From an uncultured Acidobacteriota bacterium (lineage in GTDB: Bacteria > Acidobacteriota > Thermoanaerobaculia > Multivoradales > JAHEKO01), in NCBI GenBank assembly GCA_963713825.1, contig CAVQNG010000003.1:1696001-1760000 (forward strand): a stretch of 64,000 bases of DNA, read 5' to 3'. The translations under genes and the position numbers were made by a program. Each line of letters starts with the position of its first letter. Position 1 is the first letter of the stretch. The notes below the pieces were generated by a model. The model saw nothing but the letters and a program-made list of their open reading frames with translations. It was not told the DNA's origin and ran no database searches. Below, one piece after another: positions 1 to 64,000 of the stretch.

Positions 1-141
1 ACTGACCGGCTCGACGGGGAAATCGATGGGCGCCGGCCGGCTGTCGGCCGGCAGCATCCAGTTGATGATGGACGGCCAGGCTACATAACCGATCAGGACG
101 GCGAGGAATAGAAGGAGTCCTGCAATCAGTAGGGTCTTCAT
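1..141 (-). CDS. N-terminal part of a membrane-anchored protein (runs off the window edge)
   Basis: ATG at 141-139 opens MKTLLIAGLLLFLAVLIGYVAWPSIINWMLP..., a hydrophobic N-terminus with no stop before base 1. Confidence 0.6.
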   Translation of the reverse strand, partial: MKTLLIAGLLLFLAVLIGYVAWPSIINWMLPADSRPAPIDFPVEPVS

Positions 142-204
142 CCGTGAGTCTTCTCGTCTTTCTGCGCGGGTGATTCGAGCGATCCAACACTCTGAGCGCG
201 CAGT

Positions 205-2385
205 TTACTCGACGATCAGGCTCCAGGCCGAGGTGTCGCCGGTTTCGAAAGCATCCTCGAAGAGCTCTGGCGGTCGAACGCTGATGCGGACAGTGGCCTC
301 GTTGCTCTCGGACAGCTGATCCTGGGCCCGGTAGGTGAAGGTGTCGTCGCCTTCGAAGCCGGGGAGCGGCGTGTAGATCAGGGCGTAGTCGCCGTCATCA
401 CTGGAGAGGCTGCCGGACACAGGTGGATCGACCACTGAGTAGGTGAGGGGGTCCTCTTCGAAGTCGGTAGCCACCAAGTGAATGAGCACCGGGGTGTTCA
501 CAGTCGCAACCATCGATTTGTCGAAGGCTTCAGGGGGTTGATTGCCTACCCGAATTGTCGCGGTGGCAGTATTCGAAGTGGCGATTGCGTCGCCGACGGT
601 CCAGCGGAACTCGTCCGGGCCGTTGTAATCGGTATCCGGGGTGTAGGTGACGACACCCAGGGAGTCGATCTCCGACAGGCCTCCGAAGGCCGGCTGCTGT
701 GCAACCGTGAAGCCGTAGGGGCCCGGTCCGTCGGGATCGTCGAAGGACAGCGCGAAAGGCAGCGCAGTGTCGGCGTCCGTCTCCAGGCCCTGGTCGAGCG
801 CCACCGGTGCCACATTCGGGCCAGTGCCATCCTTCACGAGAAGAAGCGTCCAATCGAGAGTGTCGGGAGCGGTGAAGGAAAGGATGGCACCTCCGGTCAC
901 GGGGCCGATCTCTGTCGAGTCACCGGTTCGTGGATTGAACCAGGTAGCTTCGAAGACGTTCGTGTTGGAGCTCAGATCGAGGTCGATCGAGCCGCCGCTC
1001 GGCAGATAGCAAACATAGAAGTGGCCCGCCTTCGAAAGGACGTACCCGGTACCGCTGGTCAGGAGCTGATTCGAAGGGACCATCTGCCAGAAGGGCAGGG
1101 CCTCCAGGAAGGTGCGGGCCCTCACCAGGTCGCGGAAGTAGGCCTGCCAATCGCGGTAGTCGGCCAGGGGGCGGGTGTGGATTTCGTAGATTCCTCCGCC
1201 CAGGAAGATCGACCATACGAGATGCCGATTCCCGTCCTGAGTACCGGTGAAGTCTCCGGTCTCATCGAAGGAAATGGGGATCGGTCTGCCCGCGGTCTCG
1301 CTCTTTTGGCGGGCCGCAATCGCCGCGGCGTTCTGAGGGTTGCCGGAAGTGTGGAAGCTGGTCAGGTCGAACCGATCATCACCGTAGAAGGGATCCCATC
1401 TGCTTGTCGATCCCTGGTGGTGAACCGTCAGGGGGTGGTCATAGGCGTCCAGGTCGCTGAGCAACTGGGCGAAGGCCTTCATCTGGTCCGCCGTGTAGTT
1501 CTCGTTGTACTCCTCCGAAAGGTTCCAGATCAGACCGTTGTAGTGGCCGAAACGCGCCACCATCTGTCGGTAGTAGAGATCCCGATTGAATCCGGTCCAA
1601 CCACTGTCGTTCTCCAGGACGAGGTGCAGGACGATTCCGTGTTGCTGCAGGTCGTCGAGAATCAGATCCCAGCCGTCGAGCTTGGCGATGTCGAAGTGTT
1701 CGGAGTCACGCTTTTCCACCCAGGGCCAGACGTTGTCGCGATCACCTCCGGTGTTGTCCGTCATGAAGTAGAGCGAGCTCAGGCGCTCGTTCGAAAGGTA
1801 CTGAATGGCCTCCGCCTTAGTGGGGAATCCCGCGTTCTCGCCAGGCGCCAGGAAGTCCTCGGGGTCGTCGACCCCTCCCTTGAGCCAGTAGGTTCCATCG
1901 GCGAACTGGAGATAGAAGTCCACAGCGTAGAGAAGGCGGCCCGTACAGAAGAAATCGGGCAACTCACCTGGCTCCCGAGGGTCGCAGGTGGCCGTATCTT
2001 CGACCTGAAAGGTGGCACTGTAGCCGTCGAGGATCGGATCTAGGCTACTGGTGGACATCGTCCAGTTGCCGACGGCGTTGGGTGAGAAGCGGGCCACCCA
2101 AACATCTCCGTCCATCCCGCCTGCGCCGTCGCCAGAGTAGAAGGCTGGCACGGCAAACGAGCCTCCGGGACCAGAAAACGTTGCCGTCACTTCGATCAGA
2201 AATGGATTGGAAGTGTCACTGAGCCCCACCGAGGTCGGGCCCTGAAGCTCGACCTCGAGCTTTTCCCACTTCTGGACGGTGCCCACGTCTCCCAGGTCGC
2301 TCCCGGCTTCGGCGGTCACCGCCATCAGCCCTAGCCCTGATGTGAGCGCGAGGAAGAGGTACCTCTGGAGGGACGGCAGCGGCAT
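205..2385 (-). CDS. Secreted DUF5060 / glycoside-hydrolase-like protein with putative collagen-binding domain and two Ig-like repeats
   Basis: Signal peptide; KWEKLEVEL..NPF..F.GP and WVARFSP..G.W N-domain; WNLSEE; WFNPRTG...DWTLLL domain; two N.AP.A...YTP..G.D.F.Y repeats; C-terminal LFEDAFETGDTSAWS. Confidence 0.7.
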   Translation of the reverse strand: MPLPSLQRYLFLALTSGLGLMAVTAEAGSDLGDVGTVQKWEKLEVELQGPTSVGLSDTSNPFLIEVTATFSGPGGSFAVPAFYSGDGAGGMDGDVWVARFSPNAVGNWTMSTSSLDPILDGYSATFQVEDTATCDPREPGELPDFFCTGRLLYAVDFYLQFADGTYWLKGGVDDPEDFLAPGENAGFPTKAEAIQYLSNERLSSLYFMTDNTGGDRDNVWPWVEKRDSEHFDIAKLDGWDLILDDLQQHGIVLHLVLENDSGWTGFNRDLYYRQMVARFGHYNGLIWNLSEEYNENYTADQMKAFAQLLSDLDAYDHPLTVHHQGSTSRWDPFYGDDRFDLTSFHTSGNPQNAAAIAARQKSETAGRPIPISFDETGDFTGTQDGNRHLVWSIFLGGGIYEIHTRPLADYRDWQAYFRDLVRARTFLEALPFWQMVPSNQLLTSGTGYVLSKAGHFYVCYLPSGGSIDLDLSSNTNVFEATWFNPRTGDSTEIGPVTGGAILSFTAPDTLDWTLLLVKDGTGPNVAPVALDQGLETDADTALPFALSFDDPDGPGPYGFTVAQQPAFGGLSEIDSLGVVTYTPDTDYNGPDEFRWTVGDAIATSNTATATIRVGNQPPEAFDKSMVATVNTPVLIHLVATDFEEDPLTYSVVDPPVSGSLSSDDGDYALIYTPLPGFEGDDTFTYRAQDQLSESNEATVRISVRPPELFEDAFETGDTSAWSLIVE

Positions 2386-2665
2386 GCGACCAGTCTATAG
2401 CGTCTCGCCGGTGGCTGGCAGAGTCCAACCCACGAGTCGAAAGGAGGTCTCCATCGGAGCTAGTGACGGATACGAAGACCACCCATTCGGGTAGGGCCCA
2501 CCTCACCCACGGAGTATTCGCGGGTCGGTGGCATGTGTGTTAGGAAGAAAGGTCGAAAGCCGACGAATCTCGGACGTCAAGAGATTCGCGAGGTTTCGAG
2601 ATTCACCCTCAGTCCAACATTCAACGCACGGATCCAAAGACACATCGACGGGGAGGTCGACAAGT

Positions 2666-4792
2666 ATGACCAAAGTACTCATGCCATTGTTGGCGATTGC
2701 GCTGCTGTCCGGGGCCTGCGCCAAGCAACCAACGGAGGAGACCGTGGCCACTGGAGAGAACCTACTTCTCTCGGAATTCGACACACCACTTGGGGCACCG
2801 CCGTTCGACTCGATCGAAGTAGCCCACTACCTTCCCGCCTTCGAGCAGGGAATGGAAGAGCATATGGCCGAGGTTCTTGCCATCGCCGAGAGCACAGAGC
2901 CGGCCACTTTCGAGAACACCGTCGAGGCCCTGGAGCGCTCGGGCGATACGTTGAGCCGGACAGTAGGAGTGTTCTACAACTTGAACGGCTCCAACACGAA
3001 TGACGAGATGCAGGCCATCGCCAAAGAGGTCGGCCCCCGGTTGGCCAAGCATCAGGACGACATCAACCTCAACGAGGCCCTCTTCGCGCGGGTCAAGGCA
3101 GTATACGAGCAGATGGACGAGCTGGAGCTCTCAACCGAACAGGCCAAGCTCCTGGATGAGACCTACAAGGGCTTCGTCCGTGGTGGCGCCAATCTCGAAG
3201 GCGAGAAGAAGGCCCGTTTCCGAGAGATCAACGAGGAGCTCTCGCTGCTGACGACCCAGTTCGGCGAGAACGTGCTCAAGGAGATGAACTCCATCGCCCT
3301 GCTCATCGAGGACGAGGCGGACCTGGCCGGCCTTCCACAGTCGGTGATCGACTCGGCAGCCGCGACAGCCGAGGCGCAGGGCGAGGCGGGTAAGTGGGCC
3401 TTCACGCTGCAACGCACGAGTTGGACGCCGTTTCTGGAGTCCTCCGAGCGCCGGGACCTGCGCGAGAAGCTGTACACGGCCTACCTGAATCTGGGCAACA
3501 ACGACAACGACAACGACAACAAAGTCATCGCCGCCAAGATAGCGGCCCTGAGGGCCGAGCGGGCCGAGATTCTGGGCTACGAGACGCACGCGGCCTTCGT
3601 GCTCGAGGAGAACATGGCCGAGAACGCGGACAATGTCTACGGCCTGCTCGATCGGCTTTGGGTGCCAGCTCTGGCCCGCGCCAAGACGGAGCTTGCAGAC
3701 CTGCAGGCCATGGCCGACAAGGAGGGTGGCGACTTCGAGATCGAGTCCTGGGACTGGTGGTACTACTCGGAGAAGGTGCGCGCAGACAAATATGCCTTCG
3801 ACTCGGAGCAGCTCAAGCCCTACTTCGAGCTGGACAACGTCCGCCAGGCTGCCTTCGACGTTGCCAACAAGCTCTTCGGAGTCACGTTCGAGCCGCGTCC
3901 CGACGTGCCGGTCTACCACCCGGATGTCCTGGCCTACGAGGTCAAAGACGCCGACGGCTCGACTCTCGCCCTCTACTACGTCGACTACTTTGCACGCGAA
4001 AGCAAGCGTGGTGGGGCGTGGATGAACACCTTCCGGGAGCAATGGAAGGTAGACGGCGAGGATGTCCGGCCGATCATCGTCAATGTCTGCAACTTCTCCA
4101 AGCCGTCCGAAGGCCAACCGGCGCTTCTCAGCATCGACGAGGCCAAGACGCTGTTCCATGAGTTCGGGCATGCCTTCCACGGCATGGTCGCGAACGGCAC
4201 CTACGCCAGCTTGTCGGGTACCAACGTGCCCCGGGATTTCGTGGAGCTGGGCTCACAGATGATGGAGAACTGGGCGCTGGCGCCAGAGGTACTACCGACC
4301 TACGCACTGCACTACGAGACGGGTGAGCCCATTCCTGCCGAGCTGATCGAGAAGCTCCAAACATCCGGCCAATTCAACCAGGGCTTCACTACCAGCGAGT
4401 ACGTCGCGGCCTCGCTGTTGGACATGGACTGGCACACCCTCACGGAGCCGGTCGAGAAGGACGCGATGGAGTTCGAGGCGGCGGTCGCTGAGCGGCTCGG
4501 GATGATCCCCGAGGTCGTCTTCCGATATCGCACGCCGTACTTCAGCCACATCTTCGCTGGAGGGTATGCGGCTGGATACTACGGCTATGTCTGGGCCGAG
4601 GTCCTGGATGCCGACGCCTTCGAGCTCTTCAAGGAAAAGGGGCTCTTCAACCAGGAAGTGGCTCAGTCCTATCGCGAGAACATCCTGGAGCCGGGTGGGT
4701 CCGAGAACCCGATGGAGATGTACGTCCGCTTCCGCGGTGCCGAACCCTCGGTCGAGCCGCTGATCGAGCGGCGAGGATTGGGTGGGGAGTAG
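2666..4792 (+). CDS. dcp: M3 family peptidyl-dipeptidase (Dcp-like), lipoprotein
   Basis: HEFGH zinc motif, KRGGAWM, RDFVELGSQ, YFSHIFAGGYAAGYY; start reassigned to the ATG after GGGAGG; lipobox LSGAC. Confidence 0.9.
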   Translation: MTKVLMPLLAIALLSGACAKQPTEETVATGENLLLSEFDTPLGAPPFDSIEVAHYLPAFEQGMEEHMAEVLAIAESTEPATFENTVEALERSGDTLSRTVGVFYNLNGSNTNDEMQAIAKEVGPRLAKHQDDINLNEALFARVKAVYEQMDELELSTEQAKLLDETYKGFVRGGANLEGEKKARFREINEELSLLTTQFGENVLKEMNSIALLIEDEADLAGLPQSVIDSAAATAEAQGEAGKWAFTLQRTSWTPFLESSERRDLREKLYTAYLNLGNNDNDNDNKVIAAKIAALRAERAEILGYETHAAFVLEENMAENADNVYGLLDRLWVPALARAKTELADLQAMADKEGGDFEIESWDWWYYSEKVRADKYAFDSEQLKPYFELDNVRQAAFDVANKLFGVTFEPRPDVPVYHPDVLAYEVKDADGSTLALYYVDYFARESKRGGAWMNTFREQWKVDGEDVRPIIVNVCNFSKPSEGQPALLSIDEAKTLFHEFGHAFHGMVANGTYASLSGTNVPRDFVELGSQMMENWALAPEVLPTYALHYETGEPIPAELIEKLQTSGQFNQGFTTSEYVAASLLDMDWHTLTEPVEKDAMEFEAAVAERLGMIPEVVFRYRTPYFSHIFAGGYAAGYYGYVWAEVLDADAFELFKEKGLFNQEVAQSYRENILEPGGSENPMEMYVRFRGAEPSVEPLIERRGLGGE

Positions 4793-4801
4793 AGGCTCGA
4801 A

Positions 4802-4829
4802 GTCCTGGGGCTTGGCTCCTGGGTCCTGA
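4802..4829 (+). repeat. Heptamer tandem repeat (GTCCTGG-like x4)
   Basis: gtcctgg ggcttgg ctcctgg gtcctga; similar runs at 4926-4953, 10869-10896, 26765-26792 and reversed at about 34473-34500. Confidence 0.8.
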
Positions 4830-4982
4830 GTTTGTGATACGGCCGGCCCTCGGGCCGGTCGTGTCCTTCTGGCAAGTGTCGTGACCGCTTTCGAGTGGAG
4901 GTCCGTCCGGGTGGCCCGTGACAACGTCCTGGGACTTGGGGCCTGGGTCCTGGGCCCAACTCAGATGATTTTAGGTCTCTGC

Positions 4983-5062
4983 AGGGTCCGACGTGGGGCC
5001 CCCAGGGGGCTATCCTCCCTTCCACAGTAACCAACCCCCTGGAGGTCTCCACGCCGAACCCT
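4983..5062. repeat. Repeat family B copy 1 (80-bp palindromic hairpin)
   Basis: AGGGTCCGACGTGGGGCCCCCAGGGGG-loop-CCCCCTGGAGGTCTCCACGCCGAACCCT; close copies elsewhere in the window. Confidence 0.9.
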
Positions 5063-5134
5063 GCACGACTGTCCGAACATCGGGCCAACGCTAGGCCCTT
5101 GCGCCCCTGGGTCCTGCTGCCCACTCCGGTGCTA

Positions 5135-5297
5135 AGAGGTCCGTCTGGGTGGTTCGACAGGGGGCGCCGAGTCGAGCGCAGCGCAAGGACCTTGATAGTG
5201 GCTCGGAAGTTGGGGCGCGATGACGAGACGAGGTGGCGGCCCCCCGTTGCAGTCTGAGTAGCCGACGCCGTCCGCCTGCGGACCACCCAGGCGGGCC
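5135..5297 (+). mobile_element. Repeat family A copy 1 (about 165-bp MITE-like element with about 26-bp imperfect TIRs)
   Basis: Five full copies in the window; no conserved ORF seen; terminal inverted repeats. Confidence 0.8.
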
Positions 5298-5333
5298 CCC
5301 ACGAGCAGAGGGTCATCTGTTCAGGACCCAGGA

Positions 5334-5383
5334 CCCAAGCCCTCAAAGACTGGCCGGGAGGTACGCCCGGACACTTCAATCCC
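5334..5383 (+). repeat. Repeat family C unit
   Basis: CCCAAGCCCTCAAAGA-variable hairpin-CTTCAATCCC. Confidence 0.75.
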
Positions 5384-5392
5384 AACCCGGCG

Positions 5393-8314
5393 CTACTCGC
5401 CCTTGTACGGTACTCCGTCGGTCATCCAGGCGGGGGCTGGTGTTCCCTTCAGGTGGTGATCGAAGAACTGCATCATCTTGATCGAGTAGTCCACCTTGTT
5501 CGGGTACTTCTTCAAGTGGTGGGGCTCATCTCGGTACTGGAGGAAGATGCAGTCCTTGTCCAGGCGCCGGCAGGCCAGATAGAGCTCGATTCCCTGGTAC
5601 CAGGGTACCGCTTCGTCCTGGTCTCCAAACTGGATCAACAGCGGCGTCTCGATCTGGTCAGCGAAAAAGACCGGTGAGTTCTCGATGTAGAGGTCCCGAG
5701 CCCCCCAGAGGCTGGCGCCGATACGACTCTGCGACTGCTCGTACTGGAACTGTCGGGCCAGCCCTGAACCCCAGCGGATGCCGCTGTAGGCGCTCGTCAT
5801 GTTCGAGACCGGCGCGCCGGCGACGGCCGCTTTGAAGACATCGGTCTCGGTGACGACAAAAGCGGTCTGATAGCCGCTCCAGGAATGGCCGTGCAGGCCG
5901 ATGGCCTCGGGGTCGGCCACGCCCATCTCGACGAGTTTCTCGACTCCGGGAACCAGGCATCTCGTGGCGGAGGATCCCGGCCGGCCGATCTCGAAGCGGA
6001 TGTCGGGCAGAAAGACCGCGTAGCCGTTCGAGGCGTACATCGGAAAGCTGGGCCGGTGGTTGATGACCGGCTCGTTGAACTCGTTGAGCCGCTGTGAGAA
6101 GAAGCGGTAGTAGTAGATCAGCACGGGGTATCGCTTTTCCGGGTCGTAGTTTCCCGGCTTGATCAAGACACCCTGCAGCGGGTCGCCATCGAGACTCTCC
6201 CATTCCACGAGCTCGGCCTCACCCCAGGCGAAATCCGCGATCTGGGGATTGGCATCGCTCAGCATCTGGGGCTCACCGAAGCTTCCCGCCGAGAGGTCCG
6301 GAGTGGTTGTCCGGAGGTCGGGGAACTCGTCGTAGCGCTCGCGGGTGAAGAGGACCCTGCTTGTATCCTCCGCTTTGGCGATGAATTCCACGAGATGCTC
6401 GCCGGTGCCGAGGAGCTTGGTAGCGCCGCTCTGACCAGGCTGGGAGGTGTAGAGGGCGTCGTGCTTCTGCTTCTGGTGATAGCCCTCGACGAGCAAATGG
6501 GAGTCCGGCTCGATGACATCCTCCTCGGGATCCACATCGACGACTCTGAACGTCGTCTCCTGCCGGCGCCCCGAGCCGCCAGTCAGGCTGAACGGCTCGC
6601 TGCCGTCTGTCGGGACCTGCCAGATGTCGTACTTGTCGTAGACGAAGATCGCGCTGTCGTCGGCCAGCCATTCGCTGAAGCCGTATCCCGGTGGGGCGCT
6701 GGGATAGTCGTGATCTTCGTCGGCGAAGGGAGCGTCGAGGTCCGCCGTGACGTTGTGGCTGGCGCCTGAAGCAACGTCGAAGAGGTGGTAGTTCCCCTCG
6801 TCGTAGTAAAGAACAAAGCGGCCGCCGGGTGACAGGGTCCAGTTCGGCTTCCAGTCTTCCTCCAAGCGCTTGGCGACCAGCGTGCGCTCACCGTTGGTGA
6901 GGCTCACCGTGTAGAGGTCGACGAAGGCGCCTTCCCAGGTGCGCTCCCTGAGATAGGGCACATCGGCCAATGCTAGAGCGACAACGGGATTGTCGTTCTG
7001 TTCGACGATGCGCGCCTCGAGGTCGGCCAGGGGCACGATCGAACCCTTGTCCAGGTGGTACACAGCCCGATAGGTGCGGTCCTTCTCCTCGTCCTCCCAC
7101 CTCTCCTTCTGATTGGGGATGATGAGGGGGTCATTCCAATGCCAGACATCGACGCCCCTGTCTTCAACGATACTCTCGACGTCATAGGGCTCGAACGCCT
7201 CGTCTTCTTCCTCTTCACCTTCGACCGCTTCCTGTTCCTCATCGGGATCGACAGGCTTGAAGCCGAAGAAGAGGCGCTGGCCGTCGCGGCTCCAGGCGAG
7301 CTCTTGGACGGCGGGCAACGTCCAGCCTTCGGGTGCGTCGGCTTCGGAGGCTACTGCACGGGCGCCGCTATCGTCCCAGATCCAGAGAGTGCCGTCGCCA
7401 GGCTCTGCCTCGTCGTCGAGCGGTGCCTCTACGAAGGCCAAGCGACTGCGGTCTTTGGTCCGGGTCAGGTGGGCGTAGCGTGCTCGGACTTGCTGCGTCA
7501 GGGTCTCTTCCGGCAGGCCTTGCTGGTCGAGACGCCGCAGATAGACGCCATCGGTTCGGTCTTGCTCTTCATCGGCTGGGGCCGACACCGCGTAGGCGAG
7601 AACGGTGGAGGGCTCGTCGAACGAATACTCGGTGACGTGGGGCAGCTCCAGCTCTTCGCCGTTCGTCAGGTCTCGCAAACGAAGCGTCGTACCGAGCTTC
7701 TTCTTGTCCTCTTCGGTCTCGTCTTCCTTCTCGGCCTGCTCGCTGGCCACGGTCACAGGTTCTGATTCCCCTTCGGCCGCGACTTCTTCGTGACCGGTCG
7801 GGGTGCCATCCGTGGGCTCGTCCTCGCTCTCGCCTTCCTCCTCCTCGAAGAGTTTGTAGGCCAGGAAGTGGCCGTCCTCGGAGAAGGCGAAGCTCTCGAC
7901 TCTTTCGAGCCGCTCCTCGCTGCCGTCAGTGAGATCGAGAATCGCCAGGCCTGTCTTGGGCCCGTCCTCGTCGCTCTCCTCCTCTGCCTCGAGTCGTGCC
8001 TCGAGGCTCGGTTGAATCGCCGCCGCAACCCAATGCTCGTCACCCGAAATCGCAGGATCCGAGCCGAGCTCGATGTGGTACACAGCCTCTCCGACTGTCG
8101 ACCTGACGACAACCTCGCCGTCACCGCGGTCCGGCTTCAACGAGTAGGCGACCCAGGTTCCTTGCTTTGACAGCACCGCACCCTCGATCTGTCGAAACTG
8201 CATCAGATCGACCCAGGTGAGGGGCTTGGTTCCAGCGTCGGAATCGCTGGCTCCAATCAGCTGGGCGAGAAGCAAGAGGACTGCCGGAAAGCGCAGGCAT
8301 TTCAAGGCAAGCAT
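5393..8314 (-). CDS. S9 family (prolyl oligopeptidase/acylaminoacyl) peptidase, exported
   Basis: Beta-propeller N-region; GHSWSG nucleophile elbow; DQDEAVP and EPHH catalytic Asp/His; signal peptide. Confidence 0.9.
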   Translation of the reverse strand: MLALKCLRFPAVLLLLAQLIGASDSDAGTKPLTWVDLMQFRQIEGAVLSKQGTWVAYSLKPDRGDGEVVVRSTVGEAVYHIELGSDPAISGDEHWVAAAIQPSLEARLEAEEESDEDGPKTGLAILDLTDGSEERLERVESFAFSEDGHFLAYKLFEEEEGESEDEPTDGTPTGHEEVAAEGESEPVTVASEQAEKEDETEEDKKKLGTTLRLRDLTNGEELELPHVTEYSFDEPSTVLAYAVSAPADEEQDRTDGVYLRRLDQQGLPEETLTQQVRARYAHLTRTKDRSRLAFVEAPLDDEAEPGDGTLWIWDDSGARAVASEADAPEGWTLPAVQELAWSRDGQRLFFGFKPVDPDEEQEAVEGEEEEDEAFEPYDVESIVEDRGVDVWHWNDPLIIPNQKERWEDEEKDRTYRAVYHLDKGSIVPLADLEARIVEQNDNPVVALALADVPYLRERTWEGAFVDLYTVSLTNGERTLVAKRLEEDWKPNWTLSPGGRFVLYYDEGNYHLFDVASGASHNVTADLDAPFADEDHDYPSAPPGYGFSEWLADDSAIFVYDKYDIWQVPTDGSEPFSLTGGSGRRQETTFRVVDVDPEEDVIEPDSHLLVEGYHQKQKHDALYTSQPGQSGATKLLGTGEHLVEFIAKAEDTSRVLFTRERYDEFPDLRTTTPDLSAGSFGEPQMLSDANPQIADFAWGEAELVEWESLDGDPLQGVLIKPGNYDPEKRYPVLIYYYRFFSQRLNEFNEPVINHRPSFPMYASNGYAVFLPDIRFEIGRPGSSATRCLVPGVEKLVEMGVADPEAIGLHGHSWSGYQTAFVVTETDVFKAAVAGAPVSNMTSAYSGIRWGSGLARQFQYEQSQSRIGASLWGARDLYIENSPVFFADQIETPLLIQFGDQDEAVPWYQGIELYLACRRLDKDCIFLQYRDEPHHLKKYPNKVDYSIKMMQFFDHHLKGTPAPAWMTDGVPYKGE

Positions 8315-8468
8315 GGCTGTGGAACCCTCCAGACGAGCGACAGATGGGATCTCCGATTGCGACGCCAGGAACTATATCCGAGGCTTCGGGCCAATCGGCT
8401 ACAATGAGCCTCGCTGCTTTGAAGTGAAACGCTGATTGAGTCGCGGATCGCGGTTGGAGGTCACGGGT

Positions 8469-10850
8469 ATGATCGGGGAGACCCTCGCTCGCTACAAGAT
8501 TGTGGACCAGCTCGGGGTTGGTGGAATGGGAGTGGTCTATCTGGCCGAGGACACGGACCTCGACCGTAAGGTAGCGCTCAAGATGCTGCCGGCCGAGATG
8601 GCCGGGGACCCGGAGCGCTTGGAACGGTTTCGCCGTGAAGCGAAGGCCGTAGCCGCACTGAATCACCCCAACATCGTCACCATTTACAGCATCGAAGAGA
8701 GCGCTGGAACCCAGTTCCTCACCATGGAGCACGTCGATGGGGAGAGCCTGGATCAGATGCTGCCGCCCACAGGGATGCCGCTGTCGAAGGTGTTCGACAT
8801 TGCGGTACCCCTGGCCGACGCGTTGGCGACGGCCCATGAGCGAGGCATCGTCCACCGGGATCTCAAGCCGGCCAATATCATGGTGAACAAGGAAGGCCGC
8901 GTGAAGGTTTTGGACTTCGGGCTGGCCAAACTGACCCAGGACGACGCCCCTGAAGGAGCCGAAGGGGATCTGACTCAGATTCCGACCCGTATCGCCACCC
9001 TGACCGGCGAAGGGATGGTGATGGGCACAGCCCCGTACATGTCGCCCGAGCAAATCGAAGGTCGGGCTATGGACCACCGAACCGACATCTTCTCGCTCGG
9101 GGTCCTACTTTACGAACTGGCTACAGGACGCCGTCCCTTCGACAGCGACAATTCTGCCGGTTTGGTCTCGAGCATTTTGCGCGATACCCCGAGCTCGGTG
9201 ACGGACATCAATCCAGGGCTGCCGCGACACCTGGCACGAATCGTCCAGCACTGTCTGGAGAAGGATCCCGAGGCGCGCTACCAATCAGCCAAGGATGTGA
9301 GGAACGAGCTCAAGAGCCTGCGCCGTGAGGTCGATTCGGGTACGGTCACGACAGGCAGCGGTATCTCGCCAGCCGAGCCGCCGCTGGGTGAGCTGCGGAA
9401 GAAGTCGGGCTTGGGACTTTGGATCGGACTTGCAGCTGCCGCGGTATTGATCCTGCTGATCGGCTGGTGGGTGGGGCGTGGTGGCGGAACCGACGAAGCG
9501 ACGTCGGGTGATGTAGCTGACCGGGCCGCCCCAGTACCGGTGGCAGCACAGTCGGAGGTGCCTTCGGTGGCGATTCTGCCGTTCAAGAACCTGAGCGCAG
9601 ACCCCGACAACGAGTACTTCGCTGACGGTCTCACTGAAGAGTTGATTGGTGCGCTCGCCAAGGTCGATGGCCTGCGCATACCAGCCCGCAGCTCGGTATT
9701 TGCCCTCAAAGGGAGCACCCTCAGCGTGCAGGAGATCGGCGAGCGTTTAGGTGTCGACAACGTTCTGGAGGGCGGCGTTCGCAAGGCTGGCAATCAATTG
9801 CGCATCAGCGCCCAACTGATCAAGGTGGCGGACGGTTTCAACCTCTGGTCCGAGACCTACGACCGGGAGCTCGAGGACGTCTTCCTGATTCAGGATGAGA
9901 TTGCCACCAGCATCGGGGAAGCCTTGCAGCTGACGCTGGCGCCGGGGGGCGATAGGCTCGTACAGGCCGGGCGTAGCACCGACATTCGCGGCTACGACTT
10001 CTATCTTCGAGGACGGGGCTACTTTCGCCGCCGCACCCGTGATGACATCGAGTCGGCGCGCCAGATGTTCATCAAGGCCATCGAGATCGACCCGGAGTAC
10101 GCACCGGCCTATGCCGGCCTGGCCGACACCTACACGGAGTTCTGGCGCAACTACGAGAGTACCGATGAGAACCTGCAGCAGGCGGACCAGGCAAGCCTCA
10201 AGGCGGTTGAGATGGATCCCGACCTGGCAGAGGCACGCGCCGCCAGAGGGTACGCCCTGGGGCAGCAAAGGAAGTACGACGAGGCCAGGCAGGAGTTCGA
10301 GACGGCAATCAGTCTGAACCCCAAGCTCTTCGAGGCCTACTACTACTACGGCACTGTCGCATTTGCCCAGGGAGAGCTCAAGCGGGCCGGCGAGATGTTC
10401 GAGATGGCAACGGAGGTGGCGCCGGACGACATCAGGGCTCTGCAGCTCTTGCCTCAGATCTACCGCAGTCTTGGCAGGGAAGACGAAGTTCGAGAGGCTA
10501 GCGAGCGCCGGCTGGCACTCGCTGAGAGGCTGCTGGAGCTCGATCCGGACGACGTCCAGACACTCCTCTATGGGGCCAATGCACTGGCCACGCTCGGGGA
10601 GCGGGAGCGCAGCTTGGAATGGGCGGCACGGGTACTGGAAGTCGACACCGATGACGCTCTGGTGCTGTACAACATTGCCTGTTTCTACTCACTTGCCGGG
10701 GAAGTCAAGCCGGCGCTCGAAGCGCTCGAGCGATCCTACGAGGCCGGTCTGGCGGATCCGGAGTGGATGGAGCAGGACAGCGATCTCGACAACCTGCGCG
10801 AAGAGGCCCGCTACCAGGCCTTGGTCGAGCGCATGGAAGCCCACGGATAG
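8469..10850 (+). CDS. Hanks-type Ser/Thr kinase with TM, TolB-like N domain and TPR repeats
   Basis: LGVGGMGVVY, VALK, HRDLKPAN, DFG, GTAPYMSPEQ; SVAILPF.NLS..DNEYFADG; TPRs. Confidence 0.92.
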   Translation: MIGETLARYKIVDQLGVGGMGVVYLAEDTDLDRKVALKMLPAEMAGDPERLERFRREAKAVAALNHPNIVTIYSIEESAGTQFLTMEHVDGESLDQMLPPTGMPLSKVFDIAVPLADALATAHERGIVHRDLKPANIMVNKEGRVKVLDFGLAKLTQDDAPEGAEGDLTQIPTRIATLTGEGMVMGTAPYMSPEQIEGRAMDHRTDIFSLGVLLYELATGRRPFDSDNSAGLVSSILRDTPSSVTDINPGLPRHLARIVQHCLEKDPEARYQSAKDVRNELKSLRREVDSGTVTTGSGISPAEPPLGELRKKSGLGLWIGLAAAAVLILLIGWWVGRGGGTDEATSGDVADRAAPVPVAAQSEVPSVAILPFKNLSADPDNEYFADGLTEELIGALAKVDGLRIPARSSVFALKGSTLSVQEIGERLGVDNVLEGGVRKAGNQLRISAQLIKVADGFNLWSETYDRELEDVFLIQDEIATSIGEALQLTLAPGGDRLVQAGRSTDIRGYDFYLRGRGYFRRRTRDDIESARQMFIKAIEIDPEYAPAYAGLADTYTEFWRNYESTDENLQQADQASLKAVEMDPDLAEARAARGYALGQQRKYDEARQEFETAISLNPKLFEAYYYYGTVAFAQGELKRAGEMFEMATEVAPDDIRALQLLPQIYRSLGREDEVREASERRLALAERLLELDPDDVQTLLYGANALATLGERERSLEWAARVLEVDTDDALVLYNIACFYSLAGEVKPALEALERSYEAGLADPEWMEQDSDLDNLREEARYQALVERMEAHG

Positions 10851-10917
10851 CTCCCCTCCTGATCGCCCGACCTGGGACTCGGGACCTGGATCTTGGGCAG
10901 TTGAACCCTCTTCTCGT

Positions 10918-11082
10918 AGAGGCCCGTCCGGGTGGTCCGCAGGCGGACGGCGTCAGCTACTCAGACTGCAGTGGGGGGCCGCCACCTCGTCTCGTCTTCG
11001 CGCCCCATCTCCTGTGCTCTATCAAGGACCTTGCGCTGCGCTCGACTCGGCGCCCCCTGTCGAACCACCCGAACGAGCCTCT
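10918..11082 (-). mobile_element. Repeat family A copy 2
   Basis: Reverse-complement match to 5135-5297; ends AGAGGCCCGTCCGGGTGGTCCG and CGAACCACCCGAACGAGCCTCT. Confidence 0.8.
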
Positions 11083-11114
11083 TTTCACCGGTAGAGCCAG
11101 ACGATCACCCTTCG

Positions 11115-11144
11115 TGTAGGGGAGAGGCTTGCCCCCTCCCGCGG
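11115..11144 (+). repeat. GTAG-type REP-like palindrome
   Basis: TGTAGGGGAGAGGCTTGCCCCCTCCCGCGG; one mismatch to 12738-12767. Confidence 0.75.
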
Positions 11145-11210
11145 CGTTACCAGTCCTCTCAACGACAAAGCTCATCGTACTTCTCGGAGATCTTGGGCCA
11201 CAGTAACTAC

Positions 11211-11245
11211 ACTTGACAAAGTACTTAATATTGTAAAGTATAAGC
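11211..11245 (+). promoter_or_regulatory. AT-rich promoter/operator region of the radical SAM gene
   Basis: TTGACA at 11213-11218 followed by AAGTACTTAATATTGTAAAGTATAAG just upstream of ATG 11250; -10 spacing is not canonical. Confidence 0.5.
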
Positions 11246-11249
11246 CTCC

Positions 11250-12887
11250 ATGACGAGATTCCTGCCGAGTTGGATGCACGAACCTCCGGAGCTGGAGCAC
11301 GAGGCCTTTGGACCCGTCGAGCACCGACAAGCTCTCCTGGTCAACCCTTTCTACGCCAAGGACCCTTGCGGCAGTTTCGGCAAGCACGTTCTGACCCCTA
11401 GCCTGGCGCTGACCAGCATCGCTGCCGCGACGCCGCCCCATTGGCGGGTGACCTACTGGGACGAGAACCTGTTGCAGGGCCCGCCACCTGGTCGTCCGAT
11501 TCCGCAGCTCGTCGGAATCACCGTCCATTTGACCTTTGCCGATCGCGCCTATCAAATTGCTCGCTACTATCGCGATCGAGGCTCGAAGGTGGTGCTGGGG
11601 GGGCTGCACATCCAGAGCTGCTCAGAGGAGGCCCTGGCTCATGCTGATGCGGTTGCGATCGGAGAAGGGGTTCAGCTTTGGCCTCGAATCGTCGCAGACC
11701 TGGAGCGCGGAGAGCTGAAGAAGGTCTATGAGGGCAGCTATCAGTCGCCCTACCAGTCCGATCCGCCGCCGCGTCGCGACCTCATACCACGACGGTCTTT
11801 TCTAACTACCGGCAGCCTGATTGCCACTCGTGGATGCCACAACCGGTGCGGGTTCTGTTATCTCGCGACGGCAGGAACGCATATGCCGTATCAGTTGCGA
11901 AACGTCGAGGACATTGTCGCGGAGATCCAGGCTTGTGGCGAACCGTATGTGGTTTTTGTCGACAACAACCTCGGCTCGCGACGAGACTATCTGCTGCGTC
12001 TATGTGAGGCTATTCGACCGCTCGAGATCATTTGGAGTGCCGCCGTCACGATTGATGTCACTGATGATCCCGCCCTGATCCAGGCCATGGCCCTGGCTGG
12101 TTGCACAGGCGTCTTCGTGGGCTTCGAATCGCTGGGGATGGAGAATCTGACCGCTGCCCGAAAACGGACCCCAGACCCGAGGGACTATGGCCGTCGAGTT
12201 CGGATCTTGCACGATTCTGGGATCCAGGTGAACGGCAGCTTCGTTTTCGGATTCGATGGCGATGGCCCGCGGGTGTTCGACAGCACCCTCCGGTGGATCG
12301 AAGAGAACCGGCTCGAGTGCGCCACCTTTCATATCCTCACCCCTTACCCGGGTACTCCGCTGTTCCGAAGGCTCGAGGCTGAGGGCCGCCTTTTGCATCG
12401 GGACTGGAATCTCTACGACACGGCGCATGTGGTCTTCCGACCTCAGGGAATGAGTGTCGATCAGCTACAAGAGGGCTACGACACCTGCTATCGACAACTG
12501 TTCTCGCATCGGTCGATTTGGCTGCGGCGACCGGACGACTGGCGGGCCACCCCGTCCTACCTGGCGGGTAGCTACCTCTACAAGCGCAGCAATCGCTTGT
12601 GGAGCTTTCTGATCCGCAGGCGGCTCGTTCACCAGGCGTGGCAGCCTCTCATCGAGCTGTCCCGCCGGCGCCATCTGCGATTTCGACGGCGACTGATGTC
12701 GGAGGCGGTTCCCCTACGTCCTGTGGGCCCGCCCGAATGTAGGGGAGGGGCTTGCCCCCTCCCGCGGGAGCCCGCAAGGGACTCCCATACATTGCCGACG
12801 CCGTCCCCTTGCGAACCACTGGGACAGACCTTCACAGGTTTGTCGAGCTTTGGTCGAGCGACGACTACGAATGGTGGTAGCCGCTGA
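11250..12887 (+). CDS. B12-binding-domain radical SAM protein
   Basis: RGCHNRCGFC (CxxxCxxC); VVLGGLH cobalamin-type domain; GFES; LTPYPGTPL; last ~50 aa derive from repeats. Confidence 0.88.
   Translation: MTRFLPSWMHEPPELEHEAFGPVEHRQALLVNPFYAKDPCGSFGKHVLTPSLALTSIAAATPPHWRVTYWDENLLQGPPPGRPIPQLVGITVHLTFADRAYQIARYYRDRGSKVVLGGLHIQSCSEEALAHADAVAIGEGVQLWPRIVADLERGELKKVYEGSYQSPYQSDPPPRRDLIPRRSFLTTGSLIATRGCHNRCGFCYLATAGTHMPYQLRNVEDIVAEIQACGEPYVVFVDNNLGSRRDYLLRLCEAIRPLEIIWSAAVTIDVTDDPALIQAMALAGCTGVFVGFESLGMENLTAARKRTPDPRDYGRRVRILHDSGIQVNGSFVFGFDGDGPRVFDSTLRWIEENRLECATFHILTPYPGTPLFRRLEAEGRLLHRDWNLYDTAHVVFRPQGMSVDQLQEGYDTCYRQLFSHRSIWLRRPDDWRATPSYLAGSYLYKRSNRLWSFLIRRRLVHQAWQPLIELSRRRHLRFRRRLMSEAVPLRPVGPPECRGGACPLPREPARDSHTLPTPSPCEPLGQTFTGLSSFGRATTTNGGSR
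12738..12791. repeat. Inverted REP doublet inside the 3' end of the radical SAM ORF
   Basis: TGTAGGGGAGGGGCTTGCCCCCTCCC followed by the inverted partner GGGAGCCCGCAAGGGACTCCCATACA. Confidence 0.7.
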
Positions 12888-13281
12888 GCAGGTAGTCGAT
12901 GCCAATGCCCATCATCTTCTCCCAGGCTTCTTCGACCTCGGTGCTGAACGCGGGATCGCACCGCTTGACCGATTCCAGCAGGCTGTCGAGCCACAGGTCG
13001 TAGAGCTCGGCCCCGACATCGAGGTCCTTGGCGCTGTGCCGTGCCGCCAGGTGGCCGAGGTATCTCTCGGGGCCATCCACAGGATCTTCCGAGGCCAGGA
13101 GGATGAGGTAGAAGGAGGCCCTCAGCAGTCGCTTTTGACGATGGAAGTCGGTGTTGGCGAAGCGCTCCTTGATCTTCGGTGACGAGTCCAGGAAGCGTTC
13201 GTAGAAGATGTCCAAGAACGCCGGGTTGCTGTCACACCGGCGCAGGCTCTGCTCGAAGATCTGGATCGTCTTTTCGTCCAC
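12865..13281 (-). CDS. Single-domain globin
   Basis: F.DIFYERFL..SP.I...FANTDF.RQK; HLAARH proximal His region; LYDLWLDSLL..V. Confidence 0.85.
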   Translation of the reverse strand: MDEKTIQIFEQSLRRCDSNPAFLDIFYERFLDSSPKIKERFANTDFHRQKRLLRASFYLILLASEDPVDGPERYLGHLAARHSAKDLDVGAELYDLWLDSLLESVKRCDPAFSTEVEEAWEKMMGIGIDYLLSGYHHS

Positions 13282-13327
13282 CGATTCCTCCTGCCCTAGT
13301 TTCGACTGGGGCTATTGTAGGCCAAAT

Positions 13328-14842
13328 CTAGGGAGGCGGCGTCGGTGCGTCGACCCAGCGCTCCAAATCGATCTGTTCCGCAGTGCGTCGGATTCCGTTG
13401 ATCATGCTGCGGAAGATGAAGCCGTGGAAGGGCAGGACGGAATACCAATAGAGGATTCCCAGCAGGCCCTTTGGCTTGAAGCGAGCGATCTGTTGGAGTT
13501 GGGACCGTCCCACGAGCCCAGGGACCGGTTCGATCCGAAACTCCAATAGAGCCTCTCCAGGGACCACCATTTCGGCTCGAAGGCTGAGCCAGCGGTCTCT
13601 TTCGAGGCCTGCGACGCGCCAGAAGTCGAGGGCGTCTCCATGACGGATCTCCTCTGCATGGCGCCGCCCTCTACGCAGTCCGGGCCCGCCGAGCAGGCGG
13701 TCGATACCGCCCCGTATCCGCCAGAGGATCTGCGAGGAGTACCAGCCGTTGCTACCACCGATACGGCAAATGGCGCGGAATACCTCCGAGGCCGTAGCGG
13801 CAACCTGAGTCTCTTCCTTGTGCACATAGGTCGTGCCACCGGCCCAGTCCGGATCACCGGGAATGGCACCCGCATCGGTCCAGGAGGTTTCGACGTCGCC
13901 GCGCTCGACGTTGCCCAGTGCCTCGTCGATGGCTTCTCGCACACTGAGGAGCTCCTGCGGCATGAGTTGTCGAGCTGTGTTGTTGCGGCACACGACACGG
14001 TTGCGGAGGCCTTCGGCCAGGGGTCGGGCGATGTGTCGACTCAACGGTGTTACGAGCTGGATCCAGAGAGAGCTCAGCCGCGGCGTCAGGACCAGCACTG
14101 GAATGACGAAGCGGTGCCGCAGACCCAAAGCCTCGGCCATGATTCTCATCATGTCGCGGTACGAGAGTATGTCGGGCCCGCCGATGTCGAGAGTTTGGCC
14201 GATGGTCTCCTCCATGACCAGCGCGTCGAGGAGGTATTCGATGACATTGCGCACCGCGATGGGCTGGCATTCCGTCTGCACCCACCGAGGTGTCACCATG
14301 ACGGGCAGTCTCTCGACCAGGTAGCGCAGAATCTCGAACGAGGCGGACCCCGCCCCGATGATCATGGCCGCCCTCAAAACAGTGACGGGAACGGGTCCAG
14401 AAGCTAACAGCTCTTCCGTTTCCCGCCGTGAGGAGAGGTGTTCGCTCAGGCCCTCACCGGTCTCGCCGAGGCCGCCAAGGTAGAGGATGCGTTCGCATCC
14501 CGCGTTGGCTGCTGCGGTGGAGAAGGCTCTGGCCAGCTCGGCGTCTTTCGAGGCGTAGGCGGGCCCCGCCGCCAGCATGGAGTGCACCAGGTAGTACGCC
14601 GCGCTGCAACCCTGCATCTGCTCGGTTAGGAGCGCGGTGTCGCTGACATCTCCGGCAACGATCTCGACCGTCGGCTCAGTAGCCCAGCTTCTCGATTCGA
14701 GCTTCTTCGGGCTTCTCGCCAGGCATCGGACTCGATAGCCCCGTTCCAGCAGACGTGGAACCAGTCTCCCCCCGATGTAGCCGGAGGCGCCGGTTACGAA
14801 GATCGCCGGTGCGGTACTGCCGGCTGGAATTGAGTTTCCCAT
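13328..14842 (-). CDS. Atypical SDR/NAD(P)-binding protein with C-terminal DUF2867 (YbjT-like)
   Basis: VTGASGYIGGRL, YYLVHSM, LSEHLSSR, GSASFE; C-terminal DFWRV...LRAEM..PGEA.LEF. Confidence 0.88.
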   Translation of the reverse strand: MGNSIPAGSTAPAIFVTGASGYIGGRLVPRLLERGYRVRCLARSPKKLESRSWATEPTVEIVAGDVSDTALLTEQMQGCSAAYYLVHSMLAAGPAYASKDAELARAFSTAAANAGCERILYLGGLGETGEGLSEHLSSRRETEELLASGPVPVTVLRAAMIIGAGSASFEILRYLVERLPVMVTPRWVQTECQPIAVRNVIEYLLDALVMEETIGQTLDIGGPDILSYRDMMRIMAEALGLRHRFVIPVLVLTPRLSSLWIQLVTPLSRHIARPLAEGLRNRVVCRNNTARQLMPQELLSVREAIDEALGNVERGDVETSWTDAGAIPGDPDWAGGTTYVHKEETQVAATASEVFRAICRIGGSNGWYSSQILWRIRGGIDRLLGGPGLRRGRRHAEEIRHGDALDFWRVAGLERDRWLSLRAEMVVPGEALLEFRIEPVPGLVGRSQLQQIARFKPKGLLGILYWYSVLPFHGFIFRSMINGIRRTAEQIDLERWVDAPTPPP

Positions 14843-14861
14843 GTTTGGGCAGGGCCGGAGC

Positions 14862-15875
14862 TCAGCGCCCTAGAATTCTTCGACGCTTTCTGGACAGCGC
14901 ATAGAGACGCCGCGGCTCGTCGAATCCCTTGACCTCGCGCTCTCCGAGGTCATGGAATTTGAAGTCCTTGGAGGCCATCTTCTGCGTCGACTCGCAAGCG
15001 ATGATCGAACCAGTCTTCTCGTTGGCGAATTTCTCGATGCGGAAGGCGAGTACCACGGGCTCACCGATCATGGAGAGCCCCATCGCGCCGGTCTCGCCGT
15101 GGCCGGACATCACCACGGTGCCGGTGGCAAGAGCCCAGTCCACATGCAGTGGGAAGCTGTCGATCTGCCAGAGGCCAGGAACCTCGGCCAGTTCCTTGGC
15201 GAGTCGGTCGAGCTTCAGGGCCGCCTCGCAGGCGCTGGCGGCGTGATTCTCCGAGGTCTCCTCCTCCCAGAAAGCGAAGACCGCATCTCCCTGGAATTCT
15301 TTGATCGTGCCTCCGAGAGAGATGATCTCTTTCTCGAGACGCTCGAAGAGTCGGCTCACCGACTCCTGAAGGGCTGAAGTGGTGGCCTGCTGCACCAGTA
15401 CCGTGTAGTCGCGGATGTCCCCGACGAGCACCGTGAGTCTCTTCACCTCTTCCACCTTCATTGTGAGCTTGGAGAACTCGGATGTCGGGACTTCGGTGTC
15501 GCTGGGTTGGTCTCCTTCGAGACGAAACGTCAATTGCCTACCGATGGACAGGGTCTGGCCGACATGAATCTCGGTCTGGAGATTGGGAGACAGTCGCCGA
15601 CCGTCCATCCGAGTTCCGTTGCGGCTCACATCCCGGGCGTGGCAACGGCCGTCCGGATCCTGGGTCAGGATGCAATGCCGCGAGGAGACCGTCGGGTCGA
15701 TGAGCAGCAGGTGGCCGGCGGCCTCGCGGCCCGGACGGTAGCGCCCAATCTCGATTCGATCGAAGAAAGGGTAGCTCGCACCGTCATCGAGACCACCCAC
15801 CTGCACCAACCGTTTGGCAGGGTGCTGGGTGGGTGCCGGTTCGATGTAGCTTTCTACTTTGATTGCCTCACTCAC
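14862..15875 (-). CDS. FHA domain + class III nucleotidyl cyclase
   Basis: IGR..VSSRHC..SRNGT FHA; GDIRDYT, IKEFQGDAV, GEPVVLAFRIE, VKGF cyclase motifs. Confidence 0.85.
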   Translation of the reverse strand: MSEAIKVESYIEPAPTQHPAKRLVQVGGLDDGASYPFFDRIEIGRYRPGREAAGHLLLIDPTVSSRHCILTQDPDGRCHARDVSRNGTRMDGRRLSPNLQTEIHVGQTLSIGRQLTFRLEGDQPSDTEVPTSEFSKLTMKVEEVKRLTVLVGDIRDYTVLVQQATTSALQESVSRLFERLEKEIISLGGTIKEFQGDAVFAFWEEETSENHAASACEAALKLDRLAKELAEVPGLWQIDSFPLHVDWALATGTVVMSGHGETGAMGLSMIGEPVVLAFRIEKFANEKTGSIIACESTQKMASKDFKFHDLGEREVKGFDEPRRLYALSRKRRRILGR

Positions 15876-15900
15876 CGCCGACTCTCTGTTCCGTTCGGGC

Positions 15901-16281
15901 CTAGCCCCTTAATCGAGCCACTTCGTCACCGAGCTCGCGGACTCGCTGCGACATGGTTTGGACGATTTTAAAGGCAAGTGAGGGATCTACGTGAATTCTC
16001 TTGAGAAAGTTCTTCTTATCTATGGTCAGGACCTTGACCTCACCCTGGGCCCTGAGGGTTGCGGAGCGCACCTCGTGGTCGAAGATTGCCATCTCACCCA
16101 GGAACTCGCCCTCCTCGGCGACTCTCAAGAGGGTCTCGTGGCCGTCTCTCTCGACTAGGATGTCCACCTTCCCCTTCTGGATGACGTACATGACCTTTCC
16201 TACGTCGCCCTGTCGGGTGATGATCTCGCCGTCTTGGTAGACCTTGCCGAGGGCTCCCTTTTCGATCGACTGCTTTCTCAT
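15901..16281 (-). CDS. Stand-alone cyclic-nucleotide-binding protein
   Basis: GEIITRQGD.G..MYVI..G.V; GEFLGEMA...RSAT phosphate-binding cassette; no HTH. Confidence 0.9.
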   Translation of the reverse strand: MRKQSIEKGALGKVYQDGEIITRQGDVGKVMYVIQKGKVDILVERDGHETLLRVAEEGEFLGEMAIFDHEVRSATLRAQGEVKVLTIDKKNFLKRIHVDPSLAFKIVQTMSQRVRELGDEVARLRG

Positions 16282-17657
16282 GGATGGCTCCTTTTGCCGG
16301 GGACTACCGCAGCCAACAGCTCCCAGGACAGTCGGCCCAGCAACCTGGGATGGATGGCTCGTGTGAAGATCTCCAAGTACGCTGCGCTACCCGTGAACAT
16401 GTCCCACAGGACCTGACTGATGTCCTTGTGACGCCCTGGGATGCTCTGCTCCTTCTGGGTCATTCTGAGCATCGCCCGACGTGCGAAGGGCATCATTTGA
16501 ATCAGCTTGGTGCCGCTGAAGGTCACCTTCCCGATGGCGTTGTCGCGCAGGATGGTCTTGAGAATGGGTGCATAGTGGCGCCGAAAAGCCTCCTCTGAGA
16601 TGCCCTCGAACACGGCTGTTGTAGCACAGGCCTTGGCCGTCTTGTAGGCCGCACCGATGCCATCTTTGTAGAGGCGCGTGACGCCGCAGTCGCCGACGAA
16701 GACGATGCGATCTCCGTAGGGCTGGAGCGCTCCCTTGACAGCGATCTTTGGTGAGCATTGGCAAGAGCGGGGCTCGGGGACCCAGTCGTCGGGCATGCAA
16801 TCTCGGACCTCGTCCGAGTTGAGAAAGGCGTCGATGAGTTCCTTGTCGATGGCGTCTCCCAGGAGGCAGACGCTGACGTAATCGCCCTTCGGGATGATGG
16901 CGGCGAACTCCAGCCGCGGGATGTTGAGGAGAAAGACGTGCATGGAATCGCCCAGCGTCTCTGCGATGACCTCTTCTCCAAAGAAGTACTCCCTGATGAA
17001 GGTCTTGGTTGTCTGGGGAGGTTCGTAGCCGAAATCGAGCTCCTTGAAGAGCTTGAGCGCAGGGGAGTTCACCCCAACGGCAGCCACCAGGAGGTCGTAG
17101 CTCTGGGGCTCACCACCCTTCACGGCGAGGCAGGGGCGACCGTTGTCGATGGAGATCTCGGTCACCCGGCCCCGTGTGACATGGGCGCCTCTAGCAACGG
17201 CTAGCTCCTCGAGATGATGATCGAAGCTGCCCCACTTGCGGACCTGAATGTCGCGAGGCCCAGCGCCCCGATAGACGGCCGCGATGCGCTTCTCCTCAAT
17301 CGGAGTCTCGATGCGGACCGTTCCGACATCCATGTGCAGGACGTAGGACTCGATGCCCCTCTGCACTACGGTGTCCGGCAGGTTGATGCCCTCTGCAGCG
17401 AGGTTCTGAACCAGGGTTTCGGAAATGATGCCGCCGCACATGTTGCAGCCGCCCGGTGCGACGCAGGAGAAGTCTCTGGGCTCGTAGATTTCGACGTCGA
17501 TCTCGAGGTCGGCACGGTCGGCCATTTCGAGCAGGAAGTAGCTCGCAAACGAGCCCGCGGGTCCGCCTCCAATGACAGCGACTCGGGAACCGTCGACCAG
17601 CTCCAGACAGTCCTGACTGGGTTGGGCCTGACTGGATTGGGGATGCGAGTCTGCCAT
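16278..17657 (-). CDS. FAD-dependent oxidoreductase (geranylgeranyl-reductase-like)
   Basis: VIGGGPAG, CNMCGG, VFVGD...KDGIGAAY; start reassigned to ATG 17657 after AAGGAG; its stop overlaps the next start (ATGA). Confidence 0.82.
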   Translation of the reverse strand: MADSHPQSSQAQPSQDCLELVDGSRVAVIGGGPAGSFASYFLLEMADRADLEIDVEIYEPRDFSCVAPGGCNMCGGIISETLVQNLAAEGINLPDTVVQRGIESYVLHMDVGTVRIETPIEEKRIAAVYRGAGPRDIQVRKWGSFDHHLEELAVARGAHVTRGRVTEISIDNGRPCLAVKGGEPQSYDLLVAAVGVNSPALKLFKELDFGYEPPQTTKTFIREYFFGEEVIAETLGDSMHVFLLNIPRLEFAAIIPKGDYVSVCLLGDAIDKELIDAFLNSDEVRDCMPDDWVPEPRSCQCSPKIAVKGALQPYGDRIVFVGDCGVTRLYKDGIGAAYKTAKACATTAVFEGISEEAFRRHYAPILKTILRDNAIGKVTFSGTKLIQMMPFARRAMLRMTQKEQSIPGRHKDISQVLWDMFTGSAAYLEIFTRAIHPRLLGRLSWELLAAVVPGKRSHP

Positions 17658-17987
17658 CGGCACTCCTTTCGTCTGCCGAGCACAGTTCCTCTGTGTTCGA
17701 CCAGCGCGTATTGAGCTCACGGATGACGCGGAGCTTCGGCGCCGGCCCCCGAGGCCGGGGCCGCTCTGTCTTCCGTGTTCAGGACTCGTCCACCTGCCCA
17801 GCAAAGTATTTGGTTGTGGAAGACCGCGCCACCCCAATTCGGGTGGTGGGCTGCGCTATCCGTTGGGGTGGGCCGATCGACGCATAGCCAAATGTCGATA
17901 GGGTCGCGGGTAGATTGGATTGACTGCCGAGCGTGTCTGTGCGAGCGTTTCAAGTTGGACTGCGTTGGATCCAATCCGGGAGGCCGC

Positions 17988-19586
<1,599 letters not shown>

Positions 19587-19612
19587 TGGCCCGGACTTGG
19601 GTAGGCTCCTTC

Positions 19613-21274
19613 CTATTGCTTGCGAAGCAGTAGCAGCGTCCGATCGTCGGCGTAGGGAGCTCCCTCGACGAACTCTTCCAGCGCGTTCTCGATCGTTCGG
19701 GTCAAGGTTCCCAGTTCGGCATGCCGATTGCTGGCCACGACCTCGGCCAGGCGCTCGGTCCCGAACTCCTCGTCAGCAGGATTGGTGGCTTCGATGAAGC
19801 CGTCCGTAAAGAGAACCAGGGTATCCCCGGATTCGAGAAGGGCACTCGACTCCGAGTACTCGATGCTCGGGAAAGCCCCCAGGGGCGGTCCGGTGGAGCC
19901 CAAGCGGAGGACATTGCCTTTCGATCCCACCAAGAGGCCGGGGTGGCCGGCACTCGCGTAGCGCAGTATCCGACCGTGTGGTTCGACGACTACCATGAAG
20001 GCAGTGGCGAAACGGTTGGGCAGGGTTCTCGAGTGTAGGCGTCGATTGACTCGAGTGCAGATCTCGGCCGGCGACCGCCCCACCTCGATGGGCCCGGCTG
20101 CCAGGGCCTCCAGGGAGAGGGTGGTCAACGATGCGCAGAGTCCCTTGCCGCAAACGTCGGCGATGATGAGCACCGTTTCTTTTCCCCCGAGGCGCTCGAC
20201 GGCCTGGTAGTAGTCTCCCGACACCCCGCGTGATGGCATGATCGAACCTGTCAGATCGTAGCCGTCGATCGTCGGCAGCTTGGTGGGAAGCACCGCGGTC
20301 TGGATGCTACGAGCCAGGTTCAGGTCGGCTTCGTAACGATGTCGCTCAGCGGCCTCTTGGGCGGCCCGCTGAGCGAGCTTGACGTTGTGGATGCGCAGAG
20401 ACGCGATGGAGGCGAGAGACGCCAGGAGATCGCGATCGTCTTTACCGAAAGAAGACTTTCCCTGGTTGGAAGCCAAGGCGATCATGCCGAGCGAGCCTTC
20501 GGGGTCCGACAGGGGCGCTGCAACGAGACTGTGGACCCCGATGCTCAGCACGCTGTCGGCCGTGTCAAACCGCTCGTCGTGGGCAGCATCAGTTACCAGT
20601 GCCGCCATTCCGTTATCCGCTACCTGGTGCAGGAGCGTCTCGGAGTACAGGTGCTCGATTCCGGGGCCGTCCGCGCTGCGTTCGGCGGCGAGGTAGTAGT
20701 CGCCGTTGTCTCGCTTGAGGAAGATCACCTCCTGGTCGGGCTGAAGAGTCTCGAAGCAGCGATTGAGAATCAAGTCGAGTAGCTCGTCCAATTGGAGGGT
20801 CCCACTCAGCTCGCGGTGGATCGAGTGCAGCAGTTGGAGTCGATCGGTCTGTCGCCGGAAGGATCCGCGCTGGGATAGGCTCGCGAGGTCGGTCGGACTG
20901 TCCGAATCGATGAGTTCGGATGCCCGCCGATACTCGGTGTTGTGCTCGGTAACCGGGTCTCTGCGGGGCGTGGGCGTCTCGATCCCGTCCGAGAGCAGGG
21001 TGATGTAGCTCGTCGAGAGCCGCAGCTCGTCACCAGGATGGATCTCTGTTGGTTCTTCAACGCGTTGGTCGTTGACCCAGGTGCCGTTGCTAGAGCCGAG
21101 ATCCTCGACCCAGACGTGCTCTCCTGTGCGATAGAGCCGGGCATGCTGGCGAGAAAGAAACCTGTCCTTGACGACCAGATCGGACTCCGACACTCGACCG
21201 ATCGAGATCGACTCTTCTTCCAGGGGATACTCGAAGTCCTCCCCTTGGCTCGGGAACACTCGCAGGCGATACAT
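19613..21274 (-). CDS. FHA-GAF-PP2C (SpoIIE-type) phosphatase
   Basis: IGR..SRQHA..DLGSSNGT; GAF; VSGDYY, IADVCGKG, FTDG, DDRT. Confidence 0.9.
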   Translation of the reverse strand: MYRLRVFPSQGEDFEYPLEEESISIGRVSESDLVVKDRFLSRQHARLYRTGEHVWVEDLGSSNGTWVNDQRVEEPTEIHPGDELRLSTSYITLLSDGIETPTPRRDPVTEHNTEYRRASELIDSDSPTDLASLSQRGSFRRQTDRLQLLHSIHRELSGTLQLDELLDLILNRCFETLQPDQEVIFLKRDNGDYYLAAERSADGPGIEHLYSETLLHQVADNGMAALVTDAAHDERFDTADSVLSIGVHSLVAAPLSDPEGSLGMIALASNQGKSSFGKDDRDLLASLASIASLRIHNVKLAQRAAQEAAERHRYEADLNLARSIQTAVLPTKLPTIDGYDLTGSIMPSRGVSGDYYQAVERLGGKETVLIIADVCGKGLCASLTTLSLEALAAGPIEVGRSPAEICTRVNRRLHSRTLPNRFATAFMVVVEPHGRILRYASAGHPGLLVGSKGNVLRLGSTGPPLGAFPSIEYSESSALLESGDTLVLFTDGFIEATNPADEEFGTERLAEVVASNRHAELGTLTRTIENALEEFVEGAPYADDRTLLLLRKQ

Positions 21275-21343
21275 GGTTCCCTCCTGTCTGGCTTCCTACA
21301 AGTCTACAGACTTCGGTAAGACGGTGCAGGGCGGAGGATGGCA

Positions 21344-21712
21344 TCAGCTGTCAGATGGGTCGACCGGCCGCCTAGAGCGCTTCTTTTGTGACTCTCGCAC
21401 TCTTTCCTGCCGCTCTCGCTGACGCACAGAGGTCCTCTTCTTGGTGGGCTTTCTCGGTGGATCTTCGTGAAAGTGCTCGGCCAGCCGGCGAGCCAACCGT
21501 TCAAGAGCGATCTTGCGGTTCCGGAGCTGAGACCTGGAGTCGCCTGCCGTGACGACAATGCCTGTGGGAAGGTGCTTCAAGCGGACGGCCGAGTAGGTGC
21601 GGTTCCGGTGCTGTCCACCGGGCCCCGACGCCTGATAGACGGAGACCTCGACCTCGTTCTCCAGGTCTTCGAGATCGGGCACGCCGCCCTGTTCCTTCCT
21701 CTCTTCGGTCAT
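21344..21712 (-). CDS. arfB: Class I release-factor-domain ribosome rescue protein (ArfB-like)
   Basis: SGPGGQHRN GGQ motif, RSQLRN, basic C-terminal tail. Confidence 0.8.
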   Translation of the reverse strand: MTEERKEQGGVPDLEDLENEVEVSVYQASGPGGQHRNRTYSAVRLKHLPTGIVVTAGDSRSQLRNRKIALERLARRLAEHFHEDPPRKPTKKRTSVRQRERQERVRESQKKRSRRPVDPSDS

Positions 21713-21921
21713 CTGACTACCCCTTCGAGTCTCGCACCGTTCGAGCCAATGAGGCAATATCCTGTGAGGTCCGCTCGGGCACCGATCAGGCCTTCAGGCC
21801 TTGAGGCAGTATGGCATTAGGAAGTAGGGGCGTCGGGGCCTAGGGGGTGGTTCCTTGAAAGGAGCCTCGGTACTTTCAGGCTCTCTCAGAGCCAAAAAGC
21901 GATGAACAGTCCCCGTCATTG

Positions 21922-22016
21922 CCCCACTGCCTCAAAGGTGGGCCGGAGGGACGACGGACTTTTCAACCTCCAAGCCCCCAAAGGTCGGCCGGGAGCCACG
22001 ACCGGACGCCTCAACC
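21922..22016 (+). repeat. Repeat family C, two tandem units
   Basis: CACTGCCTCAAAG-hairpin-TTCAACC then CCAAGCCCCCAAAG-hairpin-CCTCAACC. Confidence 0.7.
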
Positions 22017-22904
22017 TTCAATCTTCTTGTACCAATCGGCGAGACCGGCACCGATTCCGTGGGGGTTGTCTTCTTGCACGTAGTGGATGCCCTTGCCGAT
22101 GTCCACGCCCTCGATATTGGGCAGGTTGGCGAGCAGCTTGTCGGCAAGTGGGCGAGGAATCAGACCGCCCGGAGTTGCATAGAACAAGAGCTTCGGCAGA
22201 TGGGTCTTCCCCAGCCATTCCGCATAGCTCTCCACGGCTGCCTGAACGTCGCCAGGGTCACCGTCGATGGGGATCTCCCGGGGCCACTGGCGCACCGGGA
22301 GTCGACTGGCAATTGTGGGGAAGGGCTCTGCGTAGTGGGCCATTTCCTCAGCGGTGAGTGTTCGCGCTGTGGCTTTCGGCAATAACCTCTGAATGAAGAC
22401 ATTCCCCACGGAGATCATCAACCAACCCACTCCCGATGTCCGAAAGAGCTTGAACCCCATCTTGTAGTCGGGCGGGAAGTCGCTCCAGCGTGATGGCTGG
22501 ACGATGGCCTCCATGAAGGCTACTCCCTTCACATTTGCCTCATGGCGGCAGGCGTAGTGAAACCCCAGGCCCGAGCCCCAGTCGTGAATCACCAGAGTCA
22601 CGTTCTTGAGGTCGAGAGCCTCGATGAAGCCCTCGAGGTACTTCGAATGGTCGAAGAATCGGTAGGGGATGTCCGGCTTGTCGGATCGGCCCATGCCGAT
22701 GAGATCGGGCGCGATAGCCCGAGCCACGGGAGTGACGTAGGGGATGATGTTGCGCCACAAATAGGACGAGGTCGGATTGCCGTGCAGAAACAGAACGGGA
22801 TCCCCCTCCCCCTCGTCGATGTAGTGCATCTTCGAGCCGAGAACCTCTACGTACTTGGACTCGAACGGGAACTCGGCAGAGATCGGTTGCTCAGAAGTCA
22901 TCAT
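22011..22904 (-). CDS. dhaA: Haloalkane dehalogenase (HLD-II, DhaA-like)
   Basis: HGNPTSSYLWRN, APDLIGMG.SDKP, IHDWGS nucleophile, FMEA, HYVQED. Confidence 0.9.
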   Translation of the reverse strand: MMTSEQPISAEFPFESKYVEVLGSKMHYIDEGEGDPVLFLHGNPTSSYLWRNIIPYVTPVARAIAPDLIGMGRSDKPDIPYRFFDHSKYLEGFIEALDLKNVTLVIHDWGSGLGFHYACRHEANVKGVAFMEAIVQPSRWSDFPPDYKMGFKLFRTSGVGWLMISVGNVFIQRLLPKATARTLTAEEMAHYAEPFPTIASRLPVRQWPREIPIDGDPGDVQAAVESYAEWLGKTHLPKLLFYATPGGLIPRPLADKLLANLPNIEGVDIGKGIHYVQEDNPHGIGAGLADWYKKIEG

Positions 22905-22980
22905 CAGCTCCTCGTGTGGCGGCCCGGTTCGACTTACCCGATTGGTTTGGGAAGCAGTATACCCAGCGCCGTTGTCGACA

Positions 22981-23060
22981 AGGGTTCGACGTGGTGCCCC
23001 CAGGGGGCTATCCTCCCTTCCGCTGCAAGAACCCCCATGGAGGTCCCCACGCCAAACCCT
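22981..23060. repeat. Repeat family B copy 2
   Basis: Match to 4983-5062. Confidence 0.9.
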
Positions 23061-23177
23061 AGACCGGAATTGTCGAGAGTGGGATCGACCAAGTGGTCTC
23101 CTGAGTCTGCGGCCTCACCCGTGCATACCCCGCCGGTTCAAGTGACCCCTTGTCTAATTTTGCACCGTCGGTTCCAG

Positions 23178-23340
23178 GAGGTTCGTTCGGGTGGTTTGCA
23201 GGGGGCGCCGAGTCGAGCGCAGCGCCAGGTCCTTGACAGGTCACAGGAGATGGGGCGCGATGACGAGACGAGGTGACGGCCAGCCCGTCATAGTCTGAGT
23301 AGCCGTCGCCGTCCGCCAGCGAGCCACCCGGACGGACCTC
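23178..23340 (+). mobile_element. Repeat family A copy 3
   Basis: Match to 5135-5297. Confidence 0.8.
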
Positions 23341-23465
23341 TTCGAGATACCTGTCCCATGCCGAGGGCATCTTTCCGCGGTAGACTACGCGAGCCCGGTG
23401 TCTGGCCGGGTGATTCGAAATTCGCACCCACCTTCTGTGCCCATTGCACCCTTTGGAGGTTGAGA

Positions 23466-26400
23466 ATGACCCACTCCTGTCCATCCTCGTTTTCTTTTAC
23501 TTGCTGGATTCGTCGGATCACCTTGGGACTCGCGCTGGTCGCACTGCTTCCCTTGTCCGCGGTGGCTGCTGACGGCGAAGCCCGGCTGTTGCGCTACCCG
23601 TCGATTCACGAGGACTTCGTGGTCTTTGTTTATGGCGGCGATCTTTGGCGGGTTCCGGTTGAAGGCGGCCGAGCCTTTCGGCTCACTTCGCACGAGGGCA
23701 CCGAGCTCACTCCGAAGATCTCGCCCGACGGGGAGTGGGTGGCGTTTTCCGGGGAATACAGCGGTTCGCGGCAGGTCTACGTGATGCCCTCCGATGGCGG
23801 CACCCCGAAGCAGCTCACCTTCTACAACGATGTCGGGAGCATGCCCCCGCGAGGCGGCTTTGATTATTGGGTTCAGGGATGGTGCCCGGACGGCAAGATC
23901 CTGGTGCGGATGAACCGGACTCCCTGGGGGCAGCGTCCGGGTCTCTACTACCTGGTGGATCCGGCCGGTGGTCTCGAGGAGCGGCTGCCGATCCAGGTGG
24001 GAGGCAGCGCCAGCTGCTCTCCGGACGGCACGAGTCTCGCCTTCACCTACTTCGACCGAGAGTTCCGGACCTGGAAGCGCCACATGGGTGGGCGCAACCA
24101 GGACATCTGGACTTTCGATCTCGATGCCATGGCTTCGGAGCGCCTGACTGATTGGGCAGGGTCCGACAACTTCCCGATGTGGCACGGCGACACGATCTTC
24201 TTCACCTCGGACCGCGAACACACGCTGAACATCTTCGCCTACGACAAAGCGACCGGCGCGACTCGGAAGATCACGGACTTCGACGAATACGATGTGTTGT
24301 GGCCGAGCTTGGGGCCAGACGCAATTGTCTTCATGAACGGTGGTTGGCTGTACCGGCTGGATCTCGCCACCGAGCAGGTCGAGAAGATTCCGGTCACCAT
24401 CACTTCTGGTCTGCCCTCCACGTTGCCCCGATGGGAGGATGTCAGCGACAACATCGACGTGTCGGATGTGTCGCCTGGTGGCAGTCGGGCGATCTTCGAA
24501 GCACGCGGCGACCTCTACACCGTGCCGGCCAAGGACGGAGCGACCCGCAATCTCACGGACACTCAGGGAGTTCGGGAGAGCGCCCCGAGGTGGTCACCCG
24601 ACGGTCGGTGGATCGCCTACTACTCCGACGTCACCGGCGAGATGGAGCTGTATGTCCGCGAGCAGGATGGCTCCGCGGATCCGAGACAGCTCACGCAGGG
24701 TGGTTCCGAGTGGCGGTTCCCGGCGGAGTGGAGCCCCGACTCCAAGAAGCTGGCCTACTCCGATAGCGATCGCAACCTCAACGTCATCGATGTCGCGAGC
24801 GGTGCCGTGACGGTGGCGGATACCGACTCCCAGGGATTCATCGACACCTATCGGTGGTCGCCGGACAGCAAGTGGCTGGCGTTCGAAAAAGGGCATCCGG
24901 AAACGACTCTACCTGGCCTGGCGATCTATTCGCTGGCCAGTGGCGAGGTTCAGATGCTGGGCGATGGGCTCACTGTCGACTTCGCTCCGGCCTGGGGTTC
25001 CGGCGGCAAGTACCTTTTCTTCCTGAGCAACCGCGACTACAACCTGAATTTCTCCGATTTCGAGTTCAACTACGTCTACGACAACTCCACGAGAGTCTTC
25101 GCTGTCGCGCTGGTTCCGGAAGCGGACGCCCTCTTCCCCTTGAAGAGTGACGAAGTGGAGGTGGATAGCGACGACGAGGAGTCGGCCGGCAACGGAGACG
25201 GCAACGGTGACGAAGATGAGAAGTCGGCACCTGAAGTTGCGGTGGCACTCGAGGGTCTGACAGCAAGAACCTTGGCGGTACCAGGAGTGACAGCCGGCAA
25301 CTACGGCAATCTGAGCGCCGTCGAAGGGGCACTGCTCTATCTGAAGATCCCGGACGATGGACCACCTGCGCTGGTGCGATTCGACTTAGAGGAGCGCGAG
25401 GAAAAGGAAGTCGTCACCGGAGTCGCGGACTATCGACTGGCGGCACGCGGTGAGAAGGTGCTCTACCAGTCGGGAGGCAAGTGGTCCATTGCGGATGCCA
25501 AGCCCGACTCCAAGGGTGACGAGCTCGATCTCTCCGATCTGCGCATGCGGCTCGATCCGCGAGCCGAGTGGGCTCAAATGTTCCACGAGGACTGGCGCAT
25601 AGGTCGCGACTGGTTCTACGACTCGGAAATGCACGGCATCGGCTGGGACCAGATGAAAGAGCGCTACGGAGCCCTGGTTCCGTACATATCGACCCGAGCC
25701 GACCTGGATTTCATCTTCGGCGAGATGGTGGGTGAGCTCGAGGCCGGTCACACCTATGTGCAGAGCGGCGAAGACCAGGGGGTGGATCGTGTCGAGGGCG
25801 GCATGCTCGGCGCTGAGCTTGAGGCCGACAGCTCTGGTCGCTACCGCATTGCCAAGATCTTCGCCGGTGAGAACTGGGACGACGGCTATCGCTCGCCGCT
25901 GACCGAGCTGGGCGTCGACGTCTCAGTCGGGGACTACCTGCTGGCCATTGATGGAGTCGAGCTCACCACCGAGCAGAATCCGTATCAGCTGTTGGAGGGC
26001 AAGGGTGGCAAGCAGGTAGCGCTGACGGTCAACTCGGAACCCTCCAAGGCCGGATCTCGAACCGAGACCGTCAAGACCATCACCAGTGAGCGCAACCTCC
26101 GCTATCTGGACTGGGTGATGAGCCGGGCGGCACTGGTCAACGAGCTTTCCGGTGGTCGGATCGGCTACATCCATCTCCCCAACACCGCCGGTGAGGGTAA
26201 CCGCATGCTGCAGAAGCTCTTCTACAGCCAGTCGCAGAAAGATGGCCTCATCATCGACGACCGATACAACGGCGGCGGCTTCATTCCCGACCGGATGATC
26301 GAGATGTTGTCGCGGACCACTCTCTCCTTCTGGACTCGGAGAGGTGTCGAAGCCAACCGCACTCCCGGCTTTGCTCACGATGGGCCCAAGGTGATGCTGA

Positions 26401-26759
26401 TCAACGGCTATGCCGCCTCCGGTGGTGACGCCCTGCCGTACTACTTCCGGAAGCGCGGGCTGGGCCAGATCATCGGCACCACGACCTGGGGCGGCCTGAT
26501 CGGTCTGTCGGGCAATCCGATGCTGGTCGATGGTGGCGGCGTGCTCTATCCGACCTTCCGGCTCTTCGACACCGAAGGCCAGTGGGCGGTGGAGAACGAG
26601 GGTGTGGCGCCGGACATCGAGGTCTGGGATCTTTCCGAGGCCATCGCCCAGGGTGGCGACCCGTCGATCGAGAAGGCGGTGGAGGTGCTGCTCCAGGAGC
26701 TCGAGAGCTACAGCGGCGACCCGGAAAGCCCGACTCCGCCTGACATGGGCGGAGACTGA
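23466..26759 (+). CDS. Tricorn protease homolog (S41), exported
   Basis: LLRYPSI..VFVYGGDLW; beta-propellers; GEL.AGHTY; PDZ; GYIHLP, D.RYNGGG, ASGGD; start position uncertain. Confidence 0.92.
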   Translation: MTHSCPSSFSFTCWIRRITLGLALVALLPLSAVAADGEARLLRYPSIHEDFVVFVYGGDLWRVPVEGGRAFRLTSHEGTELTPKISPDGEWVAFSGEYSGSRQVYVMPSDGGTPKQLTFYNDVGSMPPRGGFDYWVQGWCPDGKILVRMNRTPWGQRPGLYYLVDPAGGLEERLPIQVGGSASCSPDGTSLAFTYFDREFRTWKRHMGGRNQDIWTFDLDAMASERLTDWAGSDNFPMWHGDTIFFTSDREHTLNIFAYDKATGATRKITDFDEYDVLWPSLGPDAIVFMNGGWLYRLDLATEQVEKIPVTITSGLPSTLPRWEDVSDNIDVSDVSPGGSRAIFEARGDLYTVPAKDGATRNLTDTQGVRESAPRWSPDGRWIAYYSDVTGEMELYVREQDGSADPRQLTQGGSEWRFPAEWSPDSKKLAYSDSDRNLNVIDVASGAVTVADTDSQGFIDTYRWSPDSKWLAFEKGHPETTLPGLAIYSLASGEVQMLGDGLTVDFAPAWGSGGKYLFFLSNRDYNLNFSDFEFNYVYDNSTRVFAVALVPEADALFPLKSDEVEVDSDDEESAGNGDGNGDEDEKSAPEVAVALEGLTARTLAVPGVTAGNYGNLSAVEGALLYLKIPDDGPPALVRFDLEEREEKEVVTGVADYRLAARGEKVLYQSGGKWSIADAKPDSKGDELDLSDLRMRLDPRAEWAQMFHEDWRIGRDWFYDSEMHGIGWDQMKERYGALVPYISTRADLDFIFGEMVGELEAGHTYVQSGEDQGVDRVEGGMLGAELEADSSGRYRIAKIFAGENWDDGYRSPLTELGVDVSVGDYLLAIDGVELTTEQNPYQLLEGKGGKQVALTVNSEPSKAGSRTETVKTITSERNLRYLDWVMSRAALVNELSGGRIGYIHLPNTAGEGNRMLQKLFYSQSQKDGLIIDDRYNGGGFIPDRMIEMLSRTTLSFWTRRGVEANRTPGFAHDGPKVMLINGYAASGGDALPYYFRKRGLGQIIGTTTWGGLIGLSGNPMLVDGGGVLYPTFRLFDTEGQWAVENEGVAPDIEVWDLSEAIAQGGDPSIEKAVEVLLQELESYSGDPESPTPPDMGGD

Positions 26760-26812
26760 ACAAGGTCCTGGGGCTTGGGACCTGGGTCCTGGGCATAGGA
26801 CCGTGATCTCGT

Positions 26813-26977
26813 AGAGGCCCGTCCGGGTGGTTCGCAGGCGGACGGCGGCGGCAACTCAGACTGCGGCGGGGGGCCGCGACCTCGTCGCGTCATCGCGCCC
26901 CGTCTCCTGTGTCCTATCAAGAACCTTGCGCCGCGCTCGACTCGGCGCCCCCTGTCGAACCACCCGAACGAACCTCT
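26813..26977 (-). mobile_element. Repeat family A copy 4
   Basis: Match to 10918-11082. Confidence 0.8.
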
Positions 26978-26985
26978 GGCACCAA

Positions 26986-27033
26986 TAGGGGGATAGGGGC
27001 CTAGGGCAGTAGGGGCTTAGGGGCGTAGGGGGC
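26986..27033 (+). repeat. G-rich octamer tandem (TAGGGGNN x6)
   Basis: taggggga taggggcc tagggcag taggggct taggggcg tagggggc. Confidence 0.85.
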
Positions 27034-27164
27034 GGCGAGTCAGCCGATTGAATCTTGATGTGTTTCGAAGGTGGTAGATCGGGCCATGGGTCTCCCTCGT
27101 CGGAGGGGCATGGTCGGGTGAGGCCGCAGACGAGGGAGATCCCTGGTTCGATCGGCCGTCTCAT

Positions 27165-27212
27165 CCCCAAGCCCTCAAAGAACACCCGGCGGAGAGCCGG
27201 GTGCCTCAACCC
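27165..27212 (+). repeat. Repeat family C unit
   Basis: CCCAAGCCCTCAAAGA ACACCCGGCGGAGAGCCGGGTG CCTCAACC. Confidence 0.75.
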
Positions 27213-27411
27213 TCGAGGCTTCGGGTCATTTGACCGAAGCCGCTCAATGCTGGTACAACTTCCCTCAAGTACCTGTCCTAGGCAGATGCAGTTGGGCCCT
27301 CGATGAAGGGCTAGATGCGCCCTTTGGCCATCCATGGACGTCCCGTGGAAGGGGCAGGTTCTCAAACGATGGAAGAAGCTCGAAGACGAAATCTCTAGAG
27401 AGGAAGTACTG

Positions 27412-28827
27412 ATGCCGACAGTAAAGACCCTGAGTGGTGGTGAAGCGACGATCGACGACGCAATGATCCAGGCCCTGTCCGAGAGCCTTCATGGAGATGT
27501 CGTAACAGCGGCGAGTCCGAGTTACGACGAGGTCCGGGAGATCTGGAACGCCATGATCGACCGGCGCCCCGGGGTCATCGTGCGCTGTGCCAGCGCGGAA
27601 GATGTCGTGAAGGCTGTCAACCTTGCCCGTGAGAACGAATTGCTCGTCACTGTGCGCGGAGCTGGCCACAATATTGCCGGCAGCTCGATTGCCGATGGCG
27701 CCTTGATGATCGATTTGTCGGGCATGAAGGCGGTAGCGGTCGATGTAGCGAGCAAGACGGTGACGGCCCAGCCCGGAGTCACTCTCGGCGAGTTGGACGC
27801 CGCGACACAGGAGCATGGTCTGGCCGTCTCGGTCGGCATCAACTCGACGACTGGCGTGGCGGGGCTGACCCTGGGAGGAGGATTCGGCTGGCTGAGTCGG
27901 AAGTATGGGATGACAATCGACAATCTGATTTCTGCCGATGTCGTGACGGCCAGTGGCGATCTGGTCAAGGCGAGCGCGGACAGCAACCCCGATCTCTTCT
28001 GGGCCATCCGAGGGGGTGGTGGCAACTTCGGTGTCGTGACCTCGTTCGAGTATCAGGCGCAACTTGTCGGTCCCGAGATCCTGTCCGGTCTGATCGTTCA
28101 CCCAGGTAGCGAGGCCCGAGCCTGCTTCGAGTTCTATCGAGACTTCACGGCCCAGGCACCGGAAGAGCTCACCACATGGGTCGTCATGCGGAAAGCACCG
28201 CCACTACCGTTCCTTCCCGAGGAGGTTCACGGTACCGACGTCCTGATCTTTGCGGTGATGTACACCGGAGATATGGCATCGGGGGAGAAAGCAGTCCAGG
28301 CTCTGCGCGATTTCGGCAGTCCGATCGCCGACGTGATCGGCCCCCACCCATTCGCGGGTTGGCAGCAGGCGTTCGATCCACTGCTCACGCCTGGCCTCCG
28401 GAACTACTGGAAGTCGCACAACTTCAGCGGCCTGAGCGATGAGTTGATCGACGTCCTCGTGGCCGCCGCCAGTAACATGCCGTCGCCGCACTCGGAAGTC
28501 TTCATGGCGCAGCTCGGTGGTGCTCAGAGCCGGATCGATCCCACCGCGACCGCCTACTGGCCCCGAGACTCGGCATTCACCATGAACGTCCATACGCGGT
28601 GGGAAACTGCCGCTGAGGATGAGCAGTGCGTAGCATGGGCGCGGCAGCTCTTCAACGACACCGAACCCCACGCAACGGGCGGTGTCTACGTGAACTTCAT
28701 GCCGGAAGACGAAGCGGACCGCGTCGGCAAGGCCTATGGTGGCAACTACGACCGCCTGGCTTCGATCAAGAAGGAGTGGGACCCGACGAATCTGTTTCGG
28801 GTGAATCACAACATCAAGCCCGAGTAG
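27412..28827 (+). CDS. FAD-linked oxidase (BBE/6-hydroxy-D-nicotine oxidase family)
   Basis: RGAGHN covalent FAD His, TGVAGLTLGGG.G, LFWAIRGGGGNFG, YVNF, K..WDP.NLFR. Confidence 0.9.
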   Translation: MPTVKTLSGGEATIDDAMIQALSESLHGDVVTAASPSYDEVREIWNAMIDRRPGVIVRCASAEDVVKAVNLARENELLVTVRGAGHNIAGSSIADGALMIDLSGMKAVAVDVASKTVTAQPGVTLGELDAATQEHGLAVSVGINSTTGVAGLTLGGGFGWLSRKYGMTIDNLISADVVTASGDLVKASADSNPDLFWAIRGGGGNFGVVTSFEYQAQLVGPEILSGLIVHPGSEARACFEFYRDFTAQAPEELTTWVVMRKAPPLPFLPEEVHGTDVLIFAVMYTGDMASGEKAVQALRDFGSPIADVIGPHPFAGWQQAFDPLLTPGLRNYWKSHNFSGLSDELIDVLVAAASNMPSPHSEVFMAQLGGAQSRIDPTATAYWPRDSAFTMNVHTRWETAAEDEQCVAWARQLFNDTEPHATGGVYVNFMPEDEADRVGKAYGGNYDRLASIKKEWDPTNLFRVNHNIKPE

Positions 28828-28835
28828 GGGCTTTT

Positions 28836-28933
28836 TGGGAGTGAGGCGAACGGACTCTGTCCGTTCGATCTTTGAGGGCTTGGGGATTGAGGCAGCCGAG
28901 CGTACCTTTCAGCCGGTCTTTGAGGCAGTGAGG
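28836..28933 (-). repeat. Repeat family C, two tandem units
   Basis: Reverse complement reads CACTGCCTCAAAGA-hairpin-CCTCAATCCCCAAGCCCTCAAAGA-hairpin-CCTCACTCCC. Confidence 0.75.
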
Positions 28934-29028
28934 TTGTAGCGGCCGGGCCTGTGCCGGCCGAATCCCAGAGGGAGCCACCGACTCGTGGCTCCCATACTAT
29001 TTGGTGGATCTACAGTGGAGATTCTCGA

Positions 29029-29586
29029 ATGCGACCAAGGATACTGAGTACCCTTACCCCTGCCTTGCTTCTGGGATTGGTGACCTTTCCGGCGGCAGCC
29101 GAGGAAGAGATGATGCAGTCGCCCCGGGTCGAGGTGGGCGAGGAGGCGCCACCTTTCACCCTTCCTACAACCGAGGGCCAGACCCTCAGCCCCGAGAGCT
29201 TGCGCGGGGACAAACCCCTGGTTCTGACGTTCTTTCGGGGAACGTGGTGACCGTTCTGTCGCCAGCAGCTCGGCGAGCTGCAAGCAGGTTTGGATGAAAT
29301 GCGACAACGGGGTGCCGAGCTCTGGGTGGTGAGCCCCGATGACGCGAAGAAGCTCAAAAAGTTCCGACAGCAGGAGGGGCTGGATTTCCCGGTTTTAGTC
29401 GACACGGACCTGGCGGTCAGCACCAGCTACGGCCTGATCAACGAAGCGAACCCCGTTGTGCCTCACCCGACCACCCTGATCATCGACAAGCAGGGCGTGA
29501 TTCGCTATCTGCGGGTGGACGTCGATTACAAAGTCCGTCCCTCCGTCGCAGAGCTGCTCGAAGCCCTCGATCAGCTGGGCCAGTGA
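29029..29586 (+). CDS. Peroxiredoxin-like AhpC/TSA protein with in-frame UGA (probable selenoprotein, UxxC)
   Basis: Two track ORFs share one frame; FFRGTW-TGA(29248-29250)-PFCRQQL; APPFTL upstream and VSPD, FPVLVD, PTTLIIDKQG downstream complete one domain. Confidence 0.85.
29265..29281 (+). promoter_or_regulatory. Candidate bacterial SECIS hairpin
   Basis: GCAGCTC-GGC-GAGCTGC perfect inverted repeat starting 14 nt after the UGA, with G in the apical loop. Confidence 0.65.
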
Positions 29587-29600
29587 AACGCAGGGGATTT

Positions 29601-29678
29601 GGGTCCGACGTGGGGCCCCCAGGAGGCTATCCTCCCTTCCGCTGCAAGAACCCCCTGGAGGTCCCCACGCCGAACCCT
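29601..29678. repeat. Repeat family B copy 3
   Basis: Match to 4983-5062. Confidence 0.9.
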
Positions 29679-29781
29679 CGGCAACTGGAGAGACCTCGGA
29701 CGCGGCTTTGCACCTCTGTGATCTTGGAGATCGCTCTCTAAGCCGTTACGCCCCTATGCCCCTACTGCCTCTAACGGCGCC

Positions 29782-29863
29782 AGGGGTTCGTTCGGGTGAT
29801 TCGACAGGGGGGCTATCCTCCCTTCCGCTGCAAGAACCCCCTGGAGGTCCCCACGACGAACCT
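29782..29863 (+). repeat. A/B chimeric repeat
   Basis: Family A left end GGTTCGTTCGGGTGATTCGACAGGGGG joined at the shared CAGGGGG to the family B loop and right arm. Confidence 0.8.
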
Positions 29864-29884
29864 CCAAGAGATCTTGGCGATCTG

Positions 29885-29978
29885 CCCAAGCCCTCAAAGA
29901 TCGGCTGGCGCAGGTGCCAGACGCTTCAACCCCCAAGCCCACAAGGATCGGCCGGAGGTACGACGGCCGCCTCAATCC
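29885..29978 (+). repeat. Repeat family C, two tandem units
   Basis: CCCAAGCCCTCAAAGA-hairpin-CTTCAACCCCCAAGCCCACAAGGA-hairpin-CCTCAATCC. Confidence 0.75.
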
Positions 29979-30040
29979 TCATTGCCTTCCCGGGACTCTT
30001 GTCCCGGGAGGGCAGTGACCGCTATCCTGGGCCGACTCGA

Positions 30041-31456
30041 ATGACGCAGCCCGTTACCCTGCCCCTATGGCTTGTGGTCTTGCTGGTCGCCTTCGCGACT
30101 CTGGCGGCCTTGGACTATCTGATCAGGCCGAGCCTGCGATGGGTGGTTCGGCGACGGGTCCGGCGGGTGCTCGAGGATCTCGAGAGTCGCTTTCAGATCC
30201 GCGGGCGACCCTTCAAGCTGACGAAAAGACAGGTCCTGATTGACCGGCTCGTCTACGACCGGGAAGTGGCGGCCGCGGCCGAGCGGCACGCCCGGGAGAC
30301 GGAAATGTGTCCAGAGGAGACGCTGGATCGGGTCCAGCGATACGCCTCCGAGATCGTGCCGGCCTTCAATGCCTACTTCTATTTCAGACTTGGATACGGG
30401 ATCGCACGGTGGTTTGCGCGTTCGCTCTACCGGGTGCGCCTGGGGGTCTCCGATGGAGGAGCGCTGGCGGCCATCGACGAAAGCTCGACAGTGGTCTTCG
30501 TCATCAATCACCGTAGCAACATGGACTACGTCCTGGTCTCCTATCTGGCGGCGGAAAAGGCGGTTCTGAGCTACGCGGTGGGAGAGTGGGCGCGGATTTT
30601 TCCTCTCGAGTCCCTGATCCGATCCATGGGCGCCTACTTCGTGCGGCGTCGGTCGCGCAACGATCTCTATCGCAAGGTACTGCAGCGCTACGTGCAGATG
30701 GCCACGGCGGAAGGAGTGACCCAGGCCGTCTTTCCGGAGGGCGGCCTGAGTCGGGATGGAGGCCTCCAAGAGCCGAAGCTCGGTTTGTTGGACTACATGT
30801 TGCGGGAGTTCGATCCCGAAGGAGAGCGCGATCTGGCGTTCGTGCCGGTGGCTCTCAACTACGACCGGGTCCTGGAGGACCGAACTCTCCTGTTGGACCT
30901 CGATCCCGAGGCCAAGCGCAAGAAAGGCCTATCGGCGATGCAAACGACGGGGCGATTTGTCACTCGACAGCTGCAATTGATGACGCTGGCGAAATGGCAT
31001 CGCTTCGGCTACGCGTGCGTGAACTTCGGCAGCCCCGTCTTCGCCAAGGCCTATCTGGCAGAGCAAGGGGTGGATCTGCGAACTCTCGAAAAGGAAGAGC
31101 GCTTCGCGCGCGTTGGGGAGTTGGCAGACCACCTGATGGGCGAGGTTGGCCGGATCGTCCCCGTCACCCCCGTGGCGCTGGTGGCCACGGTCCTTTTGCA
31201 CGAGCCGGGACGGCGCATCAGCGACCTGGAGCTCAAAGCCGAGGTGCAGCGACGCATCGATCAATTCGAAGCCTCGGGACACCACGTCTATGTTCCGCGC
31301 CAGGACAGGGAATACGCTATCGATGTGGGGCTGCGCATGCTGGTGTTGCGGAAGGTGGTGGAGCGGGACGAAGAAGGCCTGCTGCGTGTGGAGCCTGACG
31401 AGCTCCCGCTGCTACGCTATTACGCGAACTCGATCGCCCATCTGGCAAGCGAGTGA
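30041..31456 (+). CDS. Glycerol-3-phosphate acyltransferase family protein (PlsB-like)
   Basis: NHRSNMD (HxxxxD), GAYFVRR, FPEGGLSRDG, VPVALNYD; N-terminal TM; start reassigned downstream of the repeats. Confidence 0.82.
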   Translation: MTQPVTLPLWLVVLLVAFATLAALDYLIRPSLRWVVRRRVRRVLEDLESRFQIRGRPFKLTKRQVLIDRLVYDREVAAAAERHARETEMCPEETLDRVQRYASEIVPAFNAYFYFRLGYGIARWFARSLYRVRLGVSDGGALAAIDESSTVVFVINHRSNMDYVLVSYLAAEKAVLSYAVGEWARIFPLESLIRSMGAYFVRRRSRNDLYRKVLQRYVQMATAEGVTQAVFPEGGLSRDGGLQEPKLGLLDYMLREFDPEGERDLAFVPVALNYDRVLEDRTLLLDLDPEAKRKKGLSAMQTTGRFVTRQLQLMTLAKWHRFGYACVNFGSPVFAKAYLAEQGVDLRTLEKEERFARVGELADHLMGEVGRIVPVTPVALVATVLLHEPGRRISDLELKAEVQRRIDQFEASGHHVYVPRQDREYAIDVGLRMLVLRKVVERDEEGLLRVEPDELPLLRYYANSIAHLASE

Positions 31457-31589
31457 GCTCGGTGTCCAACCCACCCGTTGGGGTGTTGCACCACCGAGGC
31501 TCAAGCTGTAGATGATGGGTTAGCAACCAAGTTCTGGGGCTGCTGGCTCTTGCCGGGCCGGTAAGCTGCCTGCCATTGGGGGAACCACC

Positions 31590-33371
31590 ATGGACTATCC
31601 ATCGCTGTACCAGATGTTCCAGGAAGTCAGCACCATCAACGGATCGAAGCTAGCGTTCAAGCACAAACGGAAAGGCAATTGGTTCGATGTCACCTGGACC
31701 GAAGCCAAGGAGACGGTGCAAAGAGTCTCGAAGAGCCTGATCGCTCTGAAGATCGAGAAGGCAAGCAAGGCGAGCATCCTGTCGCAGACGCGGCTGGAGT
31801 GGGTCCTGTGTGACTTCGGCATCGTCAGCTGCGGTGTCGTGACCGTCGGGATCTACCATTCGAACCTGCCCGAGGGCTGCGCCTACATCCTCGATCACAG
31901 CGATTCGGAGATCGTCTTCGTGGAAGATGCCGAGCAACTCGCCAAGGTCCTGGAGGTTCGAGAGCGGCTGCCCAACTTGCGGCACATCGTCATCTACGAA
32001 GGGCCCTCCGATGCAAAGCGAGGGGTGATGAGCTGGGAGGATTTCCTGGACCAGGGCGCCGATGTCTCCGAAGAGGAGGTAGCGCAGAGGGGCGAAGAGC
32101 TCGGTCCGGAAGATCTGGCCTCGATCGTCTATACCTCCGGCACTACGGGTGAGCCGAAGGGGGCCATGATCAGCCATGGAAACCTGGTTTTCACCAGTTG
32201 GTCAGCGGGAGAGTCCCTCTACATGGAGCCATTCTTCAGCACTCTCCTATTTCTACCTCTGGCGCATGTCTTCGCGCGGCTCATCGTCTACGTCTGCCTG
32301 CGAAAGGCCGTGCCCGTGGCATTCGCCGAGAGCTTCAACACAGTCGTACAGAATCTGCAGGAAATCCGTCCGCACTTCATCGCCAGCGTTCCCCGGGTCT
32401 ACGAGAAGGCCTACGACAAGATCGTCTCGAATGCGGCTGACGCCGGCGGCATCAAGCTGAAGCTCTTCTACTGGGCTTTGGGCGTCGGCCGCAAGGTTGG
32501 CGAGCTGCAGCAGAAGAAGCAACCCATCCCAGGCGGGCTGGCGCTCCAGCACCGCATTGCCCACAAGCTCGTACTGCACAAAGTCGTCGAGATCTTCGGC
32601 GGGCGTATGGAGTGGTCGGTGTCTGGCGCAGCGCCGCTCAACAAGTCCATTGCCGAGTTCTTCCATGCCTGTGGTGTTCTGATTCTCGAAGGGATCGGCA
32701 TGACCGAGAACACCTCCTTCACCCATGTGAACCGGTTCGACAACTACAAATTCGGCTCCGTCGGCCAGCTCGGTCCCGAGGTCGAGCACCTGATCGCCAC
32801 AGATGGTGAGCTGCTGACGCGCGGCGCCAACACGATGCAGGGCTATTTCAAGAACCCCGAGGCAACCGCGGAGACCATTGACCAGGAGGGTTGGCTCCAC
32901 ACCGGTGACATCGGGGAAGTCGATACGGAAGGGTTCCTACGGATTACCGATCGCAAGAAGGACTTGATCATCACGGCCGGTGGCAAGAACGTCGCGCCGC
33001 AGCACGTCGAGCAGGTCTTGCGTACATCCCACTACATCGGGCAGGTGGTTGCCATCGGCGACCGGAAGAAGTTCCTGTCGGCCATCATAACCCTCGATCC
33101 CGACACAGTGCCGGAGTGGGCTGCACAGAACGATCTCGGGGATTTGACCCTGGAGGAACTGGCCGTGCACCCCAAGGTGCACGAGCTGATCGAGATGGAG
33201 ATCGAGCAGCGTAACAAGAGCTTGGCCTCTTACGAGGGCATCAAGAAGTTCGAGATTCTGCCGCGGGACTTCTCAATCGAAGGCGGCGAGCTGACGCCGA
33301 CACTCAAGGTCAAGCGCAAAGCCGTCGTCGAGAAGTATAAGGACGAGATCGAATCGCTATACGAGACCTGA
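31590..33371 (+). CDS. Long-chain fatty acid--CoA ligase
   Basis: YTSGTTGEPKG, LPLAHVF, EGIGMTE, WLHTGDIG, DRKKDLI, TPTLKVKR. Confidence 0.92.
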   Translation: MDYPSLYQMFQEVSTINGSKLAFKHKRKGNWFDVTWTEAKETVQRVSKSLIALKIEKASKASILSQTRLEWVLCDFGIVSCGVVTVGIYHSNLPEGCAYILDHSDSEIVFVEDAEQLAKVLEVRERLPNLRHIVIYEGPSDAKRGVMSWEDFLDQGADVSEEEVAQRGEELGPEDLASIVYTSGTTGEPKGAMISHGNLVFTSWSAGESLYMEPFFSTLLFLPLAHVFARLIVYVCLRKAVPVAFAESFNTVVQNLQEIRPHFIASVPRVYEKAYDKIVSNAADAGGIKLKLFYWALGVGRKVGELQQKKQPIPGGLALQHRIAHKLVLHKVVEIFGGRMEWSVSGAAPLNKSIAEFFHACGVLILEGIGMTENTSFTHVNRFDNYKFGSVGQLGPEVEHLIATDGELLTRGANTMQGYFKNPEATAETIDQEGWLHTGDIGEVDTEGFLRITDRKKDLIITAGGKNVAPQHVEQVLRTSHYIGQVVAIGDRKKFLSAIITLDPDTVPEWAAQNDLGDLTLEELAVHPKVHELIEMEIEQRNKSLASYEGIKKFEILPRDFSIEGGELTPTLKVKRKAVVEKYKDEIESLYET

Positions 33372-33398
33372 GCACACAGCGGCTAGGCCACACAAAGC

Positions 33399-33986
33399 TC
33401 AGTCTTCCTCTGGCTGCGGCTCCGAGGGCTCTTCGCTGTCTTCTAGGGGAGGAGCGCAATCCCCATCTCTCAGGGTGGTGCGGGCAGCCTCGAGGTACTC
33501 ACCGAGTCCCTTCTCCGCCAGATCCTTGAGTAGGAGCAGGGGTGTACCGTAGTCCTCCTGAAGCACGGCCAACTCTTCCTTGAGACGCCGACAGAGGGGG
33601 GAATCATCGCCCTCTTCGCGGCAGATTCCGACGATCTCGGTGAGGCCGGGGCCTTCGAAGCCGTGGAGTGGCTGCTCTGCAGGGCTGGTCTGAAAAGGTT
33701 GGAGACGACCGGACTCCCGCTCCTCGGGCTCGAGGTAACGGCGAAAGATCAGGTCGTCCTTCGATCGCAGCAGAGCGTCGCCGTCACTATCCCTGACGAC
33801 GATGACCTCCTCTGGGCGATCAGCCAGTCGGACCTCCAGAATCTCCATGCCGTCGATCGGGCGATAGAGGACCTTGTTTCCGTTGTGTTCGAAGAAGCAC
33901 CCCTCATCGGCGACGGCGAGCGTGGAAGAACAGAGGCCCGCAACAGCCAAGATCAAGACAGAGACGATAGAGGGCGATTCAGTCAT
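33399..33986 (-). CDS. Hypothetical secreted protein
   Basis: Fills the gap; signal-peptide-like N-terminus (AVA-D); acidic; four Cys in the mature part. Confidence 0.6.
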   Translation of the reverse strand: MTESPSIVSVLILAVAGLCSSTLAVADEGCFFEHNGNKVLYRPIDGMEILEVRLADRPEEVIVVRDSDGDALLRSKDDLIFRRYLEPEERESGRLQPFQTSPAEQPLHGFEGPGLTEIVGICREEGDDSPLCRRLKEELAVLQEDYGTPLLLLKDLAEKGLGEYLEAARTTLRDGDCAPPLEDSEEPSEPQPEED

Positions 33987-34048
33987 CGGACTCACAGGTC
34001 GCGAGCCAAGATTCTACCTGGATCCTGGGCATAGTACCGATGTCTCAT

Positions 34049-34214
34049 AGAGGTCCGTCCGGGTGGTTCGCAGGCGGACGGCGGCGGCTACTCAGACTCT
34101 GGCGGGCTGGCCGCCACCTCGTCTCGTCGTCGCGCCCCATCTCCTGTGCCCTATCAGGGACCTTGCGCTGCGCTCGACTCGGCGCCCCCTGTCGAACCAC
34201 CCGAACGAACCTCT
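34049..34214 (-). mobile_element. Repeat family A copy 5
   Basis: Match to 10918-11082. Confidence 0.8.
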
Positions 34215-34313
34215 GGCACTACTGATGGCAGTAGGGGCTTAGGGGAGTAGAGGCTTCGGGTTGGCTTATATTTGTGCCCTGGAAGTCAGGACCTGTCTCA
34301 CCAACGGTTGTAC

Positions 34314-34393
34314 AGAGTTCGGCGTGGGGACCTCCAGGGGGTTGGTTGCTGTGGAAGGGAGAATAGCCCCCTGGGGGGCCCATGTCGGACCCT
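34314..34393. repeat. Repeat family B copy (reverse orientation)
   Basis: Reverse complement of 4983-5062. Confidence 0.9.
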
Positions 34394-34561
34394 CCCACCA
34401 CAGTCATTGGAGCGGGACTCAAGCCCCCTGCGAACCATCCGGACTGACCTCTACGGGAAGAGGGTTAGACACGCAAGACCCAGGTCCCGAGTCCCAGGAC
34501 AAGCGAGAGCCGGGACCGCCCGGTTGGGCGAGCCCAGCTTGGATTGGCCAGGTGGTCGAGC

Positions 34562-35185
34562 CTACTTGCGGTGGGCTTCGAGAAGGATCTCGATGTTGAC
34601 GTCGCCACCTACGACCATTGTCGCTGCCCAATTGCCGACGCCGACGCCATAGTCGTTGCGGTCGATCGAAGTGGCGGCCTGGAAGCTCGCCACTTCCTTG
34701 GTTCCGCCCATCATTTGCTGCATCTGCTCGGGCAATTCCTGTTTGCCCAGGAGTGTGATCGGCAGGTCCACTTCTCTGGATTCACCCTTGATCGTCAGCT
34801 GTCCGCGAGCCACGATCTGATCGTTGCCGCTGGCCTTGACCGAGGTGCTCTTGAACGTGATGTAGGGGTACTTGTCGGCTTCGAAGAAGTCTGGCGACAT
34901 CAGATGACCGTCTCGCTTCTCGTTGCCGGTGTTGATGCTCGAGACCGGAATCTTGACTTCGACCGAGCTGGCGGAGGGGTTGTCCGCATTGTAGTCGAGC
35001 TTGATCTCGAACTCGTCGAAGCTACCCGTGACAGGAGTGAAGAAATGCTTTACCGAGAAGTTGACCTCGGTGTGGGCGGAGTCGACGCCCCAGGTCGCGG
35101 CTCCAGAGGGCGATCCAGCAACCAGGCTGAATGCGGCCGCCAGGGCCAGGGCTAGTAGGAACAGATTCCATTTTGGACTTCGCAT
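34562..35185 (-). CDS. yceI: YceI family lipid/polyisoprenoid-binding protein
   Basis: W.VD.AHT.V.F.VKH, SINTGNEKRD.HL...DFF...KYP.ITF.ST, G.LTIKG, IDR.DYG. Confidence 0.92.
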   Translation of the reverse strand: MRSPKWNLFLLALALAAAFSLVAGSPSGAATWGVDSAHTEVNFSVKHFFTPVTGSFDEFEIKLDYNADNPSASSVEVKIPVSSINTGNEKRDGHLMSPDFFEADKYPYITFKSTSVKASGNDQIVARGQLTIKGESREVDLPITLLGKQELPEQMQQMMGGTKEVASFQAATSIDRNDYGVGVGNWAATMVVGGDVNIEILLEAHRK

Positions 35186-35227
35186 TTCGTTCTCCTTTTT
35201 CTATGTTGAATCTTCGCTGCTTCTATT

Positions 35228-35276
35228 AAACGTTCAAAACGTGCAAAACGATAACTCTAATTTGCTGTCTTGTCAA
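35228..35276 (-). promoter_or_regulatory. Sigma70 promoter of yceI with overlapping triple 9-bp direct repeat
   Basis: Minus strand TTGACA (35276-35271)-17 bp-TATCGT (35253-35248); plus strand AAACGTTCA AAACGTGCA AAACGATAA at 35228-35254. Confidence 0.7.
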
Positions 35277-35482
35277 GCACTCGGTTGATCGATCTGTATT
35301 GCGGGTCAGTCATTCTCATTTCCGTCATCTCAATACATGAGTGGGCCTGAGCCAGGGTTTCTTACACCTCCTTGGCTCGCTTGCCACACTCGGGAGGCCG
35401 CTTCAGGCCGTTTCCTGTAGAGTCCGGGCAAGACGCCCGATCGACATTGCTTCAGAATGGGTCAGTACAGAGGAGGTTCAGC

Positions 35483-36700
35483 CTGATCGCCGACAAAGGG
35501 CGCACCCTGACACTGCTTTCGATTGCGGTTCTGTTCTCCCTGTCACTGTGGTTCTCCGCCTCTGCGGTGCTGCCGCAGCTCATCGAGGAGTGGGAGCTGG
35601 ATGGAGCCGCCCAATCGTGGATGACCATGAGCGTCCAGGTCGGCTTCGTTCTGGGGGCCCTTCTGAGCGCCCTGTTGAATCTGGCTGATCGTTTTCCTCC
35701 GCACAGGTTGTTTGCCGCAAGTACGGTCCTTGCCGCAGCAGCCAATGCCGCGATACCGATGCTGGCTGACGGTCCCGGTTTCGCGTTGGTTTGTCGATTT
35801 CTTACCGGCGCCCTTCTTGCCGGGGTCTATCCGGTAGGCATGAAGATGGTGGCTACCTGGTGCAAGCGTGACCTGGGGCTATGGATCGGAATCTTGGTGG
35901 GAGCACTCACTGTGGGCGCCGGACTGCCACACCTGCTCAACGGGCTGGGGATCTTCGGCGAGGGAGGAATGCCTCCATGGAGGAACGTCCTTCTCACGAC
36001 CTCCGGTCAGGCGGTTCTAGCGGCGCTGATTGCGTGGTTCTTCGTACGACCAGGGCCCTATCTAGCTCGCTCGGCTCCCTTCGAATGGCGGGCGATGGGT
36101 CGTAGCCTGTCGGACAGACCGACGAGGCTGGCGAATTTCGGCTATCTGGGACACATGTGGGAGCTCTATGCCATGTGGGCCTGGGTACCGGCCCTCTTGA
36201 TAGCGAGCTATGGAGTCGCGGGTTGGGACCTGGCCAACGCCCGGATCGCCGCGTTTGCCGTCATCTCGATCGGCGCCTTCGGTTGTGTCCTGGCGGGCCG
36301 GGCGGCAGATCGCTATGGCCGGACGCTGGTGACCAGCTGGGCCATGATGCTCTCAGGGACTTGCGCTGTCTCGGTCGGGTTGTTTTTCGAGCGACCTGGC
36401 ATCCTGACAGCCCTATGCCTGATCTGGGGATTCACGGTTATCGCCGACAGTGCTCAGTTCAGTGCTGCTGTCAGCGAGCTGACGGATAGCCAGTACGTCG
36501 GAACGGCTCTGACTCTCCAGACCAGCATGGGATTTCTCTTGACCCTGGTGACGATTCGTTTGGTCCCGCCTCTAGTCGATCTCGTCGGGTGGCGCTACGG
36601 GTTCAGTTTCCTCGCGCTGGGCCCTGCCTTCGGGGTGTGGAGCATGCTGCGCTTGCGTAGCTTGCCGGAGGCCGAAAAGATGGCATCGGGCAACCGCTAA
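35483..36700 (+). CDS. MFS transporter
   Basis: SLWFSASAV, VQVGFV.G, GVYPVGMK, GYLGHMWELYAMW, ADSAQFSA; start uncertain (in-frame CTG after AGGAGG versus TTG at 35372). Confidence 0.85.
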   Translation: MIADKGRTLTLLSIAVLFSLSLWFSASAVLPQLIEEWELDGAAQSWMTMSVQVGFVLGALLSALLNLADRFPPHRLFAASTVLAAAANAAIPMLADGPGFALVCRFLTGALLAGVYPVGMKMVATWCKRDLGLWIGILVGALTVGAGLPHLLNGLGIFGEGGMPPWRNVLLTTSGQAVLAALIAWFFVRPGPYLARSAPFEWRAMGRSLSDRPTRLANFGYLGHMWELYAMWAWVPALLIASYGVAGWDLANARIAAFAVISIGAFGCVLAGRAADRYGRTLVTSWAMMLSGTCAVSVGLFFERPGILTALCLIWGFTVIADSAQFSAAVSELTDSQYVGTALTLQTSMGFLLTLVTIRLVPPLVDLVGWRYGFSFLALGPAFGVWSMLRLRSLPEAEKMASGNR

Positions 36701-36759
36701 CACGCTTGAGTAGCAGATCACCCAGGAGAAAGCCCAGAAGCAAGGCCCATATAGAAGGG

Positions 36760-36781
36760 CAGCCCCGCTATTGCGGGGCTG
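36760..36781. terminator. GC-rich hairpin, possible terminator
   Basis: CAGCCCCGC-TATT-GCGGGGCTG; pyrimidine tail only on the minus strand. Confidence 0.45.
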
Positions 36782-36923
36782 GGAGGGGAGGGGGAAGACT
36801 GCGGCAGTGAGGTCTGATCAGGTGGGATCAACTGCGGTCATTGGTGAGTGGTTCGGGATGGAAATTCCTTACAGGTGTCTTGCATCGGATGTGCTACATT
36901 CCCCCTCACCCAAAGGAGGCCCA

Positions 36924-39428
36924 ATGAGTCCGTTAGCTCGCGTCGGTGCCAGGCACCGTCCGTCGAAATGTGCAGTGTTCCATCTGCTGACCCTGTTGAG
37001 TTTCGTGTCCCTGCTGACGTCCTGTTCGGCTCCGCCGGAAACAACGGCTGTGGCCTTGGTTGACCGGTTCTCGGAGGCAAGCATCGACGGCACCTTGGAG
37101 GACCAGGAGCCTCCGCCACGCACCGAATGGCGTTTCGACGGTGAGGCGACGGTCGCCATACCCGAAGATCACCCTGGCCTGATGGGCTGGGAGGCGCTGA
37201 ACGGCATCGAGGATCTCGAAGTCCGCGAGGGCCACCTGGCGGGCCGTTCCACCTCGAACCCCCTGTTGATCGTCTCGCCGCCGGAAGGCCAAGATCCCAA
37301 CGACTACTTCCATGCCCTAGAGATCCAGCTCCGGGTGTCGGCTGGCAACCGGCTGAGCGTGGCCTTCGAGTCGGAGGAGGAGCCCGACAGGGAGGAGGTG
37401 GTCGAAGATCTCGAGAGCGATGCCTTTCTCGACTTCAGCACCGAGCTCTTGCCAGGTGAGGACGTCCAGACCTACACCCTCACCAGCGCCAATGCCACGT
37501 TCAACACCTCCTATCCGCTATCGAGCCTCCGCCACATCGTCATTCGTCCGACCGATGTCGAGGGGGCCGAGTTCGAGGTCGTCTCAGCTCGCCTCGTCTC
37601 GCTCAAAGAGCATCTGACAGCGATTCCTTCGGGAGTCAGTTGGCAGGGGTTGAGTGATGTTTTCCAGGAAACGATCGTGGCCCGCTCGCCCGAGCGCCTG
37701 ACCTTCGACGTCGACTTGCCCTCGGAACCTTTCCTGGACCTGTCCATCGGAACCGTGGATAGCGGTGCGGTGACCTTTGGCGTTGAAGTGGAATCGGAGG
37801 GTTCCTCCAGCGAGCTGCTCACGCGCACCATCACCACCGCTGGTCGATGGCATTCCACACCAGTCGAGCTGGGTGAATTTGCAGGGCGCCGGGTGGCGCT
37901 TTCCCTCACCCTCCTGGCGGACCGCCCTGGTACGCCAGGGTTCTGGGGATCGCCGGTGATCCGCAACAGGGCCGGCCACCCAGAAGTCACTCCCAGCTCA
38001 CCCGCTCGGGCTGCCGTGACCGGTGACGACCCGCCTCCGCCTCAGGGTGTGATCCTGATCATTGCCGACACCTTGCGGCGAGATCATTTGCAGCCCTACG
38101 GCTACGAGCGTGACACTGCACCGGTTCTGAACAGCCTGGCCAGCGAGGGTGTCCTGTTTCAGGATGCCATCGCCCAGGGGACATGGACGAAAGTCTCGGT
38201 CTCGTCCATTGTCACCTCGCTCTATCCCACGACGCACGGCGTCAAGGACATGCCGGATCGACTGCCCGCTGGGGTGACGACCCTGGCTGAGGCCTATCGC
38301 ACAGGCGGGTATGCCACGTTCGCCACCTCGTCGGTGCCCTTCACGGGCAAGCTCACGAATATGCATCAAGGGGTCGAAGTGCTGCACGAGCGATCGTCGC
38401 TTCCGGAGGTCGATTTCAGCGAGTCCAAGACCTCGAGGACCTACACCGATCGACTTCTCGAGTGGATCGAGCTGCACCAGGACGTGCCCTTTTTCGCGTT
38501 TCTCCACGTCTTCGATCCACACAGTCCTTTCGAGCCCTACCTTCCCTACGATTCGGTCTGGCTGAGCGCCCAGGAGTCGGCCGAGCACCGTGAGCAGATG
38601 GAGCAGGTCAAGGAGTTCATCGACGACGACTTCAGGAAGGCAGAGGGCCTGCCCAACCCAGAGGAACTGGCCGAGGCGGGGATCGACCAGGAGACCTACG
38701 TATTCCGAGAGAAGGCCTGGTACGACGCCTCGATTCTGGCCATGGACGTCGAGCTCGGGCGACTGATGGAGCGGCTCGAGGAGATGGGGCTCGCCGAGGA
38801 CACCCTGATCGCCTTCGTCAGTGACCACGGGGAGGAGTTCCTGGAGCACGGCCGACACTTTCACGGTTACAGCACCTACGGTGAGATGCTCAACGTGCCC
38901 CTGATCCTGCACTGGCCGGCGGCGATCCCGGCGGGTGTCGAAGTCGAGCAGACCGTGCAGGCCATCGACTTGATGCCCACTCTTCTGGAGTTGAGTCGGC
39001 TGCCAGTGCCGGACCGGGCTCAGGGCCAGAGCCTGCTGCCACTCCTGGCGGAGTCCAACCCCAGCTCGCTGGGCTGGTCACCGCGGCCCGCCATCGCCGA
39101 GAGGGCCCTCGCCCCAGCGGCCTTCGAGAACGAGGACGATCCGGACCAGGTCGCGTCCTTCGCCATCGTTCACGACGGCTGGAAGCTGATCAAGAACACA
39201 ACTCGACCTGCGGACTGGCCGGAGTACGAGCTCTATGACCACGAGGCCGATCCGCTGAATGCGAACGACGTGGCTGACGATCACCCCGAGGTGGTCGAGC
39301 GTCTGGCCGGGTACCTGGAGAAGTGGCACGAGGCGGCACTGGAGGCCAAGGTCGAAGCCGAGGCGACAGCTGAATCCATGAGTGCCGAAGAGCTGCAGCA
39401 GCTTCGGAGCCTCGGGTATATCCAGTAG
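36924..39428 (+). CDS. Sulfatase-like (alkaline phosphatase superfamily) protein with N-terminal extension
   Basis: IIADTLRRDHL, TWTKVS, FDPHSP, SDHGEEF, ELYD...DP, LRSLGYI; ATG after GGAGG; possible lipobox LTSC. Confidence 0.85.
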   Translation: MSPLARVGARHRPSKCAVFHLLTLLSFVSLLTSCSAPPETTAVALVDRFSEASIDGTLEDQEPPPRTEWRFDGEATVAIPEDHPGLMGWEALNGIEDLEVREGHLAGRSTSNPLLIVSPPEGQDPNDYFHALEIQLRVSAGNRLSVAFESEEEPDREEVVEDLESDAFLDFSTELLPGEDVQTYTLTSANATFNTSYPLSSLRHIVIRPTDVEGAEFEVVSARLVSLKEHLTAIPSGVSWQGLSDVFQETIVARSPERLTFDVDLPSEPFLDLSIGTVDSGAVTFGVEVESEGSSSELLTRTITTAGRWHSTPVELGEFAGRRVALSLTLLADRPGTPGFWGSPVIRNRAGHPEVTPSSPARAAVTGDDPPPPQGVILIIADTLRRDHLQPYGYERDTAPVLNSLASEGVLFQDAIAQGTWTKVSVSSIVTSLYPTTHGVKDMPDRLPAGVTTLAEAYRTGGYATFATSSVPFTGKLTNMHQGVEVLHERSSLPEVDFSESKTSRTYTDRLLEWIELHQDVPFFAFLHVFDPHSPFEPYLPYDSVWLSAQESAEHREQMEQVKEFIDDDFRKAEGLPNPEELAEAGIDQETYVFREKAWYDASILAMDVELGRLMERLEEMGLAEDTLIAFVSDHGEEFLEHGRHFHGYSTYGEMLNVPLILHWPAAIPAGVEVEQTVQAIDLMPTLLELSRLPVPDRAQGQSLLPLLAESNPSSLGWSPRPAIAERALAPAAFENEDDPDQVASFAIVHDGWKLIKNTTRPADWPEYELYDHEADPLNANDVADDHPEVVERLAGYLEKWHEAALEAKVEAEATAESMSAEELQQLRSLGYIQ

Positions 39429-39445
39429 GGGGCTAGAGGCTCAGG

Positions 39446-40573
39446 TCAGATCTTGATGAAGATCTTGCGACGATAGAGCAGGGCCATGAGGGCCCACCAG
39501 AGCAGCAGATATGTCAGTGCGAAGGCGAGCGAGGCGATCGTGGGAGAGGCCCAGGAGGCGAAGAAAGTCTCATAGAGCCACTGTTTCAAGGTAATCGGGT
39601 CCGGATCTGCGGGTACATGGATCCGAATCATCAACCGGGCGACGAGCCCCGACAGCATGAATACGGCGATCGCGTTGAGGCCGAAGACCACGGCCGGCTG
39701 CGCCCACTTGCCGTGGCCCCTGACGTCGATCAGCCAATAGCAGGCTGCCAGGCAAACGAGGGCCGCACCCGAGCTGAAGAGCACATAGGAGCTGGTCCAG
39801 AGGTTCTTGTTGATGGGGAACCAGAGACCCCAGACGAGTCCCGCAGCCATTGCAAGACCGCCAGCGACAGCCATGCCTTGGGCGATCTGGACACGCTCGC
39901 GTCCCGAACGCAGCCAATAGCCGGTGAAGACCCCGCTGAGCGCAGTGGCGATGGCTGGGAATGTGCTCAAGAGTCCCTCGGGGTCCCAGGTCCCCTGGTA
40001 CAACCGACCCGGGAGCAGCACGCTGTCGATCCAGCCTGCGAGGTTTCCTTCCGGAGTCAGATCACCGGCTCCGAACCCTGGCACCGGTACCCATTTCATC
40101 AACCCCCAGTAGCCCAGCAGTAGACCTGCACAGACCCAGACCTGGGCTCGTTGCGAGAGATTCAGGACGATCAACGAGGTCGCCAGGTAGACCACGGCGA
40201 TGCGTGGCAACACCCCGACGTAGCGCAGGTTGCCGAGATCGAAGTCGGGAAAGGCACTGAGCAGCAGGCCGAGACCGTAGATGATGGCCGAGCGCCGGAA
40301 GATCTGGCGATACAGATGCGACCGATCCCCTTCCTCGAGTCGACTGGCGAAAGAGAAGGTCATCGACACCCCGACAATGAAGACAAAGAAGGGGAAGATG
40401 AGATCCGTCGGAGTCCACCCGTGCCATTCTGCGTGGGCGAGGGGAGGATAGATGTTCCCCCAGCTACCCGGGTTGTTGACCAGGATCATCGCGGCAATCG
40501 TCAAGCCCCGGAACGCATCCAGGGAGACCAGGCGTTGCGAAGACTCTGCGGGAGTCGCGCCGCTGCTCTCCAC
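39446..40573 (-). CDS. Heparan-alpha-glucosaminide N-acetyltransferase-like membrane protein (DUF5009/NagX-like)
   Basis: RLVSLDAFRG...MILVNNPG, HAEWHG.TPTDLIFP, DPEGLL, PINKNLWTSSYV. Confidence 0.9.
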   Translation of the reverse strand: MESSGATPAESSQRLVSLDAFRGLTIAAMILVNNPGSWGNIYPPLAHAEWHGWTPTDLIFPFFVFIVGVSMTFSFASRLEEGDRSHLYRQIFRRSAIIYGLGLLLSAFPDFDLGNLRYVGVLPRIAVVYLATSLIVLNLSQRAQVWVCAGLLLGYWGLMKWVPVPGFGAGDLTPEGNLAGWIDSVLLPGRLYQGTWDPEGLLSTFPAIATALSGVFTGYWLRSGRERVQIAQGMAVAGGLAMAAGLVWGLWFPINKNLWTSSYVLFSSGAALVCLAACYWLIDVRGHGKWAQPAVVFGLNAIAVFMLSGLVARLMIRIHVPADPDPITLKQWLYETFFASWASPTIASLAFALTYLLLWWALMALLYRRKIFIKI

Positions 40574-43105
40574 TCAATCCTCCGCAGGAAGGAAGCCCTG
40601 AATCAGGCCGGCAGCCTGTCTCGCAGCCACGGCGAGGTTCTGGTCAGGATCTGTGTCAGCCAGGTCTTCGAGAAAGCCGATATCTTCGCTTCGATGCAGC
40701 TGCCCCAGCTTTTCGATGGCATCGCCTCGCACGGTCAGGCTCGAGTCGTAGGCCATCTCCCGCAGGCGCTGGGCGAGAGCAGGATCGTCGGGTGCGGCTC
40801 GCAGCCAGCCGTCCAGAGCAGCGAGTCGTGCCTGAATGGAATATCTGGAGTCGGTGTAGGGCCGAAAGATGGGGACGAAATCTCTATCCTCCAACTCTGC
40901 GAGACCCAGTAGCGCGCCGATGGTGATCACGTTGCCCCAGGGTGATTCTCTGGAAAGCTGATCTTCCAGGAAGCCACCTGCTCCGGTTGCGCGCATTCGG
41001 CCGAGAGCGAACGCTGCCACTCCTGCGACCTCCGCTGCGGTGTCGGTTTCGACGACGGTCCGCAGGAGCTCTGCCGCCGCGTCGCTACCGACGTCGGCCA
41101 GGGCGAGGGCGGCAGCCCGGCGCACGCGTCGGTCCTTGTTATCCAAGGCGCCTCTGAGGGCCCTTGTGGCCGTGTCACCGCCGATGGCCCCGAGGTCGAG
41201 AGCGACCTCCTGACGCAGCCCCCAGTGCGCGTCTTCGTCGGCCAGGAGCTCTGCCAGGGCTTCGACTGCGCTCATTCGTCGCGGAAAATCCGTTGTGACC
41301 TGACGCGCCGCCTGCAGCTTGGCGGCCAGGTCGCCCTGCTCGAGCTGAAATAGAACCTCATCGAGGGTGCGCGCAATCTCGATGTCGGCAACGAGCCAGT
41401 TTCCCTGGTCGAAGATCACTGCTTGTGGGTGGCTCGCGGAGGGCAGAGTGACCTGAGTCGTCCACTTGTCGAGCAGGATGGTATGTGTCTGGGCGCCCTC
41501 CGCGGTGAGAATCTGGATGTCCACCGGCAGCCGGAACAGGTCTTCGAAAGGCAGGTCGCCTTGCACTTGCTCGACCGTCAAGTCGATCTCCTGCCGCTCA
41601 GGCACCCAGAGATAGGAGACGCTGAGCGCAGGATGGCCGCCACCGCCGACGATCCAGTCCTCGAAGAACCAGGAGAGATTGCGCCCGCTGTGCCTCTCCA
41701 AGGCCCTTTGGAAATCCACTGAGTCCACCTCCGAAAAGGCATGAGATTCGAGATAAGCGCTGAGGGCGCCGAAGAAGATCTCGTCGCCGACGAAGTGGCG
41801 CAGCATATGGAGGACGAGTGACCCTTTGATGTAGGTCGTCTCTTCCTGGTAGATCTCTCCCGGCGCGCTGTACCGAAGGAACTCGAGCGGCCTCACCTCG
41901 CCTGTGCGTCGGACGAAGTCCAGGTAGGCGTGGCGATACCGCCAGCGCTGGTAGGTGAGATCGTCTTCCCCCCTCTCTTGCTCGGTCCACAGGGTATGAG
42001 CGAAAGAAGCGAAGGACTCGTTCAGCCAGATTGAACCGAGCGAGCGGCAGGTGACGAGGTCGCCGAACCAGTGGTGTGCCAGCTCATGGGCGATGGTGTC
42101 TTCGTAGTGCCAGATCGCGCTCGCCTGATCGAAGGTCAAAGAGAGGCTATCTGTAGGGTCGTCGGGATGCCGCGCTTCGGTCTCGCCGAACCCGACCATG
42201 GTCGCGGTCTCCATGGCCCAGTCGAACTCCCTGAGTAAAACCTGGTCGTACTTCGGCCAGGCGTAGGGATACCGGAAACGTTCGGAAAAGAACTCGACCA
42301 TCTTCGGGGTGTTCCGGAATGCGAATCGAGCGGCTTCCTCGCCACCGGCTTCGGTCCACACGCTCAAGGGAACGGCGCGCGAGCCCACTCGAGCTTCTTC
42401 GAGTGGGACTTCGACGAATTGGCCCACATTCAGGGCCAGAAGGTAGTTGGGAATCTCCTCGGTCTGAATCCAGTGAAACGTGCGGCTGCCGTCGGGGTTC
42501 TCGACGACCTCCTCGAGAGCTCCGTTCGAGAGCGCGACGAAGGGATCTGCGACCGTGATTCGGAAATCCACTGCGAAGCGATCGTTGGTGTCGTTGTAGA
42601 GGGGCAGCCAACCATAGTGGATCCCACCTTCCCCATAGTTCCAAGCCTGCGCTGAGCCCTTCTCGGACTCTGGGAAGAAGTACAGTCCCGATTTGGGCTT
42701 ACACGTGTAGGCAATACGAACGGTGAGCGAGTCTCCTGGTTGAGCAGCGCCTGGCATCTCGATGCGGAGTTGACGACCTTCGATCGAATATCGCAGCGTC
42801 GTCGGTTCCGCGGACGAAAGTGGTGACTCGAGAAGGTCGACGGATTCGATGTCGAGATCGGCGGCATCGAGAGAGAGTGACTGCAAGCCGACCCGCAGCG
42901 GGGTCAGTTCGACGCTGACAAGGCCCGCGATCCGCTGGTCTTGCATGTCGATGTCGAACGAACCGGAGAGCTTCCGGATATCGAACGTTCGCTCCCGCAC
43001 GGGCTGCTCGGGACCTTCCGGCAGGTGGTGGCCCGGTGTGACAGCCGCGAGTGGGATCGCGAAGACCAGGGACAGGACCGCAAACGACAAGTTTCGGCGA
43101 ATCAT
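40574..43105 (-). CDS. M1 aminopeptidase N with C-terminal HEAT repeats, exported
   Basis: HELAH..FGDLVT...WLNESFA (HExxH-x18-E), Y.KG..VLHML; WAMET in place of GAMEN. Confidence 0.9.
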   Translation of the reverse strand: MIRRNLSFAVLSLVFAIPLAAVTPGHHLPEGPEQPVRERTFDIRKLSGSFDIDMQDQRIAGLVSVELTPLRVGLQSLSLDAADLDIESVDLLESPLSSAEPTTLRYSIEGRQLRIEMPGAAQPGDSLTVRIAYTCKPKSGLYFFPESEKGSAQAWNYGEGGIHYGWLPLYNDTNDRFAVDFRITVADPFVALSNGALEEVVENPDGSRTFHWIQTEEIPNYLLALNVGQFVEVPLEEARVGSRAVPLSVWTEAGGEEAARFAFRNTPKMVEFFSERFRYPYAWPKYDQVLLREFDWAMETATMVGFGETEARHPDDPTDSLSLTFDQASAIWHYEDTIAHELAHHWFGDLVTCRSLGSIWLNESFASFAHTLWTEQERGEDDLTYQRWRYRHAYLDFVRRTGEVRPLEFLRYSAPGEIYQEETTYIKGSLVLHMLRHFVGDEIFFGALSAYLESHAFSEVDSVDFQRALERHSGRNLSWFFEDWIVGGGGHPALSVSYLWVPERQEIDLTVEQVQGDLPFEDLFRLPVDIQILTAEGAQTHTILLDKWTTQVTLPSASHPQAVIFDQGNWLVADIEIARTLDEVLFQLEQGDLAAKLQAARQVTTDFPRRMSAVEALAELLADEDAHWGLRQEVALDLGAIGGDTATRALRGALDNKDRRVRRAAALALADVGSDAAAELLRTVVETDTAAEVAGVAAFALGRMRATGAGGFLEDQLSRESPWGNVITIGALLGLAELEDRDFVPIFRPYTDSRYSIQARLAALDGWLRAAPDDPALAQRLREMAYDSSLTVRGDAIEKLGQLHRSEDIGFLEDLADTDPDQNLAVAARQAAGLIQGFLPAED

Positions 43106-43229
43106 CAGGCCCTCCTCGACCGATGCTCGTTGGGATGGGTCGAGACTAAGGGAAGGAGTGCATTAGGGCAACACCTGCTACACTCGGCCGCCAAAATCTC
43201 GACTTTCGATTCGTTTCAGGAGGATTTCT

Positions 43230-44513
43230 ATGCGCCGTCGTGTCTCTGTGTCCAGCACACTGTTCGTGCTGTTGGTGATTGCCCATATCGTCGAAGCCGA
43301 GCCCATTGCAGTGCGGGCGAATCGGATGTTGGACGTCGAAAGCGGTCGGATTCTGGCGCATGCGACGGTTGTCATTGATGGGGACCGCATTGCCGCCGTC
43401 AATCCTGCCGTTGTTCCTCCGGGCACCCGAGTTGTCGAGCTGGGCGACGTCACCCTGCTGCCAGGCCTGATCGACACCCACGTTCACCTGACCGGTTCTG
43501 ATCCGAACTTCCGAGACCTGGTGTTCAGCGAGAACGGCGCCGCCGGGGCATTGCGCGGGGCGGCCAATGCCCAGACGACCTTGATGGCTGGCTTTACGAC
43601 GGTACGGGACCTGGCTCAGCTCCATCCGACGCTGGACCTGATCACCGTGGCGCTCGCAGAAGCCAGTGAGGCTGGGACCATCGCTGCGCCCCACATCATC
43701 GCCTGCGGACACGCCCTCAGCATCACGGGCGGCCATATCGACCCCGCCATGTTCGTCAGCAGCGCCGAGGGCGTGTTGGAGCTGGGTCCCGAGTTCGGGA
43801 TCGCCGATGGTGTCGAAGAGGTCGTCAAGGCGACCCGGTACCAGATCAAACACGGAGCGAAGGTCATCAAGATCTCCGCCACCGCCGGAGTCATGTCCCT
43901 GGAGGGCAGCGTCGGTGCCCAGCAGTACTCGGAGGCCGAGATGACAGCAATCGTCGAAGAAGCGACTCGCCACGGAATCAAAGTCGCGGCACACGCGCAC
44001 GGCATCGAGGGTATCAACGCGGCGATCCGGGCCGGCGTTGCATCGATCGAGCACGGCTCGCTGCTCGACGAGGAGAGCATCCGGATGATGAGGGAGCGGG
44101 GTACCTACCTGGTGCTCACCGCCGCGCTCGCCGACATCATGCAGCTCGACGGTCTGCCGACGCCAGTGCGCGAGAAGGCCGAATACGTGATGCCACTCGC
44201 CAAAGAGAATCACGCAGCCGCGATCGCTGCAGGGGTGAAGATCGCCATGGGCTCCGACGCACCGCTGGTGCCACACGGTGAGAACGGTCGAGAGATCGTC
44301 ACCATGGTCGACCTGGGGATGACACCGGCAGAGGCCCTGCGCGCGGCCACCGTGAACGCGGCGGATCTGCTCGGCACCCCCGACCGGGGACGTATCGAAG
44401 AGGGGCTACTGGCCGATCTGATTGCGGTCTCCGGCGACCCTCTACAGGATATCGAGCGGGTCCTCGATGTGCGGTTTGTGATGAAGGCCGGTGAGATCTA
44501 CGTCCAACCGTGA
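43230..44513 (+). CDS. Metal-dependent amidohydrolase (prolidase-like subgroup)
   Basis: [28 protein letters not shown]; signal peptide. Confidence 0.9.
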
Positions 44514-44545
44514 CGCTTTTTCCGGCGGCGAGTCGGTATCCGTTC

Positions 44546-45862
44546 TTAGTTTCCTGTCGGGTCCTTGATCGAGCTCAAGGCCTGGCGCACGAAGCGGGAC
44601 TTCACCTGCTCGGTGGCCAGGAGCTTCTGGCTCACAGGCAGCCGATTGAGTGTTTGCAACACCTGATTCAGGAACTGACTGCCCCTACCGCCGCCTTCGT
44701 CGAAGAGCAGGTGGGGCAGCTTGCCCCTTTCGATGGCCATCCTCAAGGCGCGCTCGAGGCTGTTGGCGGGAATGTAGCGGAGTCTGTCCGAGCGCTCCAT
44801 TCCCAGGGCATCGACCTTGCACGAATGGGAGCAGACGCCGCAGCCGATGCAGCGCTCTTCGTCGATCTCGGGCAGTAGCGCGCTTTTGCGTTGAGCACTG
44901 ACGCGCTCGGGGACCATGGTGATCGCTCCGACTGGACATTCCCTGGCACAGCGCGAGCACCCCTTGCAGAGCTCCTGGTCCAGCTCGGGAGCGAAGCCGC
45001 TGGGCACGACCGCAGGTAGGTCGAACTCGTTGATTGCACTGAGCTGGCCGCAACAGCAGCTGCAGCAGTTGCAGATGTAGGTCGGCCGATTGCGGACGTT
45101 GTCGGCGATCTGGACGAGCCCCTTATCGCGGGATTCGGTGAGAATCTGCTCAGCCTCTTCCTTCTCGATCTTGCGGCCGAAACCCCGCCGTACCACGAAG
45201 GTAGCTCCACCGTTGAGGGACAGGCAGACCTCCTTCGGAGCGTCGCAATCCGTTCCCAGATGTTCGGCCTTGTGACGGCAGTAGCAATAGGAGACGGCGA
45301 TCTCCTTGGCGTCGTCGATGACAGCCGTGGCGCGCTCCCAGTCGAGGACTTCCGGAAGCGGGTCGCCGGCGAGCTGGTCCTCGTTGACCATCGCACGGCC
45401 CATCACAGTCTCGCCCGAGAAGACCTCGCGGGCAAAGGTGTCGTCGCCGTGCATGTAGGCCTCCATCGCCTGCGCCAGCTCGTCTCGCGGGAAATCCTCG
45501 TGGGCGCGCATGAAGCTGAACTCGAAGAAGCCGATCACTGGGGGTGCCAGCAGGTATCGTGTCTCCCCGGTCTTGGGGTTCACCAGATCCATCACAAGTC
45601 CCTTGTCGCACAGCGGCTCCAGCTTCGGCTCCAACTCTGCGGGGGTCATGCCGACTCGCTTGGCAATTCCCTCCAGCTTGGCGGGACGTACCGGCATCTG
45701 CGCCGCCAGCGCCGCTTCCTCAGGTGTGAACAGGATCTCCAGAATCCGCTGCCAGCTGTCTCTCGCTTTCTCGTCAGTGGGCTCGGGCATACTCACCAAA
45801 CCGGCGTCGAGCCGATGCAGCAGCGATTGATATTCTGTCTTCAGGTGGCCGAGGTGCCCCAT
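44546..45862 (-). CDS. 4Fe-4S dicluster ferredoxin-domain protein with N-terminal HTH-like region
   Basis: CYCRH, ICNCCSCCC, CKGCSRCARECP, CIGCGVCSHSC. Confidence 0.88.
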   Translation of the reverse strand: MGHLGHLKTEYQSLLHRLDAGLVSMPEPTDEKARDSWQRILEILFTPEEAALAAQMPVRPAKLEGIAKRVGMTPAELEPKLEPLCDKGLVMDLVNPKTGETRYLLAPPVIGFFEFSFMRAHEDFPRDELAQAMEAYMHGDDTFAREVFSGETVMGRAMVNEDQLAGDPLPEVLDWERATAVIDDAKEIAVSYCYCRHKAEHLGTDCDAPKEVCLSLNGGATFVVRRGFGRKIEKEEAEQILTESRDKGLVQIADNVRNRPTYICNCCSCCCGQLSAINEFDLPAVVPSGFAPELDQELCKGCSRCARECPVGAITMVPERVSAQRKSALLPEIDEERCIGCGVCSHSCKVDALGMERSDRLRYIPANSLERALRMAIERGKLPHLLFDEGGGRGSQFLNQVLQTLNRLPVSQKLLATEQVKSRFVRQALSSIKDPTGN

Positions 45863-45968
45863 GGTGTCCTCCCGGGAACAAGCCGCGATTCAGCGCGGCG
45901 TTCAGGTGCGGATCACCTGATTTTCTATGCTGAACAGCTGGAAGGGAACACCCGTAAGGGTAGGACGC

Positions 45969-48650
<2,682 letters not shown>

Positions 48651-48752
48651 GTTCCGACTCCTCCTGCTCGTTCTGGTGCTCAGATTTCGGGAGTTGGTTC
48701 TCCCCCCAGCGACGGATTTCGCCAGCCCTTGTTGGGGCCTGACGAGATCTTC

Positions 48753-49031
48753 CTACCCGGTGTGGCTCGCCAGGATCTCGTCGACCTCTTCCATCGTGAA
48801 CTTTGTGAGCTGAACCACGTGAGCCTTCTCCCGATGCGGTGGAGGGACGATCATTCTCGCCTCTTCCCTGTCACTCGCGTCGACGATCAACCAGGCCCGG
48901 TGATCGCCATCCTTGCAGCCCCAGTCCGCATTCGTCAGGTAGTGGGAGCCTGTTTCCAGAAACGTCTGGACGACACGCGCGCAGGCGACGACTTCCTCTT
49001 CATGAGGTACCTCGATCAGGAACCGGTCCAT
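48753..49031 (-). CDS. Small hypothetical protein
   Basis: 92 aa with AAAGGA RBS; FLIEVPH...C...WGC..GDH.AW. Confidence 0.7.
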   Translation of the reverse strand: MDRFLIEVPHEEEVVACARVVQTFLETGSHYLTNADWGCKDGDHRAWLIVDASDREEARMIVPPPHREKAHVVQLTKFTMEEVDEILASHTG

Positions 49032-49139
49032 ACGGCAAGTCCTTTCTGTCGAAATCCGCTGGGACTATACACCCTGTCGCCATGGGGAACGAAACGCCGC
49101 TAGGCTCGCTGCCCGGCGCCGCTCACAACGGGTGAGGGG

Positions 49140-49469
49140 CTACTTGGAGGGAAGCGACCGGGCGAAGCGCACACCGCGATCGACCCAGGCCTGGAGGTCG
49201 CCCGGCGAATCGAAACCCCGCCGATCCACCATCACCATGCCCTTCAATGGCCGGCCGGTGAAATCGCATTCGCGGGCAAAGGGGACCCTGAGGGCATCTT
49301 CATAGTGGTCGGCGCCGACGCGGACGACGAGAATGTCGTTGCTGACTCCGCAGGCCATGTGGCCGTTGACCATGAAGGTCAATCCGCCGAACATCCTCTT
49401 CTCCTCGACCTCGACTCGATCTTCGAGAAGGTCACGGATTCGCGTCACGAGCTCTTCGTTGTAGGCCAT
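49140..49469 (-). CDS. TfoX/Sxy N-terminal domain protein
   Basis: MAYNEEL..RIR, EKRMFGGL.FMVNG.M.CG, DFTGRP.KG. Confidence 0.88.
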   Translation of the reverse strand: MAYNEELVTRIRDLLEDRVEVEEKRMFGGLTFMVNGHMACGVSNDILVVRVGADHYEDALRVPFARECDFTGRPLKGMVMVDRRGFDSPGDLQAWVDRGVRFARSLPSK

Positions 49470-49746
49470 GTTTCGAGTGCTCTTGGTACCGACAGCTTCA
49501 GTAGGTGCTCTCGCATCAGACGGGAGCAATTCAGCCTCTGAATTCTGCTATCCGCCGCTAGGGCTCGCCCTGAGTCTACCGCATGGCCGCCAGGGCACTT
49601 TCGATCGCGATCGTGGACGGTGGGTGCAGGCAGACCTAGTCCAGCGAGAACCACGGTCCCCGCTGCTTGGTGTGGTCGAGGACAATCTCGGCGAAGCCTT
49701 CGACGACCATCCATCCACCGGTCTTCGTCGACTAGTATTGAAAGCC

Positions 49747-50211
49747 ATGTGGAACCTTCGGAATGGCATTCCATTTGGAAGAGGTCTCTTAGAGAGCTTT
49801 TCATGGGTCCTGGTGCTCATCGGCCTGGCTTGCAGTGCTCCTGCGGCGGACGAAACTCGGCATGCGGAGAATTCGGAGGAGGCCGTTATAGAGGAGTCGA
49901 GTCAGTACGATCCCGGATTGGAGCCGTTCGTGGTGATGGCCAAAGAAGACCTCGCGGAGCGGCTGGAGGTCGGTGTGGAAATCATCGAAGTTGTCGAGGC
50001 CGAGCTGGTCGTCTGGCCGGACGCCAGCATGGGGTGCCCCGATCCGGACATGATGTACATCCAGGTGCCACAGGACGGTAGCCGCATACGGCTACGAGTC
50101 GAGGAAGCAGTCTTCGAATACCACAGCGGTGGCGACCGGATGCCGTTTCTGTGTGAGGATCCCACTCCTCCCGCCACCTCGCCGAAGGAACCCGACGCCG
50201 AATCCAACTGA
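49747..50211 (+). CDS. Hypothetical lipoprotein
   Basis: Lipobox GLAC; DLA.RL, WPDASMGCP..YIQV, YH motifs; start uncertain. Confidence 0.65.
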   Translation: MWNLRNGIPFGRGLLESFSWVLVLIGLACSAPAADETRHAENSEEAVIEESSQYDPGLEPFVVMAKEDLAERLEVGVEIIEVVEAELVVWPDASMGCPDPDMMYIQVPQDGSRIRLRVEEAVFEYHSGGDRMPFLCEDPTPPATSPKEPDAESN

Positions 50212-50236
50212 GCTGGCCCCAGGATCGTCTTGGGAC

Positions 50237-50271
50237 AAAGAAACGCCCCCGGGAGGGTGGTCCCGGGGGCG
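50237..50271 (-). terminator. Rho-independent terminator of the S8 gene
   Basis: CGCCCCCGGGA/TCCCGGGGGCG 11-bp stem followed by TTTCTTT on the minus strand. Confidence 0.8.
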
Positions 50272-50304
50272 ATAGGTTTCATGTTGCCAATTTCAGGACC
50301 GCGG

Positions 50305-53300
50305 CTACTTGCTTGGTCCGAACCCCGACTGTGGACGGGCCGTGGGAAACCTGAGATCGACATCGATCAGGGTCAGACACATCAGGCCTATGTCACCCGT
50401 GTGCGATACAGCGCCCAGGTGCCAATCGGCCAATGTTCCGTCCCAGAGATTGAACCAGCTCACATCGATGGTTCCCGTGGCACCGAGGGTCGCTGCCGAC
50501 GGAGCCGAATCGATCTTCAGGCTTCCACCCGAAGCGAGGGGAATATCCCAGGCATAGAGGTAGTAGTCCGAGTCTCCACCTGGAGTGGACCAACCGTGGA
50601 CCCAAACCGTCCAGGTGCCATCCATCGGCAGCAGAATATTGATTTGCTCATCGGTGCCACCCTCTGTGCTCGTTGCCGCGAGGTTTCCCAGCGGGTCGTA
50701 CAGGTAGAGGTCGAGATCTGCATCGGCCTCGGTCGCATCCGGTGGCATTGAGAACCGCAGGTAGGCAGAACCGCTCACTGGGAGTGGATGCGGATTGCTG
50801 AAGCCGTCACCTGGGTCGAAGGTCTGATCCGGGTCCTGCAGCACGTTGTCGTGAGTGACGATCGCCGGAATGAAACCGTGTGGGGCTGCGGTATAGCTGC
50901 CCGTGTAGCCGAACATCACGTCGAAACTCAGATCGCTTGTCGTGCCGTATCCCTCGAGCTCTTCGGGGCAATAGAACAGCGACGCGTTCACTGCGATCGG
51001 ACTGTAGACTTCGTAGTGTCCTGTCTTGTCCTTCCAGGTCAGCGAACCGAATCGCCACTCGCCGATCGGGGCACCCACGTTGGTGATGGTCACCTCGTAG
51101 GTGGCCGTCTGGCCACGCTTCAATTTGAATTTCGAAGGGCTGACAGTCACCTCGTAGCCGGGAGGTGCATCGACTTCTGCGTGGTACTTGCGCCATCCCT
51201 GTTCCATGGCCACGCTGGTCACGGTCCTTGTCACGGTCTGCCGTCCTGGCAGCTCGTAGATGCCGATGGAGGGAAGGTTCAGGTCGCTCGGGTCCGAGGG
51301 GACACCGATCGATTCCAAGAAGTCGCAGCTGCCAGGTGTGAAGACATCCCACTCCATGCCACACGTGAAGGCTGCGTACTCGAACAGGCCCGCGTCATAC
51401 GCCAGCCCCGGATGAACGATGGAGCCCTTCCTCCACTTGCCGCCCGGGTTGATGTGTCCCGCGCCCATGTCGAAGGGGTCGGCCGGGCTGACGCGGTCGT
51501 TGTCGACCACGTCCTGGTAGGCCGTCGTCATCATGGCCGACCTGGCCATGGCGGCGCTCCAGTGGGGTCTCGCCTGCTTGATCAGGGCGAAGATGCCAGC
51601 CACATGGGGGCTCGACATCGAGGTGCCCTGGATCGCCTGGAACAGCTCTCCTTGAATAGCCGAGCTTTCAAGGGGTGTTGGAGTGTTGCCGGCGAGGATC
51701 TGAACTCCCGGTGCGGTGATGTCGGGCTTGATGATGTCCGGGGACACCGGATTGGGTCCCCGCGAAGAGAAGTACGCCATCGACGGGGCATAGGGCCACT
51801 CGCTGTACTCCTCCGCTACGATCTCGGCAGTTGGGCTGGTTGCTGCGGCGATATAGGCCTTGATCGCCAGGCCCGGTGTTTGATCGATGTGGACCGTCGG
51901 GGTCCAATGCGAATCGCTGGCCAGATTGTCGACATCGCTGTTGTTGTAGAAGATCGTCCCGACTCCTCCTGCCATGTAGACAGCCTGGCTCTTTGCGGCG
52001 CGGGCGGAGCCCCCGCGGCGGCAGAGCACGATCTTGCCGGTAACATCAGCAGGATTCAGCGTTCCCGGAAGGCACAAGTCACCGCCGGCGAACTCGGCAT
52101 CCACCAATGGGGCCTCGGCCGCACCAGGCGTGATTGACGCACCCACGTACTCGGTTCCATCACCGAGCACCACCGTTGCCTGGAAGAAGCGACTCTGGGT
52201 GTTCGCTCCCACCGTGGTCATCCAGGGCATGGTGCCCGGGTTGCCCAGCGTTGCCGCGCCGGGTCCGGCATTGCCCGCCGACGTCGCAACGAACACGTCC
52301 GCTGCAGCGGCGAACAAGAAGGCTATTTCGTCAGCGCCGGGTGGCCCGGCCCCACCACCAACGGAGTAGTTGATTACGTCCACACCGTCGAACACGGCCT
52401 GATCGATCGCGGCCGCCAGATCCGATGTGAAACCGCCCAGATCGCCAAGTCCCTTGTAGGCCACGACATGAGCTCGGGGTGCCATGCCCGACACCAGTCC
52501 ACGGGGAATGCCGTAGATCGATGCAAAGACGCCGCCGTTTCCAGCTGCGGTCGAGGCGGTATGGGACCCGTGACCATTGTCGTCCCGGGCCGAGTCGTAC
52601 TCGGCCGGATCGGCACCGATAAGGGATCGATAGGTGTCCAGCATCTGGCGTGCGCCAATCAACTTGTTGTTGCAGGTAAAGGGCGCATCGTTGGGATTAT
52701 GGACGGTATTGCCAAATTCGCAGTTCGGCCTCGAATCGTCCAACTCGATCGGAGGCTCTGGAAAACTCCCGTCGTCCGCAAAGCTGGGATGCTCCGGCCA
52801 GATTCCGGAGTCGATGACGCCGACCACGACTCCCTCGCCGTCGAATCCCTTTAGCCAGGCACCTCCGGCGTCCGTCAAACCCAGGAAGCTCGGGCTGGAG
52901 TCGGTCTGCGCAAAGCGCATCACGTCGGGCTTGACCGCGAGAACGTCCTTCTGAGTCGCCACCGAAAGGGCCTGCTCATGGCTCATCATGGCGGCATAGC
53001 CGTTCAGTGCGACGGTGTAGCTGTGGATTTTGGCTCCCGGCCGGATCCCTGCGGCCTCAAGGGAAGCTTCGTGTGTCGCCTTCAGATGCTCAGCGTACTT
53101 TCCGACCCGAAAGCTCTTGGGATTCAGCTTCTTGCCCTTGCCGGGCTTCGTCGCCTTGAATCCGGCCTCGTCCCCTTTGTAGGCGATGACCGGATCCTGA
53201 GCCATCAAGACAATGTAGACACCGTACTCGCTCTTCTCGACGCCCTCCTGGCGTCCCAGCAGGTCGATGTCCGGGGCGTCGGTTTGCTCGGCGAGTACAG

Positions 53301-53361
53301 CCCCCGGTAGGAGGACCGCTACGGCGAGCAGCAGACTGAGCAACCGCGTGTTCCGGTTCAT
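50305..53361 (-). CDS. Secreted S8 subtilase (I9 prodomain, PA domain, Fn3-like)
   Basis: VIDSG, HGSHTAS, FSSRGP, KPDITAPG, GTSMSSPH; ATG 53361 after GGAGAGG; signal peptide. Confidence 0.93.
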   Translation of the reverse strand: MNRNTRLLSLLLAVAVLLPGAVLAEQTDAPDIDLLGRQEGVEKSEYGVYIVLMAQDPVIAYKGDEAGFKATKPGKGKKLNPKSFRVGKYAEHLKATHEASLEAAGIRPGAKIHSYTVALNGYAAMMSHEQALSVATQKDVLAVKPDVMRFAQTDSSPSFLGLTDAGGAWLKGFDGEGVVVGVIDSGIWPEHPSFADDGSFPEPPIELDDSRPNCEFGNTVHNPNDAPFTCNNKLIGARQMLDTYRSLIGADPAEYDSARDDNGHGSHTASTAAGNGGVFASIYGIPRGLVSGMAPRAHVVAYKGLGDLGGFTSDLAAAIDQAVFDGVDVINYSVGGGAGPPGADEIAFLFAAAADVFVATSAGNAGPGAATLGNPGTMPWMTTVGANTQSRFFQATVVLGDGTEYVGASITPGAAEAPLVDAEFAGGDLCLPGTLNPADVTGKIVLCRRGGSARAAKSQAVYMAGGVGTIFYNNSDVDNLASDSHWTPTVHIDQTPGLAIKAYIAAATSPTAEIVAEEYSEWPYAPSMAYFSSRGPNPVSPDIIKPDITAPGVQILAGNTPTPLESSAIQGELFQAIQGTSMSSPHVAGIFALIKQARPHWSAAMARSAMMTTAYQDVVDNDRVSPADPFDMGAGHINPGGKWRKGSIVHPGLAYDAGLFEYAAFTCGMEWDVFTPGSCDFLESIGVPSDPSDLNLPSIGIYELPGRQTVTRTVTSVAMEQGWRKYHAEVDAPPGYEVTVSPSKFKLKRGQTATYEVTITNVGAPIGEWRFGSLTWKDKTGHYEVYSPIAVNASLFYCPEELEGYGTTSDLSFDVMFGYTGSYTAAPHGFIPAIVTHDNVLQDPDQTFDPGDGFSNPHPLPVSGSAYLRFSMPPDATEADADLDLYLYDPLGNLAATSTEGGTDEQINILLPMDGTWTVWVHGWSTPGGDSDYYLYAWDIPLASGGSLKIDSAPSAATLGATGTIDVSWFNLWDGTLADWHLGAVSHTGDIGLMCLTLIDVDLRFPTARPQSGFGPSK

Positions 53362-53411
53362 GGAAACCTCTCCTTTCTGTTGGTTGTCCGAAAAGACAGC
53401 TCTTCCCACTG

Positions 53412-53512
53412 CCTTCGGTAGCCCGGCGGTCTTGGGATCCTAGGGGGATCGAGGAAGCGAGGATCCGTGGCTTTGTGCCCCCTGGTTTCCCAGGGTTTAC
53501 CCTTGTCGAGGT
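53412..53512 (-). ncRNA. c-di-GMP-I (GEMM-I) riboswitch aptamer
   Basis: Minus strand AAGGGUAAACCCUGG-GAAA-CCAGGGGGCACAAAGCCACGG...CCGGGCUACCGA follows the GEMM-I consensus; 5' UTR of the S8 gene. Confidence 0.8.
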
Positions 53513-53564
53513 ATGTAGAATCTACGCCTCTGGAAGGCGAAATTCAAGACCGAGGAGGTGATCC

Positions 53565-54368
53565 ATGGCAGATCTCGCGATCGCAGTCATCCATGGCATG
53601 GGCAGTCAGACGAGAGACTTCGCGGAACCGGTGATCGAGGAGCTCAGTCGGCGGGTCCAGAAGAGGGGAAAGGACCCGGCAAGGATTGCCTGGCAGCCGA
53701 TCTATTGGGCGGATCTTCTGGATGGCGCTGAGCTCGCCTACTTCAATCGGGCGAAGAACCGGGGCAGCCTCGACTATCTCCGGTTGCGAAGATTCGTGGT
53801 GACGGCTTTCGGGGATGCAGTCGCCTACCAACCCGTTGCGAGCCAGCACAACACGACCTACCAGGACGTTCACGGCCGGGTCCGTGAGGCGATTCACGAG
53901 CTGTACGTAGAGGGTCTGGGATCGAAGCCGAAGCCGCTGATCGTCCTCGCCCATTCCATGGGTGGGCACATCCTGTCCAACTACATCTGGGATGCACAGA
54001 AGGGTGGAGACACCAGCGTGCCGCCGTTCGAGCGCATGAGCTGGCTTTCTGGGATCGTGACCTTCGGTTGCAACATTCCTTTGTTCACCTTCGCCTACTC
54101 GCAGGTCGAGCCCATCGAGTTCCCGCCCTCGAGGCTACGCGACGATCTCAAGGAGAGGGCGAAGTGGCTCAACTTCTACGATCCCGACGACATCCTGGGC
54201 TATCCGCTGAAGCCGATCAGTGAAGGCTACGCCGAGGTCGTCACCAGAGACGTCGCGATCAATGCCGGAGGTGTCTTTTCGAGCTGGAACCCGCTCTCCC
54301 ACAATGGCTATTGGACAGACAACGACTTCACGAAGCCGGTAGCGCACTTCATCTCCAGCTTCCTCTAA
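53565..54368 (+). CDS. Alpha/beta-hydrolase-fold protein
   Basis: IHGMG, AHSMG elbow, W.NFYDPDD.LGYPL, SH..YW; RBS GGAGG. Confidence 0.8.
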   Translation: MADLAIAVIHGMGSQTRDFAEPVIEELSRRVQKRGKDPARIAWQPIYWADLLDGAELAYFNRAKNRGSLDYLRLRRFVVTAFGDAVAYQPVASQHNTTYQDVHGRVREAIHELYVEGLGSKPKPLIVLAHSMGGHILSNYIWDAQKGGDTSVPPFERMSWLSGIVTFGCNIPLFTFAYSQVEPIEFPPSRLRDDLKERAKWLNFYDPDDILGYPLKPISEGYAEVVTRDVAINAGGVFSSWNPLSHNGYWTDNDFTKPVAHFISSFL

Positions 54369-54382
54369 CCTCGGGCTATCTC

Positions 54383-55915
54383 TCAGCCACCGTTGATGAA
54401 GTCCACGATGTCGTCCGACAGGGCCTCGAGCGAGGGCTGATAGAGGTACATCATGTGGCCGCCTTCGTAATTCTTGATGATGAGGCGCTCGGGGTCGATG
54501 CCGCTGTGCTGGAGCATGTACTCCGTGGCGAAATACGAGGTCGTCAAGTCGTGATAGCCGCCGGCTGAGAACACCCTTAGCGCCTCGTTGTCCTTTGTCC
54601 CCTGGGCCATCTGTCCGGTTACGTCCACATAGCCGGCAAAGGCTCCGGAGCGATTCGACGGCCGCTTCCAATTCTGGTTGGCCTCGCCGCTCTGCCCGAC
54701 ATAGCGTTTGACGAGATCGACTCCCAGGTCATTTCGCAGGTAGCTCTGGAAGGTGGAGACATAGATCGGTCCGGTCTTGGCGGAGAAGGGGTCGCCGTCC
54801 GGGAACTCGGCCACGTCGTCGAGCTCGTCCTGGGTATAGCGCCCGTCGAGAAGGCCGACCGACAACCCCTCGTCTCGCAGTAGCTCCTTGATGAACCGAA
54901 TCGCGTAGATCCGCAGATCGCTACGCAGAATGTAGCTCTCGGACAGTCCTGTGTAACGGGCCAACTTGGCTGCTACCCGTTGCTTCTCGGCGGTGTCCAG
55001 AGTGTCGCCTTTGAAGAGAGCTGCCAGATAGTCGTTACCTGCGAAGGTTTCCACCTCGGCTAGCAGGGTCTCCAGGTCGGGCCATTCATCGGGCAGCTTG
55101 CCGTGATAGTAGGCCGAAGCCGCATAGGCCGGTAGGTGAGTGGCGTAGGGCAGGTCGTTGCCGGTCACGAAGAACGGCAGGGTACCCATGTTGAGGGCTG
55201 GCGAGACCAGGATCAGCCCGTTGAGGCCAATATTGAGCTCCTGCTGCAAGCGCGGTACCAGCAACGCCGTGCGAATGCCACCATAGCTCTCGCCGAGGAT
55301 GTACTTCGGTGAATTCCAGCGATTGTGCTGTGTGATGAAGGTGCGGATGAACTCGGCGACCGAGTCGGCGTCCTCGTTGTAGCCCCAGAAGTCCTCGTTT
55401 TTCTTCTCACCCAGGGCTTTGCTGAAACCCGTGCCGACGGGATCGACGAAGACGAGATCAGTGGCTCGAAGGAGGGTCCAGGGGTTGTCCTTGAGCCGGT
55501 AGGGCGGGCCGCCCGGATCGGAGGCATCGCTGGGAATGTCGATCAGCTTTGGACCGACCAGGCCGAAGTGCAGCCAGATCGAAGACGACCCGGGCCCGCC
55601 GTTGAAGATGAAGGTCACCGGCCTGTCCTCCGGGTTCTCGACCCCGTCCTGGGCATAGGAGATCGTGAAGAAGCTCGCCGTCGGCTCGCCTTCTGCATCC
55701 TTGAGGTAGATGTCCTCGGCGGTGACCGTGTAGCCGATGTCTGTGCCAGCGCTCTGAAGGCGGTGGCTGCTCTCGAACTTCAGCGGCTCCGGCGGCGCCT
55801 TGGCTTCCTTTTTGGGCTCTTCGGCTCCCTTTTCCTCCTGGGCGTAGGTCACAGCGGCGAAAGCGGAACAAGCGAAGACCAGAGACCACGTGATGGCGAG
55901 ACTTCTTTTGAACAT
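54383..55915 (-). CDS. S10 serine carboxypeptidase, exported
   Basis: FNGGPGSSS, DPVGTGFS, GESYGG, GGHMMY; start reassigned to MFKRS. Confidence 0.92.
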   Translation of the reverse strand: MFKRSLAITWSLVFACSAFAAVTYAQEEKGAEEPKKEAKAPPEPLKFESSHRLQSAGTDIGYTVTAEDIYLKDAEGEPTASFFTISYAQDGVENPEDRPVTFIFNGGPGSSSIWLHFGLVGPKLIDIPSDASDPGGPPYRLKDNPWTLLRATDLVFVDPVGTGFSKALGEKKNEDFWGYNEDADSVAEFIRTFITQHNRWNSPKYILGESYGGIRTALLVPRLQQELNIGLNGLILVSPALNMGTLPFFVTGNDLPYATHLPAYAASAYYHGKLPDEWPDLETLLAEVETFAGNDYLAALFKGDTLDTAEKQRVAAKLARYTGLSESYILRSDLRIYAIRFIKELLRDEGLSVGLLDGRYTQDELDDVAEFPDGDPFSAKTGPIYVSTFQSYLRNDLGVDLVKRYVGQSGEANQNWKRPSNRSGAFAGYVDVTGQMAQGTKDNEALRVFSAGGYHDLTTSYFATEYMLQHSGIDPERLIIKNYEGGHMMYLYQPSLEALSDDIVDFINGG

Positions 55916-56149
55916 GATGCTCCTCCGAATAGAGCCTTCTCTTGGGCAGAGACTTGACGGTGGAGTATACGTGCCTCGGCTGTCTGGGTTGCGCGACCCC
56001 CTATCGAGGTAGGCCATCCAATCAGGGGCGAAACGTTGAATCCCACCTGTTTGGGTGGCCCAATTTCGGCATCTCGAGACTAGACTGCGAACCTCAGCGT
56101 GCTACAGTCAAACGCACCCATCAAGACAAGACCCAAGGAGGCTCAAGTC

Positions 56150-58456
56150 ATGGCAGACCGATCGACACGGTGGTACTTAGTCGCAATCGCTCTCGCTCTG
56201 GTTCTCGTCGCATTTGGCGGACCCACGTTCGCTCAAGAGACGGCAGAGGATGCCGAGGAAGCTGCGGAAGAGGGCGACACTCTGGCAGCCGAAGAGGAAG
56301 CCATTCTGGACGAGATCGTCGTTACGGCACAGAAGCGTGAACAGAACATTCAGGAAGTGCCGATATCGATTACCAGCATGAACCGGGAGGAAATCGCGCT
56401 TCTCACGGTCAGCGCTCTCGATGTCCGCTTTCTTTCGGGTCGCGTTCCCAGCCTGCTGATCGAGTCCTCGTTCGGCCGCGCCTTTCCGCGGTTCTATATT
56501 CGCGGTCTCGGCAATACCGACTTCGACCTCAATGCCTCGCAGCCGGTCTCCATGGTCTATGACGAGATCGTCCTCGAGAACCCGGTCGTCAAAGGCATGC
56601 CGGTCTGGGATGTGGAGCAGATCGAAGTGTTGAGGGGTCCTCAGGGAACTCTGTTCGGGCGCAACACTCCCGCCGGCATCGTCAAGTTCGACTCGGTCAA
56701 GCCGTCACAGGAGTTCGACTCCTATGTCCGCGCCTCGTATGGCACCTTCGACAGCATCGATGTCAAAGGTGCAGTCGGTGGGCGGTTGACCGATACGTTC
56801 TCGGCTCGCTTCTCCGGCCTCTATCAGGGGCGTAGCGACTGGGTGGACAATGACTTCACTGGTGAGAAGAACGCTCTTGGTAGCAACGAGACCGTCGCCT
56901 ATCGGCTGCAGTTTCTTTGGGAGCCCAACGACCGGTTCGACGGCCTCATCAATCTTCATGGTTGGTCAGTGGATGGTACTGCGCGACTGTTCCGGGCCAA
57001 CGTCTTCGACAAGGGTTCCAACAGCGTCGTGGACAGCTTCAGTCGTGACAAGGTCGCCTACGACGGCCTCAACGACCAGCAGATCGACTCTTTCGGCGGC
57101 ATGATGAAGCTGAACTACGAGTTCGACTTCGGCACTCTGACTTCGGTCACTGGCTACGAAACTCTGGACATGTACAGCCGGGGCGACATCGATGGCGGCT
57201 TCGGAGCAGTCTTCGCGCCGCCGTCTGGGCCTGGTTTCATCCCGTTTCCATCGGAAAGCGCCGATGGCCTGCCGTATCTGGATCAGTTCACACAGGAGTT
57301 TCGACTCGCCAGCAACTCCGACCAGCGGCTGAGCTGGCTCGGTGGGCTCTACTTCTTCAACGAAGACCTGCAGGCAGATACATTCAGCTACAACACTCTC
57401 GGCGGCAACGAGCAGGACGGATACTCCTTCCAGAAGCAGACCTCCGACTCCTGGGCCGCCTTCGGTTCTCTGGATTACAATGCTACCGACCGGTTGAGCC
57501 TCCAGGGAGGGCTGCGCTACAGCAAGGACAAGAAGGACTTCTCTGCCGAGCGCCCGGACCCGACCTTCCAGACTCCAACCTTCGAGCCCATCACGGAGAA
57601 GACCGACTCCGATTTCACCAGCTGGGACCTGACGGCCAATTACATGGTGGGTGCCGACGTCAACGTCTACGGCCGGCTCGCCACCAGCTACCGGGCCCCC
57701 AGCATCCAGGGTCGTATCCTGTTCTGCGCCGACTTCGAGGGCGGTCTTAATCCCGACACCAACTGTGTGGACGTCGCCGATCAGGAGGAGATCTTCTCGG
57801 GTGAAGTGGGCGTCAAGACCGAGTTGCTCGATCGCACGCTGCGCTTGAACCTGGCGGCCTACACCTTCCAGCTCGACGGGCAGCAGATCGTGGCGGTCGG
57901 TGGTGTCACCAATACCGCTACGCTGCTCAATGCTGACAAGACCGATGGCTACGGATTCGAGGCTGACATCGATTGGGCCCCGAACCAATCGTGGCTGGCG
58001 ACCTTCGGCCTGAGCTACAACAGCACCGAGCTCAAAGACGACAATCTCACCGTGGCTGCCTGTGGTGGCGGTTGCACCATCACCGACCCGATCGCTGCCG
58101 ACGGCTCGGTGATCGTCAACGGCAACAGCCTGCCGCACGCTCCCGAGTGGATTTTCAACGGCATCGTCGACTACCGGAAGCCGCTCGGCAACAACCTCTT
58201 CCTGGCCGCTCTCGATTGGGCCTACAACAGCGAGAAGCGCTTCTTCCTCTACGAGTCGGAGGAGTTCAAGTCCGATTTCTTCGAGCTGGGTGTGCGGGTC
58301 GGTTACACTTTCGCTCAGGCCAAGTACGAGGTGGCGCTGTTTGGCCGCAACATCTTGGACGAGGTCATTGTCAACAACGGTATCGACTTCAACAACCTGA
58401 CGGGCATGGTCAACGAGCCCCGCATCTGGGGTCTCGAGTTCGTCGCCCGGTTCTAG
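56150..58456 (+). CDS. TonB-dependent outer-membrane receptor
   Basis: DEIVVTAQKREQ, IRG, IEVLRGPQGTLFGRN, terminal Phe; ATG after AAGGAGG. Confidence 0.93.
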   Translation: MADRSTRWYLVAIALALVLVAFGGPTFAQETAEDAEEAAEEGDTLAAEEEAILDEIVVTAQKREQNIQEVPISITSMNREEIALLTVSALDVRFLSGRVPSLLIESSFGRAFPRFYIRGLGNTDFDLNASQPVSMVYDEIVLENPVVKGMPVWDVEQIEVLRGPQGTLFGRNTPAGIVKFDSVKPSQEFDSYVRASYGTFDSIDVKGAVGGRLTDTFSARFSGLYQGRSDWVDNDFTGEKNALGSNETVAYRLQFLWEPNDRFDGLINLHGWSVDGTARLFRANVFDKGSNSVVDSFSRDKVAYDGLNDQQIDSFGGMMKLNYEFDFGTLTSVTGYETLDMYSRGDIDGGFGAVFAPPSGPGFIPFPSESADGLPYLDQFTQEFRLASNSDQRLSWLGGLYFFNEDLQADTFSYNTLGGNEQDGYSFQKQTSDSWAAFGSLDYNATDRLSLQGGLRYSKDKKDFSAERPDPTFQTPTFEPITEKTDSDFTSWDLTANYMVGADVNVYGRLATSYRAPSIQGRILFCADFEGGLNPDTNCVDVADQEEIFSGEVGVKTELLDRTLRLNLAAYTFQLDGQQIVAVGGVTNTATLLNADKTDGYGFEADIDWAPNQSWLATFGLSYNSTELKDDNLTVAACGGGCTITDPIAADGSVIVNGNSLPHAPEWIFNGIVDYRKPLGNNLFLAALDWAYNSEKRFFLYESEEFKSDFFELGVRVGYTFAQAKYEVALFGRNILDEVIVNNGIDFNNLTGMVNEPRIWGLEFVARF

Positions 58457-58493
58457 CTCGATTTCTGTGATCTGACGACAGCTACAATCCATC

Positions 58494-59954
58494 ATGGCTG
58501 TGACAAGGGATCTGGTGCGTACCTGCGCCAGATCCCTTTTTCTATCTCCGCTCCTCGCGCTGATGCTCGCGTGCCAGGCGCCGACGGCTGAAGCCCCGCC
58601 CGCTTCCGCGCGGGCCGACGCCACCGTGCTCCTGGTGATGGGCGGCACGATCGTCACCTTCGATCCCGACGGCAGGGTGATCGAGGATGGAGCAGTTGCA
58701 ATCGAGGACGGTCGAATTGCGGCTGTCGGTCCGGCGGCAGAGATCGAGGGCGCATACCCCGAGGCTCGGCGTATCGATGCCGAAGGCGGTCTCATTCTTC
58801 CCGGCCTGATCAACGCCCACACTCACGCTCCGATGGTCTTCTTCCGCGGGCTCGCGGATGACCTGGAGCTCATGGAGTGGCTCGAGGAAGTCGTGTTTCC
58901 GGCTGAGGCCGAGCACGTTGACGAAGGGCTCGTGCGGTGGGGCACCCGACTCGCCTGCCTTGAGATGCTCCGCGGTGGCATCACCACGTTTGTCGACATG
59001 TACTACTTTGACGACACGATCGCCGAGGAGGCCGAGCGCTGTGGGATGCGGGCCGTGGTCGGAGAGACGCTGATCGACTTTCCGGCTCCCGACAACAAGA
59101 GCTGGGAGGAGGCCATCGACTACACGCGGGCGTTCGTCGAGCGCTGGCGCGGGCACCCGAGGATCACCCCAGCGGTAGCACCGCACTCGCTGTACACGGT
59201 TTCGACAGAACACTGGCGCGAGGCTCATCAGCTGGCCGAAGAGCTGGACGTTCCACTCCTGACGCATCTGGCCGAGGGCCAGGCGGAAATCGACCGGGTG
59301 CTCGAGGCCACTGGGATGACCTCCATCGAGTACCTGGAGCACCTGGGCTTCCTGGACGATCGGCTGGTGGCCGCCCACGTGATCCTGCCAACACCCAACG
59401 AGATCGAGCTCCTGGCACAGCGCGGCGTCGGTGTGGCTCACTGCCCACAGTCGAACATGAAGATCGGCGCCGGGGTGGCACCAGTGCCAGCGATGATCGC
59501 GGCCGGCGTGGCCGTGGGGATCGGCACCGACGGCGCCGGCTCCAACAACGATCTGAACCTCTGGGAAGAAATCGACACAGCGGCAAAGCTGCACAAGCTC
59601 GAGAGTGGCGACCCAACCGTGCTGCCCGCCCGCCAGGCCTTGGGGATGGCCACCATCGAGGGTGCACGCGCCCTGAACATGGATGACGAGATCGGCTCAT
59701 TGGAAGTGGGGAAGCGGGCCGACCTGATCATCGTGGCAACCGATGGCCTTCACCAGCAGCCCCAGGATCCTGCCGCCAATCCATACGCCTTCCTCGTCTA
59801 TTCGACCAAGGCCTCTGATGTGAGGACCGTCATCATCGAGGGTCAGGTGGTTGTCGAGGACGGTGAGATCCTGACCCTGGACACCGCGGAAGTCCTCGAA
59901 AGGGCCGCCCACTACCGAGCCATTCTGACCGGTCCTCGAGATGAGCCCCGCTAG
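58494..59954 (+). CDS. MTA/SAH deaminase-like amidohydrolase with predicted lipoprotein signal
   Basis: PGLINAHTH, DMY, APHSLY, HLAE, AAH, HCPQSNMK, GTDG..SNN; N-terminal LMLAC. Confidence 0.85.
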   Translation: MAVTRDLVRTCARSLFLSPLLALMLACQAPTAEAPPASARADATVLLVMGGTIVTFDPDGRVIEDGAVAIEDGRIAAVGPAAEIEGAYPEARRIDAEGGLILPGLINAHTHAPMVFFRGLADDLELMEWLEEVVFPAEAEHVDEGLVRWGTRLACLEMLRGGITTFVDMYYFDDTIAEEAERCGMRAVVGETLIDFPAPDNKSWEEAIDYTRAFVERWRGHPRITPAVAPHSLYTVSTEHWREAHQLAEELDVPLLTHLAEGQAEIDRVLEATGMTSIEYLEHLGFLDDRLVAAHVILPTPNEIELLAQRGVGVAHCPQSNMKIGAGVAPVPAMIAAGVAVGIGTDGAGSNNDLNLWEEIDTAAKLHKLESGDPTVLPARQALGMATIEGARALNMDDEIGSLEVGKRADLIIVATDGLHQQPQDPAANPYAFLVYSTKASDVRTVIIEGQVVVEDGEILTLDTAEVLERAAHYRAILTGPRDEPR

Positions 59955-60097
59955 ATTGCGGGAATTTGCGATGGACCCGGAACTCACGACCGTGGCAAAC
60001 GAGGTCCCATCACTCTAGAATCCGGCCGCCACTCGGAGAAGTGTGGCTCCGACTATCCGGTCCCCGACCGGGGTTCGATCTTAGAGGGCACTTGACG

Positions 60098-60676
60098 ATG
60101 ATGATGCCAGACTCTGGTTTGTGGGCCCTTGTCGGGATTCCCGTCATGATCTTCTTCGCGCGGATCATGGACGTCACCCTTGGAACGATGCGGATCATCC
60201 TCGTTTCCAAGGGACAGCGAAGCATCGCACCGTTCGTAGGTTTCTTCGAGATTCTGGTTTGGTTGGTGGCGATCGGGCAGGTCGTCCAGAACCTGGACCG
60301 GCCGCTCAACTACTTCGCCTACGCCGGTGGGTATGCTGCAGGGACCTGGCTGGGCTTGGCTTTGGATGAGAAGCTTGCTCTGGGACTCCTCGCCGTGCGG
60401 ATTATCACGCGAAAAGACGCGCAGGAGCTCATCGAGAACCTCAAGGAGAGTCAGTTCGGTGTCACGAGCGTGGCGGCGCGGGGATTGACCGGGCGGGTTC
60501 GCTTGATCTTTACCGTGGTGCGGAGGCGTGAGCTGAAACAGGTGATGGCTGTCATCCGGGCCCACAACCCGCAGGCTTTTGTCTCGGTCTCCGATGTGCG
60601 CGTGGCGACCGAGGGGTATTTCTCACCAACCAGCTCGACCTACCCACGTCTACTAGACTCGCTGCGGAAGAAGTAG
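60098..60676 (+). CDS. UPF0316/DUF2179 membrane protein
   Basis: IFFARIMDVTLGTMR, GFFEILVW, YAGGYAAG..G, FGVT...G.G. Confidence 0.85.
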   Translation: MMMPDSGLWALVGIPVMIFFARIMDVTLGTMRIILVSKGQRSIAPFVGFFEILVWLVAIGQVVQNLDRPLNYFAYAGGYAAGTWLGLALDEKLALGLLAVRIITRKDAQELIENLKESQFGVTSVAARGLTGRVRLIFTVVRRRELKQVMAVIRAHNPQAFVSVSDVRVATEGYFSPTSSTYPRLLDSLRKK

Positions 60677-60718
60677 CGCCTCCTGTCGGACGAAGAGCGC
60701 GGCAATCGCGCCCTGTGC

Positions 60719-62950
60719 TCAGACGAGCTTGCCGGCGAACTCTCCAGCGTTACGAACGAAGACGGTGGTGTTCAGGCCCTCTGTCAGCTGTTCCATTCGC
60801 TCCGCGTATGCGGCCTCACCACCAACCGCGGGATCCTGAAGGCCGAGGAAGACCAAGTCGGCACCGGCACTGCAGCGGCGGATGATATCGGCAATCGATT
60901 CGTTCGGCGGCTTCATGAGGATCTCTGTGTCCGCATGAATGCGAACCTCTTGCAGCAGGGACTGCAACCCCTCCTGCTGGAGCTTCATCTCCTCTTCACT
61001 CCTCGAAATCGAGCGAATCACGATTCTCGCGTCGCTCCACTCCAGGTTCAGGCTGAGCAGGTAGGCGAGCATCAACATCATGTCCCCGTTATTCTCCAGG
61101 CCACCCCACCACAAGTCGATGCGCTTTTCCTGCCCTGGTTCGTGGGCCCAGTTGAGCCGCGCTATCAGAGTGCTCTTGCCGACTTTCGACAAACCCCGCG
61201 TGATGCGCAGCCAGGCCTCCAGCCGGCCTGGTTTCTGGGGCCAGCCCACGAGGACGGTGTTCGATTGCAGCCCGGCGATGCCATTGGCCTGTACAGCATC
61301 GATAACGCCGTGCTCGAAGTCATGGACGACATTCACCTCGCTGAATGCGACAAGCGCATTGCTGTCGAGTGCCCGGTCCATCTCGTCGTGCCACTGCTCG
61401 ACGTCGAAGTCCTCCTTGGTCAGGTCGCCGACCACCAACTGACTCGCGGTGACGATGCCACGGCCCTGGTTGAACCAGTTGGCAAGGCGTACGAGCCCGA
61501 TTCTCTTGTCGGGATCGCCGACGAACACGAGGATGTGCGGGCGCCAGTTGCGAGGATCTCGCCCATGCGACCGCAACTTCAGCAATGCAACTCGGGCGAT
61601 CGACATCCACACGCCAGCCCTCGCGTCGCCCCAACGTCGCTGCAGGGAGCGCCGCCGCAAGTACAGGTACAGCGCAGACTCGAGGCCGATCGCGATCACG
61701 CAGGCGACAGGGCTGATCAGAAACATCACGATAATAGCGCTCGCTGATCCGAGCAGAGAGGCGGCCCACGGAACCTTGATGGTCGGACGGTAGGACGGGT
61801 CGCCGGAGATCTTCTCTGCGGCGGCGCTCAAGTTGATGGTCACATAGAGAGTCAGAAAGAGAATGGTGACGAACTGCGCGACGGCGTTCAGTCCCCCGAG
61901 GGCGACCGCGATGAGCGCGATTGCACCGCTGATCCAAGTAGCGATGGTCGGCTGACCGCTCCTCGACAGGCGTGCCAGGAATCGCGGGGCCAAGCCGTCC
62001 TTGGCCAGCGCCTGCAGCACTCGAGGCCCTCCTAGGGCACTGCCGAAAGCCGACGACAGGATGGCTCCCAGCATTCCAGGAAAGACGAGCCAGACACCGA
62101 GAAAAGCCACAGCAGTCCAGGCGCCGACTCCCGGAACCGCCAGTTGCTCCGGACTCAGTCCGACTGTCACCGCTAGCAGTATCGGTACCAGCAGGTAGAC
62201 CAGTGTACCGGTCAGAACTGCCAGCAAGGTGCCGGCAGGGATCGAGCGTCGCGGGTTCTTCAGATCACCGCTCAATCCGATACCAGCCGTGAAGCCCGTT
62301 ACGGCTGGGAAGAAGACCGCGAAGACGTACCAGAATCCACCGCCGGCGCTGCGATAGGAGGGGGTGAGTGACGGAGCGTGAAAACCGTGAGCCAGGACGC
62401 CGGCCGTCAGGGCAATGAGAGAAGCGCCAACGGCGATCATGATCGGTATCTGGAGGCGCAGTGCCAGCCCCGCACTCTTCCCGGCCACGGCGGTGATGAC
62501 CACCACCGTCAGGGCAGCGATCAGTTGAACCAGCCTCGGGGACCCACCGTCCATTTGTGCTGGCAGTAGGGCGACGATGGCCTCGGCCAGACCAAAGGCG
62601 TAGAAAGTGATGCTCAGCGTGCGGCAGAGATAGAGAGGAATGCCGATAGCGCCACCCAGCTCGAGACCGAGACTGTGGGCCACCATGTAGTACTCCCCAC
62701 CGACCCCAACCCGCATGTTGGTGGCCAGGGCCGAGGCGCTCAGGGCCGTGATGAAGGTAACCGAGCTGGCGAGGAGCACGATCAGGACGGTCAGGGGCAG
62801 ACCCACGTTGCCCACGACCCAGCCGAAGCGCAGGTACATGATGAGGCCGAGAATCGTCAGGACACTCGGAGTGAAGACACCGAGAAAAGTGCCGAACTTC
62901 TCAGCTGGTGGATGCTCTGTGGCGGGGCCGCTCAGCTCGTCGCTGTCCAT
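60719..62950 (-). CDS. Cation-chloride cotransporter (SLC12-like) permease
   Basis: KFGTFLGVF.PS.LTILG, GGEYY, FAVFFPAVTG, SGDLK.P..SIP.G, RNWRPHIL, IDLWWGG. Confidence 0.88.
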   Translation of the reverse strand: MDSDELSGPATEHPPAEKFGTFLGVFTPSVLTILGLIMYLRFGWVVGNVGLPLTVLIVLLASSVTFITALSASALATNMRVGVGGEYYMVAHSLGLELGGAIGIPLYLCRTLSITFYAFGLAEAIVALLPAQMDGGSPRLVQLIAALTVVVITAVAGKSAGLALRLQIPIMIAVGASLIALTAGVLAHGFHAPSLTPSYRSAGGGFWYVFAVFFPAVTGFTAGIGLSGDLKNPRRSIPAGTLLAVLTGTLVYLLVPILLAVTVGLSPEQLAVPGVGAWTAVAFLGVWLVFPGMLGAILSSAFGSALGGPRVLQALAKDGLAPRFLARLSRSGQPTIATWISGAIALIAVALGGLNAVAQFVTILFLTLYVTINLSAAAEKISGDPSYRPTIKVPWAASLLGSASAIIVMFLISPVACVIAIGLESALYLYLRRRSLQRRWGDARAGVWMSIARVALLKLRSHGRDPRNWRPHILVFVGDPDKRIGLVRLANWFNQGRGIVTASQLVVGDLTKEDFDVEQWHDEMDRALDSNALVAFSEVNVVHDFEHGVIDAVQANGIAGLQSNTVLVGWPQKPGRLEAWLRITRGLSKVGKSTLIARLNWAHEPGQEKRIDLWWGGLENNGDMMLMLAYLLSLNLEWSDARIVIRSISRSEEEMKLQQEGLQSLLQEVRIHADTEILMKPPNESIADIIRRCSAGADLVFLGLQDPAVGGEAAYAERMEQLTEGLNTTVFVRNAGEFAGKLV

Positions 62951-62966
62951 GGATGAGGTCCCTACT

Positions 62967-64000
62967 CTACCTGCTGCTGATGAGGATGACCGGACAGTTG
63001 GTGGCGTTGATCAGTTGCCGTGTCATCGCACCGAAGACCCTGCGTCGAGAGCTCTGGCGCTGAATCCCCAGAACCAATAGACCGCAATCCGAAGACTCGT
63101 TCGTGAGAGCGCCGATCACATCGTCGCTTTCGAGAACCTGGACTTCGGCTCCTCGTGAGACCTCGTCACTGGCCAATGCAGCGACCTCGCGCCGGGCTTT
63201 CTGCTTCGCAGCTTCGGGGGTTCCCTCAGCCAGGACCCTGAGATATACGACCTCTCGATCTCCGTCGCGGCACAGGCTGCCCAGCAAGCGGGCGCGAAGC
63301 TTGCTCTGGTCGCGACGCCCGCCGACTGGGACCAGGACCCGTCGAGCGTCAGACAACTTCCACCCTTCAGGAGCGCGAAGGATCACGACATCGGATCCGA
63401 CGGCGCTGATGAAGTCCTCGAGACGAGATTCGACGCTCTCGGCCGTGACGTTTCCCAACCCGAGGAGCAGGCTCTCGCAACGGTGAAGGCGTGCCACTCG
63501 CCGTATCTCCGCCCAGGGATCCGGCGCGATGGTGGTCAACCATTCGGGATTGGCTCCGGCCGACAGGGAAAGCGACAGAGACTGATTCAAAATGGCTTCG
63601 ACATCGAGCAACTGCTGCGCAAGATCACCTCGGTGCCAGTCGCCAGGTGGCTGGACGACCGAGAGAAGCAGCACGCGCCCCGACTTCTGAGGTGCCAGAG
63701 CGTTCGCAACTTCAACCAGGCCTGCAGCGCTGCCAGGCTTTGCGATGGGTACCAGGACCAGCGGTGAGCGGCCGCGAAGTCGGACGAGATCCGGCTCCAT
63801 ACCCTCTTGGGATGCGTCCACCACGCGGGCTCGTCTGGCGAAGAGAAAGAAGTAGAGAATGAAACCGAGGCCCAACCAGACCATCACGACCCAACCTGCT
63901 TCGGGTACCGCCAATCCCTGAAACGCCGCGAGAGCGAGGCAGGCGCAACCTCCCAGGATCGGCACGAGGGGAAACCAGGGAACTCGGAAAGACGTTGCCG
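62967..64000 (-). CDS. C-terminal part of an APC permease fused to tandem universal-stress-like domains (5' end outside the window)
   Basis: Frame open to the edge: FRVPWFPLVP + TM helices, then VLVPIA and VLVPVGG USP-like domains, CPVILI. Confidence 0.78.
   Translation of the reverse strand, partial: ATSFRVPWFPLVPILGGCACLALAAFQGLAVPEAGWVVMVWLGLGFILYFFLFARRARVVDASQEGMEPDLVRLRGRSPLVLVPIAKPGSAAGLVEVANALAPQKSGRVLLLSVVQPPGDWHRGDLAQQLLDVEAILNQSLSLSLSAGANPEWLTTIAPDPWAEIRRVARLHRCESLLLGLGNVTAESVESRLEDFISAVGSDVVILRAPEGWKLSDARRVLVPVGGRRDQSKLRARLLGSLCRDGDREVVYLRVLAEGTPEAAKQKARREVAALASDEVSRGAEVQVLESDDVIGALTNESSDCGLLVLGIQRQSSRRRVFGAMTRQLINATNCPVILISSR

Follow-up and report, generated by a model that had tools for sequence, protein, structure and literature searches.

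Nine intergenic spacers in the first part of the window (the whole 64,000-nucleotide stretch of DNA analysed here) carry repeats built from a small set of parts. With a probability of about 0.55, they belong to a lineage-specific superfamily of non-coding, non-autonomous MITE/REP-like elements of Thermoanaerobaculia (Acidobacteriota) that is mobilised in trans. The anatomy of the elements, the order and fold of their parts, the strand bias of that fold and the polymorphism between genomes were observed directly and are described below.

Distribution of the repeats

Repeated DNA in the window occupies nine spacers between 4.8 and 34.5 kb, as determined by self-BLAST and by BLAST against the window and 16 related loci. 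Pairwise E-values between the segments range from 1e-10 to 1e-80, and the segments add up to ~2.6 kb of the first 34.5 kb (Table 1). Neither search found repeated DNA past 34501, in agreement with the first-pass annotation, which had seen no modules beyond about 34500. That annotation had described eight spacers as mosaics of common parts, and modules were mapped in 8/8 of them; the site at 12726-12836 is a ninth, not in its list. Its module 'B' matches no single module with certainty and is probably E (27033-27167) or H.

The related loci were retrieved via the core of module A and bring the DNA examined to ~290 kb; C, E and the short runs without an A were therefore detectable in flanks only. 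True A copies are present at 15 loci of three Thermoanaerobaculia metagenome-assembled genomes (MAGs). Matches to A total 24 (5 in the window, 19 in the related loci), and matches to C number 13. The repeat family is common to a few uncultured Acidobacteria.

Table 1. Positions of repeat segments and their component features in the window
Feature	Positions	Strand	Remarks
Repeat segment	4802-5386		BLAST
Heptamer run (CCTGGGN on + strand)	4803-4830	-	directly after M3 peptidase gene stop
Solo A-type terminal repeat	4898-4914	+	right-end type GAGGTCCGTCCGGGTGG; outer end of long form
Heptamer run	4927-4954	-	
Module C copy 1	4983-5065	+	80-nt hairpin
Module A copy 1	5136-5299	+	29-bp terminal inverted repeat, three-way fold; linker 5300-5319 after
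Heptamer run (CCCAGGN)	5320-5340	+	
H unit	5334-5383	+	10 nt from S9 peptidase gene 3' end
Repeat segment	10871-11144		BLAST
Heptamer run	10870-10890	-	
Module A copy 2	10919-11081	-	nhmmer match 10905-11095 including linker
Single GTAG-tagged palindrome (half D)	11115-11144	+	adjoins left end of A copy 2
Repeat segment	12726-12836		BLAST
Module D (two inverted GTAG-tagged palindromes)	12726-12836	+	fused to A right-end fragment
13-nt A terminal-repeat remnant	21766-21783	+	joined to GCACC; L002 ortholog is a full A
Octamer run (TAGGGGCN on + strand)	21824-21847	-	
Repeat segment	21915-22021		BLAST
Two tandem H units	21922-22020	+	abut alpha/beta-hydrolase gene 3' end
Repeat segment	22969-23366		BLAST
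Module C copy 2	22980-23063	+	
Partial module E	23083-23170	+	
Module A copy 3	23178-23340	+	C-A block inverted vs L002 orthologous spacer
Repeat segment	26765-27217		BLAST
Heptamer run	26766-26793	-	
Module A copy 4	26814-26976	-	
Octamer run	26985-27032	-	~6 units
Module E	27033-27167	-	135-nt palindromic
H unit	27165-27214	+	
Repeat segment	28842-28948		BLAST
Two tandem H units	28839-28933	-	12 nt past FAD/BBE oxidase gene stop
Repeat segment	29601-29987		BLAST
Module C copy 3	29600-29680	+	
Octamer run (GCCCCTAN)	29742-29765	+	
Hybrid	29783-29862	+	A left-end terminal repeat fused to C inner part and right end
Two tandem H units	29885-29981	+	
Repeat segment	34016-34501		BLAST
Module A copy 5	34050-34213	-	weak heptamer run and linker at 34016-34049
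Octamer run	34231-34254	-	
Module C copy 5	34311-34394	-	
A right-end fragment (34424-34451), linker, heptamer run (34479-34499)	34424-34499	+	orthologous to right end of full, oppositely oriented A in L015

Structure of module A

Module A has a length of 164 nt. Pairing between its 29-bp terminal inverted repeats closes a three-way junction, and the fold comprises 50 pairs. On the A(+) strand 98.3 % of 950 cells are paired, against only 35-53 % in slid controls. Compensatory changes are found at 3 pairs, a count reached in 7/500 shuffles. There are 20 pair positions with G-U (136 cells) and 2 with A-C (2 cells; binomial p = 1.2e-4), the rare variants are divided 11 vs 2 in the same direction, and the A(+) strand folds more stably in 19/19 copies with RNA and DNA parameters alike. 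That the fold allows, on one strand, mismatches of the G-U type only points to a single-stranded stage in the life cycle of A, and the family lets one ask if long-stem elements are read as single strands. The strand bias is equally compatible with an RNA stage and a single-stranded DNA stage. Single-base indels between copies rule out a coding function. The third arm is variable, and one subfamily bears module D in place of the arm tip. With its 29-bp stem, three-way junction and 14 % G-U, A resembles an RNA more than it resembles the short hairpins recognised by known Y1 transposases.

Short runs and order of the parts

Heptamer runs of CCCAGGN (at least 15/18 matches) were observed 16 times, compared with 1.0 in shuffles, and octamer runs of GCCCCTAN (at least 17/21 matches) 18 times, compared with 0. 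The parts follow a fixed order: (outer A end)-C-(E)-octamers-GGTGCCA-A-TACGAGA linker-heptamers; arrays of H lie beyond it. A 20-nt TACGAGAAGAGGGTCATCTG-like linker and then CCCAGGN heptamers continue A at its right end. Both junctions proposed earlier were recovered: a TACGAGAAGAGGG-like linker stands after the right end in ~16/20 full copies and is followed by heptamers, and octamers and GGTGCCA-like sequence precede the left end. Stringent linker matches are preceded by an A end in 6/6 cases. As read from the module map, 12/18 octamer runs adjoin an A end and 11/16 heptamer runs a right-type end, while 6/18 octamer runs occur with H alone. The runs listed in the first-pass annotation behave less like free parts than like constant borders of either end of A. 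Its description of a composite, non-autonomous repeat system is supported; the system is non-coding, and its parts have a fixed order and orientation. The octamer unit (G)TAGGGGC looks like the head of D.

Modules C, E and D and the long form

Module C is an 80-nt hairpin and module E a 135-nt palindromic hairpin. A full A in the same orientation lies 58-170 nt downstream of C in 11/13 copies; the other 2/13 adjoin an A-end fragment. In the long form (~385-450 nt) an upstream second A end and C, sometimes also E, are added to A; its borders are right-type ends in inverted orientation, separated by 385-446 nt, and it was found at 7 non-orthologous sites. The terminal sequences of C resemble those of A. 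Nested and hybrid copies are present.

Each of the two halves of module D consists of GTAG and an 8-9-bp stem, and the tags face outward. Of the 7 copies found, 6 lie inside A-type elements and none was seen free-standing. The half D beside A copy 2 contains GGGGAGAG, where other D copies read GGGGAGGG. In the D variant the third arm of A ends in GCAA and CUUG loops, which are stable RNA tetraloop types.

Comparison with known systems

The modules matched no family in Rfam 15, in the plasmid and phage collections or in the literature searched. No Rfam 15 covariance model matched them at or near its gathering score. The sole gathering-level match in the window is a c-di-GMP riboswitch at 53413-53510, and in E-value mode the region 4700-34700 gave only three chance miRNA-model matches (E 1.1-1.8). 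An undescribed system had been suspected; the families do appear undescribed, but their kind is known from MITEs, REPs and TIR repeats. This kind is the familiar one of selfish or semi-domesticated bacterial repeats.

REP/REPIN elements with RAYT (Y1/HUH) transposases and the TIR repeats with TIRYT genes described by Di Nocera et al. (2013, PMC3733652) are, like the elements found here, short extragenic palindromes often behind genes, form dimers and tandem clusters without target duplication, and fold in a single-strand-specific manner. GTAG-tagged REPs are imperfect palindromes of 20-40 nt that carry an unpaired GTAG at one end and often form head-to-head dimers. Module D has both this tag and this dimer arrangement, for which the paper uses the name HH dimer. 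TIR repeats are defined in the paper as families identical to the long inverted repeats flanking a Y1 transposase gene, some with GGGGWSAS; it also reports TIR-flanked Y1 transposase genes, including an Acidobacteria-specific group, and one Acidobacteria species with a matching TIR repeat family (PMC3733652). Unlike REP/REPIN, the modules other than D (A, C, E and H) carry no GTAG (or CGTC) tag; A, with its 164 nt, three-way fold and 29-bp stem, is far larger than a REP; and no gene of the RAYT or TIRYT kind was found among the ORFs scanned here. We know of no counterpart to the fixed heptamer and octamer flanks in REP/RAYT or TIR systems.

Correia elements of Neisseria and ERIC sequences of enterobacteria are long-hairpin MITEs with target duplications and without attached short-repeat runs. 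The present elements are likewise 100-200 nt long, intergenic, non-coding and multi-copy, have long terminal inverted repeats and can form long hairpins once transcribed. They differ in that no duplication was seen, the mismatches are strand-biased and short-repeat runs are attached. The BIMEs of E. coli alternate two types of inverted REPs with defined linkers, and the BOX elements of pneumococcus have the structure boxA-boxB(n)-boxC. Both are, like the repeats here, intergenic mosaics of few modules in fixed order, one of them in variable tandem number; the sequences and architecture are unrelated, and tandem number varies here in motifs of 7 and 8 nt and in the 47-nt H unit. The term 'BIME-like' used previously is acceptable only as an analogy, since alternating inverted REPs are absent: H is tandem head-to-tail, while A, C and E are distinct elements that share one orientation.

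Proposed mobilisation

Mobilisation in trans is what we infer for these elements, together with the class of the enzyme. Transposase-like Pfam matches were absent from 46 window ORFs and 136/192 locus ORFs, no Y1_Tnp match was obtained among the window and locus ORFs scanned, and no A- or C-type end pair encloses an ORF in ~290 kb. Spread would need an enzyme encoded elsewhere in the genome, which would most likely act on one folded single strand. Target duplications were found neither at the ends of 20 A copies nor at an inverted C-A block compared in two genomes, a result more in line with Y1/HUH than with DDE enzymes. The favoured candidate, with roughly one chance in three, is a RAYT/'TIRYT'-like transposase of the Y1/HUH type. 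If such an enzyme or an RNA partner were found, REP/RAYT-type biology would be extended to a much larger, structured substrate.

Long terminal inverted repeats, a size below ~600 nt (A 164 nt, long form 385-446 nt), the lack of an ORF, the likeness of the ends of C to those of A, which would let a single enzyme mobilise A, C or the C-A block, nested and hybrid copies and solo ends would all suit classical MITEs, with A, C and the long form as deletion derivatives of a DDE insertion sequence, moved by cut-and-paste as double-stranded DNA. This origin is nevertheless unlikely: the target-site duplication expected of such MITEs is absent at the 20 copies and the inverted block, a site bound as double-stranded DNA would not be expected to show the one-strand mismatch bias (20 vs 2 pair positions), conservation reaches past the inverted repeats into the flanks (joint and octamers, linker and heptamers), and the ~290 kb yielded no parent element.

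Alternatively A, perhaps with C and E, could be a structured RNA gene in many copies, or an element acting at the RNA level, whose fold is selected in the RNA, spread by duplication, recombination or an RNA intermediate, with the short runs as protein-binding or processing sites. The 98 % pairing with 14 % G-U on one strand, the three-way junction with its variable third arm, the GCAA and CUUG loops and the preference of the rare variants for G-U argue for this idea. It is rendered improbable by the absence of a sigma-70-like promoter from the three spacers scanned and of a conserved -10/-35 pattern from the left flank of A, by the mixed orientation of A to neighbouring genes (6/6/5/3 over four classes), by the lack of a match to Rfam families and by the free loss or truncation of copies between relatives.

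In a bolder version of mobilisation in trans, which we regard as a long shot, A would be the working part of the element and not a decayed transposon end. Its life cycle would pass via one folded single strand. In one form of the idea this strand is a ~165-nt structured RNA, with a 29-bp stem and a three-way junction, that partners a recombinase or reverse transcriptase encoded elsewhere, and the heptamer and octamer arrays would serve as docking or target sites that give the fixed grammar. This would add a new, RNA-dependent type to the non-autonomous mobile elements of bacteria.

Differences between orthologous spacers

The elements build up between genes, for the most part next to gene ends. 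The C-A block with A copy 3 has opposite orientations in the window and in L002, with breakpoints exactly at the element ends. The 13-nt end remnant of the window corresponds to a full A at the orthologous L002 site, and a short A in L015 corresponds to a long form in the window, in opposite orientation and with one end in common. Loci L011 and L012 (~96-97 % identical) differ by an indel of one H unit, by a 30-nt deletion of heptamers and linker, and by replacement of the C-A spacer with C and A kept. Subfamily replacement and loss of a single H unit are also among the differences between orthologous spacers. In the course of turnover, whole blocks are inverted or inserted anew, hairpins mediate deletions from which solo ends remain, tandem units are gained or lost, and copies exchange segments. 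Reassortment of variants of the parts is supported by the replaced spacer and by the divergence of C, which is unlinked to that of its A (Mantel r=0.06, p=0.38). The family is a compact case for asking how the order of parts in a composite repeat stays fixed even though the parts reassort.

The orthologous spacers compared included no clean filled-versus-empty site, some element being present in both genomes each time, so the differences could have arisen without transposition, by recombination at fixed sites; nor was an empty 'octamer-joint-linker-heptamer' site found in the ~290 kb examined. Such occupancy, the equal similarity of copies within and across genomes (84-93 %), the directly seen segment replacement and the lack of co-divergence of C and A would be consistent with immobile relics of an ancient composite dispersed long ago, diversified by local deletion, slippage and gene conversion. 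That the elements are only relics is very doubtful in view of the C-A block inverted precisely at its ends, of the oppositely oriented long form where the relative has a short A, which is hard to get by conversion alone, and of the dispersal to at least 20 unrelated loci, which once required a mechanism.

An assembly artefact or chance similarity is already refuted: in 3/15 true-A loci (L004, L014, L015) the contig ends no more than 250 nt from an A copy, so the repeats do break assemblies, but the same modules occupy orthologous positions in independently assembled MAGs, E-values are as low as 1e-80, and the copies are 7-16 % divergent and hence not collapsed duplicates. The elements lengthen spacers, give rise to spurious ORFs and interrupt MAG assemblies in a class of acidobacteria that is abundant and uncultured; annotation and binning would gain from models of these repeats.

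H hairpin units

H is a hairpin unit of 47-50 nt, often in tandem and then head-to-tail; 46 units in 27 arrays were found. Compensatory changes are present at 4/6 stem pairs. The units lie directly behind stop codons in one orientation, and in arrays at most 50 nt from a stop codon the more stable strand is the mRNA of that gene in 14/14 cases. The distribution of H at gene 3' ends is separate from the grammar of A, and H is a REP-like family of its own outside that grammar. It probably acts in mRNA as a 3'-end hairpin, either terminator or stabiliser, and provides candidate 3'-end signals in a phylum with poorly known terminators. H folds better on the strand opposite to that of A in 41/43 units, a preference that may partly reflect G+T composition. 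C also folds better on the strand opposite to the preferred one of A (11/11), so that no single composite strand is best for all parts.

Extent and anatomy of the repeats

Repeated DNA was found at nine places only in the window, both by self-comparison and by comparison against the window plus 16 related loci. The first-pass annotation had described eight spacers between 4793 and 34500 as sharing one kit of modules; all eight are real and are among the nine places, the best pairwise matches reaching E = 1e-80. Its statement that no modules occur past about 34500 also holds, as neither comparison found repeated DNA past 34501. Tandem Repeats Finder placed the heptamer and octamer runs where they had been reported. 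In a motif scan of ~290 kb, 16 heptamer and 18 octamer runs were counted, against 1.0 and 0, respectively, in shuffles. A second period-8 run, TCAGGCCT (2.8 copies, 21786-21807), lies directly ahead of TAGGGGCN octamers, so that the octamer arrays include diverged unit types. The window has a G+C content of 62 %, contains ordinary housekeeping genes and no tRNA genes, and is more densely packed with genes past 34.5 kb; the repeat elements account for the length of the first-half spacers.

Positions of repeat features in the window
Feature	Position	Remark
Repeat site	4802-5386	
Repeat site	10871-11144	
Repeat site	12726-12836	Additional to the eight spacers; D fused to right end of A
Repeat site	21915-22021	
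Repeat site	22969-23366	
Repeat site	26765-27217	
Repeat site	28842-28948	
Repeat site	29601-29987	
A-end/C hybrid copy	29783-29862	
Repeat site	34016-34501	

Module A, 164 nt long in alignments and running from GAGG to CCTC, folds (RNAalifold, 19 copies) into a 29-bp closing stem made of its terminal repeats, a second arm that bears a large loop, and a third arm. C is an 80-nt hairpin with ends (GGGTYCGRCGTGGGG) similar to those of A (GAGGTYCGTYCGGGTGG), and E is a palindromic element of 135 nt. D consists of two GTAG-stem-loop-stem units in inverted order with the tags outermost, and takes the place of the tip of the third arm in one subfamily of A. The unit of H (47-50 nt) comprises a conserved CCCAAGCCCTCAAAG, a G+C-rich hairpin of variable sequence and CCTCAAYC; 46 units at the chosen score form 27 arrays, commonly of two to three head-to-tail copies.

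Order of the modules

The modules follow a regular order. In the sequence flanking 20 full A copies, the left end carries a GGTGCCA-like joint with GCCCCTAN octamers before it, and the right end leads into a TACGAGAAGAGGGTCATCTG-like linker followed by CCCAGGN heptamers, which bears out the two recurring junctions of the first-pass annotation. A single copy, in locus L004, has the octamer flank at both ends. The linker comes after an A end in all six stringent matches. Of 13 C copies, 11 share the orientation of a full A and precede it by 58-170 nt, and the remaining two adjoin an A-end fragment. Seven composites have an extra right-type A end 45-70 nt outside C; the resulting long form therefore has inverted ends at its two borders, 385-446 nt from each other. 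According to the module map, an A end adjoins 12 of the 18 octamer runs, the other six being found with H arrays only, and 11 of the 16 heptamer runs lie against a right-type end; as the loci were found via the core of A, modules without A are visible in flanks only. Candidate empty sites with joint and linker but no A were represented in ~290 kb by chance matches inside genes only.

Turnover between genomes

Synteny was observed between locus L002 and window positions 13262-28814, and between locus L015 and 30041-42776. Between the hydrolase and tricorn-protease genes, a block of C, octamers, A and linker is inverted in the window relative to L002, with breakpoints at the block ends and no target duplication. 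Past the tricorn gene, A has the same orientation in both genomes and belongs to different subfamilies. Beside the RF-1-domain gene, L002 carries heptamers, A of the D subfamily, octamers and two H units, where in the window 13 nt of an end, fused to GCACC, remain before octamers and two H units; such a loss of A is what deletion across the hairpin would produce. At 33995-34562, L015 has a short A where the window carries an oppositely oriented long form, and the right end, linker and heptamers of the short A are orthologous to the solo end at 34424-34499.

Over 20 kb, loci L011 and L012 share ~96-97 % identity. Three differences separate their repeat spacers: an indel of one H unit (46 nt), a 30-nt deletion of heptamers plus linker, and complete replacement of the spacer between C and A, C and A themselves being at background identity. 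C and its linked A did not diverge in step (r = 0.06, p = 0.38; r = 0.06, -0.01 and -0.07 with 10, 9 and 8 composites), by a test that the short sequences make weak; movement of the composite as one unit was thus not seen by co-divergence, and module variants appear to reassort. Fossil repeats reshaped by recombination are one rival reading of the family; no clean pair of filled and empty sites was found among the orthologous spacers compared. One presence/absence difference is unrelated to the repeats: about 1 kb of the window (39465-40467) is absent from the syntenic contig at L015 2314-2336 and makes up the greater part of ORF 39446-40573 (-), a weak match to the HGSNAT_cat acyltransferase family.

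Fold and strand polarity

On A(+), the strand on which the fold is read, standard pairs fill 98.3 % of the 950 pair cells, compared with 35-53 % in slid controls. Compensatory changes occur at three pairs, and as many were seen in 7 of 500 shuffles. Mismatches are one-sided, with G-U-type changes at 20 pair positions (136 cells) versus A-C-type changes at two (2 cells; p = 1.2e-4); among variants present in one or two copies, the ratio is 11 to 2. A(+) is the stabler strand in all 19 copies. Together, the fold, the one-sided mismatches and the strand stability indicate that A passes through a single-stranded stage of fixed polarity, as DNA or RNA. A family of RNA genes is a rival explanation. 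The strand preference is the same with RNA and DNA parameters, the orientation of A shows no bias relative to neighbouring genes, and consensus scans of three spacers revealed no sigma-70-type promoters and two weak terminator-like sites (4806-4828 and 4950-4964).

By energy comparison, C is stabler on the strand opposite A(+) in 11 of 11 copies; its pair counts on the (+) strand are mixed, with about 9 A-C-type and 6 G-U-type sites in our own tally. H is likewise stabler on the opposite strand (41 of 43 copies), which may partly be a composition effect. In many loci H lies far from A. The H stem has compensatory changes at four of six pairs; its consensus fold (RNAalifold) is weak because loop lengths differ, and the hairpin is clear in single sequences. 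All 14 arrays located no more than 50 nt from a stop codon put the stabler strand in the mRNA of that gene, with AUCUUUGAGGG after the hairpin on this strand. From these sequence features, H is read as a putative REP-like hairpin of gene 3' ends; it often occurs on both outer sides of A composites because gene ends converge there.

Distribution and database searches

A genome scan with the invariant 22-mer of A returned 16 loci in four MAGs, 15 of which hold true A copies and derive from three Thermoanaerobaculia/Acidobacteriota MAGs. The other locus, L009, from a MAG labelled Thermotogae, was rejected: it has the 22-mer alone (an exact 22-base match at 3374-3395, by chance or as a tiny fragment) in unrelated surrounding sequence without the ends of A. 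A Gloeobacter-like cyanobacterium with STRR heptamers was also dropped, A being found only in Thermoanaerobaculia/Acidobacteriota MAGs. Five more A copies without the exact core occur in flanks, so the scan undercounts. In three of the 15 true-A loci, A lies less than 250 nt from a contig end (L004 62-234, L014 50-240 and L015 11689-11796); the repeats thus fragment short-read MAG assemblies, and copy numbers in MAGs are lower bounds. Rfam 15, searched in two modes, gave no family, blastn with the long form (34016-34506) matched nothing in plasmid and phage collections, and the literature searched yielded no account of these repeats.

Mechanism and classification

The repeats constitute a multi-module family, non-coding and non-autonomous, whose fold is conserved and whose modules turn over rapidly. 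No transposase was matched by Pfam in the window ORFs or in 136 of the 192 locus ORFs (the set without 56 larger ORFs of L002 and L009-L016), in agreement with the non-autonomous composite proposed in the first-pass annotation. The globin-family ORF 12865-13281 (-) beside the D/A fragment (Pfam Globin, E = 2.5e-5) is neither a nuclease nor a four-helix-bundle candidate. The family would be spread by an enzyme encoded elsewhere, which may act on the folded single strand. DDE-type MITEs, a further rival reading, are disfavoured, as their defining target duplication was looked for and was absent from the A-type copies examined.

We assign the repeats to a non-autonomous MITE/REP-like superfamily with a probability of about 0.8. 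Y1/HUH transposases are the best-fitting known enzymes, since GTAG dimers are nested in A, the octamer unit resembles the GTAG head, and a passage of PMC3733652 reports Y1 transposase genes flanked by terminal inverted repeats, one group of them specific to Acidobacteria. That an enzyme of this REP/RAYT kind mobilises the repeats is the favoured possibility, though less likely than not. In its working the family resembles mosaic intergenic repeats known from other bacteria, namely REP/REPIN clusters, BIMEs, BOX elements and hairpin MITEs, but it fits none of these classes: only D carries the GTAG tag, and DDE-type target duplication is absent. The large structured A, the fixed flanks of 7- and 8-nt repeats and the one-strand bias are unusual.

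Other features of the window

Open frames of 96-169 aa extend across repeats at 10763-11119, 22855-23145, 26856-27365, 34261-34599 and the 5' part of 29708-31456. They have no Pfam matches, and homology of the last to L015 begins only at 30041; the high G+C content of the repeats has probably given rise to spurious ORFs or over-extended starts here. An AhpC/TSA-like gene, 29029-29586 (+), has an in-frame TGA (29248-29250) at the redox position (FRGTW-TGA-PFC), with a stem-loop a few bases downstream. Translation table 11 splits it into ORFs 28951-29250 and 29290-29586; with the TGA read as selenocysteine, the frame runs uninterrupted through 185 codons, and the gene probably encodes a selenoprotein. 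A c-di-GMP-I-GGC riboswitch, 53413-53510 (-), scoring 66 bits (gathering score 59), is located directly upstream of an S8 subtilase gene, 50305-53409 (-).

Follow-up and report, generated by a model that had tools for sequence, protein, structure and literature searches.

The window analysed here, a stretch of 64,000 nucleotides from an uncultured Acidobacteriota bacterium, holds between positions 29029 and 29586 an open reading frame that is interrupted once, by a TGA. The question raised by this locus is whether that triplet ends a short gene or is read as an amino acid inside a longer one and, if it is read, as which amino acid. The answer reached here is that the whole frame is very probably one gene for an exported selenoprotein of the UxxC kind, in which UGA-74 would be decoded as selenocysteine (Sec) by means of a bacterial SECIS (bSECIS) hairpin, and whose product, according to sequence comparison and structure modelling, would join a peroxiredoxin fold to a redox centre of the thioredoxin type.

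Gene and reading frame

The gene is a single unit. Codon 74 is the sole internal stop of the frame and lies in the context F-F-R-G-T-W-U-P-F-C-R, in which U denotes the residue encoded by UGA. The Pfam AhpC/TSA domain (PF00578) is matched across this codon with 116.8 bits against a cut-off of 26, over residues 36-160 and model positions 1-123 of 124, so that the two halves of the frame make up one domain. A preliminary description of this DNA had placed the TGA at the first Cys of a redox motif, had followed the frame beyond it to a full protein of 185 aa, and had drawn attention to a perfect 7-bp hairpin 14 nt after the TGA and to an N-terminus resembling a signal peptide. All of these features are indeed present: the TGA aligns with the Cys of homologs, the frame runs on to a terminal TGA, the hairpin lies where it had been described, and the N-terminus reads MRPRILSTLTPALLLGLVTFPAAA in front of EEE. 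Their coordinates are collected in Table 1. The ribosome-binding element listed there recurs in the homologous loci, where GGAG or GGAGG also precedes the ATG.

Table 1. Positions of the gene and of its features in the window
Feature	Positions	Strand	Remarks
Putative selenoprotein gene	29029-29586	+	185 codons including UGA-74; final stop TGA at 29584-29586
Shine-Dalgarno-like GGAG	29017-29020	+	8 nt upstream of the ATG at 29029; read from sequence
Signal-peptide-like N-terminus	29029-29100	+	Residues 1-24 (MRPR, hydrophobic core, AAA/EEE)
UGA codon 74 (U74)	29248-29250	+	First residue of U-P-F-C; in Cys-form homologs, this column holds the first Cys of W-C-x-x-C
C77 codon (TGT)	29257-29259	+	Partner cysteine of the UxxC centre
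Candidate bSECIS hairpin, GCAGCUC-GGC-GAGCUGC	29265-29281	+	Stem of 7 perfect pairs with the apical loop GGC; separated from the TGA by 14 nt
P147 codon	29467-29469	+	Presumed cis-proline facing the redox centre; nearly invariant; aligns with the Pro of ResA PLPT

Homologous loci and database relatives

A genome collection was scanned with an alignment of six sequences (the protein and its five closest database relatives), which yielded four loci (L001-L004), all of them in Acidobacteriota MAGs and with protein identities to the window of 46-76%. Locus L001, from a Thermoanaerobaculia MAG, encodes a protein 76% identical to that of the window and is syntenic with it. The proteins of L002-L004 are 46-47% identical to that of the window and 91% to one another; as these three loci are not mutually independent, the set amounts effectively to three lineages (pairwise protein identities of 76%, 46-48% and 91%). 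In 4/4 loci a TGA occupies the same column, within W-U-P-Y-C or W-U-V-Y-C, and is followed by an open and conserved frame down to a normal stop, the C-terminal half being strongly conserved at the protein level. Homologs containing a UGA, whose absence the preliminary description had named as an argument against a selenoprotein, do therefore exist.

Its further expectation, that annotation pipelines would split the gene in two, is borne out by the public protein collection. Every relative above 51% identity is a fragment there, and the close relatives, at 57-97% identity, consist only of N-terminal pieces of 73-75 aa or C-terminal pieces of 79-100 aa. The best match of similar length is a Cys form (P0003) with the motif W-C-P-H-C and only 51% identity. 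Shorter proteins gave 36 matches, with identities of up to 97%, of which 15 were inspected: all five N-terminal pieces among them end in ...FFRGTW, that is, at W73, and the other ten are C-terminal pieces that start at varied points past the U column. An exhaustive search of representatives recovered five proteins of 103-112 aa starting at query residues 76-83. Judged by their sequences, these database fragments presumably stand for UGA forms.

A quickly computed tree has 70 rows: five are proven UGA forms, 21 are C-terminal fragments and the other 44 are full-length proteins, 43 of them with CxxC. The clade of the window (13 rows, SH-aLRT 98) consists of two UGA forms and 11 C-terminal fragments, Cys forms being absent, and L002-L004 form a second clade together with two fragments (SH-aLRT 97). 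At least two Acidobacteriota clades of UGA forms are well supported in this tree, which does not resolve how these clades are related to the Cys forms. Among the homologs, P0050 (192 aa, 41-44% identity) shows W-R-P-F-R at the position of W-U-P-F-C, with Arg for both redox residues, and may be a redox-dead relative.

The hairpin downstream of the UGA

The hairpin at 29265-29281 has every property of the bSECIS consensus described in the legend to Fig. 2 of PMC13188914. The model asks for an apical loop of 3-9 nt (3 nt here), a G within the first two loop positions (GG here), an upper stem of 4-16 bp (7 bp), a spacing between UGA and loop of 16-37 nt (21 nt) and a minimum free energy of -7.5 kcal/mol or below, where the hairpin folded alone reaches -11.6 kcal/mol, a stability attained by 0/200 shuffled sequences. 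Longer contexts fold unremarkably (z = -1.52 for 63 nt and z = -0.24 for 103 nt).

How much this agreement is worth depends on how easily it arises. Of the TGA triplets in the window, 15/888 on the plus strand and 16/831 on the minus strand (1.7-1.9%) are followed, at a spacing of the SECIS type, by a perfect hairpin with 7 bp or more. The peptide encoded at the hairpin, QQLGELQ, is codon-palindromic, and for this reason 7.9% of its synonymous recodings, drawn with the codon usage of the window, again produce a hairpin of the consensus type with 7 bp or more; in a single sequence the hairpin is consequently only mild evidence. The weight of the case comes from conservation, because the TGA and an identical hairpin are kept in 4/4 homologous loci.

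The 17 nt of the hairpin are identical in 5/5 sequences (the window and L001-L004) and stand at the same distance from the TGA. They are contained in the longest invariant run of the five-way nucleotide alignment, which measures 20 nt (29265-29284), while the next longest measures 8 nt. The same restriction is seen in the choice of codons for identical residues: between the window and L002 the codon is the same in 6/6 cases within the hairpin and in 30/75 elsewhere, and between the window and L001 in 7/7 and 84/130, respectively. The loop GGC is likewise invariant, although its Gly has four codons. Since the upper stem never varies across the window and L001-L004, it shows no covariation, and its pairing is a prediction. 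A lower stem is predicted by RNAalifold with one covarying pair among what are effectively three lineages, too small a support.

A repeat element was considered as the source of the hairpin and rejected, given that each locus, like the window, has a single copy of the hairpin. A permissive Rfam search of positions 29200-29360 (E <= 10) returned three unrelated chance matches only, and offered no usable bacterial SECIS model. Part of the conservation could stem from the peptide, judging by the sequences of the Cys forms: QLGELQ (window 29263-29283) also occurs in P0003, the closest Cys-form homolog, and the family consensus is QLxxLQ. The RNA signal and the peptide QLGELQ seem to be mutually constraining, or else the Cys form P0003 descends from a Sec form.

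Decoding of the UGA

Sec is classically recognised by a UGA that takes the place of the nucleophilic Cys in the redox motif of a protein with Cys-form homologs, and column 74 (C or U) is at least 90% conserved among the 49 aligned sequences. On these grounds, the residue at UGA-74 is presumably Sec. It is proposed that, when the ribosome arrives at this codon, the hairpin would act as a bacterial SECIS and recruit SelB with Sec-tRNA(Sec), that Sec would be inserted, and that translation would then continue to the real stop at the end of the frame. The phylum Acidobacteriota includes Sec users, as three selenoprotein families with four selenoproteins are tabulated for Acidobacteria (PMC1794560, Table 2) and three selenoprotein genes for Occallatibacter riparius (PMC12013277, Table 2), and Sec-type hydrogenases are reported from Acidobacteriota MAGs (PMC13582414). 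Searches with NCBIfam on 29 ORFs of the window and with Pfam on 36 ORFs of the window and 32 of the loci revealed no selA, selB or selD gene, either in the 64-kb window or in the locus flanks, which total about 70 kb, and ARAGORN detected no tRNA of any kind, tRNA-Sec included, in the window or in L001-L004.

Several other explanations of the interrupted frame have to be weighed against decoding as Sec. The TGA could be a nonsense mutation of TGC in an ordinary CxxC redoxin, with a hairpin placed behind it by chance, which would make this a dead gene; a lone hairpin of this type is after all expected at 1.7-1.9% of TGA sites and in 7.9% of the recodings of the peptide. The comparison of loci speaks strongly against it. 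The TGA column is kept in 4/4 loci, with an intact and conserved downstream half, at 46-76% identity, a divergence that excludes the loci being assembly copies of one sequence; the synonymous sites of the hairpin are frozen; and five clusters of N-terminal fragments end at the same residue. Since the TGA is conserved across lineages, a nonsense mutation is in practice excluded. A general reassignment of TGA to an amino acid (genetic code 4 or 25) is just as improbable and has nothing in its favour except the open frame: TGA ends 16/36 long ORFs of the window, the gene itself and its homologs in L002 and L003 terminate with it, and the Pfam-supported genes are full length under code 11. Being an ordinary stop in the window, in those 16 ORFs as in the gene itself, TGA excludes a reassigned code.

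Two further explanations accept that the UGA is read through. In one of them, the hairpin would merely slow the ribosome, and a near-cognate Trp or Cys tRNA would read the UGA at low frequency, with no part played by Sec machinery. The small size of the hairpin and the lack of Sec machinery in the window and the locus flanks are in line with this idea, which is nonetheless very unlikely, given that the UGA falls exactly on the nucleophilic Cys, where Trp would destroy function, that the loop, the position of the G, the stem, the spacing and the energy of the hairpin all agree with the bSECIS model, and that one of the four Gly codons has been retained throughout in the loop. In the other, the UGA and its SECIS would serve to insert Cys, by a tRNA of the tRNA(ReC) type (selC*) acting via a SelB-like factor, and the product would be an ordinary CxxC protein. 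A tRNA(ReC) has been reported to decode UGA as Cys with a SECIS downstream (Vargas-Rodriguez et al. 2018, cited in PMC13582414), and Sec and Cys at a SECIS-directed UGA are indistinguishable by sequence analysis alone. This explanation is also unlikely, if a little less so: no tRNA of this type occurs in the window or in L001-L004; among genomes with UXXU-type hydrogenases, genes like that for tRNA(ReC) have been reported only for Armatimonadota, Desulfobacterota and JAPLJL01, always next to a canonical selC in the same genome (PMC13582414); and to maintain a costly UGA and SECIS over three diverged lineages merely for Cys would bring no obvious advantage over TGC. Decoding of UGA-74 as Sec is the explanation preferred here.

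The window was also scanned for additional selenoprotein genes, with 239 TGA sites flanked by at least 40 open codons on either side and with G-U pairs allowed in the hairpins. Besides the TGA at 29248, five sites have a nearby Cys and a hairpin; comparison with the ORF table places each of them within a Pfam-supported gene that is read in a different frame or from the opposite strand, and none is credible.

Probable export

The N-terminus of the protein shows two K/R residues, a 12-aa stretch with a mean Kyte-Doolittle value of 2.07 and an AxA site. The same anatomy, consisting of one or two basic residues, a hydrophobic stretch of at least 12 residues and a small-x-small site, is shared by five read-through proteins and five fragments. 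The cleavage-type site is AxA or VAA/EE in the clade of the window (the window, L001 and the five fragments) and ASA/Q in L002-L004. In the AlphaFold2 model, confidence in the region of the signal peptide is low (pLDDT 61-75). A twin arginine is found only in L001 among the 10 N-termini, and a Tat signal is for this reason not conserved.

Judged from this simple anatomy, the N-terminus is a probable signal peptide of the Sec type, which would send the protein into the periplasm by way of the Sec translocon, with cleavage expected after A-A-A24. It is possible that an uncleaved membrane anchor, like that of ResA, takes the place of a cleaved signal. Acidobacteriota are diderm bacteria, and the redox domain would face the periplasm whether the chain is cleaved or anchored. 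The export of a selenoprotein is not new in itself, because SaoB and SaoC, both with signal peptides, have already been described (bioRxiv 10.1101/2022.07.06.499078).

Fold and active site

AlphaFold2, supplied with the 49-sequence alignment, returns a single compact domain with a mean pLDDT of 92.3 and a pTM of 0.83, in which only residues 1-30 fall below 80. The model is closest to the AhpE and archaeal Bcp peroxiredoxins (TMq 0.74-0.78, rmsd 1.4-1.8), with ResA at a TMq of 0.64-0.68. A profile of the family likewise matches BCP/Prx proteins first (A. pernix BCP, 2cx3, E = 9.7e-34), with ResA behind (2e-25), and a PDB search with the single sequence retrieves ResA first (4nmu, E = 2.6e-13).

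Peroxiredoxins are defined by the signature P-x-x-x-T/S-x-x-C and have a conserved catalytic Arg before the F-I-I-D strand. The residues that are nearly invariant in the 49 sequences are F68, R70, W73, C/U74, C77, D125, P147 and R170; C77 is fully invariant in this alignment, and its aligned counterparts are the peroxidatic Cys in BCP and the second CxxC cysteine in ResA. When the protein is compared with BCP, only C77 is kept: R70 stands at the signature Pro, U74 at the Thr/Ser and P147 at the catalytic Arg (AKRAVFIV in BCP versus PHPTTLII). With these three positions replaced, the peroxiredoxin active site is not conserved. The term peroxiredoxin-like, used in the preliminary description, is consequently apt for the fold and the Pfam family and has to be given up for the catalytic residues, which are those of a thioredoxin-type UxxC with a cis-Pro.

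In the model, a helix spans residues 75-93, with C77 in its first turn and P147 opposite. Because the helix starts at residue 75, U74 would cap it in the way the first Cys does in thioredoxins. The proline of the facing loop is cis in solved thioredoxin-type relatives. The alignment and the model agree on a predicted U-x-x-C/cis-Pro redox centre of the thioredoxin type, set on a peroxiredoxin scaffold.

The mature protein would have about 160 residues with a peroxiredoxin (AhpC/TSA) fold. By analogy with thioredoxin-fold chemistry, the selenolate of U74 would be the nucleophile that attacks the oxidised substrate, giving as intermediate either a mixed selenenylsulfide with the substrate or a selenenic acid; C77 would resolve this intermediate to an internal Se-S bond, which would then be re-reduced by a periplasmic reductant. 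As substrates, protein or small-molecule disulfides of the kind used by ResA/TlpA appear somewhat probable, and hydroperoxides rather doubtful. Disulfide/thiol exchange is favoured over the reduction of hydroperoxides because the ResA-like motif is present and the peroxiredoxin Arg is lost.

Genomic surroundings

The gene upstream, encoding an FAD/BBE-type oxidase (27334-28827), ends within a hairpin (AGCCC-GAGTAG-GGGCT) that is followed by TTTT (28817-28836, plus strand). This hairpin was read directly from the sequence and is not listed by a terminator scan with a stricter T-run rule. It resembles a terminator and, if it is one, the selenoprotein gene would be a transcription unit of its own. 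The leader of the selenoprotein gene, of about 100 nt, contains two hairpins on the plus strand, CGGCCGG/CCGGCCG at 28940-28960 and a 9-bp stem at 28970-28993, the second of which is followed by ATACTATTTGG and was flagged as terminator-like. Both are kept in L001 (at about 9910-9965), the second with a swap of G-C to C-G at its base, and the leader motif is unique within the window. These leader hairpins could be an attenuator or a leader structure. A scan for sigma-70-like promoters upstream of the gene found none; the consensus may not apply to this phylum.

No neighbouring gene is common to the group of the window and L001 and the group of L002-L004 (Pfam on 36 window ORFs and 32 locus ORFs), so that the genomic context hints at neither a substrate nor a reductant. 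The window is rich in peptidases (M3, S9, tricorn/S41, M1, S8, S10 and amidohydrolases) as well as in Ser/Thr kinases with TPR or TolB-propeller domains and in FHA/SpoIIE phosphatase regulators. Its sole Rfam match above the gathering threshold is a c-di-GMP-I-GGC riboswitch (RF03167, 53413-53510, minus strand, 66 bits against a cut-off of 59), located directly 5' of a large S8 subtilase-like gene with PA and fn3 domains (50305-53409, minus strand), an arrangement of sequences that suggests control of a secreted protease by c-di-GMP. The GC content of 61.6%, together with the gene content, fits the Acidobacteriota (Thermoanaerobaculia-like) origin suggested by L001.

Significance and relation to known systems

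The main value of these results is one of annotation, given that the gene and all its close relatives appear in public protein sets as two meaningless fragments. Because only fragments are annotated and no curated NCBIfam model reaches its cut-off, a redox function that is probably periplasmic and conserved in Acidobacteriota goes unseen. The gene would add a well-supported selenoprotein to a phylum of soil and sediment with few catalogued selenoproteins, and it would imply the Sec trait in these MAGs. The candidate SECIS, very small and invariant, could be used to study the specificity of SelB in Acidobacteriota. How selenoproteins are made, and what they do, is understood no differently after this analysis.

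A more far-reaching proposal, which is speculative and rather unlikely as a whole, is that the UGA forms represent a distinct and so far uncatalogued subfamily of exported selenoproteins. In it, replacement of Pro by Arg, of Thr by Sec and of Arg by cis-Pro would have turned the peroxiredoxin scaffold into a periplasmic selenol enzyme, perhaps a selenoperoxidase resembling GPx instead of a disulfide reductase, and a mini-SECIS of 17 nt, unchanged between proteins only 46% identical, would at the same time supply the codons of QLGELQ. If this were true, the RNA signal would restrict changes in the protein sequence and the reverse, and QLGELQ would survive as a relic in the Cys form P0003.

Among curated models, the NCBIfam selenoprotein families of the thioredoxin/peroxiredoxin fold show weak similarity to the protein: the SelL-related redox protein model (NF040769) scores 51.1 bits against a cut-off of 120, WAxxUGC_long (NF041054) 35.0 bits against 300 and PrxU (NF040737) 29.0 bits against 270. 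As all scores are far below the cut-offs, none of these models would name the protein.

The oxidoreductases of the ResA/TlpA/CcmG type resemble the predicted protein in being exported and in their G-T-W-C-x-x-C motif and P-T cis-proline stretch, which align with those of the window protein; the best NCBIfam match of the latter is in fact a ResA subfamily, at 66.9 bits and far below the cut-off of 170. They differ from it in having Cys instead of Sec and in a structural match weaker than that of AhpE/BCP. Cytochrome c maturation genes were not found near the gene of the window or the loci (NCBIfam and Pfam on ORFs), nor were DsbD/CcdA redox partners among 29 (NCBIfam) or 36 (Pfam) window ORFs and 32 locus ORFs.

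The BCP/PrxQ and AhpE peroxiredoxins share the fold (TMq 0.78, TMt 0.93 and rmsd 1.5 for AhpE 4x0x) and have their peroxidatic Cys at the position of C77. They depart from the protein in the rest of the active site, where their P-x-x-x-T/S-x-x-C corresponds to R70...U74..C77 and their catalytic Arg to P147.

By its Pfam family and its motif, which are the published definition, the protein is assigned to a known kind of selenoprotein, the Prx-like thiol:disulfide oxidoreductase, or Prx-like 1. It shares with this family the AhpC/TSA domain, the Sec as first residue of UxxC and the existence of Cys-form homologs. A 2026 review describes the family (PF00578, UxxC) as "predicted with high confidence" and names WP_010940744.1 as its representative (PMC13188914). 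Prx-like 1 accounts for 225 sequences in the GOS survey (PMC2398784, Table 2), and tables of earlier surveys list it in 8 and then in 28 genomes (PMC1794560, PMC5029168). The main texts of PMC2398784, PMC1794560 and PMC13188914 use the term signal peptide 0 times. Compared with the family as described, the clade of the window is set apart by belonging to Acidobacteriota, by its conserved probable signal peptide and by its invariant 17-nt hairpin.
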